Shown here piece after piece: positions 1 through 47,673 of a stretch of DNA of 47,673 nucleotides. The notes beneath the pieces are model-generated. The model did not search any database. It saw only the letters and a list, made by a program, of their open reading frames with translations, and had not been told where the DNA came from. Origin of the DNA: Minisyncoccota bacterium (lineage in GTDB: Bacteria; Patescibacteriota; Minisyncoccia; Phycocordibacterales; UBA9973); NCBI GenBank assembly GCA_031401615.1, contig JANNRS010000054.1, positions 1 through 47,673 on the forward strand. The letters are read 5' to 3'. Position 1 is the stretch's first letter, and each line of letters begins with the position of its first letter. The position numbers were made by a program, and so were the translations under genes.

Positions 1-141
1 GCAACAATCCAGTCCGTCTACACTAAACCTGAACTTTTTAAACATATTAAACTTGTCATTATTGACGAGGCACACAATCTTGCCCCAAGGGCGCTTGATA
101 CAATGTATACCTCATTCATTCAGGCAATTGGAAGCCCAAAA
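1..141. repeat. Terminal overlap copy 1: exact 141-nt identity with 47533..47673 (circular closure of the contig)
   Basis: Base-by-base comparison of window start (gcaacaatccagtccgtc...ggaagcccaaaa) with the last 141 nt; identical, bounded by the window edges. Confidence 0.95.
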
Positions 142-933
142 GTGATTGGATTTACTGCCACTCCATACCGACTTGAGATTGGATATTACAGAGACGAAAC
201 TGGTGCTTTAACTGCAGCCACGATGCTCAAACTCATTAACAGGATGAGACACAAAGATGCCAAAGGAATGTTTTGGAAAAGAATTATTTACGAAATATCC
301 CACCTAAATCTCCTTAAGGCTGGGTATCTATCTCCGATAGAATATATCCACCAACCCCTGCTCCCATACGCAGAAATTCCAATAAACATTTCTCATTCGG
401 ACTATAATCTTGAAAAATATACTGAAGCCATTATTGGGAAAGAAGCCGAAATTCTTTCTACAATTTCAGAAGCACAGAAAAGATTTAAAAGTCTTTTGAT
501 ATTTTGCTCAACAACTGGACAAGCGGAGAGGCTCTCTGAAGTAATCAAAGGTTCTAAATGTGTGCTTGCTACAACCCCTAAAAAAGAACGAGTCAAAATC
601 ATAAAAGGATTTAAAGATGGGAGTATAAAAACCATCTTCAATGTTGGTGTATTGACTACAGGTTTTGATAAACCAGATTTAGATTGCATAATCCTGCTCC
701 GCCCGACCCGCTCTCCGAATCTTTATAATCAAATACTAGGGCGGCTCACCCGTATTGCTCCTGGTAAAAAAAAAGGAACTGTTATTGATTTTACTTCTAC
801 CTGTCAGTCAATGGGAAGGATTGAGACATTTAGATTGGTTCAAGGGTATAGTGGAAAATGGGACTTACGCACAGAAAGACATGATTTTTGGCATGACAAG
901 GTTTTGTTTAAGCGTATAATTGAGGGTAAATGA
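1..933 (+). CDS. SF2 DEAD/DEAH-box helicase, C-terminal part (continuation of 47260..47673 across the circular junction; whole gene 1206 nt, 401 aa)
   Basis: Frame 1 is open from base 1 (ATIQSVYTKPELFKHIKLVIIDEAHNL...). Walker B DEAH is present, as are helicase C-domain motifs LTTGFDKPDLDCIILLRPTRS and QILGRLTR. The track lists only 103..933, which starts at the first Met. Confidence 0.85.
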   Translation, partial: ATIQSVYTKPELFKHIKLVIIDEAHNLAPRALDTMYTSFIQAIGSPKVIGFTATPYRLEIGYYRDETGALTAATMLKLINRMRHKDAKGMFWKRIIYEISHLNLLKAGYLSPIEYIHQPLLPYAEIPINISHSDYNLEKYTEAIIGKEAEILSTISEAQKRFKSLLIFCSTTGQAERLSEVIKGSKCVLATTPKKERVKIIKGFKDGSIKTIFNVGVLTTGFDKPDLDCIILLRPTRSPNLYNQILGRLTRIAPGKKKGTVIDFTSTCQSMGRIETFRLVQGYSGKWDLRTERHDFWHDKVLFKRIIEGK

Positions 934-1310
934 CAGAAGCAAGTTACTACGCCAAACTTACAAAATATTATTTAAAGACTGCAAGAAATAGTATAGCATG
1001 GGAAGCTAAATTTACTCGCTCAAACCGTATAAGATTTGATGCTTTAGCCGACCACCAAGAAGAAAAATTATTGGAATCAGAAAGAGCTTATGGAGAAAAG
1101 ATAGCAGACTCTGGGTTAATAAAGAAGCCGTTTGATGGTTGGGTTTTGTATAAAGCCTCATCTTTTTTTATAGCCATCTACTTCACACCTAATCATACTG
1201 AAATATACGAAATCCCAATAAGAACTTTTATAAAAGAAAAATATGTAAGTTCTGAAAAAAGTCTATCAAAAAAAAGAGCCAAAGAGATAGGTAAATTAAT
1301 TGAGATTTAA
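930..1310 (+). CDS. Putative PD-(D/E)xK nuclease, RecU/VRR-NUC-like (Holliday-junction resolvase candidate)
   Basis: ATGA overlap with the helicase stop. The motif AWEAKF...FDALADHQEEKL followed by the hydrophobic FFIAIYF resembles the ExK...Q core of RecU-type nucleases. Called from motif memory only. Confidence 0.45.
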   Translation: MTEASYYAKLTKYYLKTARNSIAWEAKFTRSNRIRFDALADHQEEKLLESERAYGEKIADSGLIKKPFDGWVLYKASSFFIAIYFTPNHTEIYEIPIRTFIKEKYVSSEKSLSKKRAKEIGKLIEI

Positions 1311-2041
1311 CGACTGTTAATATAATACTCCAAACTGTATTTAATATTGTCATCCAATTCAGTCGCCGACCTTCGGCACCACAGTAGATAATCCAAGTCC
1401 TTCTTTGCCACATCCTTATAAAATTCTCCTTTGTATTTCCCGAAGGTAAATTTCTTGTGGAGTATCGGCTTCTTGGAAATCTCAATCATCTCCTCTAAGG
1501 TAAAATGCTTCTCATAAAATTCGTAGAGCTTTTCCAGAACCAAGACATCGCTCTTCGCATCGTGTGGGTTAATTGTCTCATCAAATTGTAAGTTATAATA
1601 ATATCTAAGATACTGTAGGGTATTCTTCCCCAGCTCCGCCTTTTTATCCCAAGCGTGAGAGAGTTTGTAGGTACAGATATGATGTTTCGGCAACACCATA
1701 TTTTCCTTAAGGAGAAATGCCACATCAAACTGGGCGTTATGAGCCACGAATACAATGTCTTCTTTGTTGAATTCTGATTGGAGTTGTGTTTTACCGAGGC
1801 TCCCATCAAAAGGAGGATAAATCTCTAACATCTCGTTAGTGATATGGCAGATTGACATAGCCTCTATACTGACTGGCACAGGAGGTTTATAGAGACTATT
1901 GAACCAAAATTTTTCTCCTCTTATTTTCCAAGAAAGCTGAATGAGCCTATCTTTTTCTTCTATACCTGTAGTCTCCACATCTAAAAATAATGGTCTCATT
2001 TTAGTTTTTGAATACATCTTGTAAATATCTTGGTATCCCAA
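1307..2041 (-). CDS. DEDDh 3'-5' exonuclease (DnaQ/ExoX-like) with DUF3820-like C-terminal tail
   Basis: Exo motifs are FLDVETTG, HNAQFDVAFL and HDAKSDVLVL (H-x4-D). The C-terminal FTFGKYKG...YLLW resembles the ExoX tail. The start at 2041 is TTG; an alternative ATG at 1999 abuts the upstream stop. Confidence 0.85.
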   Translation of the reverse strand: MGYQDIYKMYSKTKMRPLFLDVETTGIEEKDRLIQLSWKIRGEKFWFNSLYKPPVPVSIEAMSICHITNEMLEIYPPFDGSLGKTQLQSEFNKEDIVFVAHNAQFDVAFLLKENMVLPKHHICTYKLSHAWDKKAELGKNTLQYLRYYYNLQFDETINPHDAKSDVLVLEKLYEFYEKHFTLEEMIEISKKPILHKKFTFGKYKGEFYKDVAKKDLDYLLWCRRSATELDDNIKYSLEYYINSR

Positions 2042-2186
2042 AATACAATTTCTCCCTTACATGCTCCCAATCAGAAGAACCTTTTTCCTGAAATCTCTCC
2101 GCCAAAAGCCCAGCCATTGTCCAAAATCTATCACCATAAAAGTTGTCCCTACCTTCTCTAATAAGGCTACGGAGCATCCTCGTCAT
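2001..2186 (-). CDS. Hypothetical small protein (61 aa, MTRMLRSLIREGRDNFYGDRFW...)
   Basis: Internal-Met version of track ORF 2001..2366. It starts just after the stop of 2194..2421. The upstream part of the track ORF overlaps that gene out of frame. Confidence 0.45.
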   Translation of the reverse strand: MTRMLRSLIREGRDNFYGDRFWTMAGLLAERFQEKGSSDWEHVREKLYFGIPRYLQDVFKN

Positions 2187-2193
2187 TAAGTAA

Positions 2194-2421
2194 TTAAGTA
2201 TTTTGTTTTTCATTTTTCTTGTTATCAATCCAAGAAATAGTCGCCTTGTATCCAATACCTTGCTTAGCATAAACCAACTCAACCACTGGCTTGATGACAA
2301 GCTCGTACTTCTTGAATATTGCCTGAAGCTCAGCTTCAGCTTTGACAGCCCTATCCCTGTAATCAATCTGTTCTGGGGTCTCTTCTACTGTCCCTGTTGT
2401 AACGTTTGTTTTGTCTTCCAT
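2194..2421 (-). CDS. Hypothetical protein (75 aa)
   Basis: ORF in the co-directional early block, tightly packed with its neighbours; no recognisable motif. Confidence 0.55.
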   Translation of the reverse strand: MEDKTNVTTGTVEETPEQIDYRDRAVKAEAELQAIFKKYELVIKPVVELVYAKQGIGYKATISWIDNKKNEKQNT

Positions 2422-2425
2422 ATAT

Positions 2426-2722
2426 TTAATTTGTTAATTTTCTTTTAACCTCTGATAATCTTACTAATAATTTTGCTCGTTTTGGGTCTGTATGGTCCAA
2501 AGCCCTTACTCCTTGATACAGCGCATCGTGCTTCTTCTGTAATTTCGGTAATCGGTAGGGCTTCACAACCTTTCTAACCTTCTCTTTTTTTGGTGACTTC
2601 GCTTTTCCTTCCTGTATGTTCGCCCACATCTTCCTCTCCTCCCTCTCTGCTTTGATGTGGTTTTTAGCAATCCTCTTACGCTTTAACCTTTTTAATGCAA
2701 TTCTTTTGGGTTTTGTTTTCAT
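2426..2722 (-). CDS. Highly basic Lys/Arg-rich protein (98 aa), possible nucleic-acid binding
   Basis: Sequence KTKPKRIALKRLKRKRIAKNHIKAEREERK...; tightly packed in the early block. Confidence 0.55.
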   Translation of the reverse strand: MKTKPKRIALKRLKRKRIAKNHIKAEREERKMWANIQEGKAKSPKKEKVRKVVKPYRLPKLQKKHDALYQGVRALDHTDPKRAKLLVRLSEVKRKLTN

Positions 2723-2723
2723 T

Positions 2724-2852
2724 TTATTTAATTAAATATTTTACTAAATCAATCATCGGGAATATAGGTAGAAAAATTGATAAAATTCCCCACCAAAAAC
2801 CCCAAACGATAAATGTATATACTACTGCAAATATCCAATATATCTCTTTCAT
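2724..2852 (-). CDS. Small membrane peptide (42 aa, MKEIYWIFAVVYTFIVWGFWWGILSIFLPIFP...)
   Basis: Hand-translated ORF below the track length cut-off. It exactly fills the gap between 2854..3102 and 2426..2722 and is strongly hydrophobic. Confidence 0.45.
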   Translation of the reverse strand: MKEIYWIFAVVYTFIVWGFWWGILSIFLPIFPMIDLVKYLIK

Positions 2853-2853
2853 T

Positions 2854-3102
2854 TTATTCAATATCACACCTCTTTAAATTCCCAGTCCAACCGCTCTTAA
2901 CTGGAATACCGCCCTTATCTCTACAAAGCTGAAAATCTGCTGGTTCAACATAGAGCATTGGTTTGGGGTGATTTATCCAATTGAATGGGTCACTAGCAAT
3001 CCAAGTAAAGAACGCGACAAAGGCATACCCAATGAAAAACATCGCCACAACTGCACTCAATATACCTACTATAATTCCGCCAAATATAAATGTTTCTCTC
3101 AT
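2854..3102 (-). CDS. Membrane protein (82 aa, one or two TM segments)
   Basis: Hydrophobic stretch FGGIIVGILSAVVAMFFIGYAFVAFFTWIA; ATGA-type overlap with the upstream gene. Confidence 0.6.
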   Translation of the reverse strand: MRETFIFGGIIVGILSAVVAMFFIGYAFVAFFTWIASDPFNWINHPKPMLYVEPADFQLCRDKGGIPVKSGWTGNLKRCDIE

Positions 3103-3584
3103 GTTATTTGATTTTCCACTGGCTTAATCTCCCCACTCGCAACCTTTGACCTATACTCCAACACTAATTCCTTGCTCGGACTGTACTGTGATTTCAGTAA
3201 ATCCTCGGTCAGAATATCCAAAGGAACAGTCTGGGGATATTTGGCATACTTACTGTGGGTAAAATACTTACAAACATAACCATGTCCTGATTTCTCAACC
3301 TCACCATCCAAGGCATCACAGATAAGCTTCTGTTTGTCATACTGGATACGACCAGTCGCTTGTTTCTCCCTCTCTTTATTACTAGCCTTCTCTTCGGGGG
3401 TCATCTGTTTAGTTCCCATTTTATCCACATAATCTCTTATCAATTTCGGATATGCTGCCGCTATCATAGAGCAGAGAGCCGAAGTGAAGGTCGGCATACC
3501 ATTTCTCTCCATCACTTCATTCACCATTTCCACTGCTCTCTCAGGGAAGGATATAGTCTTTAGAATTTTAGTTTTCTTTTCCAT
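3099..3584 (-). CDS. Protein with N-terminal ribbon-helix-helix-like DNA-binding domain (161 aa)
   Basis: The N-terminus KTISFPERAVEMVNEVMERNGMPTFTSALCSMIAAAY fits a beta-alpha-alpha RHH pattern. The C-terminal part is unknown. Confidence 0.5.
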   Translation of the reverse strand: MEKKTKILKTISFPERAVEMVNEVMERNGMPTFTSALCSMIAAAYPKLIRDYVDKMGTKQMTPEEKASNKEREKQATGRIQYDKQKLICDALDGEVEKSGHGYVCKYFTHSKYAKYPQTVPLDILTEDLLKSQYSPSKELVLEYRSKVASGEIKPVENQIT

Positions 3585-3744
3585 CTTTTTTCAATGTGTT
3601 ATAAAGTAAGACTAAGGCATTCTGAACAACAGACGATATAGTCAAGTAAGTCGCTCCTCCATCATTTTTCATTATCTCCTCTATCATCTTCCTATGCCTC
3701 GGAGTAAAGCCAATAGGCATCTGTTTTAATTTTATTCTTTCCAT
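3568..3744 (-). CDS. Small RHH (CopG/Arc-like) regulator candidate (58 aa)
   Basis: Hand-translated: MERIKLKQMPIGFTPRHRKMIEEIMKNDGGATYLTISSVVQNALVLLYNTLKK. It is the first gene after the 3797-3805 box region and overlaps the next start. Confidence 0.45.
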   Translation of the reverse strand: MERIKLKQMPIGFTPRHRKMIEEIMKNDGGATYLTISSVVQNALVLLYNTLKKDGKEN

Positions 3745-3796
3745 ATTTAAGTTAATACTATCTTACAATACCACTAAACCCACCGCAACAAGTTGT

Positions 3797-3805
3797 TGTG
3801 GATAA
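3797..3805 (-). promoter_or_regulatory. Perfect DnaA-box-type 9-mer TTATCCACA (minus strand), part of a 22-mer shared with 43813-43834
   Basis: Plus strand reads tgtggataa. The 22-mer cgcaacaagttgttgtggataa (3784-3805) matches 43813-43834 at 20/22. It lies upstream of the RHH gene. Confidence 0.6.
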
Positions 3806-3806
3806 C

Positions 3807-3822
3807 TTTTGCCCTTATTCTA
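3807..3822 (-). promoter_or_regulatory. Class-B promoter-like motif TAGAATAAGGGCAAAA (copy 1 of 4)
   Basis: Reverse complement of ttttgcccttattcta. It overlaps the stop codon of 3815..4015 and is preceded by GGGAAAG, as in copy 4. Confidence 0.45.
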
Positions 3823-4015
3823 CTTTCCCTACAACCTTCCTATCCCCCTCCTGTATCTCCTTAAGGAGATACAGGATGGCTTCAAAATCCAGCTCGCTTA
3901 CCGAGTGGAAGACATTTTTGCCACACTTGCGATTTCTACTAACTATCGCTATCAAATCATCACTCTCGCCATAGATTGCGATAACACTTTCTTGAATTAT
4001 TTTTTCATTTTTCAT
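3815..4015 (-). CDS. Hypothetical protein (66 aa)
   Basis: Track ORF in the early block; its start overlaps the stop of the hand-found ORF 4005..4172. Confidence 0.55.
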   Translation of the reverse strand: MKNEKIIQESVIAIYGESDDLIAIVSRNRKCGKNVFHSVSELDFEAILYLLKEIQEGDRKVVGKVE

Positions 4016-4172
4016 CGTTTTCTTTTTTATAATCTGGTAAATAAACTTTCACACTACCTCCCGAACCACTACCCATCCACACATACTTCCCATACTCATC
4101 CGTATAAACATCTTCTTCATTTCTACCCCCTCGTTGGTTTAACCATTGTATTTCTTTAAAATTCAAATACAT
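4005..4172 (-). CDS. Hypothetical small protein (55 aa, MYLNFKEIQWLNQRGGRNEEDVY...)
   Basis: Hand-translated. It starts about 35 nt downstream of motif copy 2, and its stop overlaps the next ATG. Confidence 0.4.
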   Translation of the reverse strand: MYLNFKEIQWLNQRGGRNEEDVYTDEYGKYVWMGSGSGGSVKVYLPDYKKENDEK

Positions 4173-4205
4173 ATATTTTCTCTCTTAATTCTAATAATAC
4201 CGACC

Positions 4206-4220
4206 TTTGCCCTTATTCTA
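4206..4220 (-). promoter_or_regulatory. Class-B promoter-like motif TAGAATAAGGGCAAA (copy 2)
   Basis: Reverse complement of tttgcccttattcta, located about 25 nt downstream (minus sense) of terminator 4246-4277. Confidence 0.5.
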
Positions 4221-4245
4221 AAATGCCTACAAAAATTTCTCACAG

Positions 4246-4277
4246 AAAAACCGTCAAAACACTGGTATTTTTGACGG
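4246..4277 (-). terminator. Rho-independent terminator (minus strand)
   Basis: 9-bp stem ccgtcaaaa/ttttgacgg (4251-59 / 4269-77), followed on the minus strand by TTTTT (4246-50). It lies just after the stop of 4324..4551. Confidence 0.6.
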
Positions 4278-4323
4278 CTCTTCGCTTCTCGTTTAGACGA
4301 CTTGCGTTCAGCTTCCTCTTAAT

Positions 4324-4551
4324 TTACATAGGTATATCCTCCAAATCAAAAGCACTCGGCAACATTATCTTTGATACTTTACTTCCATAGTAATCCAAAT
4401 CAAGGCGGGGTCTTCCTTCTTTATCAAGACAAATAAATAATCTAGCAATCTGCTCTCGCTTTTCATTATTTACCACCACCTCAATATGCCTATCTCCACT
4501 CTTTGCGATTGACTTCCCACGCTCGCTATTAGCGACAATATTTAATTTCAT
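4324..4551 (-). CDS. Hypothetical protein (75 aa)
   Basis: Track ORF; ATGA-type overlap with 4548..4760. Confidence 0.55.
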   Translation of the reverse strand: MKLNIVANSERGKSIAKSGDRHIEVVVNNEKREQIARLFICLDKEGRPRLDLDYYGSKVSKIMLPSAFDLEDIPM

Positions 4552-4760
4552 AAATCGTAATTACCAATTATTCTAGTAATCTCATCTTCAAGCTCATAAT
4601 ACGGCTCACCCGACAATTCCCATTTTTTGTCGTGTTGATGTTTAATCCTATCTAATAATGGCTCTATCACACCCTCAATTATTCTAATAGCATTTTGTCT
4701 AGCAGGAAAATCCGCATTGTATGCCTCATCAGGCATTTTCTTTTTTCTCTTCATAAGCAT
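4548..4760 (-). CDS. Hypothetical protein (70 aa)
   Basis: Track ORF in the early block. Confidence 0.55.
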   Translation of the reverse strand: MLMKRKKKMPDEAYNADFPARQNAIRIIEGVIEPLLDRIKHQHDKKWELSGEPYYELEDEITRIIGNYDL

Positions 4761-4867
4761 TTTATATTAAGTTTTGTAAAGAACACGCACCAGTTCGTGC
4801 TTCAGTATCATAGACACTGATTGTTGTACCCTTTGTGCCGTTTGACAAAAAGATACAACATCAACGG

Positions 4868-5101
4868 CTATTGCAAATCAACAATGAAATCAGTTATTTC
4901 CTCTTGGTCTTCTTCCGAAAGAGACATAAATAATTTCTCACTCTCTTCATCATTCCAACCCCAATCAGTATCAGGCTGTATATTTTCGCCGTCTTCCCAA
5001 CTCTTATATAGCTCTAAGGTGCGGTCATTGCCAATATCAAGAGTAAAGTCTATGGCAACACTTTCCCGAACGATATGTTTATTTTCTATTTCTATTTTCA
5101 T
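4868..5101 (-). CDS. Acidic hypothetical protein (77 aa)
   Basis: Asp/Glu-rich (WEDGENIQPDTDWGWNDEESEKLFMSLSEEDQEEITDF); packed against 5103..5408. Confidence 0.55.
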   Translation of the reverse strand: MKIEIENKHIVRESVAIDFTLDIGNDRTLELYKSWEDGENIQPDTDWGWNDEESEKLFMSLSEEDQEEITDFIVDLQ

Positions 5102-5102
5102 A

Positions 5103-5408
5103 TTATTCGTGTTTAACTTTTAATTTTCGGCTAGTGTGAGCCTCGCAATACTCACCGTCCTCACCCTGCAACTCATTACAATCATCTGCCACACACTTCA
5201 AAGGCTCGGCATTGTGCTTTGGTATACCTAAATGCTCCGCAAGGATAGGCAAGTCAATCCAAAAACCATTATCACAATAAGCGTCTGCCATTTTTGACGC
5301 TAAATGCTCCATTGTGCTATCGTCTACATCTTGAGTATTAAAATCAATACTCTCTAAGTCCTCTCTCGCCACACTTGTAATCACAAAGTCTTTATATTTT
5401 TTTTCCAT
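5103..5408 (-). CDS. Acidic hypothetical protein with Cys/His-containing C-terminus (101 aa)
   Basis: Track ORF. It is acidic throughout, and the C-terminal CVADDCNELQGEDGEYCEAH is a possible metal site. Confidence 0.55.
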   Translation of the reverse strand: MEKKYKDFVITSVAREDLESIDFNTQDVDDSTMEHLASKMADAYCDNGFWIDLPILAEHLGIPKHNAEPLKCVADDCNELQGEDGEYCEAHTSRKLKVKHE

Positions 5409-5424
5409 TTTAGTTATTTTTAAT

Positions 5425-5610
5425 TTATAAACCCTCTCTTAATGTCAATTCTCTTTCAACCTCCATAAGCTCGTGAAATTTCCTTATGAAAAATTGGCTT
5501 TTACCTTTTTCTATATAATCCATAAGCTCTTCTCGCATACTAACCAAAGTATCATCTTCTAAGTCTCCAAAATCTCCATAATGGACAACTTTTTCTTTTT
5601 TAGCTTTCAT
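5425..5610 (-). CDS. Hypothetical protein (61 aa)
   Basis: Track ORF. Confidence 0.5.
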   Translation of the reverse strand: MKAKKEKVVHYGDFGDLEDDTLVSMREELMDYIEKGKSQFFIRKFHELMEVERELTLREGL

Positions 5611-5611
5611 T

Positions 5612-5737
5612 TTAGTTAATTAACTTGTTTATAATTGCCTCGTAGGCGTTCCCCACTACCCAAATAAATGCACTAGCCCCTAAGATAGAGATAGCCAAAT
5701 AAAAGAGTAATTCCAACCAATGCTTTAGTATTCTCAT
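5612..5737 (-). CDS. Small membrane peptide (41 aa, MRILKHWLELLFYLAISILGASAFIWVVG...)
   Basis: Hand-translated; fills the gap between 5739..5849 and 5425..5610; one clear TM helix. Confidence 0.4.
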   Translation of the reverse strand: MRILKHWLELLFYLAISILGASAFIWVVGNAYEAIINKLIN

Positions 5738-5738
5738 C

Positions 5739-5849
5739 TTATTTTTTGTTTACTTTTAATTTTTTACGCCACGCCACCATATCTTTTGAATGAAACAATG
5801 GATGTTGTTCACCAAAATTTTGGATGGTGTTTGCATTTTTTTCTGTCAT
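5739..5849 (-). CDS. Hypothetical small protein (36 aa)
   Basis: Hand-translated MTEKNANTIQNFGEQHPLFHSKDMVAWRKKLKVNKK; ATGA overlap with the stop of 5846..6265. Confidence 0.3.
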   Translation of the reverse strand: MTEKNANTIQNFGEQHPLFHSKDMVAWRKKLKVNKK

Positions 5850-6265
5850 TTTATTTTTAATAATCTATGCTTATTGAACAAATGACTTTCTAAATGAAAA
5901 AATGTCATTTTACAAACTGGACACGACTCCAACTTTCCTTTCTTTTTCTTATTCACACCCTCAATCCTTTCTATCAATTTCTTTCGCTCCGACTCACTCA
6001 CTCTTCTGCCTTCACCTTTCCTATCTCCTTTCTTAAACTGATATTTTTTACCACCTTTCAAAAGATTTTTAACATACTCCTCCCTATGCTCCTCAAAATG
6101 CTCTTGTTTTTTCCTTTTAACTTCACTCCCAATAAGCGACATAGTAAAAGGCAAATCAAATTCTTCTTTATAGTCTCGCGATAATACGCCGTGTCTGTGC
6201 CATAAATGCGAACCTAAATGTGCAAATCTCTTACCACACATCAAACATTTTATTGTTTTTTCCAT
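5846..6265 (-). CDS. MucR/Ros-type C2H2 zinc-finger protein with two finger copies (139 aa)
   Basis: The N-terminal CLMCGKRFAHLGSHLWHRHGVLSRDYKEEFDLP follows the Ros/MucR pattern CLxCGKxFxxLxxHLxxxHGxxxxxYxxx(W/F)xLP. There is a second copy, CPVCKMTFFHLESHLFNKH. Confidence 0.6.
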   Translation of the reverse strand: MEKTIKCLMCGKRFAHLGSHLWHRHGVLSRDYKEEFDLPFTMSLIGSEVKRKKQEHFEEHREEYVKNLLKGGKKYQFKKGDRKGEGRRVSESERKKLIERIEGVNKKKKGKLESCPVCKMTFFHLESHLFNKHRLLKIK

Positions 6266-6267
6266 AA

Positions 6268-6279
6268 GCCCTTATTCTA
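6268..6279 (-). promoter_or_regulatory. Class-B motif, shortened copy TAGAATAAGGGC (copy 3) abutting the ATG of 5846..6265
   Basis: The minus strand reads tagaataagggcttATG, only 2 nt before the start codon. If it is a promoter, the mRNA would be leaderless. Confidence 0.35.
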
Positions 6280-6343
6280 AATTTACTTCTAATATATGGA
6301 TAGAACCCGACCAAATTTCTGTCCATAATTTCCAAAGCAAACC

Positions 6344-6359
6344 TTTTGCCCTTATTCTA
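6344..6359 (-). promoter_or_regulatory. Class-B promoter-like motif TAGAATAAGGGCAAAA (copy 4)
   Basis: Reverse complement of ttttgcccttattcta, preceded by GGGAAAC; about 65 nt downstream (minus sense) of terminator 6423-6455. Confidence 0.5.
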
Positions 6360-6422
6360 GTTTCCCGCCAGTAATTTTTTACCAAAAATTTACCCAAAAA
6401 ATCGCTAAAATGTTTGACAAAC

Positions 6423-6455
6423 AAAAAAACCGTGTGCTAGTGTAATCACGGTTTT
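6423..6455 (-). terminator. Rho-independent terminator (minus strand)
   Basis: 9-bp stem aaaaccgtg/cacggtttt (6426-34 / 6447-55) with a 12-nt loop. On the minus strand the stem runs into a T7 run. It lies after the stop of 6493..6675. Confidence 0.6.
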
Positions 6456-6492
6456 ATGTTTTCAACGGTCAAGCCGTTACGAAATCAAAACT

Positions 6493-6675
6493 CTAATCAG
6501 GCATACAAGCATTTATAAATAAATCTTTTCTAAACCTTGTATTTTCTTTTCCCAACTCTTCGGCTAAGTTATACGCAATAGCGGATATTGCAAAAGCATA
6601 TTTACTTTCGGCTTTCCATTTTTCAGCCTCTTTTTTAATCACTCTCGCGATAAGCTCATAATCTTTTTTGGTCAT
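6493..6675 (-). CDS. Hypothetical protein (60 aa)
   Basis: Track ORF, packed 1 nt from 6677..6985. Confidence 0.5.
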   Translation of the reverse strand: MTKKDYELIARVIKKEAEKWKAESKYAFAISAIAYNLAEELGKENTRFRKDLFINACMPD

Positions 6676-6676
6676 T

Positions 6677-6985
6677 TTAGTATTGTTGGATTATAAATCT
6701 ATCCCTATCAGTCCCTAAATCAATAGGTATAACTATCGTGTAGTTTTCTAAATCCTCCATACTCTTTATATCTGGATAGCTCTTCTGTAGCTCTTCCAAG
6801 CTCTCATACTCACTATACTCACAACACAAAGCAATGGTATCTAGCTCTATATCCTCCCCAATATCCTCTGATAAGTTTTCAAGATAATCAAACAAAGCTC
6901 TTTTGCCATAATAGGTAAAATTGTCTTTGTAAGTATCTGAAAAACTATCGCAAAACATACTAAAATTCACATTTTGTTTTATCAT
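6677..6985 (-). CDS. Acidic hypothetical protein (102 aa)
   Basis: Track ORF, Asp/Glu-rich (LSEDIGEDIELDTIALCCEYSEYESLEELQ). Confidence 0.55.
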   Translation of the reverse strand: MIKQNVNFSMFCDSFSDTYKDNFTYYGKRALFDYLENLSEDIGEDIELDTIALCCEYSEYESLEELQKSYPDIKSMEDLENYTIVIPIDLGTDRDRFIIQQY

Positions 6986-7024
6986 TTTATTTAATTTTCA
7001 AATAACACCACCACTAGCTGTGAT

Positions 7025-7077
7025 GCAAGCATATTTTTTTATATGCTGTATTGCTTGCTCTAAGTGTTAGAGCAAGC
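7025..7077 (-). terminator. Two adjacent hairpins between 7091..7282 and 6677..6985 (terminator/processing-site candidates)
   Basis: agcatat-T6-atatgct (7028-7047) and a 10-bp perfect stem gcttgctcta/tagagcaagc (7053-7077, 5-nt loop). No clear U-run follows. Confidence 0.4.
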
Positions 7078-7090
7078 TAACAACTAACAA

Positions 7091-7282
7091 TTATTTAATT
7101 ATCTTTTTGAATTGCAACATTGTGTGTATCCCGTTTGTCAAAACTGTTTGACCATTTTTTTTAATATCTTTTTGCTTTTCATAGATGAAATGCAACATAT
7201 CTTTATTCTGTTTCCTGTTTGCACAAAATACCCTATAAATACGCCCGTCTTTGAAACTAATTTGATATATTGATGTTTCCAT
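7091..7282 (-). CDS. Hypothetical protein (63 aa)
   Basis: Track ORF; 26-nt overlap with the upstream gene. Confidence 0.5.
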   Translation of the reverse strand: METSIYQISFKDGRIYRVFCANRKQNKDMLHFIYEKQKDIKKNGQTVLTNGIHTMLQFKKIIK

Positions 7283-7487
7283 ATTTTTTGTACATTAGTC
7301 TAGTATTTTCTTTTAACCATTGCTCGGTATCTAATTGCGTGTATTTCAACCCACCTTCACCCCTCCAACAATCACCCCAACAAACTAACTGGCTATGCTC
7401 TCCCGCTTCTTTTGGCTCGCCACACTTCGGGCAAGTGTGCATATTGCGAGCTATTTTTTCTAATTTTCCCTGTTTTTCTATTATCAT
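7257..7487 (-). CDS. Small Cys-containing (zinc-ribbon-like) protein (76 aa)
   Basis: CPKCGEPKEAGEHSQLVCWGDCW gives CxxC...CxxxC spacing. Confidence 0.5.
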   Translation of the reverse strand: MIIEKQGKLEKIARNMHTCPKCGEPKEAGEHSQLVCWGDCWRGEGGLKYTQLDTEQWLKENTRLMYKKYGNINISN

Positions 7488-7588
7488 ATTATCTCAATTA
7501 AATCTGGTAATGTTATAAACTCGCCATTATACCAACCAAACACTAGCCCTTTATCTCTCAAACTCTGTATAAATTGTTCTCTAGTCAT
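7484..7588 (-). CDS. Hypothetical small protein (34 aa)
   Basis: Hand-translated MTREQFIQSLRDKGLVFGWYNGEFITLPDLIEII; ATGA overlap with the next gene; starts 1 nt after the upstream stop. Confidence 0.3.
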   Translation of the reverse strand: MTREQFIQSLRDKGLVFGWYNGEFITLPDLIEII

Positions 7589-7589
7589 A

Positions 7590-7871
7590 TTATTTTTTTA
7601 CTAAAAACATATAATTCGCTCTCTTAAATTTTGCCCCACTATGCTTGAATTTACTCACCGCTTTTTCTGTTGCCGTTACTCTCACATTGTAGAGTCTGCC
7701 GTCTTTTGTTTTTATACCCCTCTCTAAATCGTTTTTTAGTGTGAATTTATGTTCAAACCTCGCCCGCCTCAAGTAGTCAGTTATCGCTTGCCACTCTTTT
7801 GGAGATACTATAATTTTGCCGTGTATAGAGCAGTCAAATAAATAGCCGTAGTAATAATTTATTATTCTCAT
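7590..7871 (-). CDS. Hypothetical protein (93 aa)
   Basis: Track ORF. Confidence 0.55.
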   Translation of the reverse strand: MRIINYYYGYLFDCSIHGKIIVSPKEWQAITDYLRRARFEHKFTLKNDLERGIKTKDGRLYNVRVTATEKAVSKFKHSGAKFKRANYMFLVKK

Positions 7872-7873
7872 AT

Positions 7874-8020
7874 ATTTTAATAATTTATAATACTTTCTAA
7901 TTTCAACCTTTCAAGCAACGACACTAATGCTTGAAAATGTGTGCTACCAGTCCCGATATATAGCGGGGCTTGTGGATACCACGCTGTATAAAATCCTGCC
8001 GTGTTTTTTTCTATAATCAT
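7874..8020 (-). CDS. Hypothetical small protein (48 aa)
   Basis: Hand-translated MIIEKNTAGFYTAWYPQAPLYIGTGSTHFQALVSLLERLKLESIINY; fills the gap between 8025..8594 and 7590..7871. Confidence 0.3.
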
Positions 8021-8024
8021 ATAA

Positions 8025-8594
8025 TTATTTTTCTAGCTTACTAATAATATCTAAAGTCTTCTTAACCTCTATTTTCACCCCACAATTAAACCAATTCCGC
8101 CACCCCTCTTTCTCTGTAAAAATCACATCATAAGCTAAAGCCTCCGCCCGCTTATCGTCTAAAGCTATCAGCACCGCCTCCTTGCTTGTTATGTCCTGTT
8201 TGTATAGCTTCTTATAGTAATGTATAACACTCGCTTTCTGCCACTGCATAGTCCCTATGCTTGCCTTCTCATTGCTATCAAATATGATTATGCCGTCATC
8301 TTCTTTATGTCCCGCACTCTCGCATTTCTGTATGTCGGCAACTACACCCCTTTTTAACTCCTCCACCTTTTTACCTAAAGAGTCAGTAAGTACAATTTTT
8401 TCAGCATATACAGGTTTTCCAAAAAACTCGCTTCCTATCTTAAAAGAGCCAACGGACAAACCCAAAAGAAAAGAGATAATAAAGACAACTCTAAAAATTC
8501 TAGTCATTCTCCACTTTAATACTTCCCACCAAGTAGCGTGCGGATACATCTCACACAATTTTTTACCCATATAATTTACTTTTAGTTTTTTCAT
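8025..8594 (-). CDS. Membrane-anchored lysozyme-like / transglycosylase-like protein (189 aa)
   Basis: N-terminal TM segment (VVFIISFLLGLSVGSF). IQKCESAGHKEDDGIIIFDSNEKASIGTMQWQ resembles the catalytic-Glu region of SLT-type enzymes and of 40630..41019. Confidence 0.55.
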   Translation of the reverse strand: MKKLKVNYMGKKLCEMYPHATWWEVLKWRMTRIFRVVFIISFLLGLSVGSFKIGSEFFGKPVYAEKIVLTDSLGKKVEELKRGVVADIQKCESAGHKEDDGIIIFDSNEKASIGTMQWQKASVIHYYKKLYKQDITSKEAVLIALDDKRAEALAYDVIFTEKEGWRNWFNCGVKIEVKKTLDIISKLEK

Positions 8595-8597
8595 ATA

Positions 8598-8762
8598 TTA
8601 TTGATTAAATACGGCGTGGCTAATAATCAAATAGGCATACAAGAATACATATATAAGAGATAGAGCTAAACATACTTTTATACCACTCCACAAGGCACCA
8701 ATAACTCTTTTTATTTTCTTCTCTCTTTTATATTGTTTAATGTCAAAGTATTGCATATTCAT
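8598..8762 (-). CDS. Small membrane protein (54 aa), first gene of the leftward early block
   Basis: Hand-translated MNMQYFDIKQYKREKKIKRVIGALWSGIKVCLALSLIYVFLYAYLIISHAVFNQ; lies directly upstream of the lysozyme-like gene. Confidence 0.45.
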   Translation of the reverse strand: MNMQYFDIKQYKREKKIKRVIGALWSGIKVCLALSLIYVFLYAYLIISHAVFNQ

Positions 8763-8794
8763 TTATTATTTACTCTCTAATAATGTATTAAGTA

Positions 8795-8824
8795 TATACT
8801 AACCTAATACTAAGTCAATACTAA
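8795..8824 (-). repeat. Three direct TTAGTAT(T/A) repeats with exact 11-bp phasing
   Basis: The minus strand reads TTAGTATTgacTTAGTATTaggTTAGTATA, with copies starting at 8824, 8813 and 8802. It lies between box 8836-8844 and the first early gene. Confidence 0.6.
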
Positions 8825-8835
8825 TATATACAAAC

Positions 8836-8844
8836 TGGGGATAA
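8836..8844 (-). promoter_or_regulatory. DnaA-box-like 9-mer TTATCCCCA (one mismatch), minus strand
   Basis: Plus strand reads tggggataa. It sits at about the expected start site of the leftward promoter 8851-8880. A TAGTAT hexamer lies 34 nt downstream. Confidence 0.4.
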
Positions 8845-8850
8845 CTCAAA

Positions 8851-8880
8851 ATTACAACACAGCTTGACACGACTTGTCAA
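8851..8880 (-). promoter_or_regulatory. Leftward early promoter: TTGACA - 18 nt - TGTAAT
   Basis: The minus strand reads TTGACAagtcgtgtcaagctgtgtTGTAAT. The -35 hexamer is one arm of the palindrome TTGACAcgacTTGTCAA (8864-8880). Confidence 0.5.
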
Positions 8881-8882
8881 AA

Positions 8883-9014
8883 CGTGTTCCAGCTATGTAA
8901 AAAACGGTCAAAAAAATATGTGTTATGTATAAATGATATAATGTGCTATATATGTGTAATATATAGTATAAATAATGTATAAATTAAAAGGTGAAATGGG
9001 GTAGCTGGAACACG
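8883..9014. repeat. Perfect 13-bp inverted repeat (cgtgttccagcta 8883-8895 / tagctggaacacg 9002-9014) flanking 106 bp of AT-rich DNA
   Basis: Each arm is preceded by TTGACA-N13 in its own orientation (8864-69 on plus, 9033-9028 on minus). The spacer holds GTATAAAT at 8927, 8966 and 8977, a fourth copy lies at 9021, and TGaTATAAT is at 8934-8942. Confidence 0.8.
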
Positions 9015-9186
9015 ATTGTGGTATAAATGTCAAATGGTAATGGCTAGAAATAAGGCTTATTTGACAGGGGTTTTCTGTTTTATGTTCGCGGTATGATGTG
9101 TATGTTTTGAAAAAAGTTTTTATTTTCTGCCGTTTCTATGCTTAAAAACTCCTCCACCACTTCATTTTTTTTGTAATCCCTATACT

Positions 9187-9212
9187 AAAAAAAAAAAAAA
9201 AAAAAAAAAAAA
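9187..9212. repeat. Homopolymer A26
   Basis: Counted directly: 26 consecutive A, intergenic, immediately after a CCTATAC copy (9179-9185). Confidence 0.95.
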
Positions 9213-9420
9213 TGTTTTATAAATGAAGTATACATACCTGCGAAGGTGTTTTGCCCTGCGGGGCTATGTTTCTTTTGGAGAAACTCCCCCAACCGCCCGC
9301 GAACGGCACCACCAAATGCCAAAATATGGCTTAACCACAACATATCTTGTTTATGTGTCGCACAATATACATTGTGCGACATTAAAAATATGGCTCATTG
9401 ACTATACAGAATGACAAAAC

Positions 9421-9566
9421 ACACCCCCTATACCCCCGACAAGGCACCCCCCGACCCAGTGGAAAATACCGTATAGGTACTCCCACCCAATAAACGGCAG
9501 AAATTCTGTTTCGTATCCTATACACCAGAAATTTCCATTTATATTTCAAACGGCACCCCCCTACCC
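9421..9566 (+). repeat. C-rich repeat block in the non-coding region upstream of terS
   Basis: GGCACCCCCC occurs at 9443-9452 and 9552-9561. CCTATAC occurs at 9427 and 9517, and at 9471 in reverse complement. AACGGCA occurs three times. The 11-bp inverted pair ttctgccgttt (9125-35) / aaacggcagaa (9492-9502) is also present. Confidence 0.7.
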
Positions 9567-9628
9567 CTAATTTCCTATAAGAAAATCATTTCCCACTATT
9601 AGGTATAAAAAATTTTGAAATTTCAAGG

Positions 9629-9637
9629 TTGTCCACA
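9629..9637 (+). promoter_or_regulatory. DnaA-box-like 9-mer TTGTCCACA (one mismatch), 33 nt upstream of TAGAAT 9671-9676
   Basis: Direct reading. TAGTATT follows 3 nt later, as at 16639. The 16-mer atagtattaacttaaa (9640-9655) recurs inverted at about 3746-3761. Confidence 0.45.
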
Positions 9638-9667
9638 ACATAGTATTAACTTAAAATATTTGAGGTG

Positions 9668-9676
9668 TGGTAGAAT
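9668..9676 (+). promoter_or_regulatory. Extended -10 promoter TGgTAGAAT without a -35, about 140 nt upstream of terS
   Basis: tgtggTAGAATagagaccATG; no TTGACA-like hexamer at 17 +/- 1 nt. Confidence 0.45.
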
Positions 9677-9683
9677 AGAGACC

Positions 9684-9782
9684 ATGCAACCTTCTGCTAA
9701 AATATTTGTCATACCAAATGTCCCTTGTTTTGGAGCTAACGATATTTCGGTTTTAGGTTTTTGTAGAAAGACTAGAGATTAG
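9684..9782 (+). CDS. Possible leaderless 32-codon leader ORF (MQPSAKIFVIPNVPCFGANDISVLGFCRKTRD)
   Basis: The ATG lies 8 nt after the -10 hexamer, and the stop codon lies inside the loop of hairpin 9766-9800. This could equally be a non-coding short transcript. Confidence 0.2.
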   Translation: MQPSAKIFVIPNVPCFGANDISVLGFCRKTRD

Positions 9783-9800
9783 GTTCTCTAGTTTTTCTAT
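9766..9800 (+). terminator. Hairpin + T-run directly upstream of terS (terminator/attenuator candidate)
   Basis: 8-bp perfect stem actagaga/tctctagt (9771-78 / 9785-92), extendable by gaaag/ttttc, then ttttctatttt. The terS ATG is at 9813. Confidence 0.5.
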
Positions 9801-9812
9801 TTTAAATTCTAA

Positions 9813-10406
9813 ATGGAAGAGAAAAAACCAAAAATAACAGAAGATGAATTTGAGGAGCAAGTAGCTTCTCTTGAAAATGAAATAAAAAAAATTGTTCCAA
9901 AAAAATTGGAAATTTTAAAGCGCCTCGCTTATGAAATATCTATTATTGGATTGTCTGAACAGGAGGCTTGTATGGTTGTGAATTTTGATATAGCGGAGCT
10001 TATTGCCTTGAGGCAAAAGCATGAGAAGATTGAGAGACTTTTTAAAATGAAATCTCTTGAATATAAGCGAGGATTACTTAAAACTTTATCTAAAAAAGCT
10101 AGAGAAGGAGATGAAAAACTTGCCCAGTGGCTACTTGAGGCTAAGTATGGTGAAGAATACAACCGTAGACGCGGTGGAGGTGGTAATGGAGCCGAAGGGG
10201 GTGAGGATATGCTGGGGGCGGCGGTGGATTTTATACAGAAGAGTGCGGGGGGAGGGGAGAGTGTATTGGGGAGTGGGGGGTTGGTGAAGAAGGCGAGTGG
10301 TTTTGGGTCGGGGGTGGTTGGAGATACGAGGCGGGAGGTGTTGCCGCCAGTGCATGAGGCACTCAAAGATAGGGCGGAGAAGATTGTAAGTAACTTAGTT
10401 GTATGA
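9813..10406 (+). CDS. terS: Terminase small subunit candidate (HTH N-domain, Gly-rich linker)
   Basis: Lies immediately upstream of terL and overlaps it. HTH-like GLSEQEACMVVNFDIAELIALRQ. Gly-rich segment RRRGGGGNGAEGGED...GSGGLVKKASGFGSGVVG. Confidence 0.55.
   Translation: MEEKKPKITEDEFEEQVASLENEIKKIVPKKLEILKRLAYEISIIGLSEQEACMVVNFDIAELIALRQKHEKIERLFKMKSLEYKRGLLKTLSKKAREGDEKLAQWLLEAKYGEEYNRRRGGGGNGAEGGEDMLGAAVDFIQKSAGGGESVLGSGGLVKKASGFGSGVVGDTRREVLPPVHEALKDRAEKIVSNLVV
10168..10350 (+). other. G-rich, GC-rich tract inside terS (G-quadruplex-capable; pac-site candidate)
   Basis: G runs G6-a-G4-agagtgtatt-G4-agt-G6 at 10257-10290, plus further G3-G5 runs. Strongly atypical for this AT-rich genome. 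Confidence 0.6.
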
Positions 10407-11938
10407 TAGAGGAAGATAAATTATTAAATGGGCAGGAGATTTCTTTTGAGGAGGTGAAGAAATATCTCTCGGATGCTAAGTGGCGATTAAATAATTTGTA
10501 TTTCGTGAAGGATGAGAGGGGGAGGAAGGTGCAGTTTGTATTGAATGAAACACAGGAGTTACTTTATAGCGGGCTTTGGTATTTTAATATCGTGCCGAAG
10601 GCAAGACAGTTGGGGGTGACTACTTTTTTTGCAATTTTATATTTAGACCAGATACTTTTTAGTGAGAATCAGACCGCGACTATCATCGCTCACACTGAGC
10701 GGGACATGAAGCGTATTTTTAAAAACAAGATTAAGTTCGCGTGGGACAATTTGCATCCCTGGCTTAAGGCTAAGATTGGGGAACCAGATGTGAATACGGC
10801 GAATGAGTTGAATTTTCCAAACGGCTCCGTCATTTCTGTCGCTCTCTCATCTCGTTCCGACACAGTACAGTACCTCCACATCTCAGAGTTTGGGTATATT
10901 TGCAGTAAGTACCCAGAGAAGGCGGCAGAGATTGTTGAGGGGGCAATTAACTCGGTCCACGCGGGTGGTATGGTCTCTATTGAGTCCACGGCGGAGGGTA
11001 GGGAGGGGCATTTCTATGAATTTACGATGGATGCAGATAAGAAGCGGAGGGAGGGGAGAGAATTGACCCCGCTAGATTTTAAATTATTCTTTTTCCCGTG
11101 GTATATAGACCACAGATATTCTATGGAGGCAAATTTTGCAATCTCTAGCGATTTTCAGGAATATTTTAAGAAGATTGAGGCGAAAGAGAAGGTTAAGATT
11201 ACGGATGGACAAAGGAGATGGTATATCAAGAAGAAAGAGTTACTGAGGGAGGCGATGTTTTCACAATACCCAAGTACGCTGGACGAGGCATTCTCTGTTT
11301 CAACTGAGGGGGCTTATTATTCTAATGAGATGAATCAAGTTTATTCACAGAATCGGATAAGACCTGTGCCTGTGGTGGATGATACTGTGGTGGATACTTG
11401 GTGGGACTTAGGAATGAATGATTTGAATATTATTATTTTTACTCAGACTTCTGGTCCGTCAATTCGGATAGTGGATTTATATTTTAACCGAGGATATAAA
11501 CTTGGGCATTATGTTGATTTACTGAAGAGTAAGGGATATAGGTACGGGAGACATATTCTCCCTCACGATGTTGAAGTTCGTGATATGTCTTCAGGTATAA
11601 CCAGGAAGCAAACTCTCTACGAGCTTGGGTTGAATAATGTGGTGGTGGCACCGAAATTACCTATCGCGGATGGGGTTGAGAGGGTGCGTGGCATATTTAG
11701 TCGGATGTATTTTGATGAGGACAAGACTAAAGCGCTCTATGAGGCTTTAGGAAATTATAGGAAGGAGTGGGATGCTAAACTTGGGGAATATAAGAATTTA
11801 CCGAGGCATGATAGTAATTCCCACTTTGCCGATGCAGTGCGAACTGGGGCTTGTGTGTGGCGGGAGGAGCCGATGTTTGCTGATAATTATGAGAGAGAAG
11901 CTTATGAGAAACAAACAGAACAATCATTTTTTGCCTAA
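10403..11938 (+). CDS. terL: Terminase large subunit
   Basis: Deviant Walker A KARQLGVTT (compare T4 gp17 SRQLGKT). Nuclease-domain motifs WWDLGMNDLNIIIF and HFADAVR. 511 aa; the portal gene follows. Confidence 0.9.
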   Translation: MIEEDKLLNGQEISFEEVKKYLSDAKWRLNNLYFVKDERGRKVQFVLNETQELLYSGLWYFNIVPKARQLGVTTFFAILYLDQILFSENQTATIIAHTERDMKRIFKNKIKFAWDNLHPWLKAKIGEPDVNTANELNFPNGSVISVALSSRSDTVQYLHISEFGYICSKYPEKAAEIVEGAINSVHAGGMVSIESTAEGREGHFYEFTMDADKKRREGRELTPLDFKLFFFPWYIDHRYSMEANFAISSDFQEYFKKIEAKEKVKITDGQRRWYIKKKELLREAMFSQYPSTLDEAFSVSTEGAYYSNEMNQVYSQNRIRPVPVVDDTVVDTWWDLGMNDLNIIIFTQTSGPSIRIVDLYFNRGYKLGHYVDLLKSKGYRYGRHILPHDVEVRDMSSGITRKQTLYELGLNNVVVAPKLPIADGVERVRGIFSRMYFDEDKTKALYEALGNYRKEWDAKLGEYKNLPRHDSNSHFADAVRTGACVWREEPMFADNYEREAYEKQTEQSFFA

Positions 11939-12128
11939 GAAGCCGAAACCAAATAAGACTCCTGGGGGGATTTATTTGTCTAAGACGGGGAGACCGATGT
12001 GTTTCGATTGTCACGAGGAGATGATACCAGACGGCACTGCTCTGAACTTTGTCACTTTAGAATGGGACGGACATACTTTTATTTGCGGGAAGGGTTGTAT
12101 GGGCGGGGCTAGACTTTCGGTTGGTTGA
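11904..12128 (+). CDS. Small zinc-ribbon-like protein (74 aa)
   Basis: Internal ATG of track ORF 11772..12128 (alternative ATG at 11889). CFDCHEEM...CGKGC. Overlaps the terL end by 35 nt. Confidence 0.4.
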   Translation: MRNKQNNHFLPKKPKPNKTPGGIYLSKTGRPMCFDCHEEMIPDGTALNFVTLEWDGHTFICGKGCMGGARLSVG

Positions 12129-12129
12129 C

Positions 12130-12138
12130 TTATCCCCA
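12130..12138 (+). promoter_or_regulatory. DnaA-box-like 9-mer TTATCCCCA (one mismatch), 34 nt upstream of TATAAT 12173-12178
   Basis: Direct reading; same orientation and spacing class as 9629 and 16639. Confidence 0.4.
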
Positions 12139-12170
12139 ATATGTTAATATATGTTTAATATCAAAATAGT

Positions 12171-12178
12171 TGTATAAT
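12171..12178 (+). promoter_or_regulatory. Promoter-like octamer TGTATAAT upstream of the portal gene (no -35)
   Basis: aatagtTGTATAATtt, nearly identical to aatagTGTATAATtg at 16679; 24 nt before the portal ATG. Confidence 0.45.
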
Positions 12179-12201
12179 TTAATCACCTTAATAACTAGAC
12201 T

Positions 12202-14262
12202 ATGCCACAAATTTTAACAGATAGTGAGAAGATAAATCAGGGGAATTCCCCTGAAAATCCTTTGAACAAAGATGGAGTTTTAGACAAACCTATTGATTTG
12301 TATTCTGAGACAGATAAAACATATCTTTCCTATTTACAATCAAGGCTTGAGAGTGCGAAGAAGCAGAAGGAGAGTCCTTTGCCTGAATTTAATAACAAGA
12401 CTTATTACCAAGATTTTGAGGAGAATATTAAAATTTCGCATACTAAATTACCTGAGAGAAAAAATGAAGACGATGTTATCGTTTCGGCTGGGACGGTAGA
12501 AGCAAAGTTGGAAGCGCTTTTGAGTCATGTTCATAATTTGGAACTGGCACCTGAGGTGCTTGCTTTTGATAGAGAAAACAATATGATAAACGACCTCGGT
12601 ACTGCCCTCACTGATACGATTTTTATGACTGAGCAGATTGACGGCGGTATCATTGGGGGTGATGAAGAAAAGAAGCTTTTAAGACAAAGGGAACTCCTCT
12701 GTCAGAATGCAGTGTTTGTCCAAGAAGAATGGCTCCGAAAATTTGAGCGCAAGAAGAAACTAAGCGAAAAATATGACGGACAATTTAAAGAGTGGAAAAA
12801 TTGGAATGACACTTTGGAGTTGGTTTTTGAAGGACCTTCAAGAACTTTGTTGTATGGTCCGAATGTATATCTTGGAAATATTACGGAATACTTTATGGAC
12901 AATCAGCCATATATGTTTATCGCTTTCCAAGAACATTATGATGTGGCTAAAACAAAATACGGGAAATTTGAAAACTGGAAATATGTCAGGCGTGGCGCAA
13001 TCCCAGAGGGGACGACTGAAGAACAGAAAACTATTTATGATAATAAGTGGCGATTGGAAGATGTTAAAAAAGACCATGTTGAAATAATTTTGTACCAAGA
13101 TAAACCGAATGATGAATTTCAAATATTGATAAATGGGATGGCGATGTTGCCGATGGGCTTCCCACTTTCTGCTGTTTCTCCTGGGGGTTCTTACAACATT
13201 GTGAAGCAGGTTTTTAGAGTTTTGAGCAATCATTTTGCTTACGGTAAAGCTTTCGTAGCTTCGGGTTCAGTGAAAGAAATTGCTACTCTGATTGATGAGA
13301 TGCTTAAGCTCTTCGTACTAAAAACTAGAAAGAGTGTCACTCCTGCGTATGTTAATACTTCTGGAAAAGTTATATCTAGGAAAGTATTGTCACCTGGTAG
13401 AATTTCTATGGGCTTCTCGCCTGATGCTTTGCAACCTATTGGCACCGAAGGTCAGGGGGTTACTTCCAATGAGTATAATATACTTAAGGAATTGCAAGAC
13501 AGGATTGATAAATCTACGGTCTCTAATCAGTTCCAGGGTCAGCAAGGAAAAGCGGGAACTACTGCCACAGAAGTTTTGGAATTACAGCGACAAGCAAAAC
13601 TCACTCTTGGTCTTACTATTGCAACTTGTGTGATGCTTGAGAAAAAACTTGGATACTTGCGACTTTATAATATTATTGAGAATTGGTTTAATCCTATTGA
13701 TACGAAGATTGTCACTACTAATGATGTGCGTAAGTATGTGAATAGTTATCGCAAAACTGTGCGCCAGACAAATATTGAGGGGGAGGGTCTCGGTGAAAGG
13801 CAGGTTATCCCTATGAATGAATTTGATACTGAGGGAAACCCTGAGGGTCTGCCTGACCCAGAGGTTATCAGACAGATGGAGTATTCGGAGGAGGAGAAGA
13901 AAGGTATGCCAGTCAGAATGATTTATTTGCAGCCAGAAGCTTTGAAGACTGCGAGAATCAGGTGGTATATTGTCATCAATCCGAAGGAGAAGGAAGGTTC
14001 CGCATTCTTTAAAGTACTGTTCCGCGAAGAAATTACAGATATGCTCTCACTTATGCAACTTGGCAGTGTCCCAAATATTAATGGACTTGAAGAAGAGTTC
14101 GCTCGTGTTTGGGGTAAAAGCAGAAACAAGTTATTCAGTAGTCGTCAGGCTATGCCTGATATGGGTGGTGTTTCTCCAGCCTTAGGGAAGGAGAAAGGTC
14201 GGTCCAACCAAAGCGGTATGCCGAGTTTGAATAACATGGCAGGTGCGGGTCAAGTTGGATAA
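12202..14262 (+). CDS. Portal protein (686 aa)
   Basis: Large ORF directly after terL in the canonical position, of typical size. No motif-level confirmation was possible. Confidence 0.75.
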   Translation: MPQILTDSEKINQGNSPENPLNKDGVLDKPIDLYSETDKTYLSYLQSRLESAKKQKESPLPEFNNKTYYQDFEENIKISHTKLPERKNEDDVIVSAGTVEAKLEALLSHVHNLELAPEVLAFDRENNMINDLGTALTDTIFMTEQIDGGIIGGDEEKKLLRQRELLCQNAVFVQEEWLRKFERKKKLSEKYDGQFKEWKNWNDTLELVFEGPSRTLLYGPNVYLGNITEYFMDNQPYMFIAFQEHYDVAKTKYGKFENWKYVRRGAIPEGTTEEQKTIYDNKWRLEDVKKDHVEIILYQDKPNDEFQILINGMAMLPMGFPLSAVSPGGSYNIVKQVFRVLSNHFAYGKAFVASGSVKEIATLIDEMLKLFVLKTRKSVTPAYVNTSGKVISRKVLSPGRISMGFSPDALQPIGTEGQGVTSNEYNILKELQDRIDKSTVSNQFQGQQGKAGTTATEVLELQRQAKLTLGLTIATCVMLEKKLGYLRLYNIIENWFNPIDTKIVTTNDVRKYVNSYRKTVRQTNIEGEGLGERQVIPMNEFDTEGNPEGLPDPEVIRQMEYSEEEKKGMPVRMIYLQPEALKTARIRWYIVINPKEKEGSAFFKVLFREEITDMLSLMQLGSVPNINGLEEEFARVWGKSRNKLFSSRQAMPDMGGVSPALGKEKGRSNQSGMPSLNNMAGAGQVG

Positions 14263-14267
14263 AATAA

Positions 14268-14708
14268 ATGTTAAATGAAAAAAAAGAAGGGGGGCAAAAA
14301 ATACTAGAAAAAGATTTAAAGGTGGAAAATCTTTTTCTTAAACGAGAACTTGAAAAAGTAAAACCGCGACCAGTAGTGGATGTTAATTTGAAAGACCCTG
14401 GACCTACAGATTCTGAAAACAGAAAACTGTATGTGGCTCAGGTGGCTGGATTCCATAAAGATGTTATGGGTCATAAATTACTTCATCTGATTGCTGAATC
14501 AAGAAGTCAGTTTGAACAAATAGACAGAAATACCTACGGGTACAGTCAGGAACAATTTGATTTGATTCTTAAGGGAACTATCAATGCTTTGTGGCTCATC
14601 TACTCTTGGGGGGAAGATATGATAAATGAACAAATATCTAACCAACAGGAAGAGTTTGAAAATTTAACTGATGAGGAGAAGCAACGATTAAAAGATAAAC
14701 TTAATTAG
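14268..14708 (+). CDS. Head-module hypothetical protein (146 aa)
   Basis: Track ORF between portal and scaffold-like genes. Confidence 0.55.
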   Translation: MLNEKKEGGQKILEKDLKVENLFLKRELEKVKPRPVVDVNLKDPGPTDSENRKLYVAQVAGFHKDVMGHKLLHLIAESRSQFEQIDRNTYGYSQEQFDLILKGTINALWLIYSWGEDMINEQISNQQEEFENLTDEEKQRLKDKLN

Positions 14709-14710
14709 AA

Positions 14711-15346
14711 ATGGCAAAATATTTTGACGAAAACGGCGCTGAAGTGGAAGCTTTCTCTGAAGAAGAGTTAAAGGGGAAACAACAGGAAGCCATTGATGCT
14801 TACCTTAAGGACCATCCAGACCAAAGCCCTGATTTGAAAAAGGCTCAAGATGATTTAGTAGTCGCAACAGCTAAAATTAAAGAGATTGAAGAGGCTGGGG
14901 GAGGAAATAAGGACCAAAAAAATCGTCTTCTGAAAGAGAGGGATGAGGCTCTTATTAAAGTTGAAGAAATGAAAACTTCTCTGATGGGAGAAATCAAATC
15001 TCTTAGAGAAAATATCTATGGCAGTTCCAAAACTAAAGTTTTGGATAAACTTGCCGCTGGTGATGTGGAATTGAGAAAGAAGATTGAGTTTGAGTATGAC
15101 CAATTTAAAGATGAGCCAAAAAATGAAGTTGAAATTCAGCAGCGTTTAGTGAAGGCGTATACTCTTGCGAAGGGGTCGGCTCCGCAACAAAACTTTATGG
15201 ATAACATGGGTGGGGGTGGAAATAGAGGAGAAGGTACCCAACATAAAGTAGCCACAGGTGAAACTGATAACGGCAAGGCTATGAGGAAGGCTTTGGGAAT
15301 AAGTGATGAGGAAGCTAAAAAATATACTCCTCCCGCTACTCAGTAA
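14711..15346 (+). CDS. Scaffolding protein candidate (211 aa)
   Basis: Acidic, helical/coiled-coil composition (KIKEIEEAGGGNKDQKNRLLKERDEALIKVEEMK); position between portal and capsid genes. Confidence 0.5.
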   Translation: MAKYFDENGAEVEAFSEEELKGKQQEAIDAYLKDHPDQSPDLKKAQDDLVVATAKIKEIEEAGGGNKDQKNRLLKERDEALIKVEEMKTSLMGEIKSLRENIYGSSKTKVLDKLAAGDVELRKKIEFEYDQFKDEPKNEVEIQQRLVKAYTLAKGSAPQQNFMDNMGGGGNRGEGTQHKVATGETDNGKAMRKALGISDEEAKKYTPPATQ

Positions 15347-15370
15347 TTATAAAATAATCTTTTAACAGAA

Positions 15371-15973
15371 ATGAATAATGATGATAAAAATAAGTTGCCT
15401 CCAAATATCGGGGTAGCGACTCCAATTAAAAAAGAAGAACCACCTGTTCCGCAGACTCTCCAAGGTCCAGCTCCTGAGCCAGTACCTGAAACAGCTACTA
15501 AGAAAAAGACTGTTGAAGTTGATGCTGATGTTTTGGAAAAACTTGTTGGTGGTTATGAGAAGATGCAGCAAAAGATTGAGGATTTGACTCAAGCAGCTGA
15601 TGTTGGTCGTCTTACCAAGATTGAGCAATTAAGAAATCAAGGTAAGTTGGTGAAGAAGGCAAAGGTCAGTACTTATAAGGATAAGGTGGTGGTCGGATGG
15701 TTCTCTGTGAAGGATGATGTCTACCTTGATGAGCAAGGAAGAATCCATGAAGACCAGCAGGTTGAATTGGTGGTTGATGAAGGACTAGATGAGAATGGAA
15801 AACTCAAAACTTCTAGGCAAGGACCAATATCTTACAAAGATTTTGCCCGTCTAGTTTATAAGGTTGATTGTGAAGTGATAAAAGAATCAAGGGATAATGA
15901 TGGCGCTATCTTTTTCACTCTCCTCCATCCTTCTGGTAGAGAATACGAATTATCAATTAAGTATTTAAACTAA
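15371..15973 (+). CDS. Head-module hypothetical protein (200 aa)
   Basis: Track ORF; Pro-rich N-terminus; no recognised motif. Confidence 0.55.
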   Translation: MNNDDKNKLPPNIGVATPIKKEEPPVPQTLQGPAPEPVPETATKKKTVEVDADVLEKLVGGYEKMQQKIEDLTQAADVGRLTKIEQLRNQGKLVKKAKVSTYKDKVVVGWFSVKDDVYLDEQGRIHEDQQVELVVDEGLDENGKLKTSRQGPISYKDFARLVYKVDCEVIKESRDNDGAIFFTLLHPSGREYELSIKYLN

Positions 15974-15974
15974 A

Positions 15975-16487
15975 ATGTCAGAAGAGTTAAAGATAGAAGA
16001 AGGTATGCCAGAACAGTTTGTCGGTCCCAGAAAAGTTTTTACTGTTTCAGTTTCTGAGACATCAAAGACTAACGGTGGGAACGATGTGGTTGAGATTGAT
16101 TACGAGGGGGGTCTTAGAGAAATAATGTCAAAAAAAACTTTTGAAATTATTGTCAGTGACAAGCCTTGTGATTTGACTCAACTTCGTGAAAAAAGAATAG
16201 CTCCGCTCATCGCGCAGCTTATGGATGTGGTGGCGGAGAATGATATAAAGGCAGCTGATATTGAAACTGTAAAAGTCAGATTTGAAGGTGAACTTTACAA
16301 TTCATTTAATCGTGCGACTCATTACCTTTGGACTAAAGACGATGCTTCTTTTGCTCCAGGGTTTAATGTGGTCTCTGAGAGGTCTATCCTTGAGGCACAC
16401 CTTGTTGTTAGAAATGCTCCTAAAAATCAAAATGTTACAAAACCAGAAGGGGGAGAAGCAACTCCTAGCCAAGAAAACAAAGGATAA
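15975..16487 (+). CDS. Head-module hypothetical protein (170 aa)
   Basis: Track ORF, 1 nt after the previous stop. Confidence 0.55.
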   Translation: MSEELKIEEGMPEQFVGPRKVFTVSVSETSKTNGGNDVVEIDYEGGLREIMSKKTFEIIVSDKPCDLTQLREKRIAPLIAQLMDVVAENDIKAADIETVKVRFEGELYNSFNRATHYLWTKDDASFAPGFNVVSERSILEAHLVVRNAPKNQNVTKPEGGEATPSQENKG

Positions 16488-16653
16488 TCTTGGGGAATTG
16501 CATCCCCAGGAAATTGAGCTGATTTGGCTTGTTCGCCACGTTTATAGGTTTGGTAAGGTTGAGATTGAGACACGGGATGGCTTACCAGTGGATGTGGTCA
16601 AAACGATTGAAAGGACCAGGCTTGGAGAGTTTACTCGGTTATCCACAGGTTAG
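16432..16653 (+). CDS. Small YezD/DUF2292-like protein; start uncertain (ATG 16432, or TTG 16498)
   Basis: The C-terminal part of track ORF 16282..16653, IELIWLVRHVYRFGKVEIETRDGLPVDVVKTIERTRL, resembles the remembered DUF2292 pattern L..L.yGsV.I.vqDGkvvqIEktEk.rl. No canonical start lies after the upstream stop. Confidence 0.4.
   Translation: MLQNQKGEKQLLAKKTKDNLGELHPQEIELIWLVRHVYRFGKVEIETRDGLPVDVVKTIERTRLGEFTRLSTG
16639..16647 (+). promoter_or_regulatory. Perfect DnaA-box-type 9-mer TTATCCACA, 33 nt upstream of TATAAT 16681-16686
   Basis: Direct reading; lies in the last codons of the small ORF; TAGTATT follows 3 nt later, as at 9629. Confidence 0.55.
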
Positions 16654-16678
16654 TATTGTTAGCATATTGAGTTAATAG

Positions 16679-16686
16679 TGTATAAT
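16679..16686 (+). promoter_or_regulatory. Promoter-like octamer TGTATAAT heading the decoration/major-capsid unit (no -35)
   Basis: aatagTGTATAATtg; begins the 317-nt non-coding gap before 16970. Confidence 0.5.
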
Positions 16687-16969
16687 TGTGGTGTAGTTCC
16701 CTGAAAGCTACAAATTGTTAAGCCCACCGAAGAACGGCGGCTGTGATGGTTCACAAATTTTGTGGATTGTTGCGGTCGCTGTTCTTTTTGTAAGTGAACT
16801 TATGGACCTATAGAAATATGGCACTATAGGTTTGCTTACAATGCAAAGTCGGGGAGACAACCCTAGTTAACGAAACATTGCTTAGAAAAGTTACTGGCTT
16901 TTCTTCGGAGATTGAAACTCTGGTCAACAAACAAGCATTTTTAAAAAACAGTATTTAATCATAAAAAAA
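16687..16969 (+). promoter_or_regulatory. Long (about 280 nt) highly structured 5' leader / possible ncRNA upstream of the capsid genes
   Basis: Several stems were found by hand: gtagtt/agctac (about 16692), aagaacggcg/cgctgttctt enclosing cacaaa/tttgtg followed by a T-run, gtaagtgaac/gtttgcttac enclosing cctatag/ctatagg, and caatg/cattg. No ORF of 60 aa or more. Confidence 0.45.
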
Positions 16970-17386
16970 ATGTCATTTAGAGTATATAGAGGAAAGACTA
17001 AAGTCGTTCCTATGCCAGTAACTACTTCAACTGCTCTCGTAAGAGATACACTTGTTGAAGGAACTTCTGGTCGTATTGCAGGTGCTGATGCTGATGAAGT
17101 AGCGGCTGATATTCGTGGTGTATTGGTTAGAACTATCGCTTCTACTGATTCTGACTACGCTTCAGCTCGTCTTGTTGGTGTTAGAGTTCCAGTCGAAAGG
17201 CATGTTGTTTGGGAAGCAGATGCTACTGGCTTTACTGCTGGTGGTACTGATGAATTAGTAGAGTACGGTATTTCAGATTCTGGTACTGTTGACTTTGCTG
17301 AAACTACTGCGGATGCTTTCTTGGTTACAGAAGTTCTTTCTGCGACTAAGGTTCGTGGTTTCTTGAAGATTAACGGTGCTTATTAG
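16970..17386 (+). CDS. Head decoration / capsid-accessory protein candidate (138 aa)
   Basis: Small Ala/Thr/Val/Gly-rich ORF immediately upstream of the major capsid gene. This arrangement is typical of decoration proteins. The function is positional inference. Confidence 0.45.
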   Translation: MSFRVYRGKTKVVPMPVTTSTALVRDTLVEGTSGRIAGADADEVAADIRGVLVRTIASTDSDYASARLVGVRVPVERHVVWEADATGFTAGGTDELVEYGISDSGTVDFAETTADAFLVTEVLSATKVRGFLKINGAY

Positions 17387-17411
17387 TTTATAAATTAATT
17401 AACTTAATAGT

Positions 17412-18419
17412 ATGGAATTAAATATAAGTGTCCTCTCTGACTTTGTGAGAAATGCGGAAATATTGTGGTCTATGGGAAAAGATAGCGTTCCACAAGTAAT
17501 GAGAGGTTCTGGTCTTGTTAAAGAAATGCCAATACCACAACTTTCTGGTAACACCAGAGAGTTCTCTGAGATTGACCTTGAAGAGTATGCTTCAAGAAAG
17601 GGTGAAAGCGACCAGTCATCCCGCGCAAGAGTTCAACAGGGTTATTCAAAAACTGGAACTCTTTATCGTATTTCCAAGGATATTGGAATCTCATACGAAA
17701 TGAGAACTCAGGGTAAATACTTTGAGATTAAGCAGAAGCTTACTAATCTTGGTAAACTTGCTCCTAATCGTATTGACCTTGACCTTTCTCACCGACTTGG
17801 TTTCGGTTCGGCTACTACTTACTTGGATATGGATGGGGTAACTGTTGATATAACTGTCGGAGACACTCTGGCTTTGTATTCAACTGCTCATACTCTTCGT
17901 GGGTCTTCTACAACTTTCAGGAACATCCTCGCAAACAATCCTCAAGTATCTCGTGGTGCAGTTGAGGCTATGGAAAAAGTTAGGGTTGAAAACTGTTACA
18001 ACCAGTTTGGTCAGAAAATGTACATGGATGCAAACATCCTTTGGACAACTGATGACCCTAACAGCATCAACACTGTGAAGGAACTTTTGAGGTCTACCTC
18101 AAACCCAACACAGAACAACCAAGGTGTAGTCAATGCTTATCAAAATAAGTATACTCATGTTGCGTTGCCTCGTGTTGCTACTGATAAAGATGGTGCGCCT
18201 GACAGCACTAAAGCTAAAAGATGGGGTCTCGCTTCAACAGCATTCTCTACTCTTATGCTTGGTATGCACGAAGAAGCTCATCTTAAGTCGCCTGTTGCTG
18301 GTTCTAACGCAGAAGAATTTTCTACTGACGATTGGAACTTCGGAACTCGCGCGGGCTACATGATTGTAGTCGTCACTGCTGGTTGGATTACCGTATCTTA
18401 CGGAGACGGCACAGCATAG
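17412..18419 (+). CDS. Major capsid protein candidate (335 aa)
   Basis: Size and position after the scaffold/decoration genes; preceded by a strong promoter and leader, and followed by a stable UUCG hairpin; composition typical of structural proteins. Confidence 0.65.
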   Translation: MELNISVLSDFVRNAEILWSMGKDSVPQVMRGSGLVKEMPIPQLSGNTREFSEIDLEEYASRKGESDQSSRARVQQGYSKTGTLYRISKDIGISYEMRTQGKYFEIKQKLTNLGKLAPNRIDLDLSHRLGFGSATTYLDMDGVTVDITVGDTLALYSTAHTLRGSSTTFRNILANNPQVSRGAVEAMEKVRVENCYNQFGQKMYMDANILWTTDDPNSINTVKELLRSTSNPTQNNQGVVNAYQNKYTHVALPRVATDKDGAPDSTKAKRWGLASTAFSTLMLGMHEEAHLKSPVAGSNAEEFSTDDWNFGTRAGYMIVVVTAGWITVSYGDGTA

Positions 18420-18424
18420 CTCTT

Positions 18425-18440
18425 TAGCCCTTCGGGGCTA
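18425..18440 (+). terminator. Stable hairpin with UUCG tetraloop just after the capsid stop (attenuator/terminator candidate)
   Basis: tagccc-ttcg-gggcta. Further stems lie at ggctagg/cctagcc and cagagag/ctctctg in 18441-18540. No U-run follows. Confidence 0.45.
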
Positions 18441-18568
18441 GGTAAGGCGCTTTGGAAACAGAGTGTCGTCCCTAGCCTCCAAGGAGAGTATTAAAAATTA
18501 ATCGCGCATAGGGTTATCAGAGAGTTTCTCTCTGTAGGTAGGAGGTGGACTACTAGCGCCTAAAAATT

Positions 18569-19528
18569 ATGTCATCATTTAACTTGAATTCTGGTTACGG
18601 TCAGTTGTTAGCGAATAGAATGGGACACTATGGTCGCCATGGAAAGATTTTTATTGTAGGCAAATCAGCTCTTCCTTATAGAGATGTTTATAATGAAATC
18701 TTTGGTGTAGACCCAGATGGGAAAGAAAGATTTTTTGCGACTGTTGATGCTGCTATAGGAGCATGTACATCGGGCGCAGGAGATACTATCGTAGTACTAC
18801 CTGGTCATACTGAAACAGTCACAGCGACAAGTATTGCCCACGATGTAGCGGGTGTAGCGGTGATTGGTTTAGGTGAAGGTGACTTTAGACCAACCTTTAC
18901 TTTCGGTGCCGCAGCTGCAACCATTACGGTTTCTGCCGCGAATGGCGCTTGGAAGAATTGTAGATTTATAGCAAACTTTCTTGATGTGGCGAGTGCTTTC
19001 ACTCTTACCACTGCTACAGGGTTTGTCTGTGAAGGAAATGATTTCCTTGATACAAGTGCATCTTTGAACTTCTTGGTTGCAATAACTACTTCTGCCACAA
19101 ACAATCAGTCAGACGGTTTGAAGTTTATTAAAAATTATGTGTACTCTCTGGCAGCTACAACTGGCGCAGTGGTATCCATTCTTGCTAATGAACTCCGACT
19201 TGAAGTTTCTGACAACATTGTAGACAAAGCGGCTACAAACAATGCAGGACAACTTATTACTCTATCCTCTAAAATTGTTGGAGGTGTAAGGATAATGAGA
19301 AACATCCTCACTGTCACTGGCGCTGCGGGTACTACTGTGGGTATTCTCTTTACTGGTTCTGGTACTACCAGCTCTGGTATCTGTGCTTACAACCTCGTCA
19401 ACTCTTTAGACACCACTACAGCACTCCTTGCAACAGCGGGTACAAAAATCTCTTTCCAAGAGAACTATCTGTCTGGTGCGGTGGATGCTTCTGGTACTCT
19501 ATTCCCAGTTGCCGACAACCCAGCGTAA
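18569..19528 (+). CDS. Right-handed beta-helix (pectate-lyase-fold-like) structural protein (319 aa)
   Basis: FFATVDAAIGACTSGAGDTIVVLPGHTETV resembles the N-terminal cap motif of pectate-lyase-type beta-helix proteins. Repetitive Gly/Ala/Thr/Asn-rich coils follow. Confidence 0.55.
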   Translation: MSSFNLNSGYGQLLANRMGHYGRHGKIFIVGKSALPYRDVYNEIFGVDPDGKERFFATVDAAIGACTSGAGDTIVVLPGHTETVTATSIAHDVAGVAVIGLGEGDFRPTFTFGAAAATITVSAANGAWKNCRFIANFLDVASAFTLTTATGFVCEGNDFLDTSASLNFLVAITTSATNNQSDGLKFIKNYVYSLAATTGAVVSILANELRLEVSDNIVDKAATNNAGQLITLSSKIVGGVRIMRNILTVTGAAGTTVGILFTGSGTTSSGICAYNLVNSLDTTTALLATAGTKISFQENYLSGAVDASGTLFPVADNPA

Positions 19529-19534
19529 GGTTTG

Positions 19535-19575
19535 TGACCTCACTCTCTTCCTTTATGGGAGGAGGGATGGGGTCA
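19535..19575 (+). terminator. Hairpin after the beta-helix gene
   Basis: ctcttcc/ggaggag stem (one G-U pair) with a 6-nt loop, closed by an outer tgacc/ggtca stem. Confidence 0.4.
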
Positions 19576-19599
19576 TAATAAATAATCTAAAATAAATAT

Positions 19600-19989
19600 A
19601 TGCAAAGCAATTACATGATACATCCAATACGCTCTGCCCTCATTTTGACCAACTCTTATGTGGCTGGAACGGTATTGGGTCCAACAAACGGCAACCCTTC
19701 TGCTTATAACCAATTGGTAGTATATTGGGACTTTACTATAGGGTCTTTGACTTCAGGAGAATTAAAAATTGAATTTTCTCATGATGGTACAAATTATTAC
19801 CAGGAAACATTTAGTGCGGTTGCTGCTGGTACGAGTACTGATACTTCTGGAGTTCATACTGTAACTACGACTGGAAAGAGGAGACTTTCTATCCCGATTA
19901 AAGATAATTATATAAAAATTAGTGTTATAGGAACTGGAACTGTCACAAGTTCATCTTGTAAAGTTGATGCTATACTAGGTATAGTTTAA
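19600..19989 (+). CDS. Structural-module hypothetical protein (129 aa)
   Basis: Track ORF; beta-rich composition. Confidence 0.55.
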   Translation: MQSNYMIHPIRSALILTNSYVAGTVLGPTNGNPSAYNQLVVYWDFTIGSLTSGELKIEFSHDGTNYYQETFSAVAAGTSTDTSGVHTVTTTGKRRLSIPIKDNYIKISVIGTGTVTSSSCKVDAILGIV

Positions 19990-19999
19990 TTAAAAATAT

Positions 20000-20875
20000 A
20001 TGGCATTTGAAACAACCAAAGAGAATAAAATAAATCTCTCTGGTGATGCTGAGTTGAAAGAACTTGATAAACAAAAATCTGAAATAATACTTGATATTAG
20101 AGTTCTTGGGGCAAAACTGGAGGAAATGCAGGCTCAATTGGAGAGTTATTCAGATTTATCTGAAAAAAATTCTGAACTCAAATTGAGCATAGACCACTTC
20201 AGCTCTGAAGTGATAGATTTGTCGCGTGCTATAAAACAATTATCTGAGGATAAATTCAGACTTGAAAGTGAGATAAAAAAAAGAGAAGAGAAGATAAAAG
20301 AATTTGAAGATATAAGTTTGAACATTGAAAAAGCTAATGCCTCACTCAGTACTCTCCATGTGGAAATAAAATCTCTTGATGAAATAAAATACAAAAAAGA
20401 AAACAATTTAGATGAAGAACTAGAGTCTATTTTGGTTGATATAAATGTGGCTAAGGTTAATAAAGAAGGTATAGAGAGAGAATTGAATAATCTCAAAAAT
20501 GAAAGTCAAAAATTGGTGGACAGCAATAAAGATAAAACAGATATAATCCAAAAATTTGAACAAAGGATAATTGAGCTTTCTGATGAAATAAAACTGATGT
20601 TAGAAAGGGTTAAAACTATTGGTCAGGAATTGTTTAATCTTAAAAAGGAAAAAGAGAGTGTAGTTCTGGGTATCCAAGAAGAAAAAGAGAAAGCTCTTGA
20701 TGATATTAGCATCCTTCAAGATTCCTTGAATGAAAAGGAATTAGAACTTCAGAAAAGAGAGGGGGATGTGTCTGTTAGACAAGATATGTTGGATAGTCGT
20801 GCAACATATTTAAAAAATGCTAAAGCAAGATTGGAAAATTATCTTGGTAAGCAGATTGACTTAATTATTGAATAA
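20000..20875 (+). CDS. Coiled-coil protein (291 aa)
   Basis: Heptad-like Glu/Lys/Leu-rich sequence along its whole length. Confidence 0.6.
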   Translation: MAFETTKENKINLSGDAELKELDKQKSEIILDIRVLGAKLEEMQAQLESYSDLSEKNSELKLSIDHFSSEVIDLSRAIKQLSEDKFRLESEIKKREEKIKEFEDISLNIEKANASLSTLHVEIKSLDEIKYKKENNLDEELESILVDINVAKVNKEGIERELNNLKNESQKLVDSNKDKTDIIQKFEQRIIELSDEIKLMLERVKTIGQELFNLKKEKESVVLGIQEEKEKALDDISILQDSLNEKELELQKREGDVSVRQDMLDSRATYLKNAKARLENYLGKQIDLIIE

Positions 20876-20877
20876 AT

Positions 20878-23535
20878 ATGGCTGGAAGTCATAATTTTAA
20901 GGAAGAGACTGGAGAGATGCAGTTTGATGCCTCGGGTTATTTGAGGGTCAATGTTTCTGCTGGAGGTGCTGGAGATGGTTCTATCCTGGATGGTGTCTCA
21001 TCTTCTATTAAGGCTACAGTTTTTGATTATACAAGTTCTAACCCGCTTGCTGTTGTCCTTCGAGACACGAATGGTGATTATGTTTCTGTAGGTGGAGGTA
21101 CCCAATACACAGAAGATGCGGTAGCAACTGCTGACCCAGTAGGTACATCTGTAAACCTTATTAGAAAAGATACTCCTGCAACTATCACTAGCACTGATGG
21201 AGATAATGTAGCTCAAAGAGGTACAAATTATGGTGCTGCTTATGTACAGGTGGTAAATTCATCTGGTTCTTTTATAGATACTTTTGGAGGTGGAACACAA
21301 TATGCTGATGGCGCAGTAAGAGGTACAGCAACTGGAACTATTGCGATGGGGGATGATGGTACAAATATCCAATCTATTAAAGTTGATGCGGCGGGTGAAC
21401 TTCAGGTTGATGTTTTAACAATGCCCGTTGTAGCTGTAACTCAATCTGGGACTTGGGATGAAGTTGGAATAAATGATAGTGGAAATTCCATCACTGTAGA
21501 TAATCCAACTCTTTCAGTGGTTGGCGGTGGTGTGGAAGCGACAGCTCTTAGGGTTACGATTGCTAGTGATTCTACTGGTTTAGTTTCAGTAGATGATAAT
21601 GGTGGCTCATTGACTGTAGATGGAACTGTATCTGTTACTGGAGTTGCAACTGAAGTTACTCTTGCATCTCTCCTTACTTCTTCTCAACTTATTGATGATA
21701 CAATTATTGTCCTTGGTACTGATACTTATACTGAAGCTACAAGTAAGGGACAAATTATTGCTGCAGTTAGACGGGATGCTGATACTACTCTTGTAAATAC
21801 TACAAATGAATATGGACCTCTCCAAATGGACGCTAACGGGCGACTTAAAGTTGAAGCGTTTTCTGGAGAAACTTTACCAGTATCTTTGACTTCAACAACT
21901 ATTACGGGTACTGTGGCGGTCACTCAGTCTGGTACTTGGGTATTAGGAGCTAATAGTGGAGTTGATATTGGTGATGTAACTATTAATAATGCGGCTGGCG
22001 CTTCTGCAGTAAATATTCAGGACGGTGGTAACTCTATTACTGTGGATGGGACAATAACTGAAGCAAGTGGTTCAGGTATACTAACTTCAGTTCAACTTAT
22101 AGATGATGCAATTTATGCCAGTGATGCGGCTCTTAATAAAACTATGGGTATTGGTGCGGTGTTTGATGATGTGGCGACTGTGGCTATAACTGAAAACCAA
22201 GCTGGTTATGTGAGGATGTCATCAAGAAGGGCGTTGCTTGTGGAAGGGGTGGCTTCTGGTACAGCAATAAATGTTTTGGATACAAATTCAGCTGCTGCGC
22301 TTACTGCACTTCAACTTATTGATAATGCAGTTTCTGGCGCAGGATTTAATATAACTCAACTTGGAGGTACGGCTATTTCGATGAACACAGGAGTCAGAGA
22401 TGCTGGCACTCAAAGGGTAACGATAGCAACTAACGATGCTGTCCCTGTAACCTTTACAGGGTCTACAGATGTGGCAACCCAAACAACACTTGCTTCCTTA
22501 CTTACTTCTTCCCAACTAGTTGATGATGTGGTATTTACAGCTGGAACTAGTTTATTTACTGAAGCAACAAGTAAAGGAGCCTTATCTCTCGCGGTCCGCA
22601 GAGATGCCAACACTTCTCTAGTAGGCACAACTAATGAAATGACTCCATTGCAAGTAAACGCAACTGGGGAATTAAAGGTGGCTGTAATTCAAGCCTTACC
22701 AGCAGGTTCTGCCATCATAGGAAAAACAGGTATTGACCAAACAACACCAGGCACAACTAACCTTGTAGCTCTATCAGCTGAAACTACTAAAGTAATAGGC
22801 ACAGTTAATCAAGGTACTTCTCCTTGGGTTACATCTAACGCCACTACTTCTGTTGTTGGAAATGGTGCAGCTGCAACTGCTCAACGAGTAACAATAGCAA
22901 ATGATTCTACTGGAATACTTGCGGGAGTTACAACTGTTTCTACAGTTTCTCTAAACAGCGATATTCGTCAGGCTACCGCTGCTAACCTTAATGCTCAAGT
23001 GGTCGGTAGTATTGCCCATGATGGGATAGATTCTGGAAATCCTGTCGGAATAGCTTACAGGGCTATTGCCCATGGAGCAAACCCAACAGCAGTAGCAGCG
23101 GCAGATAGAACTGTAGGGTATGCCAACAGAGCTGGAATACCATTTGTGATGGCGGGTCATCCTAATGTAATCACTAGGGAAGTAACTGTCCTTGCTGCGG
23201 ATGGCGCTCAAACTAACGCAGCTTTTGTCACTGTGGCAGCTGGATTGAAAATTGTTGTTACTCGCTGTTCGGTAACAGCAAGTGCTGCCAACACAGTAAA
23301 TGTGGCTGTTAGAATAGGGTTTGGTGCAGCAACACTTGGAGCGGAAGCTTTGGCTGGAGTCAATGGAATCATATTGGCTCATCCTGCGGTTGCCGCTGGT
23401 TCAGGAGTGGTTGAAGGTAACGGCTCAGGTATCTTAGGTATTGGAGCCGATGATGAGGATATACGCTACACTTGTGGTAGCCCCACAACGGGGTCAATTA
23501 AGATAATAATTTCTTATTACACAATTGAATCGTAA
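20878..23535 (+). CDS. Large repetitive fibre/adhesin-like virion protein (885 aa)
   Basis: Gly/Thr/Ala/Val-rich. Recurring modules include GNSITVDG, SGTW and L..QLIDD, plus an internal duplication of about 67 aa. Confidence 0.65.
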   Translation: MAGSHNFKEETGEMQFDASGYLRVNVSAGGAGDGSILDGVSSSIKATVFDYTSSNPLAVVLRDTNGDYVSVGGGTQYTEDAVATADPVGTSVNLIRKDTPATITSTDGDNVAQRGTNYGAAYVQVVNSSGSFIDTFGGGTQYADGAVRGTATGTIAMGDDGTNIQSIKVDAAGELQVDVLTMPVVAVTQSGTWDEVGINDSGNSITVDNPTLSVVGGGVEATALRVTIASDSTGLVSVDDNGGSLTVDGTVSVTGVATEVTLASLLTSSQLIDDTIIVLGTDTYTEATSKGQIIAAVRRDADTTLVNTTNEYGPLQMDANGRLKVEAFSGETLPVSLTSTTITGTVAVTQSGTWVLGANSGVDIGDVTINNAAGASAVNIQDGGNSITVDGTITEASGSGILTSVQLIDDAIYASDAALNKTMGIGAVFDDVATVAITENQAGYVRMSSRRALLVEGVASGTAINVLDTNSAAALTALQLIDNAVSGAGFNITQLGGTAISMNTGVRDAGTQRVTIATNDAVPVTFTGSTDVATQTTLASLLTSSQLVDDVVFTAGTSLFTEATSKGALSLAVRRDANTSLVGTTNEMTPLQVNATGELKVAVIQALPAGSAIIGKTGIDQTTPGTTNLVALSAETTKVIGTVNQGTSPWVTSNATTSVVGNGAAATAQRVTIANDSTGILAGVTTVSTVSLNSDIRQATAANLNAQVVGSIAHDGIDSGNPVGIAYRAIAHGANPTAVAAADRTVGYANRAGIPFVMAGHPNVITREVTVLAADGAQTNAAFVTVAAGLKIVVTRCSVTASAANTVNVAVRIGFGAATLGAEALAGVNGIILAHPAVAAGSGVVEGNGSGILGIGADDEDIRYTCGSPTTGSIKIIISYYTIES
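21658..21858 (+). repeat. Intragenic duplication, copy 1 (TLASLLTSSQLIDD...NGRLKVEA)
   Basis: Aligns by eye with 22486-22686 at roughly 60 percent of amino-acid positions. The DNA has diverged at all base types. Confidence 0.7.
22486..22686 (+). repeat. Intragenic duplication, copy 2 (TLASLLTSSQLVDD...TGELKVAV)
   Basis: See copy 1. Confidence 0.7.
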
Positions 23536-23560
23536 TTATAAGATTAATTAATTAAAATTT

Positions 23561-24127
23561 ATGTCAAGACAATATTGGGAAGAAACATTATCGTGGGCAA
23601 CAGCAAACGGAACTGCTGTAGCCAACACAGCAACGGAAACTATTTTATTTCCGAATGTTACTATTCCAGCAAATTACATGCAGGATGGTAGATGTTTAAA
23701 AATCATTGCGCATGGAACATGGGGTAATACAGTCACTATCGCCTCTACACTTACTTTTAGAATAAGGTGGGGGGGTGTATCTGGGACTTTAATTATGGCA
23801 TCACCAGCTATAATTACTCCTGCTACCGCGACTACAGCAGCCATATGGAACCTAGAAGCTATTATTCAAACTCGTTCAAATGGTTCTGCAGGTACTGTAT
23901 TTGGTATGGGGACTGTTAGAATGTTTGAAGATGCCGCTGCTACGTTTGGCACAGTTTTGAATTATGGTGTGGTTCAACCAATGTCACAGGGTGGTGTCAC
24001 CACCCCAGCAGTAGCAACGCTTGATTTAACAGCAGATACAGCTTTGTCCTTAACAGTTCAGTGGGACGAAACTGGAGCATCAAACACTATCCAGGGACAC
24101 ATTTATACAATAGAAGCTCTAAACTAA
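23561..24127 (+). CDS. Structural-module hypothetical protein (188 aa)
   Basis: Track ORF; Thr/Ala/Gly-rich. Confidence 0.55.
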   Translation: MSRQYWEETLSWATANGTAVANTATETILFPNVTIPANYMQDGRCLKIIAHGTWGNTVTIASTLTFRIRWGGVSGTLIMASPAIITPATATTAAIWNLEAIIQTRSNGSAGTVFGMGTVRMFEDAAATFGTVLNYGVVQPMSQGGVTTPAVATLDLTADTALSLTVQWDETGASNTIQGHIYTIEALN

Positions 24128-24128
24128 T

Positions 24129-24698
24129 ATGGCAACAATAGGACCTAACAGTGGTGGAACTTTTGTAAGCGACAACACTGTCGGGACTATTGCTATTACC
24201 AACCCTTCAAGCGCAACCAGTTCAGATAATTCCTATGCCTCAGCGATTCTCTTGTTAAATGAAGTAACTAATTATTTAAAGGTCACTAATTTTAATCTGA
24301 ATGTTCCTATTCACTCCACGATAGATGGGGTAGTGGTAGAGATTGAAAGAAATTCAACAATCTTGAATTCAATAACAGATAATGCAATTAGGTTGGTTTT
24401 GCCCCCAGGTTCTTTGGGTTCAACTAACCAAAGTGCTGGAGCAACATGGGCGAATGCTGATGCTTATGCCACCTTTGGTTCATCTACAAGTGTTTGGGGA
24501 GAAACTTTAACTCCAATAGATGTAAATGATAAAAATTTTGGAGTAGTAATTAGCGGCGCAGCAACTCTTTTGGCTGGGACGGCTCAAATAGACCATGTAA
24601 GAATGACGGTATATTACACTCAACACCCAATGCCTCATAATATGATTAAGGTTATAAAAGTCGGAGGGGGGATGAGTAGAAATGAATTAGCTTCGTGA
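24129..24698 (+). CDS. Structural-module hypothetical protein (189 aa)
   Basis: Track ORF, 1 nt after the previous stop. Confidence 0.55.
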   Translation: MATIGPNSGGTFVSDNTVGTIAITNPSSATSSDNSYASAILLLNEVTNYLKVTNFNLNVPIHSTIDGVVVEIERNSTILNSITDNAIRLVLPPGSLGSTNQSAGATWANADAYATFGSSTSVWGETLTPIDVNDKNFGVVISGAATLLAGTAQIDHVRMTVYYTQHPMPHNMIKVIKVGGGMSRNELAS

Positions 24699-24718
24699 TT
24701 ATAAATAATTAAAAATAT

Positions 24719-25459
24719 ATGGCTTCTAAAACTATTACAGACTTGACTGCCGATGCAACTCCAGAAACAGGAGACTTGCTTGTCACTGTAGATATTTCTG
24801 ATACAACAGATAGCGCTAATGGGACAAATAAAAAAGTAACTATTGCAAATCTAATGACTCTTGGAATAAGTGATACCGCTTATGCGGGTAGTTGGAATGC
24901 CGTGACAACTATTGCTCCTAGTAAAAATGCAGTTTACGACCAAATGGAATTAAAATCTCCCTTAGCTTCACCAACATTTACGGGAGTTCCCGCCGCCCCT
25001 ACAGCAGCTGTAGATACAAACACTACTCAAATTGCCACAACAGCTTTTGTATTAGCTCAAGCAGCAACACAAGCGGAAATAGAAACAGCTTCAAGTACAT
25101 CAAAGTTTATTACAGCTGGTCGTGCACAATTTCATCCGTCATCAGCAAAGTTTTGGACTTTTGTAAATGGTGGTGGGACACCTGCTATGGCAGCAAATTA
25201 TAATACTACGAGTGTTGCTGATACAGGTGTAGGTTTTATGACAGTTACTATTGGGACTGACTTCTCAAGTGCTACATGGTGTCCAGTAGGTAAGGGCATA
25301 GGTAATGCCCGTACTGTTACAACAGCAACCATGCAGTGGGTTTCTGCGGCTATGGCAGCAGGAACAATAGAATTAACAAACGCTGACCTTTCAGCTACTC
25401 CAGTTGTCGAGGATGTAGTTGTTGGCTGGGCTATCGCTGGATTTGGAGACCAAGCTTAA
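24719..25459 (+). CDS. Tail fibre protein (246 aa)
   Basis: N-terminal ITDLTADATPETGDLLVTVD plus the classic fibre motif SPTFTGVPAAPTAAVDTNTTQIATTAFV. Confidence 0.7.
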   Translation: MASKTITDLTADATPETGDLLVTVDISDTTDSANGTNKKVTIANLMTLGISDTAYAGSWNAVTTIAPSKNAVYDQMELKSPLASPTFTGVPAAPTAAVDTNTTQIATTAFVLAQAATQAEIETASSTSKFITAGRAQFHPSSAKFWTFVNGGGTPAMAANYNTTSVADTGVGFMTVTIGTDFSSATWCPVGKGIGNARTVTTATMQWVSAAMAAGTIELTNADLSATPVVEDVVVGWAIAGFGDQA

Positions 25460-25468
25460 TAAAAAAAT

Positions 25469-26095
25469 ATGCAATATTTATCTAAAAATATAGACGGAAC
25501 AGTAGCAGTAATCACCTTATTCCCTGTTAAAGTAATTGAAAATGCAACTGATAAAGAAGTAATTATCCTAGGACAACGGAGGAAAGACCCTAAGAATGGA
25601 GAATTAGGTAAGTGTATTATTTATGGAAACTTAGAAAATGAGGGCGTAGAGATAGTGGTCGGTGATGAAAACTACAATATCGCTGATTTAAAAGAGGATA
25701 GCCTTCCAGGATACACAATAGTATTTCCTGATGTCGAAAAAGAAATCATAGGAAAATGGGTAAAAGAGAGTAGGGAAAAAGTAGTCTCATTCAGACCAAT
25801 TGAAAAAAGTGATATTCCAGTAGATAGATATTTTAGAAATGCTTGGGAGGATGAAAATGGAATAAGAATTAATATGCCTAAAGCTAAAGATATTCAGAAA
25901 GATAAACTTCGTAAAATAAGAATTCCTTTATTAGAAGCTCTTGATATTGAATACCAAAAGGCAGATGAAGTCGGAGATACTCAAAAGAAGAAAGAAATAG
26001 CAGTTAAAAAACAAGTGCTGCGTGATGTTACGAATAATCCAGCTATTGAAGCTGCTCAAACTCCAGAGGAATTAAAATTAATTGACTTAAATTAA
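25469..26095 (+). CDS. Possible tail-fibre assembly/chaperone-like protein (208 aa)
   Basis: Directly downstream of the fibre gene. The helical C-terminal half (RNAWEDENGIRINMPKAKDIQKDKLRKIRIPLLEALD...) recalls fibre-assembly proteins. Weak call. Confidence 0.35.
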   Translation: MQYLSKNIDGTVAVITLFPVKVIENATDKEVIILGQRRKDPKNGELGKCIIYGNLENEGVEIVVGDENYNIADLKEDSLPGYTIVFPDVEKEIIGKWVKESREKVVSFRPIEKSDIPVDRYFRNAWEDENGIRINMPKAKDIQKDKLRKIRIPLLEALDIEYQKADEVGDTQKKKEIAVKKQVLRDVTNNPAIEAAQTPEELKLIDLN

Positions 26096-26257
26096 ATGGA
26101 CAATTTATTACAAGAAAGTCGAAGTTACCTATGTATGCAAACCACTGACAATTTACAGTTGCAAATTGCTCGTCCTGTGCAAGCAAACAATTATAAATTT
26201 TCTGGTTCACATTACGGTAATACAGGAATTATAAGTTTTGGTGAAAAAATAAGATAA
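26096..26257 (+). CDS. Hypothetical small protein (53 aa)
   Basis: Hand-translated MDNLLQESRSYLCMQTTDNLQLQIARPVQANNYKF...; the ATG follows the previous stop directly, and there is a TAATG overlap with the next gene. Confidence 0.35.
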   Translation: MDNLLQESRSYLCMQTTDNLQLQIARPVQANNYKFSGSHYGNTGIISFGEKIR

Positions 26258-26640
26258 TGGACTTTACAACACACAACACTTTTATAACTTCAATTTTACC
26301 TTCTATAGAGAGTTATCAAAATAGTTATATACAATCATTTCCTATGTATTTCCAAAGTCTTAAAACTCATTCTAGTATTCCTACTATTACTACCATACCT
26401 AATTTATTAAATACAAAACCTTCTTTAAAAACAACAACTTGGACAGCTACTGGACTAGATATAAATAAAGCGATACCAGTTTCTATTGAAATACATGAAT
26501 ACCTTACTCCTAGTAACAATAAAGGTTGGCAGATTTTGTTTAAAACATCTGATGGAATAAAAGAGTATGTCCGTTCAGTTGGGTATGGGATTGAAAGTAG
26601 TAGTCGTACTTTTAATTGGCAAGAAATAATTAAACCATAA
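26257..26640 (+). CDS. Structural-module hypothetical protein (127 aa)
   Basis: Track ORF. Confidence 0.5.
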   Translation: MDFTTHNTFITSILPSIESYQNSYIQSFPMYFQSLKTHSSIPTITTIPNLLNTKPSLKTTTWTATGLDINKAIPVSIEIHEYLTPSNNKGWQILFKTSDGIKEYVRSVGYGIESSSRTFNWQEIIKP

Positions 26641-27386
26641 TGTCACTTTTAGATAATTTACAAGCGTATTTTAAAGCAGATGAGTCATCGGGAACAATGG
26701 CAGATCAAGTTAATGGTAATACTTTAACCAATAATAACACTGCTACTTTTACAGCAGGGAAAATAAATAATGCTCTTACTCTTGCTTCCGCTAGTAGTCA
26801 ATGGATGTCTAGGACAGATGCCGACTGTGTCGGTATTGATTTTAATGCTACTAGTTTCACTATCAATTGTTGGGTGAACTGGACTACTGCTGTCCCTAGT
26901 TCAAACACTGTTGCGTGTTTTGCTGGGAAAATGGAATCAGGAAACAGACAGTATTCTTTCAATCAATTTAATAATGCTGGCACACAAACTTTGTATGCAG
27001 AGATAGGACTTGGAGCTGATACAGCTGATGGTCAATCTGTAAACTGGACTCCTTCTGCCGCCACTTGGTATATGGTGACTTTTAGATACACGACAGGCAC
27101 TAAAAAAGGAGACTTTTCAGTTAATGGTTCAGCTCAAGGAGCGCAAGTTACTTTTGTTAACGATTTAGCAACTGATGTCTCAGATTTTAGAGTAGGTAGT
27201 GCTTTCGGTGGGAGATTTATGGATGGTCAAATAGATGAAATGGGTCTTTGGGATAGAAGATTAACAGATCAGGAAATAACTACTCTTTATAATAGAGGAG
27301 CAGGACTTTCTATTCCTTTTACTATAGGTCGTTTAAATTTAAATAAACTTAGACCTCGTATTTTTGCCCCAGGTTTAGCTAGATAA
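26640..27386 (+). CDS. LamG / concanavalin-A-like lectin-fold protein (248 aa)
   Basis: FTINCWVNWTT...FMDGQIDEMGLWDRRLTDQEITTLYN matches the typical Laminin_G_3 C-terminal signature. Confidence 0.65.
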   Translation: MSLLDNLQAYFKADESSGTMADQVNGNTLTNNNTATFTAGKINNALTLASASSQWMSRTDADCVGIDFNATSFTINCWVNWTTAVPSSNTVACFAGKMESGNRQYSFNQFNNAGTQTLYAEIGLGADTADGQSVNWTPSAATWYMVTFRYTTGTKKGDFSVNGSAQGAQVTFVNDLATDVSDFRVGSAFGGRFMDGQIDEMGLWDRRLTDQEITTLYNRGAGLSIPFTIGRLNLNKLRPRIFAPGLAR

Positions 27387-27392
27387 AAATAT

Positions 27393-27893
27393 ATGTCATT
27401 TAAACCACTTAGAAGCCCCTACATAAGAAATCCTTTAGCTTACAGCTTTAGTCCTTCTGCTGTTTTGACTGGTACGGCGGTACCCAGTATCACAGAGACA
27501 AATATTGTGAGTGGGGGTAGAACCATTATAATTACTCTCACGAATGATACTTGGGTCACGGCGGGGGCGACTTTTGACGGTCAAAGGCAGAATATAATCA
27601 ATGGGATTGATTCGGCTCAAAGTGAGGCTACAGGCTGGGATTTGGTCGTCAAGGCTTTGCAAGGGGTAGCTGGGGTGGTTAGAACTAGCGATACTGTCGT
27701 GACAATAACCCTTGATGCCCAGGCTACTTACAACATAACTGCCACTGAAACTATCACTGCGACCATTCCAAGTACCGCTTTGACAGGTGGAGTCGCCATT
27801 CTCGCTACCCCCACTTTTGCAGTCACAGCTGTTGGCACAGCCTTCCTTAAAGATGTTATAATGAGTAGAGGAATAATAGCTTATGCAAGATAA
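27393..27893 (+). CDS. Structural-module hypothetical protein (166 aa)
   Basis: Track ORF. Confidence 0.55.
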   Translation: MSFKPLRSPYIRNPLAYSFSPSAVLTGTAVPSITETNIVSGGRTIIITLTNDTWVTAGATFDGQRQNIINGIDSAQSEATGWDLVVKALQGVAGVVRTSDTVVTITLDAQATYNITATETITATIPSTALTGGVAILATPTFAVTAVGTAFLKDVIMSRGIIAYAR

Positions 27894-27904
27894 TTTTTAA
27901 TAAT

Positions 27905-29074
27905 ATGTCATTCATCTATACACAATCAGACCTGCAATCAAGAATAAATGCAAGAGTGCAGGGTAAAATCGGAATCCTCATCTCAGCTCAAGAGATGATG
28001 AACGGTGCTGTCCGAGAATTGAAATCAAAAGTTGATTTGCGTTCTGCGATTCGTAAAGCTACTCTCTCCCCAAATCTTTACAATGGAATTTTTGATTACA
28101 CTTGCCCCGCTGACCTTCAGGCAGATAAAATAATTGACATCCCTGCGCAAGCAATCAGAGCTGATGGCGAATGGCAGTTGACACCAGCAGAAGAATTTGA
28201 TAGGCAGAACGGCAAAATCCCAGGGCTTATTGCCATAGATACATTCAATGGAACCAGAGTTTTAAAACTAGCTTCTCAGGTAAATAGTAATTCTATCATC
28301 GTAGCAGAACTTGACTCCACTACTTCTGGTGGCGGCACTTGGGCGGTATTTGGTGATGCTACAAATCTTGCGCGAGATGATGCTGACTACATAAAAGGTA
28401 ACGGCGCTTTGAAGTGGGACATCAGTTCGGCTGGTGGTACTACCGCTGGCATCGTAAACGCTGCGGTCAACACAGTAGACTTGACTGATTATCTTGGAGG
28501 CACCAGCTCCTTCTTTGTTTGGACAAAAATAAATTCAACTACAAATATCACAAACTATATTTTGAGATTTGGCACCGACTCTTCTAACTACTATTCTAAA
28601 ACAGTAACCGCTCAAGCTGACGGCACCGCTTTTGCTGCAGGCTGGAATCTCCTCCGCTTTGACATCTCTTCGTTGACGGAAACTGGTTCAGTGACTGATA
28701 CCACTCTCAATTATTTCGCTATCTACATGACCAAAGCGGCAGGTAAAATCTCGGAAACTGATTATAAGTTTGACTGGTTGGTGCTTAAAAAAGGAGTGAT
28801 TCATAACACTAGATACTATTCAAAATACGGCTGGCAATCTTCCGCTGCCGCTTATAAAGAGAATTCAACAGTGGCGACAGACTTGGTGGTGGCTGATACG
28901 GACGAATTTGAACTGATTGTTAAACAGGGGATTATAAATGCTAAGAAAGAAATAGGTTATCCAGAAAATGAAATCGTGAGTGAGGAGAATAAGTTGAATG
29001 CCGACATCCTGCTCTACGCCCAAAACAATCCAAGCCAAGCCAAAATCCACGGTTATAATTATTACGATTACTAA
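27905..29074 (+). CDS. Tail/baseplate-region structural protein (389 aa)
   Basis: Track ORF; the function is positional only. Confidence 0.5.
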   Translation: MSFIYTQSDLQSRINARVQGKIGILISAQEMMNGAVRELKSKVDLRSAIRKATLSPNLYNGIFDYTCPADLQADKIIDIPAQAIRADGEWQLTPAEEFDRQNGKIPGLIAIDTFNGTRVLKLASQVNSNSIIVAELDSTTSGGGTWAVFGDATNLARDDADYIKGNGALKWDISSAGGTTAGIVNAAVNTVDLTDYLGGTSSFFVWTKINSTTNITNYILRFGTDSSNYYSKTVTAQADGTAFAAGWNLLRFDISSLTETGSVTDTTLNYFAIYMTKAAGKISETDYKFDWLVLKKGVIHNTRYYSKYGWQSSAAAYKENSTVATDLVVADTDEFELIVKQGIINAKKEIGYPENEIVSEENKLNADILLYAQNNPSQAKIHGYNYYDY

Positions 29075-29075
29075 A

Positions 29076-31142
29076 ATGACAAGAGAATTAATTATTGATT
29101 TAGAAGAATTTAAGAAAGGTTTTTACAGCCTTGATGACACCACAAAGGCACCTTTTGGTTCTCTGAGAACAATGAGAAATGCTCAAGTGACAAATAAGGG
29201 AGGACTGGCTCCGCGACCTGGTACTCAACTAATTGGTACTACTAATTCTAGCTCTTACTCAAACAAGGGATTTTATGCTTATAAAAAATCTTACGGCTCC
29301 GATGAATTCCTGGTCAAATGTTATGACGATGAAATGGAAGCCTACTCTAAAAATCATTCCTCTCTCGGCTGGTTCAGAGTCAAAACTGGATTCACTGCAG
29401 ATAAAGAATTTGGCTTCATCTCTTCTCTGGTCAACACTTCTAACGAAGATTATTTGATTGGTTGTAATCGCTTTGAACCATATTTCACTTGGACTGGAGC
29501 AGTCACTCAATTGAACGGCGCTCTCGCGGGGGCTGAAACTGCAGTCACTGTAGACTCCACTCTGACCTCTGATATTTTTGAAGCAGAAACCGCCACCTCA
29601 AACTCAGCTACTGTCATCACAGTTTCAACCGCTACTTGGGCAACTGACCAGTGGATAAATTTCTATGTCTACATAACCGCTGGTGTCCATATTGGAAAAA
29701 TCAGGAAAATTACTGATAGTGATGCCACCACCATCACCTTTGATACTTTAGGTTCTGGTCCTGGAAATGTCACTTTTGAAATAAGGAAATTGGCTTTCCC
29801 TGCTACTGGTACCTTGATGTATAACGGCACCACTATCGCTTACACAGCAATACCTACTGCTACCACTTTCACTGTGGCGAGCGCCCACGCTGCCTCTGAC
29901 AACACTATCGTTACTCTCTCCCCAGTAGAATATCCTGGCGCTCCGAGGGGGAATAGATTGACAAATTACTTAGCTAGAATCATTGTCGGTAATGTGCGCT
30001 CGGCTCTGAATAGAGATTCTGGTGGCGCTCTCCAAGGTTATTCCGCTGGGGGCAGTGTCTTCGTTTCAAAAATCAATACTCCAACTGACTTTAGTTTCGC
30101 CGCCACTCGTGTGGCTGGTGAAGGAGACATCATCTCAGCTCCTTATGGTGGTGGTGAATTCACCGATGTTCAAACTCAGGAAGATGCTGCTTATCTTTTG
30201 AAGCCAGAATATATAGAGCAACTCCAGTATTCTCAAGATGCTAACGACCTAGCTGTGCGCTCTCCGCTTAAAGCGGGTGTAGGCAGTATAGGTAAAACTA
30301 TAAAAGGCACTGACGATATTTACTTCATCACTAAAGATAAAAGATTTACCTCCATCGGTCGTGTTAAAGCAAAAGATTTGAAACCAGAGACAGAGAATAT
30401 CGGTCTGCCTGTCCAAGAATATTTGAATAATTGTAATGTTGATTCTGTCGGAAGAGGGATTGAAATTGAGGGTAAGGTCTATATTCCACTTAAATCAAAC
30501 AGCACTGTCGCTAATAACGATGTCGTCCTCATCTACAATAAAAGTAAGGGTGGATATTTTGAAGGTATCTGGGATTTACCAGTCTACGGTATGGCAGAGA
30601 TGGGAGGCGGCTACTACTACGCAGAAAGTAACGGAGCGAATGTCTACCAAATGCTTATTGATGCCCACGCTGATATAAGCGGTACTGACCGCTACCCTAT
30701 CTTCTCTGAAGTGGCTACCCACTTTATGAACCTCTCTGCTTCTAAGAGTAACCTCCAAGCGATGTGGTGTCTCTTTGTAGAAGGATATATCCGCGCTGGA
30801 ACTACTGTCACTTTTAAAACATGGAAAGATTTTGAATCTAATCCCTTCCTCACTTTCAACTTCGCTACTGACGAAACAGGATTTTTGGATGGACAAGAAT
30901 CATCCGCTTTTCTTGGTTCTGACCCTCTCGCGGTAGACCCAATGTCCGCCGAATTCTCTGACCCGCTTGAGGACGGTCGTAGACATTTCTCCTTCCGAGT
31001 TTACTTCCCATATCAGTACGGCAATTACTTTTCTGTTGGTCACACTTCCAATGATGAAGATATAGATTATGAGATAATAAGATATGGCTTGGGCATCAAA
31101 GAAGACCCCGCAGTCAAAACAGGGCGTATCAAAACAATTTAA
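29076..31142 (+). CDS. Tail/baseplate-region structural protein (688 aa)
   Basis: Internal ATG (MTRELIIDLEEF...) 1 nt after the upstream stop, preferred over the track start 28998, which overlaps by 77 nt. Confidence 0.55.
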   Translation: MTRELIIDLEEFKKGFYSLDDTTKAPFGSLRTMRNAQVTNKGGLAPRPGTQLIGTTNSSSYSNKGFYAYKKSYGSDEFLVKCYDDEMEAYSKNHSSLGWFRVKTGFTADKEFGFISSLVNTSNEDYLIGCNRFEPYFTWTGAVTQLNGALAGAETAVTVDSTLTSDIFEAETATSNSATVITVSTATWATDQWINFYVYITAGVHIGKIRKITDSDATTITFDTLGSGPGNVTFEIRKLAFPATGTLMYNGTTIAYTAIPTATTFTVASAHAASDNTIVTLSPVEYPGAPRGNRLTNYLARIIVGNVRSALNRDSGGALQGYSAGGSVFVSKINTPTDFSFAATRVAGEGDIISAPYGGGEFTDVQTQEDAAYLLKPEYIEQLQYSQDANDLAVRSPLKAGVGSIGKTIKGTDDIYFITKDKRFTSIGRVKAKDLKPETENIGLPVQEYLNNCNVDSVGRGIEIEGKVYIPLKSNSTVANNDVVLIYNKSKGGYFEGIWDLPVYGMAEMGGGYYYAESNGANVYQMLIDAHADISGTDRYPIFSEVATHFMNLSASKSNLQAMWCLFVEGYIRAGTTVTFKTWKDFESNPFLTFNFATDETGFLDGQESSAFLGSDPLAVDPMSAEFSDPLEDGRRHFSFRVYFPYQYGNYFSVGHTSNDEDIDYEIIRYGLGIKEDPAVKTGRIKTI

Positions 31143-31163
31143 TAAATTAATAATTTTAATAAC

Positions 31164-33053
31164 ATGGCAACAATAACCCCAACAACAGTTCCATCAAAAA
31201 GACTTTCAGAAACCATCAGTGCTTCTGCAACTTCTTTTAAACTATCTGATATAGAAGGATGGAATGGTAGCGATTTAACTTCTGCTGATTTCGGCTCAAA
31301 ACTCTACGCAGTCTTTAGGAATTCTGCAAACACTTTGATGGAAATTATGCAGGTAGACCCAACTACTATAACCGCGGCTAGTTCTCCTATCACTATAACC
31401 CTCCGAGGTCTTAAATTTAATGGTGACTTAACGACTGAAGTCAGTGCTAACAAATTGATTTGGGTTAAGGGGGATACAATTGTGGAGCTTGGTACTCATG
31501 TGCCACAACTCTTAAAACATTTCGTTACAATCGTTGGGAGTCCTGCCATCCAAGAATTGATTGGCTACGCTACCCAACTTACTCCGCTTGATAACAAAGA
31601 CATCCCAACTAAATTTTATGTTGATAACTTGGTGAGTGGTGGGGTGGTCTCAAACAACCGAGTAGTGGCTGCAGGAAATGCTGGGGAAACTCTCTCTACT
31701 GGCAACCTAGTCTACTTTGATTTCACTGACAATGAATGGAAAAAAACTGATGCTGATGTTGCCGCCACAGTAGATAATGTGATGCTCGGGATTGCTCAGG
31801 GAGCTGGTACCGATGGTGGCTCTATCACAGGTGGAGTTTTGCTTTGGGGATTGGACTCAAACCAAAGTGGTTTAACTGCTGGAGATATTGTCTACGCTTC
31901 CAATACCGCTGGGGCAATTGTCTCTGGTACTCCAGGAACCAACGAAAGAGCTATTGGTATGGTGGCTCCTGGTTCTACTACCAGTTTCTACTTTGACCCA
32001 TATTTCTTAAACTCTGTCACTAAAAATCAAAAAGATGCCCTTGCGGGTGCTTCGGGGACTCCTAGCTCTACGAATAAATTTTTGACTGAAGCATCTTTGA
32101 CTGGTTTCATTTCACCATATGCGGGACGGTCTGCCCCTAGCGGATGGTTGATGTGTGATGGTTCAGCGGTCTCACGTTCAACCTATGCTAATCTCTTTGG
32201 GGTTATCGCTCCATCTACTACATTCACAGTTACGATTGCTTCACCTGCTGTATTTTCAAAAACAGGACACGGTTTGGTAACTGGCGACCAAATCCATATC
32301 ACCACTACTGGAGCTTTACCAACAGGTCTTGCTGTAAATACTAATTACTTCGTTATTTCAACAGGACTTACGGCTGATGCGTTTAGAGTCGCCCTTTCTC
32401 CAGAGGGTACGGTGGTCAATACGTCAGGTTCTCAAAGTGGAGTTCACACTTACTACGTGTCTTCTTATGGTAAAGGTGATGGCTCAACTACGTTTAATGT
32501 CCCAGATTTACGTACACGTGTCCCAATAGGTCGTGGTGATAGTAACCCGACAACTACAATTTCATTTGAACCAGCTGCACGTTCGTCTAATGATATTACC
32601 TTGCCAGATAAACACTTCCCAGTTCAAGGTCAAAAAGTCCAACTGACGACAACCACTACATTGCCAACAGGTCTTTCCCTTGTAACTGATTATTGGATAA
32701 TCAGAAATAGCAATACATCTATTGCTTTTGCTACTACTCAAGCAAATGCAAATGCAGGTACCAAGATAACGCTTTCAGATGGTGGTACTGGAGTGCATAC
32801 AATTGTCCATACGAATAATGCAATTGCGATTGTTGGTAGGTTGGCTGGAGAACATGACCATGGCTTGAGTATCGGAGAATTACCAGCTCACACCCACTCA
32901 CTTGAGAATGTTATATCTACGGGAGGTGCTAATCCTTTGTCTCAAGCTGCCAGTACAGCTACGAATCATACAGCTACTGGTTCAACAGGAAGTAATACAG
33001 TGGCTAATAATATGCAGCCTTTTATTGTGTTAAATTACATAATCAAGACTTAA
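31164..33053 (+). CDS. Tail fibre with C-terminal phage tail-collar domain carrying two inserted repeat domains (629 aa)
   Basis: Collar signatures: SGWLMCDGSAVSRSTYANLFGVIA, GDGSTTFNVPDLRTRVPIG, GEHDHGLSIGELPAHTHS and NMQPFIVLNYIIK. Inserts lie at about 32211-32465 and 32537-32846. Confidence 0.8.
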   Translation: MATITPTTVPSKRLSETISASATSFKLSDIEGWNGSDLTSADFGSKLYAVFRNSANTLMEIMQVDPTTITAASSPITITLRGLKFNGDLTTEVSANKLIWVKGDTIVELGTHVPQLLKHFVTIVGSPAIQELIGYATQLTPLDNKDIPTKFYVDNLVSGGVVSNNRVVAAGNAGETLSTGNLVYFDFTDNEWKKTDADVAATVDNVMLGIAQGAGTDGGSITGGVLLWGLDSNQSGLTAGDIVYASNTAGAIVSGTPGTNERAIGMVAPGSTTSFYFDPYFLNSVTKNQKDALAGASGTPSSTNKFLTEASLTGFISPYAGRSAPSGWLMCDGSAVSRSTYANLFGVIAPSTTFTVTIASPAVFSKTGHGLVTGDQIHITTTGALPTGLAVNTNYFVISTGLTADAFRVALSPEGTVVNTSGSQSGVHTYYVSSYGKGDGSTTFNVPDLRTRVPIGRGDSNPTTTISFEPAARSSNDITLPDKHFPVQGQKVQLTTTTTLPTGLSLVTDYWIIRNSNTSIAFATTQANANAGTKITLSDGGTGVHTIVHTNNAIAIVGRLAGEHDHGLSIGELPAHTHSLENVISTGGANPLSQAASTATNHTATGSTGSNTVANNMQPFIVLNYIIKT

Positions 33054-33063
33054 TTAAAAATCT

Positions 33064-34467
33064 ATGGAACCAAACACTATCCCACTCAAAGCACCAGTAA
33101 TTAGCACCGCTCCTGCACCGACTCCTGTGGCTGCTCCTGTCGCTCAACCCTCACCAAAACCAACCGCTTCAACCACTGGCTTGATGACTCCTGCTCAAAT
33201 CCAAGCTGGTATAACCGCAGCTACAGCGGAATTTCAAAGAATCAAGGCTTTGGCTGACCAAAAATTAGCCACTCAGTCCAGCTCAGCAAGTTCGGTCGTC
33301 AGCTCATCTTCACCTGTTGTCCAAACAGAGAATAAGATAAGGTCAGATGTTAGTAGATTGTCGGCGACCCCTGTTGATGAAAATGGATTGCGTGCTAATA
33401 ATTCCATCGCTCTTTTGGATTCCCAATATCAGATGTTAGAAGAGAGGCGCATCAATGAGGTAAATGCCATCAATGCCAATTTTGATGCTACTAAAGCTGG
33501 AACAGAGAAAGCCCAAGCTAATGAAGTAGGGTCTACTTCTGCCTCTCTTGCTAGAATCGGTGGCTACCTTGGTGGTAGCGCCTCTGGTACTGGAGCTATG
33601 CTTAATCTAGTAGCATCCCATCGAGGTGAACTGTTAGCCTTGGAAGCCAAGAGGCAAGCAGCTATTAATGAAGCTAATAACGCCATCACCGACAAACAAT
33701 TCTCTATCGCTCGTCTTAAAGCTGAAGAAGCGAAGCAGATTGAAAAAGATATTCAGGTTCGGAAGGATAAATTCTTTGAGCAGACCATGGATATTAACCG
33801 TGAGCAGAGGCAGCGGGATGAATTTTTGAGCAAGAAATATCAGAATGAACTTGAAAATCTATTCACACTAGACTCTAAAAATATTCCACCTGAGAAATTC
33901 AAGGAGATTGATGACTTTTATGGAATCCCAGGTTTTTCCAAGAATGCTGTTGAAATAAATCGTTCTGCCGCTCAAGCTAAAAGTCAAAAAGAGGTGTTGG
34001 ATGTCCAACAGAAACTCCTTAGTCTTCTAAAGGACATTCCTGCTGGTCAAAAGGTCACTTTCCCTGGTGGGACTGAATATACTGGTATAGGCTCGTCTTC
34101 TGACATCACTACTTTCCAAGAAACTGATGCTAGTGGTTTCGTTAGGATGTTTACCTATAATAAGGGTAATGGGTCTATAACTTCTCAAAATCTTGGAGCT
34201 GTTGGTAAGCCGTCATCTGATTCTATAGATACCAATAACCCTAGTGTAACACAAGCATCAAATGCCTTGGGAGAATTGGTTAACCCTGATACTGGGTATG
34301 TCCCAGTCAATGCTTACATAGAATTCTACAGAGAATATGTAAAATTAAATAATGGTAAAGGACAAGAATTTATACAAAATTTTGACCCATTGGTTTGGAC
34401 TGGTCGTCAAAAAGACTTTTTGGTTAATACTATAAGTAAAACTGGGGGTGAAGATGGCACAGAATAA
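33064..34467 (+). CDS. Virion-associated hypothetical protein (467 aa), Pro/Ala-rich N-terminus and coiled-coil centre
   Basis: Track ORF; APVISTAPAPTPVAAPVAQPSPKP followed by helical Ala/Glu/Lys-rich segments. Confidence 0.5.
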   Translation: MEPNTIPLKAPVISTAPAPTPVAAPVAQPSPKPTASTTGLMTPAQIQAGITAATAEFQRIKALADQKLATQSSSASSVVSSSSPVVQTENKIRSDVSRLSATPVDENGLRANNSIALLDSQYQMLEERRINEVNAINANFDATKAGTEKAQANEVGSTSASLARIGGYLGGSASGTGAMLNLVASHRGELLALEAKRQAAINEANNAITDKQFSIARLKAEEAKQIEKDIQVRKDKFFEQTMDINREQRQRDEFLSKKYQNELENLFTLDSKNIPPEKFKEIDDFYGIPGFSKNAVEINRSAAQAKSQKEVLDVQQKLLSLLKDIPAGQKVTFPGGTEYTGIGSSSDITTFQETDASGFVRMFTYNKGNGSITSQNLGAVGKPSSDSIDTNNPSVTQASNALGELVNPDTGYVPVNAYIEFYREYVKLNNGKGQEFIQNFDPLVWTGRQKDFLVNTISKTGGEDGTE

Positions 34468-34472
34468 TTACT

Positions 34473-37400
34473 ATGGCTTACGAAGAATTATTAAAAAAAT
34501 ATAAAAAAACTGAGACTATTTCTCCTACCACTGGAGAAGTTGACCCAACCGTGCCTAAATTCAATATAACAGAGATTGATTCTCTTAAAGGTAATCCTTA
34601 TAAAAATCTTGTTGAAAATATAAAAAGAGAAAAAAGGGTTCAAAATTATATAGCTGGAACTAGGGCTGATGATGAGGGAATAAGGCAAAGTATGAATCCT
34701 GGTGTATGGCAAACAGTGAAAGATACCGTTAAGGCTGTGCCAGGAGCTGCTGTTGATATGACAAAATTTACGATAACTCATCCTCTTCAAGCTACTAGAG
34801 CCATTGGTACTGGTTTGGCTGATTTTGGTCCTACTGCGGTAAACACATTGCATTGGTTAGGTCGTTCAGTTTTGGGGATGGTGTATGGTAAGGAAAATGC
34901 TCCAACCGAATTTAGGATGCCGAAGCCGTCAGAAACACTGGCTGATTACTTAGGGTATGAAAGGTCTAATGAAGAAAAAGCCTTATCAGAAGCGGTTACT
35001 CAATATCTTGGTTATACAGCTGGAGAAGTAGGAGCTTTGAAAGCTTTTAATTTAGATAAAACATCTCTAATCAGTAAATTCGGACTGAAACATGGCATGA
35101 CGGCTGATGAAGCGGCTGCTATGTTGGTTAGAAATCCAGAACTATCAAAACAAGTTTTGAATTTAAGTTCCAAACAAAAATTATTAACCAATGTTTTGGG
35201 TGATATGAGTGGTGGACAATTGGTCTCTGAATCACAAGACCCCAAAGAAAGAGCAACTCAAGCGCTTTTTGATGGACTTTTTGGAGTTGCTCAATTTGCT
35301 GGTGGTAAATTTTTTAGGAAGAAAGGTGAAATAAAATTAAAGGATGAGGGAGTTAAATTGAATGATACAGAAGTGGTAGAAATGAGAGGTGGGGAAGCGC
35401 CTCCTCCTGGCGGTACTGGAGTTAAATCAGAAAAAGGGAAAGCCCCAGAAAAACCAAAAACTGCTTATGTGGCAAAACAAGACCTCGGTAATGATGCCCG
35501 TGGTAAAAAAATAATGGCTACCACTGAGGTGGATACTAAAACTGGAGATGCTGTGGTCTATTATCTTAAGGAACTAGACAATAATCCTCAATTGAGAGAA
35601 TTGGTTTGGGATTTTGAAGAACCTCATATTTTAGATAAAAGACTTTCACAAACGGGACAATCGTTCACCCCATCTCTCAAAAATCCTGGTGGAAATATAA
35701 GTATTCTTGAATCAGCTATCGGCAGTTTTGCTAAAAAACTCAATCAGACAGTTGATGAAGTTTCAGTCACCTTGAGAGACGACATCCAAAAACTAGCCAA
35801 TAATAATAAGGTTATTACAGAGCAGTTCGCTGATGCTTATGGGTTGTATAAAAATAAACCAGATATGGTTAGGAAGAAGACACCTGTATTGGCTAAATTC
35901 TTTGAACATCAGCTGGTTGAACCGAGGTATTCAAAAAATATAACAACTGCCGATTCGTTGGAATCTCAAATAGGGAAACCTCTTAAAAGTTTTGAAGTCA
36001 AAAAGCCAGTGGAAGTTAAAAAATTAGCTGATGAAATAACTATCCGTGTACAACCTTTGAAAGAAAAGTTGCAAGGATTGACTAAAAATATGGACGCAGA
36101 ACAGGCATCTAAAAAATCAAAGGGTTATGCGATGGAAGTGGCAGCTATTGAAAGAAAACTCAGAGGGAGACCAACTGCCCGCGAATTGGAATTGGCAACT
36201 AAATATCTAAATACTAATTTTAGAGGTAAAAAAGTAACAGTTGATGGTAAACCAGCTACTCTAACTGGGCGTACTTCTTTTGGAAAAAGTGAAGTAATTT
36301 TTGAAGATAAAAGTAATAAATTTGTAAGTAAAGAATCAATAAAAGCTCCAAAGGCGACAAAAGAATCTTCTTTACAATATCTTAAAGATTCTGCAACTAA
36401 AGAACTTGAAGGGCAGGAAGCAATATTTGGTATTAAACAAAATAAAGAAGTTAAAGTTGATGCCAAAAAAGTTGAAAAGCAGACCGTTATAAAAGAAAAA
36501 ATAGTTGAAAAACAGTCTAAATTTACAAAGACTGGTCTTGATACTGGTAAAAGAGTTGAGGGTAAATCTTCATTCAACCCTAATACTATTGATGCGCCAG
36601 AAGATGTTGAAATCTTATTTAACAAGATGGATGCTGAAAATAAAAATTTTAGCGGACAACGAATTTCAAAAGGGAACGAAGACTTGAAAGATTTGGCAAG
36701 GATGACTGGTCTTTCGGAAGATGATTTGTTGCAAATAGACCCTGGCTCTATTGCAAATTCTGAAACTCTCGTAGCCGCTAGACAGCTTGTATTAAATAAA
36801 GCTGCTGATTTGTCAAATAAATTGAAGGAAATAAATATAGAATCAGCTAGTTTAGCTGAAAAACAAGTTGTGCGTGATAGCTTCCTAAAACTTGTTTCTA
36901 TGCAAAAATCAGTTGCGGGACTTAGAACTGAAGCTTCTAATGTCCTTCGTTCTTTTGGGGTAAAACTCCGACCTGGTGAAAACATTGCAATTGATGAGCT
37001 TATTTCAAATCTTAAAAAGTTGGGCATAGAGGATATTGATACAAATAATTTGGCTGCATTGTCTGAAGCCGCTGGGAAAGTGGTGAATTCTATGGAACTT
37101 TCTTTAGGTAAAAAAATTGGTAAAGGTGCTTTGCAGGTTTGGTATGCTTCTATCCTTTCTGGTCCAAAAACAAGTATAAGAAATATCCTTGCAACATCTG
37201 CAAACATTTTAAGTGAGATGGTTTCTAAGACAGCCAATCCAAAACAGTGGAAAGAAATAATCCCAGCTATTAAAGGTATGGCTGAAGGATGGAATAAAAC
37301 ATACGAAAAAGGAAGTTTGAGTAAAATTTTCTCTCTTGAAATGCAAGACCCTATTAGCGGAAAATTTTATGATGCCCCAAATCTACAGGTTGATAATGTC

Positions 37401-38840
37401 TTCACTGGCAAATTTGAAAAATTTGGTAGATTTACTGAAATTGTTGGCAGAATCTTAAATAGGCAAGACCAAAGACTTTCTGCTGTAGCAGAAGGAATGG
37501 AAAAAGCTTCTTTGGGAGTTTATACAAGTAAAATGACAGATGCCACCATGAAAGCCCTTTCTGAAAGTTATGGTATCTCTACTGTCTTTAGAGGACTACC
37601 TAAAGGTAGACTCTTCAGAGCTGGGACATCCGCTACTCTTACATTTTTAAGACAATTCCCTGAAGGAAGGGTGGTTGCGCCGTTCGTTCAAACTATTGGA
37701 AATGTGTTGGATAGACAATTTGATTATTTACCAATTTTCTCAGCATTGAGGTTAGGTAAAGTGAAGATGAAAATTGGGGGTAAGGTAATAGAGTTTGGGT
37801 CTGATATTTTGGAAAGACAAGCAGACGATATTGCTCGTGATTTTGGTATTAAAGATGAGTTACAGAAACAGCTTATCGTTAAGAGGTTGCGTGACCAGCA
37901 AATAGGAAGAATGACTCTTGGTCTCGCAATGACTGGGGCGGCAGTGGTGATGGCAAAAGAGGGAATGGTGTCTGGCGTTGGACCATCAAATTATAATGAG
38001 AAAATTCAATTACAAAGGACTGGCTGGAGACCAAATTCTGTAAAAATTGGAGGATATTGGATACCTTATTCATATTTAGGACCAATTGGAGGAATATTCG
38101 CTCTTGCAGGAAATGTCCACGACTCAGTTGTCTATGATGAAAAACCAAATACAGGAATAAGTGATTTAATTGGGTACGGCATGATTGGTTGGTTAAACAC
38201 CCAACTGGATAATTCATTCTTAAGTGGGGCTGGTGACCTTTATGATGTCATTAACAAAAAGACTAAACCTGGTAAATATGCAAGAGAATTTGCGGCTAAC
38301 CTTACTCCTATACCCCAAGTCCTCACTCAAACAATAGATATTAGTAAAAATATATTAGGTTATGCTGTGGGAGATGAATCTTTTAGGCAACAATATGAAA
38401 CTAGAAGTTATCTTTCAATAATTAGAAAAAGTCTTGGTTTAACAGGAGAAACCTTTGGGATATTTGACAAACTCAATCCAAGATATGACCAGTTTGGTCA
38501 GGTAATGACCAACGACTTAATCTGGGGTATCACTCCATCAAAAGATAAAGCAGAAGCTATGAAAATAGATAGTTTCCTTATCAATAATGACATAGTTGTA
38601 ACTATGCCTGTCTTTAATAAAAGTTATGTAACTCCTCAAGGTGACAAGAAACCTCTAACTGAGGATGAGTATAATAAATATGTCAAAACATCAGGAAGAC
38701 AAATTTATAAAGCATTAGGAGATTACCTCCCTGGACTTAAAAATATGCCACCTGAAATTATAAAGAAAGAAGTAGGGAATCTTGTTGAAAAGATAAGAAA
38801 AAATGTGAGAAACGAGATGTTCTATAGTACTAACCAATAA
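34473..38840 (+). CDS. Giant virion protein (1455 aa); internal/ejection or tape-measure-like function possible
   Basis: Longest ORF. It has a Lys/Glu-rich central region and a hydrophobic segment LGLAMTGAAVVMAKEGMVSGVG near the C-terminal third. No enzymatic motif was recognised. Confidence 0.5.
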   Translation: MAYEELLKKYKKTETISPTTGEVDPTVPKFNITEIDSLKGNPYKNLVENIKREKRVQNYIAGTRADDEGIRQSMNPGVWQTVKDTVKAVPGAAVDMTKFTITHPLQATRAIGTGLADFGPTAVNTLHWLGRSVLGMVYGKENAPTEFRMPKPSETLADYLGYERSNEEKALSEAVTQYLGYTAGEVGALKAFNLDKTSLISKFGLKHGMTADEAAAMLVRNPELSKQVLNLSSKQKLLTNVLGDMSGGQLVSESQDPKERATQALFDGLFGVAQFAGGKFFRKKGEIKLKDEGVKLNDTEVVEMRGGEAPPPGGTGVKSEKGKAPEKPKTAYVAKQDLGNDARGKKIMATTEVDTKTGDAVVYYLKELDNNPQLRELVWDFEEPHILDKRLSQTGQSFTPSLKNPGGNISILESAIGSFAKKLNQTVDEVSVTLRDDIQKLANNNKVITEQFADAYGLYKNKPDMVRKKTPVLAKFFEHQLVEPRYSKNITTADSLESQIGKPLKSFEVKKPVEVKKLADEITIRVQPLKEKLQGLTKNMDAEQASKKSKGYAMEVAAIERKLRGRPTARELELATKYLNTNFRGKKVTVDGKPATLTGRTSFGKSEVIFEDKSNKFVSKESIKAPKATKESSLQYLKDSATKELEGQEAIFGIKQNKEVKVDAKKVEKQTVIKEKIVEKQSKFTKTGLDTGKRVEGKSSFNPNTIDAPEDVEILFNKMDAENKNFSGQRISKGNEDLKDLARMTGLSEDDLLQIDPGSIANSETLVAARQLVLNKAADLSNKLKEINIESASLAEKQVVRDSFLKLVSMQKSVAGLRTEASNVLRSFGVKLRPGENIAIDELISNLKKLGIEDIDTNNLAALSEAAGKVVNSMELSLGKKIGKGALQVWYASILSGPKTSIRNILATSANILSEMVSKTANPKQWKEIIPAIKGMAEGWNKTYEKGSLSKIFSLEMQDPISGKFYDAPNLQVDNVFTGKFEKFGRFTEIVGRILNRQDQRLSAVAEGMEKASLGVYTSKMTDATMKALSESYGISTVFRGLPKGRLFRAGTSATLTFLRQFPEGRVVAPFVQTIGNVLDRQFDYLPIFSALRLGKVKMKIGGKVIEFGSDILERQADDIARDFGIKDELQKQLIVKRLRDQQIGRMTLGLAMTGAAVVMAKEGMVSGVGPSNYNEKIQLQRTGWRPNSVKIGGYWIPYSYLGPIGGIFALAGNVHDSVVYDEKPNTGISDLIGYGMIGWLNTQLDNSFLSGAGDLYDVINKKTKPGKYAREFAANLTPIPQVLTQTIDISKNILGYAVGDESFRQQYETRSYLSIIRKSLGLTGETFGIFDKLNPRYDQFGQVMTNDLIWGITPSKDKAEAMKIDSFLINNDIVVTMPVFNKSYVTPQGDKKPLTEDEYNKYVKTSGRQIYKALGDYLPGLKNMPPEIIKKEVGNLVEKIRKNVRNEMFYSTNQ

Positions 38841-38909
38841 AACCACCCATTATTATGGTAAATATAACACCCCAAAAAAGAATACGCCCCACACCAATAA
38901 CTATTTGCA

Positions 38910-38938
38910 TTGATTTATTCATATCCTGTCATTATAAA
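38910..38938 (+). promoter_or_regulatory. Sigma70-like promoter TTGATT - 17 nt - TATAAA ahead of the lysis cassette
   Basis: Direct reading: ttgatt tattcatatcctgtcat tataaa; 25 nt before ATG 38964. Confidence 0.4.
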
Positions 38939-38963
38939 GATATTTAATTAAAAGTCAATTACC

Positions 38964-39266
38964 ATGGATTTAGAAAATAAATTAATAAAACATTTTGAAG
39001 AAGATAGAGTTAGCTTCAGAAAAATTGAAGATAAATTTCTCGAACAACAAAATGTTCACCTTAAATTTGATGAAAAATTAAATACAATACTGATACATAT
39101 CCATAAGAGTAATGAATTTATGGAAAATATGGCTGGGATTAATGATGTGGTTAAAGGAACAAAACTTCTAAAAACTCCATCTTTATGGTTAATAGCTTTT
39201 GTTGTTGGGATTATTGCTTTAACGGGTGGATTTAGAACAATTATAAATTGGTTTGTAATAAAATAA
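38964..39266 (+). CDS. Holin-like / membrane protein with a single C-terminal TM (100 aa)
   Basis: TM segment LWLIAFVVGIIALTGGF; immediately upstream of the endolysin. Confidence 0.4.
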   Translation: MDLENKLIKHFEEDRVSFRKIEDKFLEQQNVHLKFDEKLNTILIHIHKSNEFMENMAGINDVVKGTKLLKTPSLWLIAFVVGIIALTGGFRTIINWFVIK

Positions 39267-39275
39267 TAAATATAT

Positions 39276-40307
39276 ATGAACAATGAATTAAACACAAGTA
39301 TAGATAAATTCTACGAAAACTATAAGGGGGCATATGACCTTAGAACTCCAGCCGAGAAAGCGAAAGACTACTCACAAGAAGAGTTTGTAGCTTCTGCTTC
39401 CCCTGTAAATTGGGTGGAGAAACAGCCTCACGAATGGCGAAGTTTCCCAGTCTTAAATCAGTTCTTCACTTTTAAGTGTGTAGCATTCACTACCGCCAAA
39501 CTAGCACTTATAAATTTTTGGTTAAAGACAAAAGAGTTTCTACTTTTTAGTCCTAACTCAATCTACGATTACCGAGCAAATAAACCAACCAACGGAATGA
39601 TGGGCAATGATGCTTTCCAAATATGGCAGGACAAGGGAGTTTCTCTTGATGCCGTCTGCAAAAGTGACCAGATGCAGGAGTCAGACCCAATTTTTATTTC
39701 TCTCTTTGCGAAAGAAGTGGCTAAGGGTTTCAAGCTAGGAAATCATATAACTATTCCAGAAAAAGACTTTGACCGAGCAGCTTCTACAATACAAGTGACT
39801 GGTAAAGGGGTAATGGTATGGTTCTATTTTACCGCAAGAGAATGGACTTCAGAGTTTCCTGTAGTGGTGGACGCTCTCGCCAATCCTTATGTGGGAGAAG
39901 CATTAAGACACTCTGTTACTGCTGTTGACTATGGTTTGATAGGCGGTAAAGAGTACATAAAGATTGAAGACTCGGCTCATTTTGGAGGAAGGAATATCAG
40001 ATATATTTCGCGAGAGTTCTTCGTTGCTAGAAACTACTTAATCAAATATCCTATGCAATTCAACTACGAAGACCCACAACAGCCGACCCCTACTCCTAAG
40101 CCAAGTTATAATGGTACAGTAGTGTCTCTTCAAGACTGCCTCAAGCACTATGGTACCTTTCCTCTCAACATAGCAAGCACTGGGGTAATGGGAAATATCA
40201 CTTGGAAAGCCGTAAGAGACTTCCAAGTTAAGGAGGGATTACACCCTACTGGTATAAACAATCTCGGTCCCCTTACGGTTGCGAGATTGAAGGCATTATA
40301 TCCGTAA
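39276..40307 (+). CDS. Endolysin: N-terminal cysteine-peptidase-like domain + C-terminal PG_binding_1 domain (343 aa)
   Basis: The C-terminus GVMGNITWKAVRDFQVKEGLHPTGINNLGPLTVARLKAL is a classic peptidoglycan-binding repeat. The candidate nucleophile lies in FTFKCVAFT. Confidence 0.7.
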   Translation: MNNELNTSIDKFYENYKGAYDLRTPAEKAKDYSQEEFVASASPVNWVEKQPHEWRSFPVLNQFFTFKCVAFTTAKLALINFWLKTKEFLLFSPNSIYDYRANKPTNGMMGNDAFQIWQDKGVSLDAVCKSDQMQESDPIFISLFAKEVAKGFKLGNHITIPEKDFDRAASTIQVTGKGVMVWFYFTAREWTSEFPVVVDALANPYVGEALRHSVTAVDYGLIGGKEYIKIEDSAHFGGRNIRYISREFFVARNYLIKYPMQFNYEDPQQPTPTPKPSYNGTVVSLQDCLKHYGTFPLNIASTGVMGNITWKAVRDFQVKEGLHPTGINNLGPLTVARLKALYP

Positions 40308-40338
40308 GAGAAACTGGCTATCTTATCAGACTCCATCG

Positions 40339-40367
40339 CTGACTGGCTCAGAAGAAGGTAGTATAAT
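40339..40367 (+). promoter_or_regulatory. Promoter-like CTGACT - 17 nt - TATAAT upstream of the 40400 ORF
   Basis: Direct reading; the -10 is embedded in gTAGTATAATt. Confidence 0.35.
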
Positions 40368-40399
40368 TAAGTAGGTCTTTTATTAGTTAATTTAAAATA

Positions 40400-40567
40400 A
40401 TGAGAATATTTGAAGCCTTTAAAAGTAAGAGGGTTTGGACAATACTTGCTCTAGTATTGATAAATGGTTTTGCTTCAGTTCAAGGAATGCTACCCGCCCA
40501 GGTGGTCCAACCTTTAACTTGGGCGCTAGGTCTTTTGGGAGTGTATTTTGGTATCCCAAAGAAATAG
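40400..40567 (+). CDS. Holin candidate, two TM segments (55 aa)
   Basis: Hand-translated MRIFEAFKSKRVWTILALVLINGFASVQGMLPAQVVQPLTWALGLLGVYFGIPKK; lies between the endolysin and the SLT-like gene. Confidence 0.5.
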   Translation: MRIFEAFKSKRVWTILALVLINGFASVQGMLPAQVVQPLTWALGLLGVYFGIPKK

Positions 40568-40629
40568 ATTAGAATTAATCTAAATATATACAGAATCTAA
40601 TAGTTACTACGTTAGTTTTAACGTCTGTT

Positions 40630-41019
40630 TTGGGTTCAAGTCTGAACTTAAAAACTGAAGATGTCGTAGTAGTAGAAAAAGAGATAAAAGCTCCTTGGAC
40701 ATTTGAAACCTTACTGCCGTATTTGGCTAAAAAATATGGTCAGGATGAGAAGTTGGCTCGCGCTATTATAAAGTGTGAAAGCGGAACTAAACCTGACAGT
40801 ATCAACCGTAACTATACTAAAGGCGGCACCGTCTGGTCATCAGACCACGGATATTTCCAAATAAATGACTATTGGAATAAGAAGACCGCAATCCAAAGAG
40901 GATTTGACATCCATCTTTGGGAAGAAAACCTTGAGTACGGCTTCATTCTCCTTAAGGAGAGAGGTACGAATCCTTGGTTGCCATCAAAGCGTTGTTGGAG
41001 TAAAATGATAGAGTCCTAG
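40630..41019 (+). CDS. SLT/lysozyme-like transglycosylase (129 aa from the TTG start; true start uncertain)
   Basis: AIIKCESGTKPDSINRN...SDHGYFQINDYWN (catalytic Glu context and a G-x-x-Q-I motif). The in-frame upstream codons are hydrophobic but lack a canonical start. Confidence 0.6.
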   Translation: MGSSLNLKTEDVVVVEKEIKAPWTFETLLPYLAKKYGQDEKLARAIIKCESGTKPDSINRNYTKGGTVWSSDHGYFQINDYWNKKTAIQRGFDIHLWEENLEYGFILLKERGTNPWLPSKRCWSKMIES

Positions 41020-41029
41020 GACGATTTTT

Positions 41030-41089
41030 TAGAGACTTTTAGTCTCTATGCTCTCGGCAAAAACCCCCTGCTTATACCAGGGTGTTTTT
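41030..41089. terminator. End of the late block: 8-bp perfect hairpin plus a bidirectional terminator
   Basis: tagagact-ttt-agtctcta (41030-48). Then AAAAA-ccccctg-cttatac-cagggtg-TTTTT (41059-89), with one mismatch in the stem. Confidence 0.6.
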
Positions 41090-41105
41090 GTTCTCCCCAG
41101 TTTTC

Positions 41106-41146
41106 ATGAAGAAATCTTCATAGGGAGTATAATTAATTTGGAGGTG
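41106..41146 (+). promoter_or_regulatory. Palindrome + TATAAT + consensus Shine-Dalgarno for the island ORF
   Basis: atgaagaaatcttcat (41106-21), TATAAT (41128-33), GGAGGTG (41140-46), 8 nt before ATG 41155. Confidence 0.5.
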
Positions 41147-41154
41147 TACATTTT

Positions 41155-41367
41155 ATGCCCACTCATATTGGCTACTCTTCGGAGTTCTGCCACACTTGCA
41201 AAAGGTTCACCTCCCACAAAATTTCAAGAATGAACGAAAGTGGAGGACTCGTTCGTGAGTGTCAAGCTTGCATAGAGAGGAGAAATCATCCGTATGGACT
41301 TTCCAACACGGAAGGTGAAAGCAATAACGGAACCAGTGGTAGACCCGCGAACGGTACACTGCGTTAA
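41155..41367 (+). CDS. Zinc-ribbon protein (70 aa) in the GC-richer island
   Basis: CHTC-x19-CQAC. It is the only gene in the window with a strong SD. Confidence 0.55.
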   Translation: MPTHIGYSSEFCHTCKRFTSHKISRMNESGGLVRECQACIERRNHPYGLSNTEGESNNGTSGRPANGTLR

Positions 41368-41500
41368 CTGTCAACTCGCAACTCGTCCCGACCAGGTTCG
41401 GTGTATGAGTTGTAACAAACCATGGGCAACCAAGGTGGAGATAACGAAAAACCCCGTTCAAAGGGTTTTCCGCTTCCACGAGGGGAAGATGGTTCATTAA
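41294..41500 (+). CDS. Second zinc-ribbon ORF (68 aa), overlapping the first by 74 nt in another frame
   Basis: CVNC-x11-CMSC. No SD. It contains a terminator-like aaaaccc/gggtttt stem, so coding status is uncertain. Confidence 0.3.
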   Translation: MDFPTRKVKAITEPVVDPRTVHCVNCQLATRPDQVRCMSCNKPWATKVEITKNPVQRVFRFHEGKMVH

Positions 41501-41548
41501 GAAGGGGGTGGTCACATCTTGGCAGCTCGGAAAGACGAGCGGGGGGAG

Positions 41549-41896
41549 CTATTCATCGCTCCCTTCTTTCTTTGTCAATCTGTACTCCATAAACACAGTC
41601 GGTTTTGAAGTGGCAATCCCTCTGGCTATCTCATCCGCTTTTTTATCTTTCAACTGATTCTCAAAGTTTTGAGTCTCAGGAGAAAATGTCCAGTTATCTC
41701 GCTTCTTGATTTCAATAACCCCTTTGACACAATTTATTTTTTCATCTTCACCAATATGAGGTAAGATTTTTTCTTTCAATTCATCAATCCTTACTTTAAG
41801 TTCCTTCTCTTCAATCTTCAAATCCTCATAAGCAAGAAGGTCATTTTTTAATTCTTCATTCATATTTTTAAGTTGCACTCTGATAGAATTCATCAT
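41549..41896 (-). CDS. Coiled-coil protein, possibly Gp157/Gam-like recombination-module accessory (115 aa)
   Basis: N-terminal coiled coil, then KGVIEIKKRDNWTF and LKDKKADEIARGIATSKPTVFMEYR, which recall siphovirus Gp157-type proteins. Weak call. Confidence 0.35.
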   Translation of the reverse strand: MMNSIRVQLKNMNEELKNDLLAYEDLKIEEKELKVRIDELKEKILPHIGEDEKINCVKGVIEIKKRDNWTFSPETQNFENQLKDKKADEIARGIATSKPTVFMEYRLTKKEGSDE

Positions 41897-42194
41897 TGAC
41901 CAACTCGGTCACAGTGAAGTCTATCGGAGTAGTTGATTTATAAGTTTTTTCATTAAACCTCTCATCCTCTGGTCCATAACCCAACTCTCGTCTTACCCTT
42001 AAGGAATTGGCTACAGAACCGATGGTTTTTTTGACTTTTGCTTCCCAGTCGGATTCACCCATCATATCTGCTTTTTTTTGTTGATTGGCATAGGTCATAA
42101 CTCCAACCCTGCCGATAGCGACTACGCCTTTGCCGTCACTGCTTCTGTAGACATAGATTTTGTATTCCTCTGGGGCTAATTGTTCGTTATTCAT
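41868..42194 (-). CDS. Hypothetical protein (108 aa)
   Basis: Track ORF in the leftward recombination block. Confidence 0.5.
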   Translation of the reverse strand: MNNEQLAPEEYKIYVYRSSDGKGVVAIGRVGVMTYANQQKKADMMGESDWEAKVKKTIGSVANSLRVRRELGYGPEDERFNEKTYKSTTPIDFTVTELVNDEFYQSAT

Positions 42195-43033
42195 GTTAAG
42201 AATATTTGCTTTTTAGGACTGAAAGGATAAAAGATTGAGATACCGCTATTAATATAGTCGTAGACTGCGGAAACATGCCTGAAGGCACTGAAGGCGGCGA
42301 ATTGGTCTACAATCCTAGCAAGGTTGTATTTCTTTTTGTCCTTATCAATCTGCATAATTAATAATTCTTGAGGGCGCAGTCCTGTCATTTCCCACAAAGC
42401 TTTTCTGTAGGCAGCTACCTGCATGGCATACTCTGGTTTATCAATGGAATTGCTTGTTTTGAAGTCAACAATACAAAATATATCCTTACCCTCTTTCTTT
42501 ATATAGAATAAAGAATCTAGTGTCCCTGCATATTTATATTTGACTGAACAAACTCTCAGTTCTGAAGCGATAGGTGTGACCTCGTAGTCGTTGAAGAATT
42601 GCTCAGCTGAGCGAGTAATCGCCCAAAGCCGAGAATCTTCTCCAACGATAAACGAAGTCACATCTTTTGGTTTTTTGCCCGTATTTATCCATTGTTTCAG
42701 ATACCTTTCAATGGCTTCGTGACCTCTTGTCCCTATGTCGCCAGCATCCCTCAATTCATCTTCGTGAGCTAATTTGGCTGCTTTGTAATGCTCTTCTTTA
42801 TTCTTGTCATTTATAACCCCCCAGTTGCGGTCAAGATAATCAACAGCAATACCTGCAGCCCAGCGCTTCAGTCGCGGATTTTCCAATATGCCTGTTTTGG
42901 TCGTCACACTTGAAAAGACTTGGTTGGTTGGAGTGTGCCTGTATTTATGACCGTATTCGTCATGTTCAGGCACGACCAAATCTGGTGGGACTCGTTCGGC
43001 AATTATTCTTTGGATGTCAGCGACTGTTTTCAT
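42191..43033 (-). CDS. PD-(D/E)xK exonuclease, RecB/Cas4-like phage exonuclease (280 aa)
   Basis: Motifs GTRGHEAIERY, AGTLDSLFY, IVDFKTS (D-x-K) and QVAAYRKAL (QxxxY). Confidence 0.8.
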   Translation of the reverse strand: MKTVADIQRIIAERVPPDLVVPEHDEYGHKYRHTPTNQVFSSVTTKTGILENPRLKRWAAGIAVDYLDRNWGVINDKNKEEHYKAAKLAHEDELRDAGDIGTRGHEAIERYLKQWINTGKKPKDVTSFIVGEDSRLWAITRSAEQFFNDYEVTPIASELRVCSVKYKYAGTLDSLFYIKKEGKDIFCIVDFKTSNSIDKPEYAMQVAAYRKALWEMTGLRPQELLIMQIDKDKKKYNLARIVDQFAAFSAFRHVSAVYDYINSGISIFYPFSPKKQIFLT

Positions 43034-43503
43034 TAGAAGTTTTTGAATTCCGCTTCTGTCTTGGCTTTTTCTTCAAGCTCCGCTACAAACGCTTCGTCAA
43101 ATTTTCCATTTGTGTAAACATTTATAACTTTCAAAGGATTGAAGCCTTTTTTGCGAGCTGGTTTTTCGTCAGTGAATTCAACTCTGACTTTTTGTCCGAG
43201 TTTTATATTTCTGAATTTATTGTCTATCATCTTTGGGCTTTCTTTGGAGCCACCACCGACATTCCAAATTTCTCCCTCCTTAATAACGATAGGCTCTTCA
43301 ATCACCACTTTTTTGGCATCAATGTCGTGGAATTCACCGCCGTCAGCCTTAATCTCGTAAATCTTGACCATCTCCTTTTCTTTGCCTGGGAGCTGGCTTT
43401 GGATTTCTCTAACTGAAATTAGAGTCCCCATGATGTTGTCTCCGATTTTGTTAAACTTAGCGAAGGAATTTTTCACCTCCTGCCATTCATTTTTTTCACT
43501 CAT
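43033..43503 (-). CDS. Possible ssDNA-binding protein (156 aa)
   Basis: Adjacent to the exonuclease. Beta-rich core, with an acidic C-terminal tail ending in an aromatic residue (AELEEKAKTEAEFKNF) like T7 gp2.5-type SSBs. Inference only. Confidence 0.35.
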   Translation of the reverse strand: MSEKNEWQEVKNSFAKFNKIGDNIMGTLISVREIQSQLPGKEKEMVKIYEIKADGGEFHDIDAKKVVIEEPIVIKEGEIWNVGGGSKESPKMIDNKFRNIKLGQKVRVEFTDEKPARKKGFNPLKVINVYTNGKFDEAFVAELEEKAKTEAEFKNF

Positions 43504-43587
43504 ATAATTTTTAACTGTTAACTAATAACTGATAAATTTCTTATTCTCCAACCTCCAAATAAGAAGAAAGCATAGAGCCACTTATCT

Positions 43588-43758
43588 CTATACTTTCTTC
43601 TGATTTTGATAGTACTTCCTTATACGATAAACCCAAGTCCTGTCAATATTAAATATTTCTCCTATCTCAATATCAGTAAAGCCTTCTTTGCTTAATTGAG
43701 CTATCAGATTGACCCTCTTTTCTAGTACCGTTTTTTTTGTTAATTTGATTCTTGGCAT
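43588..43758 (-). CDS. Small HTH DNA-binding protein (56 aa), first gene of the leftward recombination block
   Basis: Hand-translated MPRIKLTKKTVLEKRVNLIAQLSKEGFTDIEIGEIFNIDRTWVYRIRKYYQNQKKV. The HTH is GFTDIEIGEIFNIDRTWVYRIRK. Confidence 0.5.
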   Translation of the reverse strand: MPRIKLTKKTVLEKRVNLIAQLSKEGFTDIEIGEIFNIDRTWVYRIRKYYQNQKKV

Positions 43759-43759
43759 G

Positions 43760-43768
43760 TTATCCACA
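43760..43768 (+). promoter_or_regulatory. Perfect DnaA-box-type 9-mer TTATCCACA, 32 nt upstream of TATAAT 43801-43806
   Basis: Direct reading; 1 nt from the ATG of the divergent HTH gene. Confidence 0.6.
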
Positions 43769-43777
43769 GCTAACGCT

Positions 43778-43806
43778 TTGATAAAGTCAATTATAAATAC
43801 TATAAT
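43778..43806 (+). promoter_or_regulatory. Near-consensus sigma70-type promoter TTGATA - 17 nt - TATAAT (rightward replication block)
   Basis: ttgata aagtcaattataaatac tataat; the first gene's ATG is at 43859. Confidence 0.6.
43790..43795 (-). promoter_or_regulatory. Divergent -10 hexamer TATAAT (minus strand), back to back with the rightward -10
   Basis: Plus strand reads attata. It lies 30 nt downstream (minus sense) of box 43834-43826. TTGTTG lies at 19 nt as a weak -35. Confidence 0.4.
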
Positions 43807-43825
43807 AAATAACGCAACAACATGT

Positions 43826-43834
43826 TGTGGATAA
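43826..43834 (-). promoter_or_regulatory. Perfect DnaA-box-type 9-mer TTATCCACA (minus strand), overlapping the palindrome ACAACATGTTGT (43817-43828)
   Basis: Plus strand reads tgtggataa; inverted relative to 43760-43768. Confidence 0.6.
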
Positions 43835-43858
43835 GATTATAAGTTAACCTTAACTTCC

Positions 43859-43993
43859 ATGGAAGAGGAAACAAAAATTGAAGGTCAGGTCACAGGTAAT
43901 CCTGAAGAGGCAACTCCTGTTGAACCTGCTCCTGAGGTAGCCCCAGAAGGTGCAGAGCCTACCCCAACAGGTGAGGATACTCCTGCAGAGTAG
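43859..43993 (+). CDS. Very acidic Pro/Glu-rich peptide (44 aa)
   Basis: Hand-translated MEEETKIEGQVTGNPEEATPVEPAPEVAPEGAEPTPTGEDTPAE; the first ORF after the rightward promoter. Confidence 0.4.
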   Translation: MEEETKIEGQVTGNPEEATPVEPAPEVAPEGAEPTPTGEDTPAE

Positions 43994-44004
43994 TTTGTAT
44001 ATAA

Positions 44005-44026
44005 GGCGGACAATTTATTGTCCGCC
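44005..44026 (+). terminator. Strong hairpin between the acidic ORF and the HNH gene
   Basis: ggcggacaa-tttA-ttgtccgcc (9-10 bp stem); no clear U-run. Confidence 0.4.
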
Positions 44027-44031
44027 TAATT

Positions 44032-44505
44032 ATGCAAATTAAAGCCGCAACAAGCATTAAAATACCACTCACAAAAGGAAAATTCGCTATTATAGATGCG
44101 GGTGATTTTGATTTAATTAGTAAATATAAGTGGTATTGTAATAAAGACGGATATGCTTTAACCACAACAGGTAGCACAGGAACTAGAATGCACCGATTAA
44201 TTCTGGGGGCAAACAAAAAAGAAATTTGCGACCATGTTAATTTAAATAAATTAGATAACAGAAAATCTAATCTTCGTATTTGCACACAAAAAGAGAATCT
44301 GAGAAATAGAAGTAAAAACAAAAATAACTCATCAAAATTTAAAGGTGTTTTTTGGCATTCAACAGCTAAGAAATGGATGGTGCAAATTTATGCCGATAAA
44401 TTTATTTATTTAGGACTTTTTACAAACAAGAAAAAAGCAGCCTTTGCATATAATATTGCAGCCAAAATATATCATGGTGAATTTGCTTATCTAAATAAAA
44501 TATGA
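44032..44505 (+). CDS. HNH homing endonuclease with AP2 DNA-binding domain (157 aa)
   Basis: HNH_3-type MHRLILG...CDHVNLNKLDNRKSNLRICTQKENLRN. AP2-type SKFKGVFWHSTAKKWMVQIYADKFIYLGLFTNKKKAAFAYNIAAKIYHGEFAYLN. Confidence 0.85.
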   Translation: MQIKAATSIKIPLTKGKFAIIDAGDFDLISKYKWYCNKDGYALTTTGSTGTRMHRLILGANKKEICDHVNLNKLDNRKSNLRICTQKENLRNRSKNKNNSSKFKGVFWHSTAKKWMVQIYADKFIYLGLFTNKKKAAFAYNIAAKIYHGEFAYLNKI

Positions 44506-45557
44506 ATTTACCTCAAAATATAAAAGAATGGTGGAATACTAGAGGCGTTTCAGATGTTATTTTAGATGAATATGAGATTAGTTGGAACGGTAGTGAAATA
44601 GTGATACCTATTAAAGATATTACTGGAAAAATATTATTTAACAAATATAGGAAAAATCCTTTTAATTTGGAAAATTCTGGACCAAAATATAAATATGATA
44701 AAGGGGGTTCGGTCACTCTATATAATGAAGCCATACTATCTAAAGCTTCCGCAAATGAACATGTGTTTATTTTAGAAGGGGAAGGTGATGTCTTAACCAT
44801 AACTTCTTTTGGATTTAAAGCTGTCACCTCTACTGGTGGAGCAAGTTCGTTCCAAGAATCTTGGGTAGAAAAATTTAAAGACTTAAATAATATAATAATA
44901 TGTTTAGATAATGACATCGCTGGTATTGACGGCGCTATAAAAATCCAAATGTTTATCCCATCCGCGAGGATATTAATGATTCCTACAACTTATGGTAAAG
45001 ATGTAACTGAGTTTTTACAATCTCACTCTATTCAGGATTTCATCAGTCTCCCCGCATATCAATATCCTATCCCTCAAGATTTGGGAGTCTCACCAGACGA
45101 AAAGCCTATAAAAAAAAAGAGACTTATAAATAATAAGATAGAGCAATTTAAGGATGCAGATAAAACTCTATCTCTAATGAGCCGAGAGCAACTCCGACTT
45201 GGTAAAAATGTAAACCACATCACCATAATGAGAGATTATGTCAGTAATAAAATAAGGCACTATAAAATAATAGCCGACCGTTTCAAAAACAGACAGAATT
45301 TCAGCTATGCCCACTCAGTAGAAGAAATCAAAAAAATCCCCATCACTAAATTCATTGATTTCAATTCCGCTGGCTACGCTCCCTGCATCTGGCACAACGA
45401 CTCCCACCCCTCCATGTTCTACAATAATGAGACCAGTAAATTTCCCAACACTGTAAAATGTTTCTCTTGCTCACAAATGGGAGATGTAGTGGATGTCATC
45501 TGCCAAATACGAGACTGCGACTTCAAAGAAGCCGTTAAATTTTTAACTGGAAAGTAA
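44502..45557 (+). CDS. DnaG-type primase with permuted domain order (catalytic TOPRIM core N-terminal, CHC2 zinc finger C-terminal)
   Basis: Primase-core motifs IVIPIKDITGKILFNKYRK...PKYKY. TOPRIM motifs FILEGEGDVLT and CLDNDIAGIDGA. CHC2 finger CIWHNDSHPSMFY...VKCFSCSQMGDVVDVI at about 45384-45500. Confidence 0.8.
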   Translation: MNLPQNIKEWWNTRGVSDVILDEYEISWNGSEIVIPIKDITGKILFNKYRKNPFNLENSGPKYKYDKGGSVTLYNEAILSKASANEHVFILEGEGDVLTITSFGFKAVTSTGGASSFQESWVEKFKDLNNIIICLDNDIAGIDGAIKIQMFIPSARILMIPTTYGKDVTEFLQSHSIQDFISLPAYQYPIPQDLGVSPDEKPIKKKRLINNKIEQFKDADKTLSLMSREQLRLGKNVNHITIMRDYVSNKIRHYKIIADRFKNRQNFSYAHSVEEIKKIPITKFIDFNSAGYAPCIWHNDSHPSMFYNNETSKFPNTVKCFSCSQMGDVVDVICQIRDCDFKEAVKFLTGK

Positions 45558-45591
45558 AATGAATAAAAACCGCAACATAAAAGTTGATGAT

Positions 45592-45654
45592 TGAAAGCGC
45601 TTACTGACATCTAGGCTCGTTGCGGTGCCTAGTTTTGCTCAGTAAGCGCTTTCA
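45592..45654. repeat. Perfect 16-bp inverted repeat (long hairpin) between the primase and ATPase genes
   Basis: tgaaagcgcttactga (45592-607) / tcagtaagcgctttca (45639-54). The arms extend imperfectly by gttgat.../...atcaac. The 31-nt loop contains ctagg/cctag and caccgcaac in reverse complement. Confidence 0.85.
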
Positions 45655-45672
45655 GCAATCAACGCTGAAAAT

Positions 45673-47025
45673 ATGAAGCCAGAAGAAATAAAAAAAGTAG
45701 AAATCCGAACCTATGCCCAGCTCCTAGCTGAGTTTGATAAATTCCTCTTACTTGAGGATAGAGGCGCACTGAAGGCTATCTGTGGCTGTATTATTGGTAA
45801 CCAAATGCACGGCGACCCCGTGTGGCTCTTCATAGTCGGCGCTTCTTCAGGGGGTAAGTCGGAGCTTATCCAAGCCTTCAATACCATCATAAACCCCTCT
45901 GGTGCGCCTCTAGTAACCCCTATATCTGACCTCACAATCAATGCCCTAGCCTCTGGGCAAAAAAGAGCAGGTAAAGAGACATCTTTGCTCCAAAGAATGC
46001 CCTACGGCGGCATCCTGTCCTTTAAGGACTTCACCTCTATGCTTGCTAAGTCCAAGGAAGCCCAACAGGAAATTTTCAAACAATTGAGAGAGGTTTATGA
46101 CGGCAGATACAACAAATTGACTGGTACTGGTGACAATATTGACTGGCTCGGCAAAGTGGGAGCTTTGGCAGGGGCTACCGAGATTATCTACGAATACCAA
46201 GAACAATTTGCAGCCATGGGCGACCGATTCATCATGTATTCTTTGGTCCAACCAGACCGTGACAAGCTAGTTGATTTTATAATGAACGAAGAGAGGATGA
46301 ATATTGACCGAGGGGAGATGCGCGCCCATCTTCAGGAATGTGTCAAAAGTTATTTATCCCACATACTAGGAGAATTTAAAGAAGAAGAAATCCATCTCTC
46401 AGAAACTTTAAAAAATGACCTTAAGGCAGTAGCAAATTTTTGTACTAGAGTTCGTTCGGGCGTAGTGATGGATGACAGAAGAAAACACCTCGTTCGCTTC
46501 GTACCTTCAGTTGAGATGCCTACCAGAATGTTGAATCAACTCATCACTCTAGCCAAAGCATTCATCGCTATGCGTAGAGCAGAGCCAGGAGCCAAAGATA
46601 CATCTGATGGAAACCTTACAATGGAAGAACAACAGCTCCTTTTTAAAATTGCTTTTGACTCTATCCCAATAAAACGCCGAATGGCTCTTAAAGCTCTGGC
46701 AAAATATGAGGGGGGAGTTTCTTCAAAAGGTTTGGCTATCGCCATCAGTTATCAAACAGAGGTCGTAACTGCATGGCTCGCTCAACTGAATGGTCTTGGG
46801 ATTTGCAGCCGTGAGGTCAAAGGTGGAAATCAGGGGGATATGTGGAAGCTCCTCGGTCAATACCGAGCCATCATGGTAAAGTTTGAACACATAGAGGTGA
46901 CTCAGGACTCTCTAGTTGATGCTGACGACTACGAAGACACTGGTTGGAACGAGAAGAGTCAGACCAAAAGAGAAGATGAGATGGTTTCTTTAGACCCGAT
47001 AGAGCAAGAATTCCAAAATTTTTAA
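45673..47025 (+). CDS. P-loop NTPase, putative primase-associated replicative helicase (DUF3987/VirE-like?) with C-terminal wHTH (450 aa)
   Basis: Walker A FIVGASSGGKSELIQ. A winged-helix-like segment lies at ALKALAKYEGGVSSKGLAIAISYQTEVVTAWLAQL. Sits next to the primase. Confidence 0.55.
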   Translation: MKPEEIKKVEIRTYAQLLAEFDKFLLLEDRGALKAICGCIIGNQMHGDPVWLFIVGASSGGKSELIQAFNTIINPSGAPLVTPISDLTINALASGQKRAGKETSLLQRMPYGGILSFKDFTSMLAKSKEAQQEIFKQLREVYDGRYNKLTGTGDNIDWLGKVGALAGATEIIYEYQEQFAAMGDRFIMYSLVQPDRDKLVDFIMNEERMNIDRGEMRAHLQECVKSYLSHILGEFKEEEIHLSETLKNDLKAVANFCTRVRSGVVMDDRRKHLVRFVPSVEMPTRMLNQLITLAKAFIAMRRAEPGAKDTSDGNLTMEEQQLLFKIAFDSIPIKRRMALKALAKYEGGVSSKGLAIAISYQTEVVTAWLAQLNGLGICSREVKGGNQGDMWKLLGQYRAIMVKFEHIEVTQDSLVDADDYEDTGWNEKSQTKREDEMVSLDPIEQEFQNF

Positions 47026-47026
47026 C

Positions 47027-47263
47027 ATGGCACTAATCGTAGAAATAAAAATAAATACAGAGAAAATCTACACTATGGCAGCCGAGCGTATGTATGATAA
47101 AAAGACTGGTCTCAACCCTTACAAAATAAGGCTCTACGACCCTGAAATGAATGTTATTCGTGAAACTAATATAGGGCATGTTTACGAAGACGGCGCTATC
47201 AAACTGGTAGCCAGAATGTGTAATGAATTTAGTGAAAATGGAATTATACGAAAATATAAATGA
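47027..47263 (+). CDS. Hypothetical protein (78 aa)
   Basis: Track ORF; ATGA overlap with the helicase start. Confidence 0.5.
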   Translation: MALIVEIKINTEKIYTMAAERMYDKKTGLNPYKIRLYDPEMNVIRETNIGHVYEDGAIKLVARMCNEFSENGIIRKYK

Positions 47264-47673
47264 AACTCAGAGATTATCAACAAGATGCTTTCAATAAAAT
47301 AATTGAGGATATAAATATCCCAGGGAATTCTTTAGTCGTTATGCCAACAGCCTCTGGTAAATCTCATGTCATTGCCTCTACTGCAAGTATTTTGGAGCAT
47401 GTACTTATTTTACAGCCGTCTCAAGAGTTACTTTCTCAGAATAGAGACAAATTAATGTTAATTGTTAATCAAGAAGAAATCGGGACTTACTCGGCTTCAT
47501 TTAATGAACGAACTATAAAAAGATTCACCTTCGCAACAATCCAGTCCGTCTACACTAAACCTGAACTTTTTAAACATATTAAACTTGTCATTATTGACGA
47601 GGCACACAATCTTGCCCCAAGGGCGCTTGATACAATGTATACCTCATTCATTCAGGCAATTGGAAGCCCAAAA
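47260..47673 (+). CDS. SF2 DEAD/DEAH-box helicase, N-terminal part (runs off the window end, continues at base 142 via the overlap)
   Basis: Hand-translated MKLRDYQQDAFNKIIEDINIPGNSLVVMPTASGKSHVIAS...VIIDEAHNL. It has DYQ, Walker A PTASGKS and DEAH. It is not in the ORF track because no stop lies before the window end. Confidence 0.85.
   Translation, partial: MKLRDYQQDAFNKIIEDINIPGNSLVVMPTASGKSHVIASTASILEHVLILQPSQELLSQNRDKLMLIVNQEEIGTYSASFNERTIKRFTFATIQSVYTKPELFKHIKLVIIDEAHNLAPRALDTMYTSFIQAIGSPK
47533..47673. repeat. Terminal overlap copy 2 (identical to 1..141)
   Basis: See copy 1. Confidence 0.95.

Follow-up and report, generated by a model that had tools for sequence, protein, structure and literature searches.

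The 9-mer TTATCCACA, which matches the binding site of the replication initiator DnaA, is with little doubt an upstream element, constrained in distance and orientation, of the sigma-70-type promoters of early as well as late genes in an uncultured 47.5-kb phage and its relatives. The best reading of this element, which we hold with moderate confidence, is a site from which host DnaA, its binding being predicted, acts as an activator upstream of the promoter. The upstream boxes had been noticed in an initial annotation; the observation is confirmed and is stronger than stated there.

Results

DnaA-box-like sites are enriched and precede -10 elements at a fixed distance

The window, i.e. the whole stretch of 47,673 nt that was analysed, is a circular assembly in which positions 1-141 are identical to 47533-47673. 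It contains five exact copies of TTATCCACA, namely 3421-3429(+), 3797-3805(-), 16639-16647(+), 43760-43768(+) and 43826-43834(-), as compared to 0.33 expected, and none of 100 dinucleotide shuffles reached five. The earlier estimate of an expectation below one is thus borne out, and the four copies listed at that time all check out, whereas their total has to be raised by the copy at 3421-3429. When one mismatch is allowed, enrichment in the whole window becomes weak (25 sites vs 14.8 expected; 1/100 shuffles reaches 25), i.e. shuffling clearly upholds the exact copies and only weakly the larger set. Accordingly, the one-mismatch sites proposed at 9629, 12130 and 8836 are not significant by sequence alone, but find backing in their spacing and in the relatives. 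Composite sites, defined as a box with at most one mismatch, a gap of 29-35 nt and a TAnnnT hexamer within one mismatch of TATAAT, occur six times in the window vs 0.45 expected, with a maximum of four in 200 first-order Markov simulations.

All coordinates and gaps on which a fixed box-to--10 spacing had been postulated were reproduced on both strands. On the plus strand, the gaps measure 33 nt from 9629 to TAGAAT at 9671, 34 nt from 12130 to TATAAT at 12173, 33 nt from 16639 to TATAAT at 16681 and 32 nt from 43760 to TATAAT at 43801. The minus-strand gaps are 36 nt from 3797 to TAGTAT (with TAAGAT at 31 nt), 34 nt from 8836 to TAGTAT and 30 nt from 43826 to TATAAT. Downstream of 94 unique exact boxes, TATAAT-like hexamers peak at 30-34 nt (45 hexamer hits), as compared to at most four hexamers per bin when the same boxes are read in the opposite orientation; the box is always oriented along the direction of transcription. 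Moreover, in 32/95 composites (boxes with up to one mismatch) an ATG that opens an ORF is found 6-7 nt past the hexamer. This is the signature of a leaderless mRNA, indicating that the hexamers are true -10 elements, which in turn places the box at about -54 to -44. The previous suggestion of a protein-binding site centred near -50, with distance and orientation to real -10 elements fixed, fits the family-wide conservation. The accompanying description of the late promoters holds in part: those at 9629 and 12130 indeed lack a -35 hexamer, whereas the one at 16639 has TTAGCA-16-TATAAT (10/12 matches); a canonical TGn extended -10 is present at 9629 only, while TG directly abuts the hexamer at 12130 and 16639.

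Across the phage family the motif has sharp limits, being the 9(10)-mer gTTATCCACA with flanks that are without conservation, as would be expected for a monomeric binder. Variation falls mostly on positions 1, 3 and 5, and positions 2, 4 and 8 are least variable with 0-2 changes each. The commonest variant, TTATCCCCA (11/96 sites, including 12130 and 8836 of the window), alters position 7, which is invariant in known DnaA consensuses.

The element is conserved in related phages

For comparison, 56 distinct IMG/VR and Logan loci were used, with primase identities of 24-96%. Of these loci, 40/56 have a forward box (no more than one mismatch) immediately upstream of the primase gene vs 3.7% of background windows, making the primase promoter the most widely conserved box location, and the primase promoters of some relatives have no box at all. 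In 459 kb of related loci, 64 exact boxes were counted vs 4.9 expected, and the box is retained at orthologous terS, portal, capsid and HTH promoters despite diverged flanks. Beyond the phage family, the layout gave no clear sign among the IMG/VR matches listed; in this sample a -35-like hexamer was seen at 9/119 forward sites vs 4/115 inverted-box controls, again among the matches listed, and random IMG/VR matches to the composite are mostly coding and chance-like. One 47-kb relative is binned in a Candidatus Saccharibacteria MAG, the sole hint at a host.

A divergent promoter pair precedes the replication module

The exact box at 43760..43768 (+) is the upstream element of the rightward promoter PR, whose core TTGATA-17-TATAAT (43778..43806, +) has 11/12 matches. 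PR is predicted to drive a 44-aa acidic ORF, an HNH endonuclease, a primase and an MCM-like helicase, and its layout is repeated in relatives: orthologues of the box are exact in L001, L002, L005, L006, L007, L010, L011, L013 and L014, and read TTGTCCACA in L322. In the leftward transcript, this box falls at about +14 to +22, and it adjoins the start codon of an HTH gene. In mirror fashion, the exact inverted box at 43826..43834 (-) is the upstream element of the leftward promoter PL and covers +13 to +21 of the PR transcript. The PL core, as read from the sequence (43790..43817, -), consists of a -35 hexamer TTGCGT (43812-43817), a 16-nt spacer and a -10 hexamer TATAAT (43790-43795), and thus overlaps PR back to back. 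The box-promoter composite before the HTH gene recurs with a gap of 30-32 nt in seven further loci (L001, L002, L005, L006, L007, L008, L010). A palindrome, ACAACATGTTGT (43817..43828), overlaps the right-hand box by 3 nt and has a near-duplicate at 3787-3799; its half-site spacing ranges from 0 to 5 nt among relatives, and it may represent a second operator or a 5' hairpin.

The PR-driven replication module (44502..47025, +) comprises the primase (44502-45557) and the MCM-like AAA+ helicase (45673-47025). The latter has a C-terminal winged helix (pLDDT 86; Foldseek MCM matches at E about 1e-7) and comes after the primase in 58 loci. Neither an initiator nor a DNA polymerase was found among the screened replication-module and early-region proteins, which makes dependence on host replication proteins plausible.

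Late promoters carry the box, but a leader terminator is the likelier gate

Upstream of the capsid-module promoter (TTAGCA-16-TATAAT, 16659..16686, +) lies the exact box at 16639..16647 (+). Its orthologues are exact in L068, L073, L075, L080 and L081 and read TTGTCCACA in L067, and the promoter itself appears as TTTGCA-17-TACAAT in L068 and as TTGATT-16-TATAAT in L081. About 45-100 nt past the predicted start of the capsid-operon transcript, an A-tract, a 28-bp hairpin and a U-tract form a leader terminator (16729..16791, +; -36.9 kcal/mol, z -9.3), with three terminator-like hits vs 0.3 expected. Orthologous leader hairpins with differing stem sequences are present in L068, L075, L078 and L081. 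The portal promoter has the one-mismatch box TTATCCCCA at 12130..12138 (+) and its -10 hexamer at 12173-12178. Here the orthologous box is exact TTATCCACA in seven relatives (L068, L070, L071, L072, L078, L080, L081), six of which have a gap of 33-34 nt (L078: 34 nt to TATAAA). At the terS-operon promoter, the one-mismatch box TTGTCCACA (9629..9637, +) is followed by TGgTAGAAT at 9668-9676 and a leaderless 32-codon ORF that begins at 9684; terS-proximal box promoters also exist in L077 and L081.

The initial annotation had concluded that the box gates late transcription. This idea is not supported, as the same element is found at early promoters, i.e. the divergent PR/PL pair and leftward promoters, and is best conserved at the primase promoter. 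Hence, the box alone cannot separate late from early genes. It is more likely that the box is not the late switch and that late timing rests on other features, among which the conserved terminator in the capsid-operon leader is the likelier and more conventional gate.

Three boxes remain to be placed. The exact box at 3797..3805 (-) belongs to the leftward promoter of gene 3568-3744, which has a -35 hexamer TTGCGG and either TAAGAT or TAGTAT as -10 hexamer; its counterpart in L001 is CTATCCACA with TAGTAT at 31 nt. The one-mismatch box TTATCCCCA at 8836..8844 (-), with TAGTAT as the reverse complement of 8796-8801, heads a leftward early operon and is the least secure of these promoter calls. 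Finally, the exact box at 3421..3429 (+), followed after 32 nt by a plus-strand TATCAT, is located inside the minus-strand gene 3099-3584 and may mark an antisense promoter or owe its presence to chance or to coding constraint; the corresponding site in L001 reads TTGTCCACA.

Discussion

Host DnaA as predicted activator

Host DnaA is favoured as the binder since the site matches the near-universal high-affinity DnaA box at 9/9 positions, while one specific 9-mer on either strand arises by chance at 1 in 131,072. The consensuses TTWTNCACA of E. coli and YWRTCCACA of M. tuberculosis likewise leave free positions 1, 3 and 5, on which the phage motif mostly varies (PMC5043019). DnaA is well known as a transcription factor: at nrdAB, high-affinity boxes in the promoter region let it activate transcription by making the complex of RNA polymerase and DNA more stable, and it stimulates transcription at ori-lambda, possibly via contact with RpoB (PMC8203912). 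In the phage, DnaA would bind the box as a monomer via its domain IV and, like a class-I activator, help RNA polymerase to bind, an aid that would count most at promoters without a -35 hexamer. Each box of the PR/PL pair is positioned near -50 for the promoter that it serves and near +13 to +22 for the opposite one, so that a bound box would favour one promoter and hinder the other. Located beside the primase and helicase genes in a genome without recognisable initiator or polymerase, the pair may also mark the start of replication. If true, this suggests that gene expression in the phage is coupled to the replication initiator of the host.

Several observations weigh against DnaA: the change of position 7 in TTATCCCCA, which known consensuses keep; the boxless primase promoters of some relatives; and the lack of a clear sign of the layout beyond the phage family among the IMG/VR matches listed. 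PR is nearly consensus and should need no activator, and since the cell contains DnaA as soon as infection begins, its action explains no temporal order. To our knowledge, precedents for activation by DnaA from about -50 are few. A further objection is the small HTH gene beside the box pair, kept in all seven genomes with late-promoter boxes.

The product of this gene, a 56-aa protein (43588..43758, -; Pfam HTH_23) with a generic three-helix fold, is the best candidate for a phage-encoded monomeric HTH that binds the 9-mer instead, which we regard as possible but rather unlikely. Transcribed from PL, it would be an early product of the strong PR/PL region, act back on that region and, bound at about -50, turn on the late promoters without a -35, thereby operating a simple early-to-late switch and supplying the temporal logic that DnaA does not. 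The asymmetric 9-mer suits a single sigma-r4/LuxR-like HTH, and among small DNA-binding candidates this protein is the only one kept in 7/7 genomes compared (35-89% identity); a profile search detected an adjacent divergent homologue in 16/56 loci. However, in 27 distinct loci the primase-promoter box occurs without an adjacent HTH homologue, and L015 has the HTH without the box. The likeness to the DnaA box would have to be chance, at about 1 in 131,072 for 9/9 identity with the universal consensus, or deliberate mimicry, in which case DnaA boxes of the host would be bound by the phage protein as well. Fold searches returned only non-significant generic HTH matches and no DnaA domain IV. Moreover, a CAAC-n-GTTG palindrome abuts the right-hand box in most close HTH-bearing relatives (in L007 not clearly) and could be the real operator of the HTH protein, a link that fails in the more distant HTH-positive loci L011, L013 and L014. 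Of the RHH/HTH binders named at the outset, the HTH protein stays in play, whereas the RHH-like 58-aa and 161-aa proteins are not conserved in relatives and hence are unlikely binders. That early genes other than the HTH gene are not conserved in relatives, and that the window lacks the sigma-r4-like gene of L001, likewise counts for DnaA.

It is less probable still that the boxes, chiefly those at 43760 and 43826, are replication elements that recruit DnaA to open an origin or to load the MCM-like helicase, or that soak up DnaA to stop host initiation, the nearby -10 hexamers being incidental. Origins of plasmids and of phage P1 include DnaA boxes, the proteins screened comprised no phage initiator or polymerase, and between the two boxes of the pair lies an AT-rich stretch of 57 nt, directly upstream of the primase and helicase genes. 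Yet, such a role leaves unexplained the 30-34 nt spacing and single orientation relative to the -10 hexamer, the ATG 6-7 nt after it and the conserved portal, capsid and terS boxes; furthermore, paired boxes are spaced variably, by 64 to 76 nt, and neither iterons nor box clusters are present at 43.4-44.1 kb. The PR/PL pair alone may have a dual role in transcription and replication. Scarcely any weight is left for a chance or compositional artefact of an AT-rich genome: the weakly enriched one-mismatch set and the mostly coding random IMG/VR hits would agree with it, but it is refuted by the shuffles, of which 0/100 reach five, the composite count of 6 vs 0.45 and orthologous conservation in dozens of diverged relatives.

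Comparison with known systems

No description of a phage promoter circuit of this kind was found in the searchable literature, in line with the initial annotation, which knew of none. The late-gene activators Ogr of P2, Delta of P4 and C/Mor of Mu bind near -55, and they resemble the present case in that late promoters have an activator site just upstream of a -35 that is weak or missing. These phage-encoded zinc-finger or Mor/C proteins recognise dyad-symmetric sites at late promoters only, whereas the site described here is asymmetric and serves early promoters too; homologues of Ogr/Delta and Mor/C were not detected among the proteins screened. The origins of P1 (oriR), pSC101, F and RK2 combine DnaA boxes with iterons and a Rep initiator. 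They share with this phage DnaA boxes beside an AT-rich stretch and replication genes; here, in contrast, no iterons or Rep initiator were found and most boxes are far from the replication module. In lambda, the DnaA sites are weak and located downstream of pR, a single promoter, while in this phage perfect boxes lie at about -50 upstream of many promoters, including those of structural genes. The likeness is that a phage uses host DnaA, potentially through contact with RNA polymerase's beta subunit at ori-lambda, to stimulate transcription serving replication genes (PMC8203912). E. coli nrdAB, as well as dnaA, guaBA and others, has a sigma-70 promoter region that contains high-affinity boxes of the TTATCCACA type (PMC8203912). 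However, nrdAB is cellular, has two or three boxes and switches between activation and repression depending on dose and nucleotide, as opposed to a single box with predicted binding at one fixed position and orientation in about seven phage promoters, conserved family-wide. Finally, phages of Alphaproteobacteria concentrate sites for the host cell-cycle regulator CtrA in promoters as a conserved genomic signature, interpreted as sensing of the host cell-cycle state ('lytic deferment', PMC9437464). Regulator and hosts differ, and CtrA binding is experimental where ours is predicted; CtrA sites cluster in one large intergenic region (PMC9437464), whereas the boxes of this phage family are single sites spread across early and late promoters at a fixed distance to the -10 element.

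Enrichment of the DnaA box in the window and in related phages

The window contains five exact copies of the DnaA-box 9-mer TTATCCACA as compared to 0.33 expected. Counting exact copies against shuffles, a check proposed in the initial annotation, revealed a clear enrichment, as 0 of 100 shuffled sequences reached five. The four exact copies listed in that annotation were all recovered, but its total was one short, missing a copy at 3421–3429 (plus strand) inside gene 3099–3584(-). This fifth box is followed on the plus strand by TATCAT 32 nt downstream and may belong to an antisense promoter; in the related locus L001 the position reads TTGTCCACA. Taken together, one-mismatch boxes are only weakly enriched (25 vs 14.8 expected). 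The box-to--10 distances quoted initially were all correct, and boxes with at most one mismatch followed after 29–35 nt by a TATAAT-like hexamer occur six times as compared to 0.45 in simulations.

When the primase, the portal and the MCM-like protein were used as queries, protein searches placed the window in a large family of metagenomic phages of roughly 47–50 kb. The primase-locus set comprised L001 (96% identical) and L002 (45%) from Logan and 62 loci from IMG/VR (24–43% identical), the latter obtained by an alignment-based search; searching IMG/VR with the single primase sequence gave no match. A portal-locus set was fetched in addition. In INPHARED, megablast and tblastn searches with the terminase-to-portal region (9800–14300), the portal and the MCM-like protein detected no cultured relatives, and the large terminase alone has distant matches of at most 43% identity. 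One IMG/VR match to the composite of box and hexamer, L098, proved to lie in a Streptococcus suis prophage with no relation to the family and was left out. The sole match in the genome collection, L069 (CAZNUY010000004.1; 46,955 bp), is binned in a Candidatus Saccharibacteria MAG. This contig carries no flanking host DNA and is probably the phage itself; contigs of ~48 kb encoding MCM homologues likewise have no host flank. The relative L068 encodes a tyrosine integrase (4177–5025) between its early block and terS, which is missing in the window, and part of the family may therefore be temperate.

In 459 kb of related loci, 64 exact boxes were found where 4.9 are expected. Of 56 distinct loci, 40 have a forward box (up to one mismatch) in the 140 nt preceding the primase gene, as compared to 3.7% of background windows. 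The inverted box pair of the window recurs in closer relatives with box starts 64–76 nt apart, and both the flanks of the paired boxes and the spacer between them have diverged. At the portal, the window carries TTATCCCCA, and seven relatives (L068, L070–L072, L078, L080, L081) have exact TTATCCACA; in six of these TATAAT follows after 33–34 nt, and L078 has TATAAA at 34 nt. The box of the capsid module is retained in L067, L068, L073, L075, L080 and L081, and boxes close to terS are present in L077 and L081. Judged by these sequences, the late boxes of the window and its relatives are orthologous sites.

A fixed geometry of box, –10 hexamer and start codon

Alignment of 94 unique exact-box contexts revealed a peak of TATAAT-like hexamers 30–34 nt downstream, with 45 hexamer hits in five bins. 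The opposite-orientation control was flat (at most 4 per bin), that is, the peak is restricted to the forward box. In 32 of 95 composites, an ATG opening an ORF stands exactly 6–7 nt past the hexamer, which is the layout predicted for leaderless mRNAs. The gap peak and the ATG position together suggest that the hexamers are real –10 elements with transcription starting ~7 nt downstream, which would place the box at roughly –54 to –44. A genuine –10 element and a start at a fixed distance from the box would correspond to an upstream-activated sigma-70 promoter, and the orientation dependence of the box is consistent with a class-I-like activator site. The information content of box-aligned sequences rises abruptly at the 9-mer, with a G preferred just before it, and is flat on either side. 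An asymmetric site with such sharp edges suggests a monomeric binder.

Many box promoters additionally carry a –35 element of the TTGACA or TTGCnn type, 4–13 nt after the box, plus a TGn extension. As a gauge of how far the layout reaches beyond the family, IMG/VR was scanned for TTATCCACA-N30-34-TATAAT and for an inverted-box control, with at least 120 matches to each. Among the matches listed, a -35-like hexamer was present in 9/119 sites and in 4/115 control sites, which gives no clear sign of the layout outside the family. The initial annotation had described the late promoters as lacking a –35 element and carrying a TG upstream of the –10. The promoter at 16639 does possess a usable –35 element (TTAGCA-16-TATAAT), and the TG holds as a canonical TGn extension at 9629 only.

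No gene of the window is preceded by a Shine-Dalgarno sequence; instead, A/T-rich runs such as ttaattaaaaatatATG precede start codons, e.g. upstream of 12202, 16970, 24719 and 43859. Since the genes lack Shine-Dalgarno sequences, promoters of the Bacteroidota type (TTTG / TAnnTTTG) were considered and ruled out, as canonical TATAAT hexamers stand 6–7 nt ahead of the ATG. Many genes of the family are leaderless. That their promoters nonetheless conform to canonical TTGACA/TGnTATAAT is unusual and may provide a clue to the host.

Further repeats occur near the boxes. A few boxes are followed by TAGTATT, but sequences after the box are not generally conserved, and a DnaA-trio unwinding element was rejected. 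The 16-mer ATAGTATTAACTTAAA is common to 3751–3766(-) and 9640–9655(+), just downstream of two boxes, and TAGTATT-type repeats, some as inverted AGTATT/AATACT pairs, lie near early promoters (8796–8830) and in L068 and L071; these elements may represent a second regulatory site. In the early region, the 12-mer GCCCTTATTCTA recurs in spacers between genes at 3808–3822, 4206–4220, 6268–6279 and 6345–6359, and is lengthened to TTTGCCCTTATTCTA in three of the four copies (minus strand TAGAATAAGGGCAAA). Its TAGAAT part is lost in L001 (GGAATAAGGGCAAA) and is thus probably not a –10 element.

Genome organization

Bases 1–141 are identical to 47533–47673, and the genome is thus a circle of 47,532 bp, with a G+C content of ~39%. 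Leftward early genes (~1.3–9.5 kb) are followed by a long rightward block encoding terS, terL, portal, capsid, tail and lysis functions (9.6–41.6 kb). A leftward recombination block (41.5–43.8 kb) encodes a PD-(D/E)XK exonuclease, a 156-aa protein and a 56-aa HTH protein. From 43.86 kb, a rightward replication block encodes a 44-aa acidic ORF, an HNH endonuclease, the primase, a 450-aa protein and an SNF2-type helicase, whose gene spans the circular junction. No DNA polymerase or initiator was detected among the screened proteins of the replication module and the early region, no Rep- or DnaA-like gene was found, and Rfam and tRNA scans of the window returned no RNA genes.

The 450-aa protein (45673–47025) has no sequence match in Pfam, PHROG or PDB. 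With high confidence (pLDDT 86), it is predicted to fold as an MCM-like AAA+ helicase whose C-terminus forms a winged helix, and the model matches MCM helicases with E about 1e-7; the gene follows that of the primase in 58 related loci. The primase (44502–45557) carries an N-terminal Toprim domain (residues 87–172) and a C-terminal CHC2 zinc ribbon (293–349), the opposite of the domain order in DnaG. The HNH/AP2 homing-type endonuclease gene (44032–44505) lies between PR, the rightward promoter at ~43.8 kb, and the primase gene; it is missing there in L002 and most relatives and thus probably represents a mobile insertion.

Early genes are almost all unconserved among the seven genomes compared. 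An early 139-aa protein (5846–6265) contains a Ros/MucR zinc-finger DNA-binding domain (E 1.9e-8); Ros/MucR regulators are typical of Alphaproteobacteria. It has no homologue in seven partial relative genomes compared, the closest relative included. The divergent region separating the leftward early from the rightward late block contains 26 uninterrupted A (9187–9212), under the mechanically listed ORF 9185–9382(-), and C-rich repeats with ccccc motifs (9430–9570). A palindrome, TCTCCTTAAGGAGA, is present in two full and two partial copies (3856–3869, 40947–40960, 1704–1715 and about 308–319), and at 3846–3871 it forms a perfect hairpin with an 11-bp stem within ORF 3815–4015.

Box-bearing promoters in early, replication and late modules

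Upstream of the replication block, the box-bearing promoter PR (TTGATA-17-TATAAT) is predicted to be strong and early, and overlaps PL, a leftward box-bearing promoter driving the HTH gene. The two stand back to back, so that each box, at ~–50 relative to the promoter it serves, falls at about +13 to +22 relative to the opposing one. The promoter at 3797 is a leftward early promoter with a box, and that at 8836 probably another. The initial annotation had proposed that the box gates late transcription. However, the site also occurs at the primase, HTH and leftward early promoters rather than being restricted to late promoters as in the Ogr/Delta and Mor/C systems: the box is not a late-gene device. 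Moreover, the early proteins have no Pfam, PHROG or NCBIfam matches to Ogr/Delta or Mor/C activators. Near-duplicate 21-mers, GCAACAA(GT/CA)TGTTGTGGATAA, are present at 3786–3806 and 43813–43834, 7.5 kb apart across the circular junction. In both, a DnaA box is fused to a palindrome (ACAACA..TGTTGT) whose arms are 0–5 nt apart in relatives. The palindrome is present in most close relatives carrying the 56-aa HTH gene, though not clearly in L007, and may represent an operator of this HTH protein or a 5' RNA hairpin.

A leader terminator provides a candidate for more ordinary late control than the box. The capsid operon has an untranslated leader of roughly 280 nt (16729–16935 region), in which an A-tract, a 28-bp hairpin and a U-tract at 16729–16791 form a terminator-like structure (-36.9 kcal/mol, z -9.3) about 45–100 nt past the predicted transcript start. 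Orthologous hairpins with differing stem sequences occur in L068, L075, L078 and L081. The same four genomes also share two GGAGAnAAACCCTAGTTAAnAAACA-like elements downstream of the hairpin (16851–16877 and 16906–16933). RNAalifold on the whole leader yielded a short helix at most, and the terminator hairpin alone holds up. This arrangement points to antitermination or read-through as a means of late control, or else to a short leader RNA; the layout of capsid promoter and leader terminator resembles lambda PR'-tR'.

Candidate binders of the box

TTATCCACA agrees with the near-universal high-affinity DnaA box at 9/9 positions and with the R-type consensus TTWTNCACA, and 45 of 96 promoter-positioned family sites are exact. 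As a specified 9-mer on either strand is expected once in 131,072, coincidence with the site of a phage-specific factor appears unlikely. In known boxes, positions 1–3, 5 and 9 are free, and T4 and the C6-A7-C8 core are kept (PMC5043019). The 96 family sites vary mostly at positions 1, 3 and 5 and least at 2, 4 and 8 (0–2 changes each). However, the commonest variant is an A-to-C change at position 7 (TTATCCCCA; 11 of 96 sites), a position that known consensuses keep; TTTTCCACA is among the other variants. Activation by DnaA has been documented at nrdAB and lambda pR (PMC8203912), and we regard the chances that host DnaA binds the phage boxes as about even. The alternative that a phage protein recognizes the box, chiefly the 56-aa HTH protein (43588–43758(-), HTH_23), appears considerably less probable. 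Its gene adjoins the box pair, is kept in all seven genomes with late-promoter boxes, and would provide a temporal logic that DnaA would not. Yet an adjacent HTH gene is missing at 27 box-bearing primase promoters, and the protein is modelled as a generic three-helix HTH without significant match, unlike DnaA domain IV. This protein may have evolved the DNA specificity of DnaA, working at phage promoters and host DnaA boxes alike. A purely replicative role of the boxes is improbable: the pair at 43.8 kb precedes primase and helicase as an origin might, but there are two boxes and no iterons. This pair may have a dual role in transcription and replication.

Other phage proteins were set aside as binders. 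The MCM-like helicase co-occurs with the primase-promoter box, but the recognition helix of its winged helix is hydrophobic/acidic and the late promoters would be left unexplained. The 72-aa Sigma70_r4 protein of L001 has no counterpart in the window. The RHH-like 58-aa and 161-aa proteins are unconserved past the closest relative, apart from one further weak match of the 161-aa protein (31% identity).

Implications and comparison with known systems

The in silico support for a function of the box is unusually strong. A broader reading, which we hold tentatively and at slightly less than even chances, is that host DnaA serves as a general, position-specific activator at most promoters of this uncultured phage family. 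Replication, packaging, portal and capsid promoters would then all be DnaA-activated, and the level or nucleotide state of host DnaA would set the entire infection programme. In addition, with every copy of the phage genome, further high-affinity boxes would pull DnaA away from oriC. Binding by DnaA would tie phage development to the replication state of the host and could aid promoter prediction, and perhaps host range prediction, for a large set of 'dark' metagenomic phages. How DnaA activates RNA polymerase is listed as an open question in a 2021 review (PMC8203912), and DnaA-bound phage promoters would offer a clean natural system in which to address it. If the phage HTH protein binds instead, a DnaA-box-specific phage protein would constitute a new kind of host-takeover factor. 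With either binder, the box allows about seven promoters to be placed with confidence in a genome where hardly any gene is annotated.

A role of DnaA in transcriptional control is known for lambda pR and for a small number of cellular genes. Full-text literature searches returned no case in which a perfect DnaA box is built into promoters at a fixed upstream position throughout a phage genome or family, at most of the operons; the initial annotation likewise knew of no described phage late-gene circuit of this kind. Several host regulators, among them LexA, CtrA, NtcA and IHF, are known to be exploited by phages. Sites for host CtrA, for instance, occur in alphaproteobacterial phages (PMC9437464). 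The DnaA-box promoters described here would represent a further case of host-regulator sites co-opted by phages.

Follow-up and report, generated by a model that had tools for sequence, protein, structure and literature searches.

In the phage genome analysed here, the host replication initiator DnaA probably acts as a transcription factor whose effect depends on position and orientation, binding a 9-mer centred near –48 of phage promoters of the sigma-70 type. The 9-mer, TTATCCACA, stands at a fixed distance from the –35 element and in a single orientation, and the unit that it forms with the promoter (TTATCCACA, 8–9 nt, TTGnnn, 16–19 nt, TAnnnT) is repeated through the genome and conserved in related phages. 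As judged from this pattern, the most likely use of host DnaA by the phage is in driving or gating transcription, and not solely in initiating replication. The window, by which we mean the whole stretch of 47,673 nt that was analysed, holds a circularly assembled phage genome of approximately 47.5 kb, and its divergent control region at 43.8 kb is an overlapping, head-to-head pair of predicted box-promoter units. The 9-mer is not confined to this locus; it forms the leading element of a promoter unit that occurs repeatedly. The features of the control region are the following, the promoters being predicted ones:

43760..43768, plus strand: left DnaA box TTATCCACA, 9 nt 5' of the rightward –35 and covering roughly +15 to +23 of the leftward promoter

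43778..43806, plus strand: rightward promoter P_R, –35 TTGATA (43778–43783), 17-nt spacer, –10 TATAAT (43801–43806)

43790..43817, minus strand: leftward promoter P_L, –35 TTGCGT (43817 to 43812), 16-nt spacer, –10 TATAAT (43795 to 43790)

43815..43827, no strand assigned: inverted repeat CAACA-N3-TGTTG, overlapped by the palindrome at 43817–43828 and spanning the P_L –35 and +3 to +15 of P_R

43826..43834, minus strand: right DnaA box TTATCCACA, 8 nt 5' of the P_L –35 and covering roughly +13 to +21 of P_R

The two boxes form an inverted pair, the right one being read from 43834 to 43826 and the left one lying 1 nt away from the ATG of the HTH gene. P_L and P_R overlap completely on opposite strands: the ATTATA at 43790–43795 is the minus-strand TATAAT, and 5 bp separate the two –10 hexamers. 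Relative to one promoter each box lies upstream, at about –44 to –52, and relative to the other downstream, at about +13 to +23, on start sites that, as placed from the hexamers only, would fall near 43813 for P_R and near 43783 for P_L. The rightward combination TTGATA-17-TATAAT is the best sigma-70-like match within 41.0–47.7 kb (11 of 12 positions), and the core between the boxes (43769–43825, 57 bp) contains 26% G+C, against 39% in the genome. Perfect copies of TTATCCACA occur five times in the window, where 0.33 are expected, and none of 100 shuffles contained five or more. The mirror-symmetric divergent control region of the original prediction is real, with overlapping promoters and boxes at the distances given above, and it is conserved; furthermore, the positions assigned there to the boxes, the hexamers, a perfect 12-bp palindrome (43817–43828) and a recurring 22-mer were all borne out to the base. 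The leftward –35, TTGCGT, had not been named there and completes the minus-strand promoter. The 22-mer, taken from the right-box side, recurs at 3784–3805 with 20 of 22 positions identical, in a search that treated the two differing positions as wildcards and consequently scored 0 mismatches; no match was found in the shuffles. The arms of the repeat CAACA-N3-TGTTG are kept around differing centres (ACA, AGT and GAT) in the two sites of the window and in one relative (L016), and the repeat might serve an early phage regulator as operator. This status is uncertain because only about half of the relatives have the repeat and the conserved TG+TTG of the –35 is itself the right arm; moreover, no clean pattern of covariation between the repeat and the recognition helix of the HTH protein emerged.

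Outside the control region, the window contains three further units, also predicted from their sequences:

3760..3805, minus strand: second unit, box 3805 to 3797, 8 nt, TTGCGG (3788 to 3783), 17 nt, TAAGAT (3765 to 3760)

9629..9676, plus strand: third unit, TTGTCCACA, 8 nt, TTAACT, 19 nt, TAGAAT, preceding the structural operon that starts at 9813

16639..16686, plus strand: fourth unit, TTATCCACA, 8 nt, TTGTTA, 19 nt, TATAAT, in a gap of the structural region at 16488–16969 (capsid-region block)

The second unit precedes a minus-strand gene (3568–3744) for a 58-aa protein, which had been called an RHH gene; the gene is present, but the label finds no family match and stays a guess. The units head the putative RHH, structural, capsid-region, replication and recombination blocks, and transcription from the three outlying ones is predicted to start near 3753 (minus strand), 9683 and 16693 (both plus strand). 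Of the eight relaxed boxes in the window, six are followed by a promoter-like unit, whereas shuffled sequences gave 0.29 (maximum 3). The 19-nt spacers of the units at 9629 and 16639 are long for sigma-70, and one perfect box, at 3421, lies within a gene on the opposite strand and has no convincing promoter.

Relatives among viral contigs were found through an alignment of the 450-aa protein encoded downstream of P_R, a search with the single protein having given none, and not through the boxes. The inverted pair (at most 1 mismatch in total, spacing of 56–76 bp) is present in all 11 of the closest viral-contig relatives, as well as in L174, L220, L227 and several metagenome relatives; 11 of 14 relatives have a spacing of 64–69 bp. 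When nine sequences are aligned, the invariant columns fall in both boxes, both –35 regions and both –10 regions, which stand as conserved islands of the intergenic region among phages with protein identities of only 46–60%. The right box is perfect in every close relative examined; the left one is either invariant or a TTTTCCACA/TTGTCCACA variant. The P_L unit with a perfect box (box, 8/9 nt, TTGnnT, 16/18 nt, TATAnT) was found in 13 of 16 distinct relatives at 46% p450 identity or more, and two phages (L347 and L353) keep the right box with its promoter but not the left box. Below approximately 45% p450 identity the pair is gone in most relatives, and hence this replication module can do without it. 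The closest relatives are binned, as MAGs, with Saccharibacteria and other Patescibacteria, which suggests a host among the Patescibacteria.

The fixed geometry is a property of the whole family. The family loci, approximately 1.29 Mb, contain 95 distinct perfect sites where about 10 are expected, and across the family a TTG-16/18-TAnnnT promoter begins 8–9 nt after the box at 32 of 156 distinct perfect sites. A smaller second group of –35 offsets is found at 17–20 nt, about one helical turn further, and the reverse orientation gives no offset peak, with 3 sites at 8–9 nt. The 32 distinct units, which may represent perhaps five or six independent promoter positions because the family loci are phylogenetically related, have the consensus –35 TTGcnt and –10 TATAaT. 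This –10 consensus (TATAaT/TATACT) led to the rejection of a promoter of the Bacteroidota type, TTG-N19-TAnnTTTG, which had been considered because no Shine-Dalgarno sequences are present. The other units of the window have counterparts as well: four relatives (L266, L268, L269 and L273) carry a unit equivalent to that at 3760–3805, two (L265/L266) have TTTTCCACA-8-TTGACA-17-TAAGAT in the place equivalent to the 9629 unit, and four (L267, L270, L272 and L273) have a perfect box at a distance from the terminase gene equivalent to that of the 16639 unit. At least three box-promoter units are found in contig IMGVR_UViG_3300032322_001825.

Two broader scans were also made. Most matches to a 20-mer pattern (L001–L011, L015 and L017) were coding or due to chance and were discarded as promoter units, and a unit in L014 driving a tRNA is a guess for which ARAGORN found no confirmation. 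A generic scan of viral contigs for inverted box pairs returned mostly unrelated clusters or coding matches and picked out L033, L097 and L107.

The genes on the two sides of the control region include the following:

43588..43758, minus strand: 56-aa HTH protein, first leftward gene (Pfam HTH_23, E 3e-7)

43859..43993, plus strand: 44-aa acidic ORF, first ORF of the rightward transcript

44502..45557, plus strand: DnaG-type primase with a Toprim domain and a C-terminal CHC2 zinc finger, rightward transcript

45673..47025, plus strand: 450-aa MCM-like AAA+ ATPase with a C-terminal winged helix (AlphaFold2 mean pLDDT 89)

The leftward block comprises the HTH protein and a 280-aa protein matching PD-(D/E)XK exonucleases, and the rightward block comprises the acidic ORF, an HNH gene, the primase, the MCM-like ATPase and an SF2 helicase of the DEAD/ResIII type whose gene spans the contig ends; the original assignment of an HTH protein with recombination genes to the leftward transcript, and of primase and helicase genes to the rightward one, was confirmed by these matches. 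A hairpin follows the acidic ORF at 44001–44030, and two relatives (L016 and L142) have acidic ORFs in the equivalent place. HTH homologues, variable in their recognition helix, adjoin the box pair in 13 relatives. A 156-aa protein matched nothing that would give it an assignment. The 450-aa protein gave no match in Pfam or PHROG, nor in a profile search of PDB sequences, and so fold comparison alone was informative: Foldseek matched it to MCM2-7, archaeal MCM and BchI (E 1e-7), and also to the helicase parts of phage primase-helicases, which makes this modelled structure a candidate replicative helicase or origin binder. The statement that the phage encodes no recognisable initiator or DNA polymerase accordingly holds by sequence, since neither a DNA polymerase nor a Rep-type initiator was detected in this way among the proteins scanned, but as regards the initiator it is weakened, by fold, by the MCM-like ATPase. 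A search with Rfam (no family), one of the window with ARAGORN (no tRNA) and a DNA search of the region against deposited phages gave no match.

The reading of the 9-mers as DnaA boxes, already made in the original prediction, is still the most economical one, as they are exact consensus matches, asymmetric single sites, invariant beside a varying HTH protein and replaced only by classical variants. Both sites at 43.8 kb match the DnaA-box consensus (TTATCCACA, or TT(A/T)TNCACA), which may not be that of the host, at 9 of 9 positions; the variants seen in relatives (TTGTCCACA, TTTTCCACA, TTATACACA, TTATCAACA and TTATCCACT) are, in this small sample, all of types tolerated by DnaA; and 19 of 32 units have the flank AG-TTATCCACA, presumably that of E. 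coli R4. DnaA binds such 9-mers as a monomer, with high affinity and regardless of its nucleotide state, and a perfect TTATCCACA in a bacterial cell is always a DnaA target of nanomolar affinity, so that binding would be hardly avoidable. The adjacent HTH proteins differ widely in their recognition helices (DRTWVYRIR, NRSTVLRII, HRSVIKRVS, TKGTISKIV and others) while the 9-mer remains constant, and from this, together with the classical nature of the variants, we infer that the binder is probably a host factor; the occurrence of the unit on presumably early and late promoters alike would fit a factor present before any phage protein. It is quite unlikely, in our estimate, that the 9-mer is read by something else and resembles a DnaA box incidentally or by mimicry, the conceivable readers being the HTH protein, the 58-aa putative RHH protein, a zinc-finger protein of the Ros/MucR type or another host factor. 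Such a reader would account for the HTH gene that always adjoins the pair, for the small DNA-binding proteins that open the operons headed by the units at 43834 and 3805, as autoregulation predicts, and for the longer 22-mer shared by these two promoters, which suggests a footprint of more than 9 bp; the HTH proteins are also one family, for which a conserved site is possible. It fits poorly, however, with an asymmetric single 9-mer, unlike the operators of dimeric HTH or RHH proteins, that does not follow the changing recognition helix, that has different flanks at different promoters (…ACA… or …G…), and that is found on the promoters of all gene blocks, including those that would be used before any phage protein is made. 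Far less probable is it that the boxes chiefly sequester or tether DnaA and take no direct part in the promoters, either titrating the initiator and stopping host replication as phage copies accumulate, or attaching the incoming DNA to membrane-bound DnaA. Five predicted high-affinity sites per genome, and the conserved DnaA boxes of T5-like phages with their proposed non-replicative role (bioRxiv 10.1101/866236), speak in its favour, but a sink or tether needs neither a fixed distance of 8–9 nt from the –35 nor a single orientation, and the T5 boxes, paired 3 bp apart within inverted repeats, have another layout. An RNA-level role of UGUGGAUAA, found in both 5' leaders, was rejected as a general explanation, because the boxes at 3805, 9629 and 16639 are upstream of the promoter and not transcribed from it, and because anything between 1 and 47 nt separates the box from the start codon.

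The other function suggested for the box pair, a replication origin, either alone or alongside the promoter role, we regard as unlikely. As an origin, DnaA on the inward-facing boxes and the overlapping transcription would open the 57-bp core, and the MCM-like helicase with the primase, or host DnaB, would be loaded. The perfect inverted boxes around an AT-rich core, their location directly upstream of the replication genes, the failure to detect a DNA polymerase or Rep-type initiator by sequence and the fairly constant pair spacing are consistent with this, as is the promoter-dependent origin of lambda with its DnaA-stimulated transcriptional activation (PMC3985674 and PMC8203912). Nevertheless, the pair is not part of an oriC-type box cluster: only two sites with at most 1 mismatch are present in 43560–44040 (480 bp), and the five sites at up to 2 mismatches compare with 2.2 on average, and 8 at most, in windows across the genome. 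Direct repeats of the kind found in iteron origins (P1 oriR, pSC101 and RK2 type) are absent from 43300–47673, apart from two-copy matches expected by chance; the core shows no run of trinucleotide repeats or DnaA-trios and is instead filled by four conserved promoter hexamers; and no Rep family match was obtained, the MCM-like AAA+ protein with its winged helix lying 1.8 kb away. Furthermore, the unit recurs at 3805, 9629 and 16639, so that the locus is not unique in the replicon, and some relatives (L347 and L353) retain only the right box and its promoter. Alternative origin candidates are a conserved long hairpin (45583–45663) just 5' of the MCM-like gene and a 1-kb non-coding region at the minimum of cumulative GC skew, a measure that tracks the direction of the genes and shows nothing at 43.8 kb. 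On these grounds, the recurrence of the unit at no fewer than three other loci and the fixed geometry between box and –35 among them, the origin as originally proposed is not upheld. The same applies to a genetic switch in the sense of lysis and lysogeny, as no integrase or CI-type repressor was found among 20 proteins scanned, and in place of a CI/Cro-type arrangement there is a single inverted repeat, absent from some relatives; an early autoregulatory circuit through the HTH protein is plausible. The two functions could also be combined, with host DnaA as a cofactor of all main promoters that, at this pair, switches on the overlapping promoters and, together with transcription, opens the AT-rich core for loading of the MCM-like helicase and the DnaG-type primase. 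We consider this combination improbable; if true, it would be a hybrid origin of a bacterial initiator and an MCM-type helicase, in a phage of ultra-small Patescibacteria, with no need for a phage-encoded initiator.

If, as we favour, DnaA is a promoter factor of the phage, the 43.8-kb region would be its early control region, both promoters following one plan in which a perfect DnaA box on the non-template strand is followed by 8–9 nt, the –35, 16–17 nt and the –10. DnaA would occupy both boxes once the DNA enters the cell and, being near –48, with a single orientation and helical face, would most likely aid the binding of RNA polymerase, the mode of action proposed for it at the E. coli nrdAB promoter. 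The bound DnaA of each unit would also sit at approximately +13 to +23 of the opposite promoter, where it could equally repress, which makes the net sign of its effect unpredictable. P_L and P_R would never be occupied simultaneously, and head-to-head units with mutually exclusive promoters would apportion transcription between the leftward and the rightward blocks. The inverted repeat may let an early phage regulator, the HTH or the 58-aa protein, shut both promoters. Since the unit heads the other main transcription units, DnaA would be a general cofactor of phage transcription.

A promoter set with DnaA built into it would tie the whole phage programme to the level or the state of the host replication initiator, providing a regulator-poor virus with a simple way to sense the capacity of the cell for replication and making DnaA a phage dependency factor. 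It would also extend the role of DnaA as a transcription factor beyond a few host genes and the weak sites of lambda to a phased, activator-like promoter element, and the fixed distance and single orientation offer a clean geometry for contact between DnaA and RNA polymerase. The family appears to be associated with Patescibacteria, in which phages and gene regulation are almost unknown, and the conserved unit could mark promoters, and possibly hosts, in such metagenomic phages.

Literature searches turned up neither phage promoters with phased DnaA boxes nor any account of the DnaA boxes of Patescibacteria, and the arrangement shares single traits with several known systems. Origins with DnaA boxes include the oriC type and those of iteron plasmids and phages, such as P1 oriR, pSC101 and RK2. 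They resemble the control region in their perfect inverted boxes, AT-rich DNA and adjoining replication genes, but here there is no box cluster, no low-affinity sites, 13-mers, DnaA-trios or iterons and no Rep gene, and the “AT-rich core” is made up of promoter hexamers. Another known class is that of divergent promoters that overlap and share operators, such as tetA/tetR of Tn10 and PR/PRM of lambda. In common with these, the control region is short and shared, and the small HTH protein encoded beside it may feed back on both promoters, while its two asymmetric 9-mers are identical to the site of a host protein, unlike dyad operators, and no lysogeny functions were detected. T5-like phages have eight conserved DnaA boxes in the injection-stop region, a similar case of conserved consensus boxes outside coding sequence, with a function other than that of an origin proposed (bioRxiv 10.1101/866236). 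In T5, however, the boxes lie inside large inverted repeats within the terminal repeat, show no association with promoters, and have been proposed to act as a membrane tether.

Closer parallels come from promoters. Lambda, with pR and ori-lambda, is likewise a polymerase-less phage with host DnaA near the early promoter of its replication genes, and couples transcription to the initiation of replication. The DnaA sites of lambda are weak, lie downstream of pR/pO and are unphased with the –35. The boxes described here are perfect, upstream and repeated genome-wide, and in contrast to lambda, which has its own initiator O and origin iterons, neither iterons nor an O-like protein were found. DnaA stimulates the transcription needed for lambda replication (PMC8203912; PMC3985674 and its references 18, 33 and 43). 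In bacteria, DnaA activates or represses promoters through nearby boxes, as at E. coli nrdAB; just upstream of the –35 it is thought to stabilise RNA polymerase, and boxes within or downstream of the promoter repress (PMC8203912). E. coli nrdAB and dnaA have in common with the phage units high-affinity boxes close to a sigma-70 promoter. The predicted phage arrangement differs in that the promoters belong to the phage, the box is a perfect 9-mer at one distance (8–9 nt from the –35) and in one orientation, and the unit is repeated at the head of most transcription units, with two copies fused head to head.

The region at 43.8 kb is best described as two DnaA-box promoters fused head to head, belonging to a promoter class that appears to be used throughout the phage family. 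All of the elements listed in the original prediction, which had proposed a genetic switch or an origin of replication, were found at their coordinates when the sequence was checked, together with a leftward -35 element that it did not contain:

43760-43768, plus strand: left box, TTATCCACA
43778-43783, plus strand: rightward -35 element, TTGATA, followed by a 17-nt spacer
43801-43806, plus strand: rightward -10 element, TATAAT
43795 to 43790, minus strand: leftward -10 element, TATAAT, 5 bp off the rightward one
43817 to 43812, minus strand: leftward -35 element, TTGCGT, with a 16-nt spacer, newly recognized
43834 to 43826, minus strand: right box, TTATCCACA
43817-43828: 12-bp palindrome, described as perfect in the original prediction

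The additional -35 element, with its 16-nt spacer, makes the minus-strand promoter complete, and the rightward promoter is the top sigma-70-like match within 41-47.7 kb. The 57-bp core between the boxes has a G+C content of 26%, against 39% for the genome. Perfect copies of TTATCCACA occur five times in the window (3421+, 3797-, 16639+, 43760+ and 43826-) against 0.33 expected, a count that was reached in no shuffle of the window. The copy at 3421-3429 lies within a 161-aa gene, on the opposite strand and without a convincing promoter, and could have arisen by chance or serve another role.

The pair is conserved. A pattern search retrieved L016, a contig at about 60% protein identity, in which the inverted box pair, the two -10 hexamers placed back to back and an inverted repeat adjoining the right box are all retained. 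Further relatives were sought by alignment of the 450-aa protein encoded at 45673-47025, so that no selection on the boxes was applied; identities below refer to this protein. In all 11 of the closest viral-contig relatives (L138-L148), and likewise in L174, L220 and L227, two inverted boxes with no more than one mismatch between the two are spaced 56-76 bp apart and lie 5' of the primase gene; a metagenome scan added more relatives with the pair. Among relatives at 46-53% identity, L347 and L353 have only the right box and its promoter and in L365 the pair is more widely spaced; below about 45% most relatives are without it. In all cases a small HTH gene is read leftward from the pair and the primase gene or a small acidic ORF is read rightward. 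The invariant columns of a nine-way alignment fall in six places, which cover the boxes and promoter elements: the two boxes, the two -10 regions and the two -35 elements, with TTTG for the rightward -35 and plus-strand CAAC for the leftward one. Judged from its sequence, the region of paired boxes and promoters is clearly functional.

The geometry of the unit, formed by a box, 8-9 nt, a -35 element, a spacer and a -10 element, is well defined. The leftward -35 always follows the right box after 8 nt or, in some cases, 9 nt. Of 16 distinct relatives at 46% identity or more, 13 have the leftward unit TTATCCACA-N8-TTGCGT/TTGCTT-N16-18-TATAAT/TATACT. The distance from the left box to the rightward -35 is 9 nt in the window, L138 and L174, and one helical turn longer in L140. 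Moreover, the unit is repeated along the genome. The 22-mer containing the right box recurs at 3784-3805, where it forms another unit ahead of a 58-aa putative RHH gene, and a relaxed search of the window retrieved two more:

9629-9676: TTGTCCACA-8-TTAACT-19-TAGAAT, before the structural operon
16639-16686: TTATCCACA-8-TTGTTA-19-TATAAT, in a gap of the structural region

A promoter-like unit follows six of the eight relaxed boxes in the window, against 0.29 in shuffles; at least three units lie on the contig IMGVR_UViG_3300032322_001825, and relatives found via the terminase have boxes at the equivalents of 3805, 9629 and 16639. Across the family loci, 32 of 156 distinct perfect sites are followed 8-9 nt on by a TTG-16/18-TAnnnT promoter and a small second group has the promoter 17-20 nt on, while the reverse orientation of these 156 sites gives no spacing peak. 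Fixed distance and orientation, with a hint of helical periodicity, are what would be expected of a factor touching RNA polymerase; an origin element or a passive sink would not be predicted to show them.

Some of these sites have further features. The gap at 16488-16969 has no long ORF; a small ORF ends at the box, and about 280 nt, without an ORF or Rfam match, may represent an unknown RNA. A perfect box occurs at the equivalent place in L267, L270, L272 and L273. In L014 (5439-5640, corresponding to about 12880-13082 of L143) a unit precedes non-coding DNA that has a T-arm-like GGTTCGAATCC and a ...GCCA end and in which ARAGORN found no tRNA. Another DnaA-box arrangement also recurs in phage-like DNA, namely a conserved palindrome, AGTCTTATATAAGACT, with DnaA boxes on either side; it was observed in unrelated viral contigs (L018, L019, L028, L034, L042, L067, L068, L084, L106, L110, L117, L127, L134 and L137).

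That the pair is a replication origin seems unlikely to us, although inverted boxes around AT-rich DNA adjoin the replication genes, the box-to-box spacing is fairly constant, and neither a polymerase nor a Rep-type protein was found among the proteins scanned. There are two boxes only, with no excess of weak ones; iterons and trinucleotide repeats were looked for at the pair and none was found; the core is made up of promoter hexamers; the box-promoter unit is present elsewhere in the genome; and some relatives have lost the left box. Other candidate origin elements are also present:

45583-45663: very stable hairpin with 25-nt arms, downstream of the primase gene and just upstream of the MCM-like gene of the 450-aa protein (RNA fold -46.2 kcal/mol, z -7.7)
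8762-9812: non-coding stretch of about 1 kb that separates the structural operon from the leftward early genes, at the cumulative GC-skew minimum

Equally long hairpins of unrelated sequence occupy the same place in L138, L140, L141, L142, L143 and L220; the one in the window may act as an origin, as an attenuator or as a site for RNase III. The non-coding stretch, a candidate origin element, contains a run of 27 A (9187-9213) and a 16-pair hairpin (9763-9800). Since promoter-dependent origins exist, promoter and origin roles could coincide at the pair. Of the original prediction, the layout of the control region stands, and its reading as origin or switch gives way to that of two fused DnaA-box promoters.

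The identification of the boxes as DnaA boxes also holds. TTATCCACA is identical to the strongest DnaA-box consensus; as a single asymmetric site it would fit a monomeric DNA-binding domain; it stays constant while the recognition helix of the adjoining HTH protein varies freely; its rare variants in relatives are classical DnaA-box variants; and it is present at the promoters of all gene blocks, including those needed before any phage protein exists. A perfect DnaA box within a bacterium is bound by DnaA, whatever its other roles. For these reasons host DnaA is, with good confidence, the predicted binder.

With start sites expected near 43783 and 43813, the two promoters would overlap fully, leaving room for one polymerase at a time. 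Each DnaA would be placed at about -44 to -52 upstream of one promoter and at about +13 to +23 downstream of the other, the likely outcome being DnaA-dependent firing in which the recombination operon and the replication operon exclude each other. Shut-off might occur via the inverted repeat CAACA-N3-TGTTG, which spans the leftward -35 and the very start of the rightward transcript. Its arms are kept, with three different centers in three sites, but it is a weak candidate operator: about half of the relatives lack it, and its right arm simply coincides with the conserved TG+TTG of the -35.

The window is a circular assembly in which a 141-bp terminal direct repeat (1-141 and 47533-47673) is assembly overlap, so the true genome length is about 47.5 kb; a DEAD/ResIII helicase gene spans the junction. 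No match was found among deposited phages, and no tRNA, Rfam family or Shine-Dalgarno sequence at genes was found in the window. Leftward of the pair are encoded a 56-aa HTH_23 protein, a 156-aa protein without assignment and a PD-(D/E)XK exonuclease; rightward, a 44-aa acidic ORF, an HNH-AP2 protein, a DnaG-type primase and the 450-aa P-loop protein. The first rightward ORF is short, very acidic and of low complexity in several relatives (43859-43993 in the window; 4548-4832, minus strand, in L016; 3979 onward in L142), and its product might act as a DNA mimic or as an anti-restriction protein. An early gene at 5846-6265 (minus strand) codes for a zinc-finger protein of the Ros/MucR type (Pfam E 2e-8). 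Among the 20 proteins scanned, none was recognized as a DNA polymerase, an integrase or a CI-type repressor. Neither Pfam nor PHROG gave a match for the 450-aa protein, and none of its more than 400 metagenomic homologues is named. Its confident model (pLDDT 89) resembles MCM/BchI-type AAA+ ATPases (MCM subunits, archaeal MCM and BchI; E about 1e-7, TM 0.4-0.46) as well as the helicase parts of phage primase-helicases, and has a C-terminal winged helix; this likeness makes it a candidate replicative helicase.

The closest genome-bin matches of the 450-aa protein lie in MAGs labelled as Candidatus Saccharibacteria, Kaiserbacteria and other Patescibacteria (among them L220, L222, L223, L225, L227 and L228). 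L220, a 46,955-bp contig with the box pair, and L227 are binned with Saccharibacteria; L228, a remote relative, has two large serine recombinases as neighbors and is situated at the end of a 154-kb contig from a Saccharibacteria bin. Patescibacteria are the probable host lineage on the strength of MAG binning, which is weak evidence, so that the assignment serves only as a lead.

The interest of the pair rests on its clean geometry, the genome-wide use of the unit and the probable Patescibacteria host. In the literature searched, phased DnaA-box promoters had not been described for any phage. In T5-like phages, conserved DnaA boxes probably have a non-replicative function (bioRxiv 10.1101/866236). 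DnaA is already known as a transcription factor that activates or represses promoters via nearby boxes, and its use by a phage is known from lambda, where it stimulates origin-activating transcription (PMC8203912; PMC3985674); the use of DnaA proposed here for the pair and its phage would be related to both.
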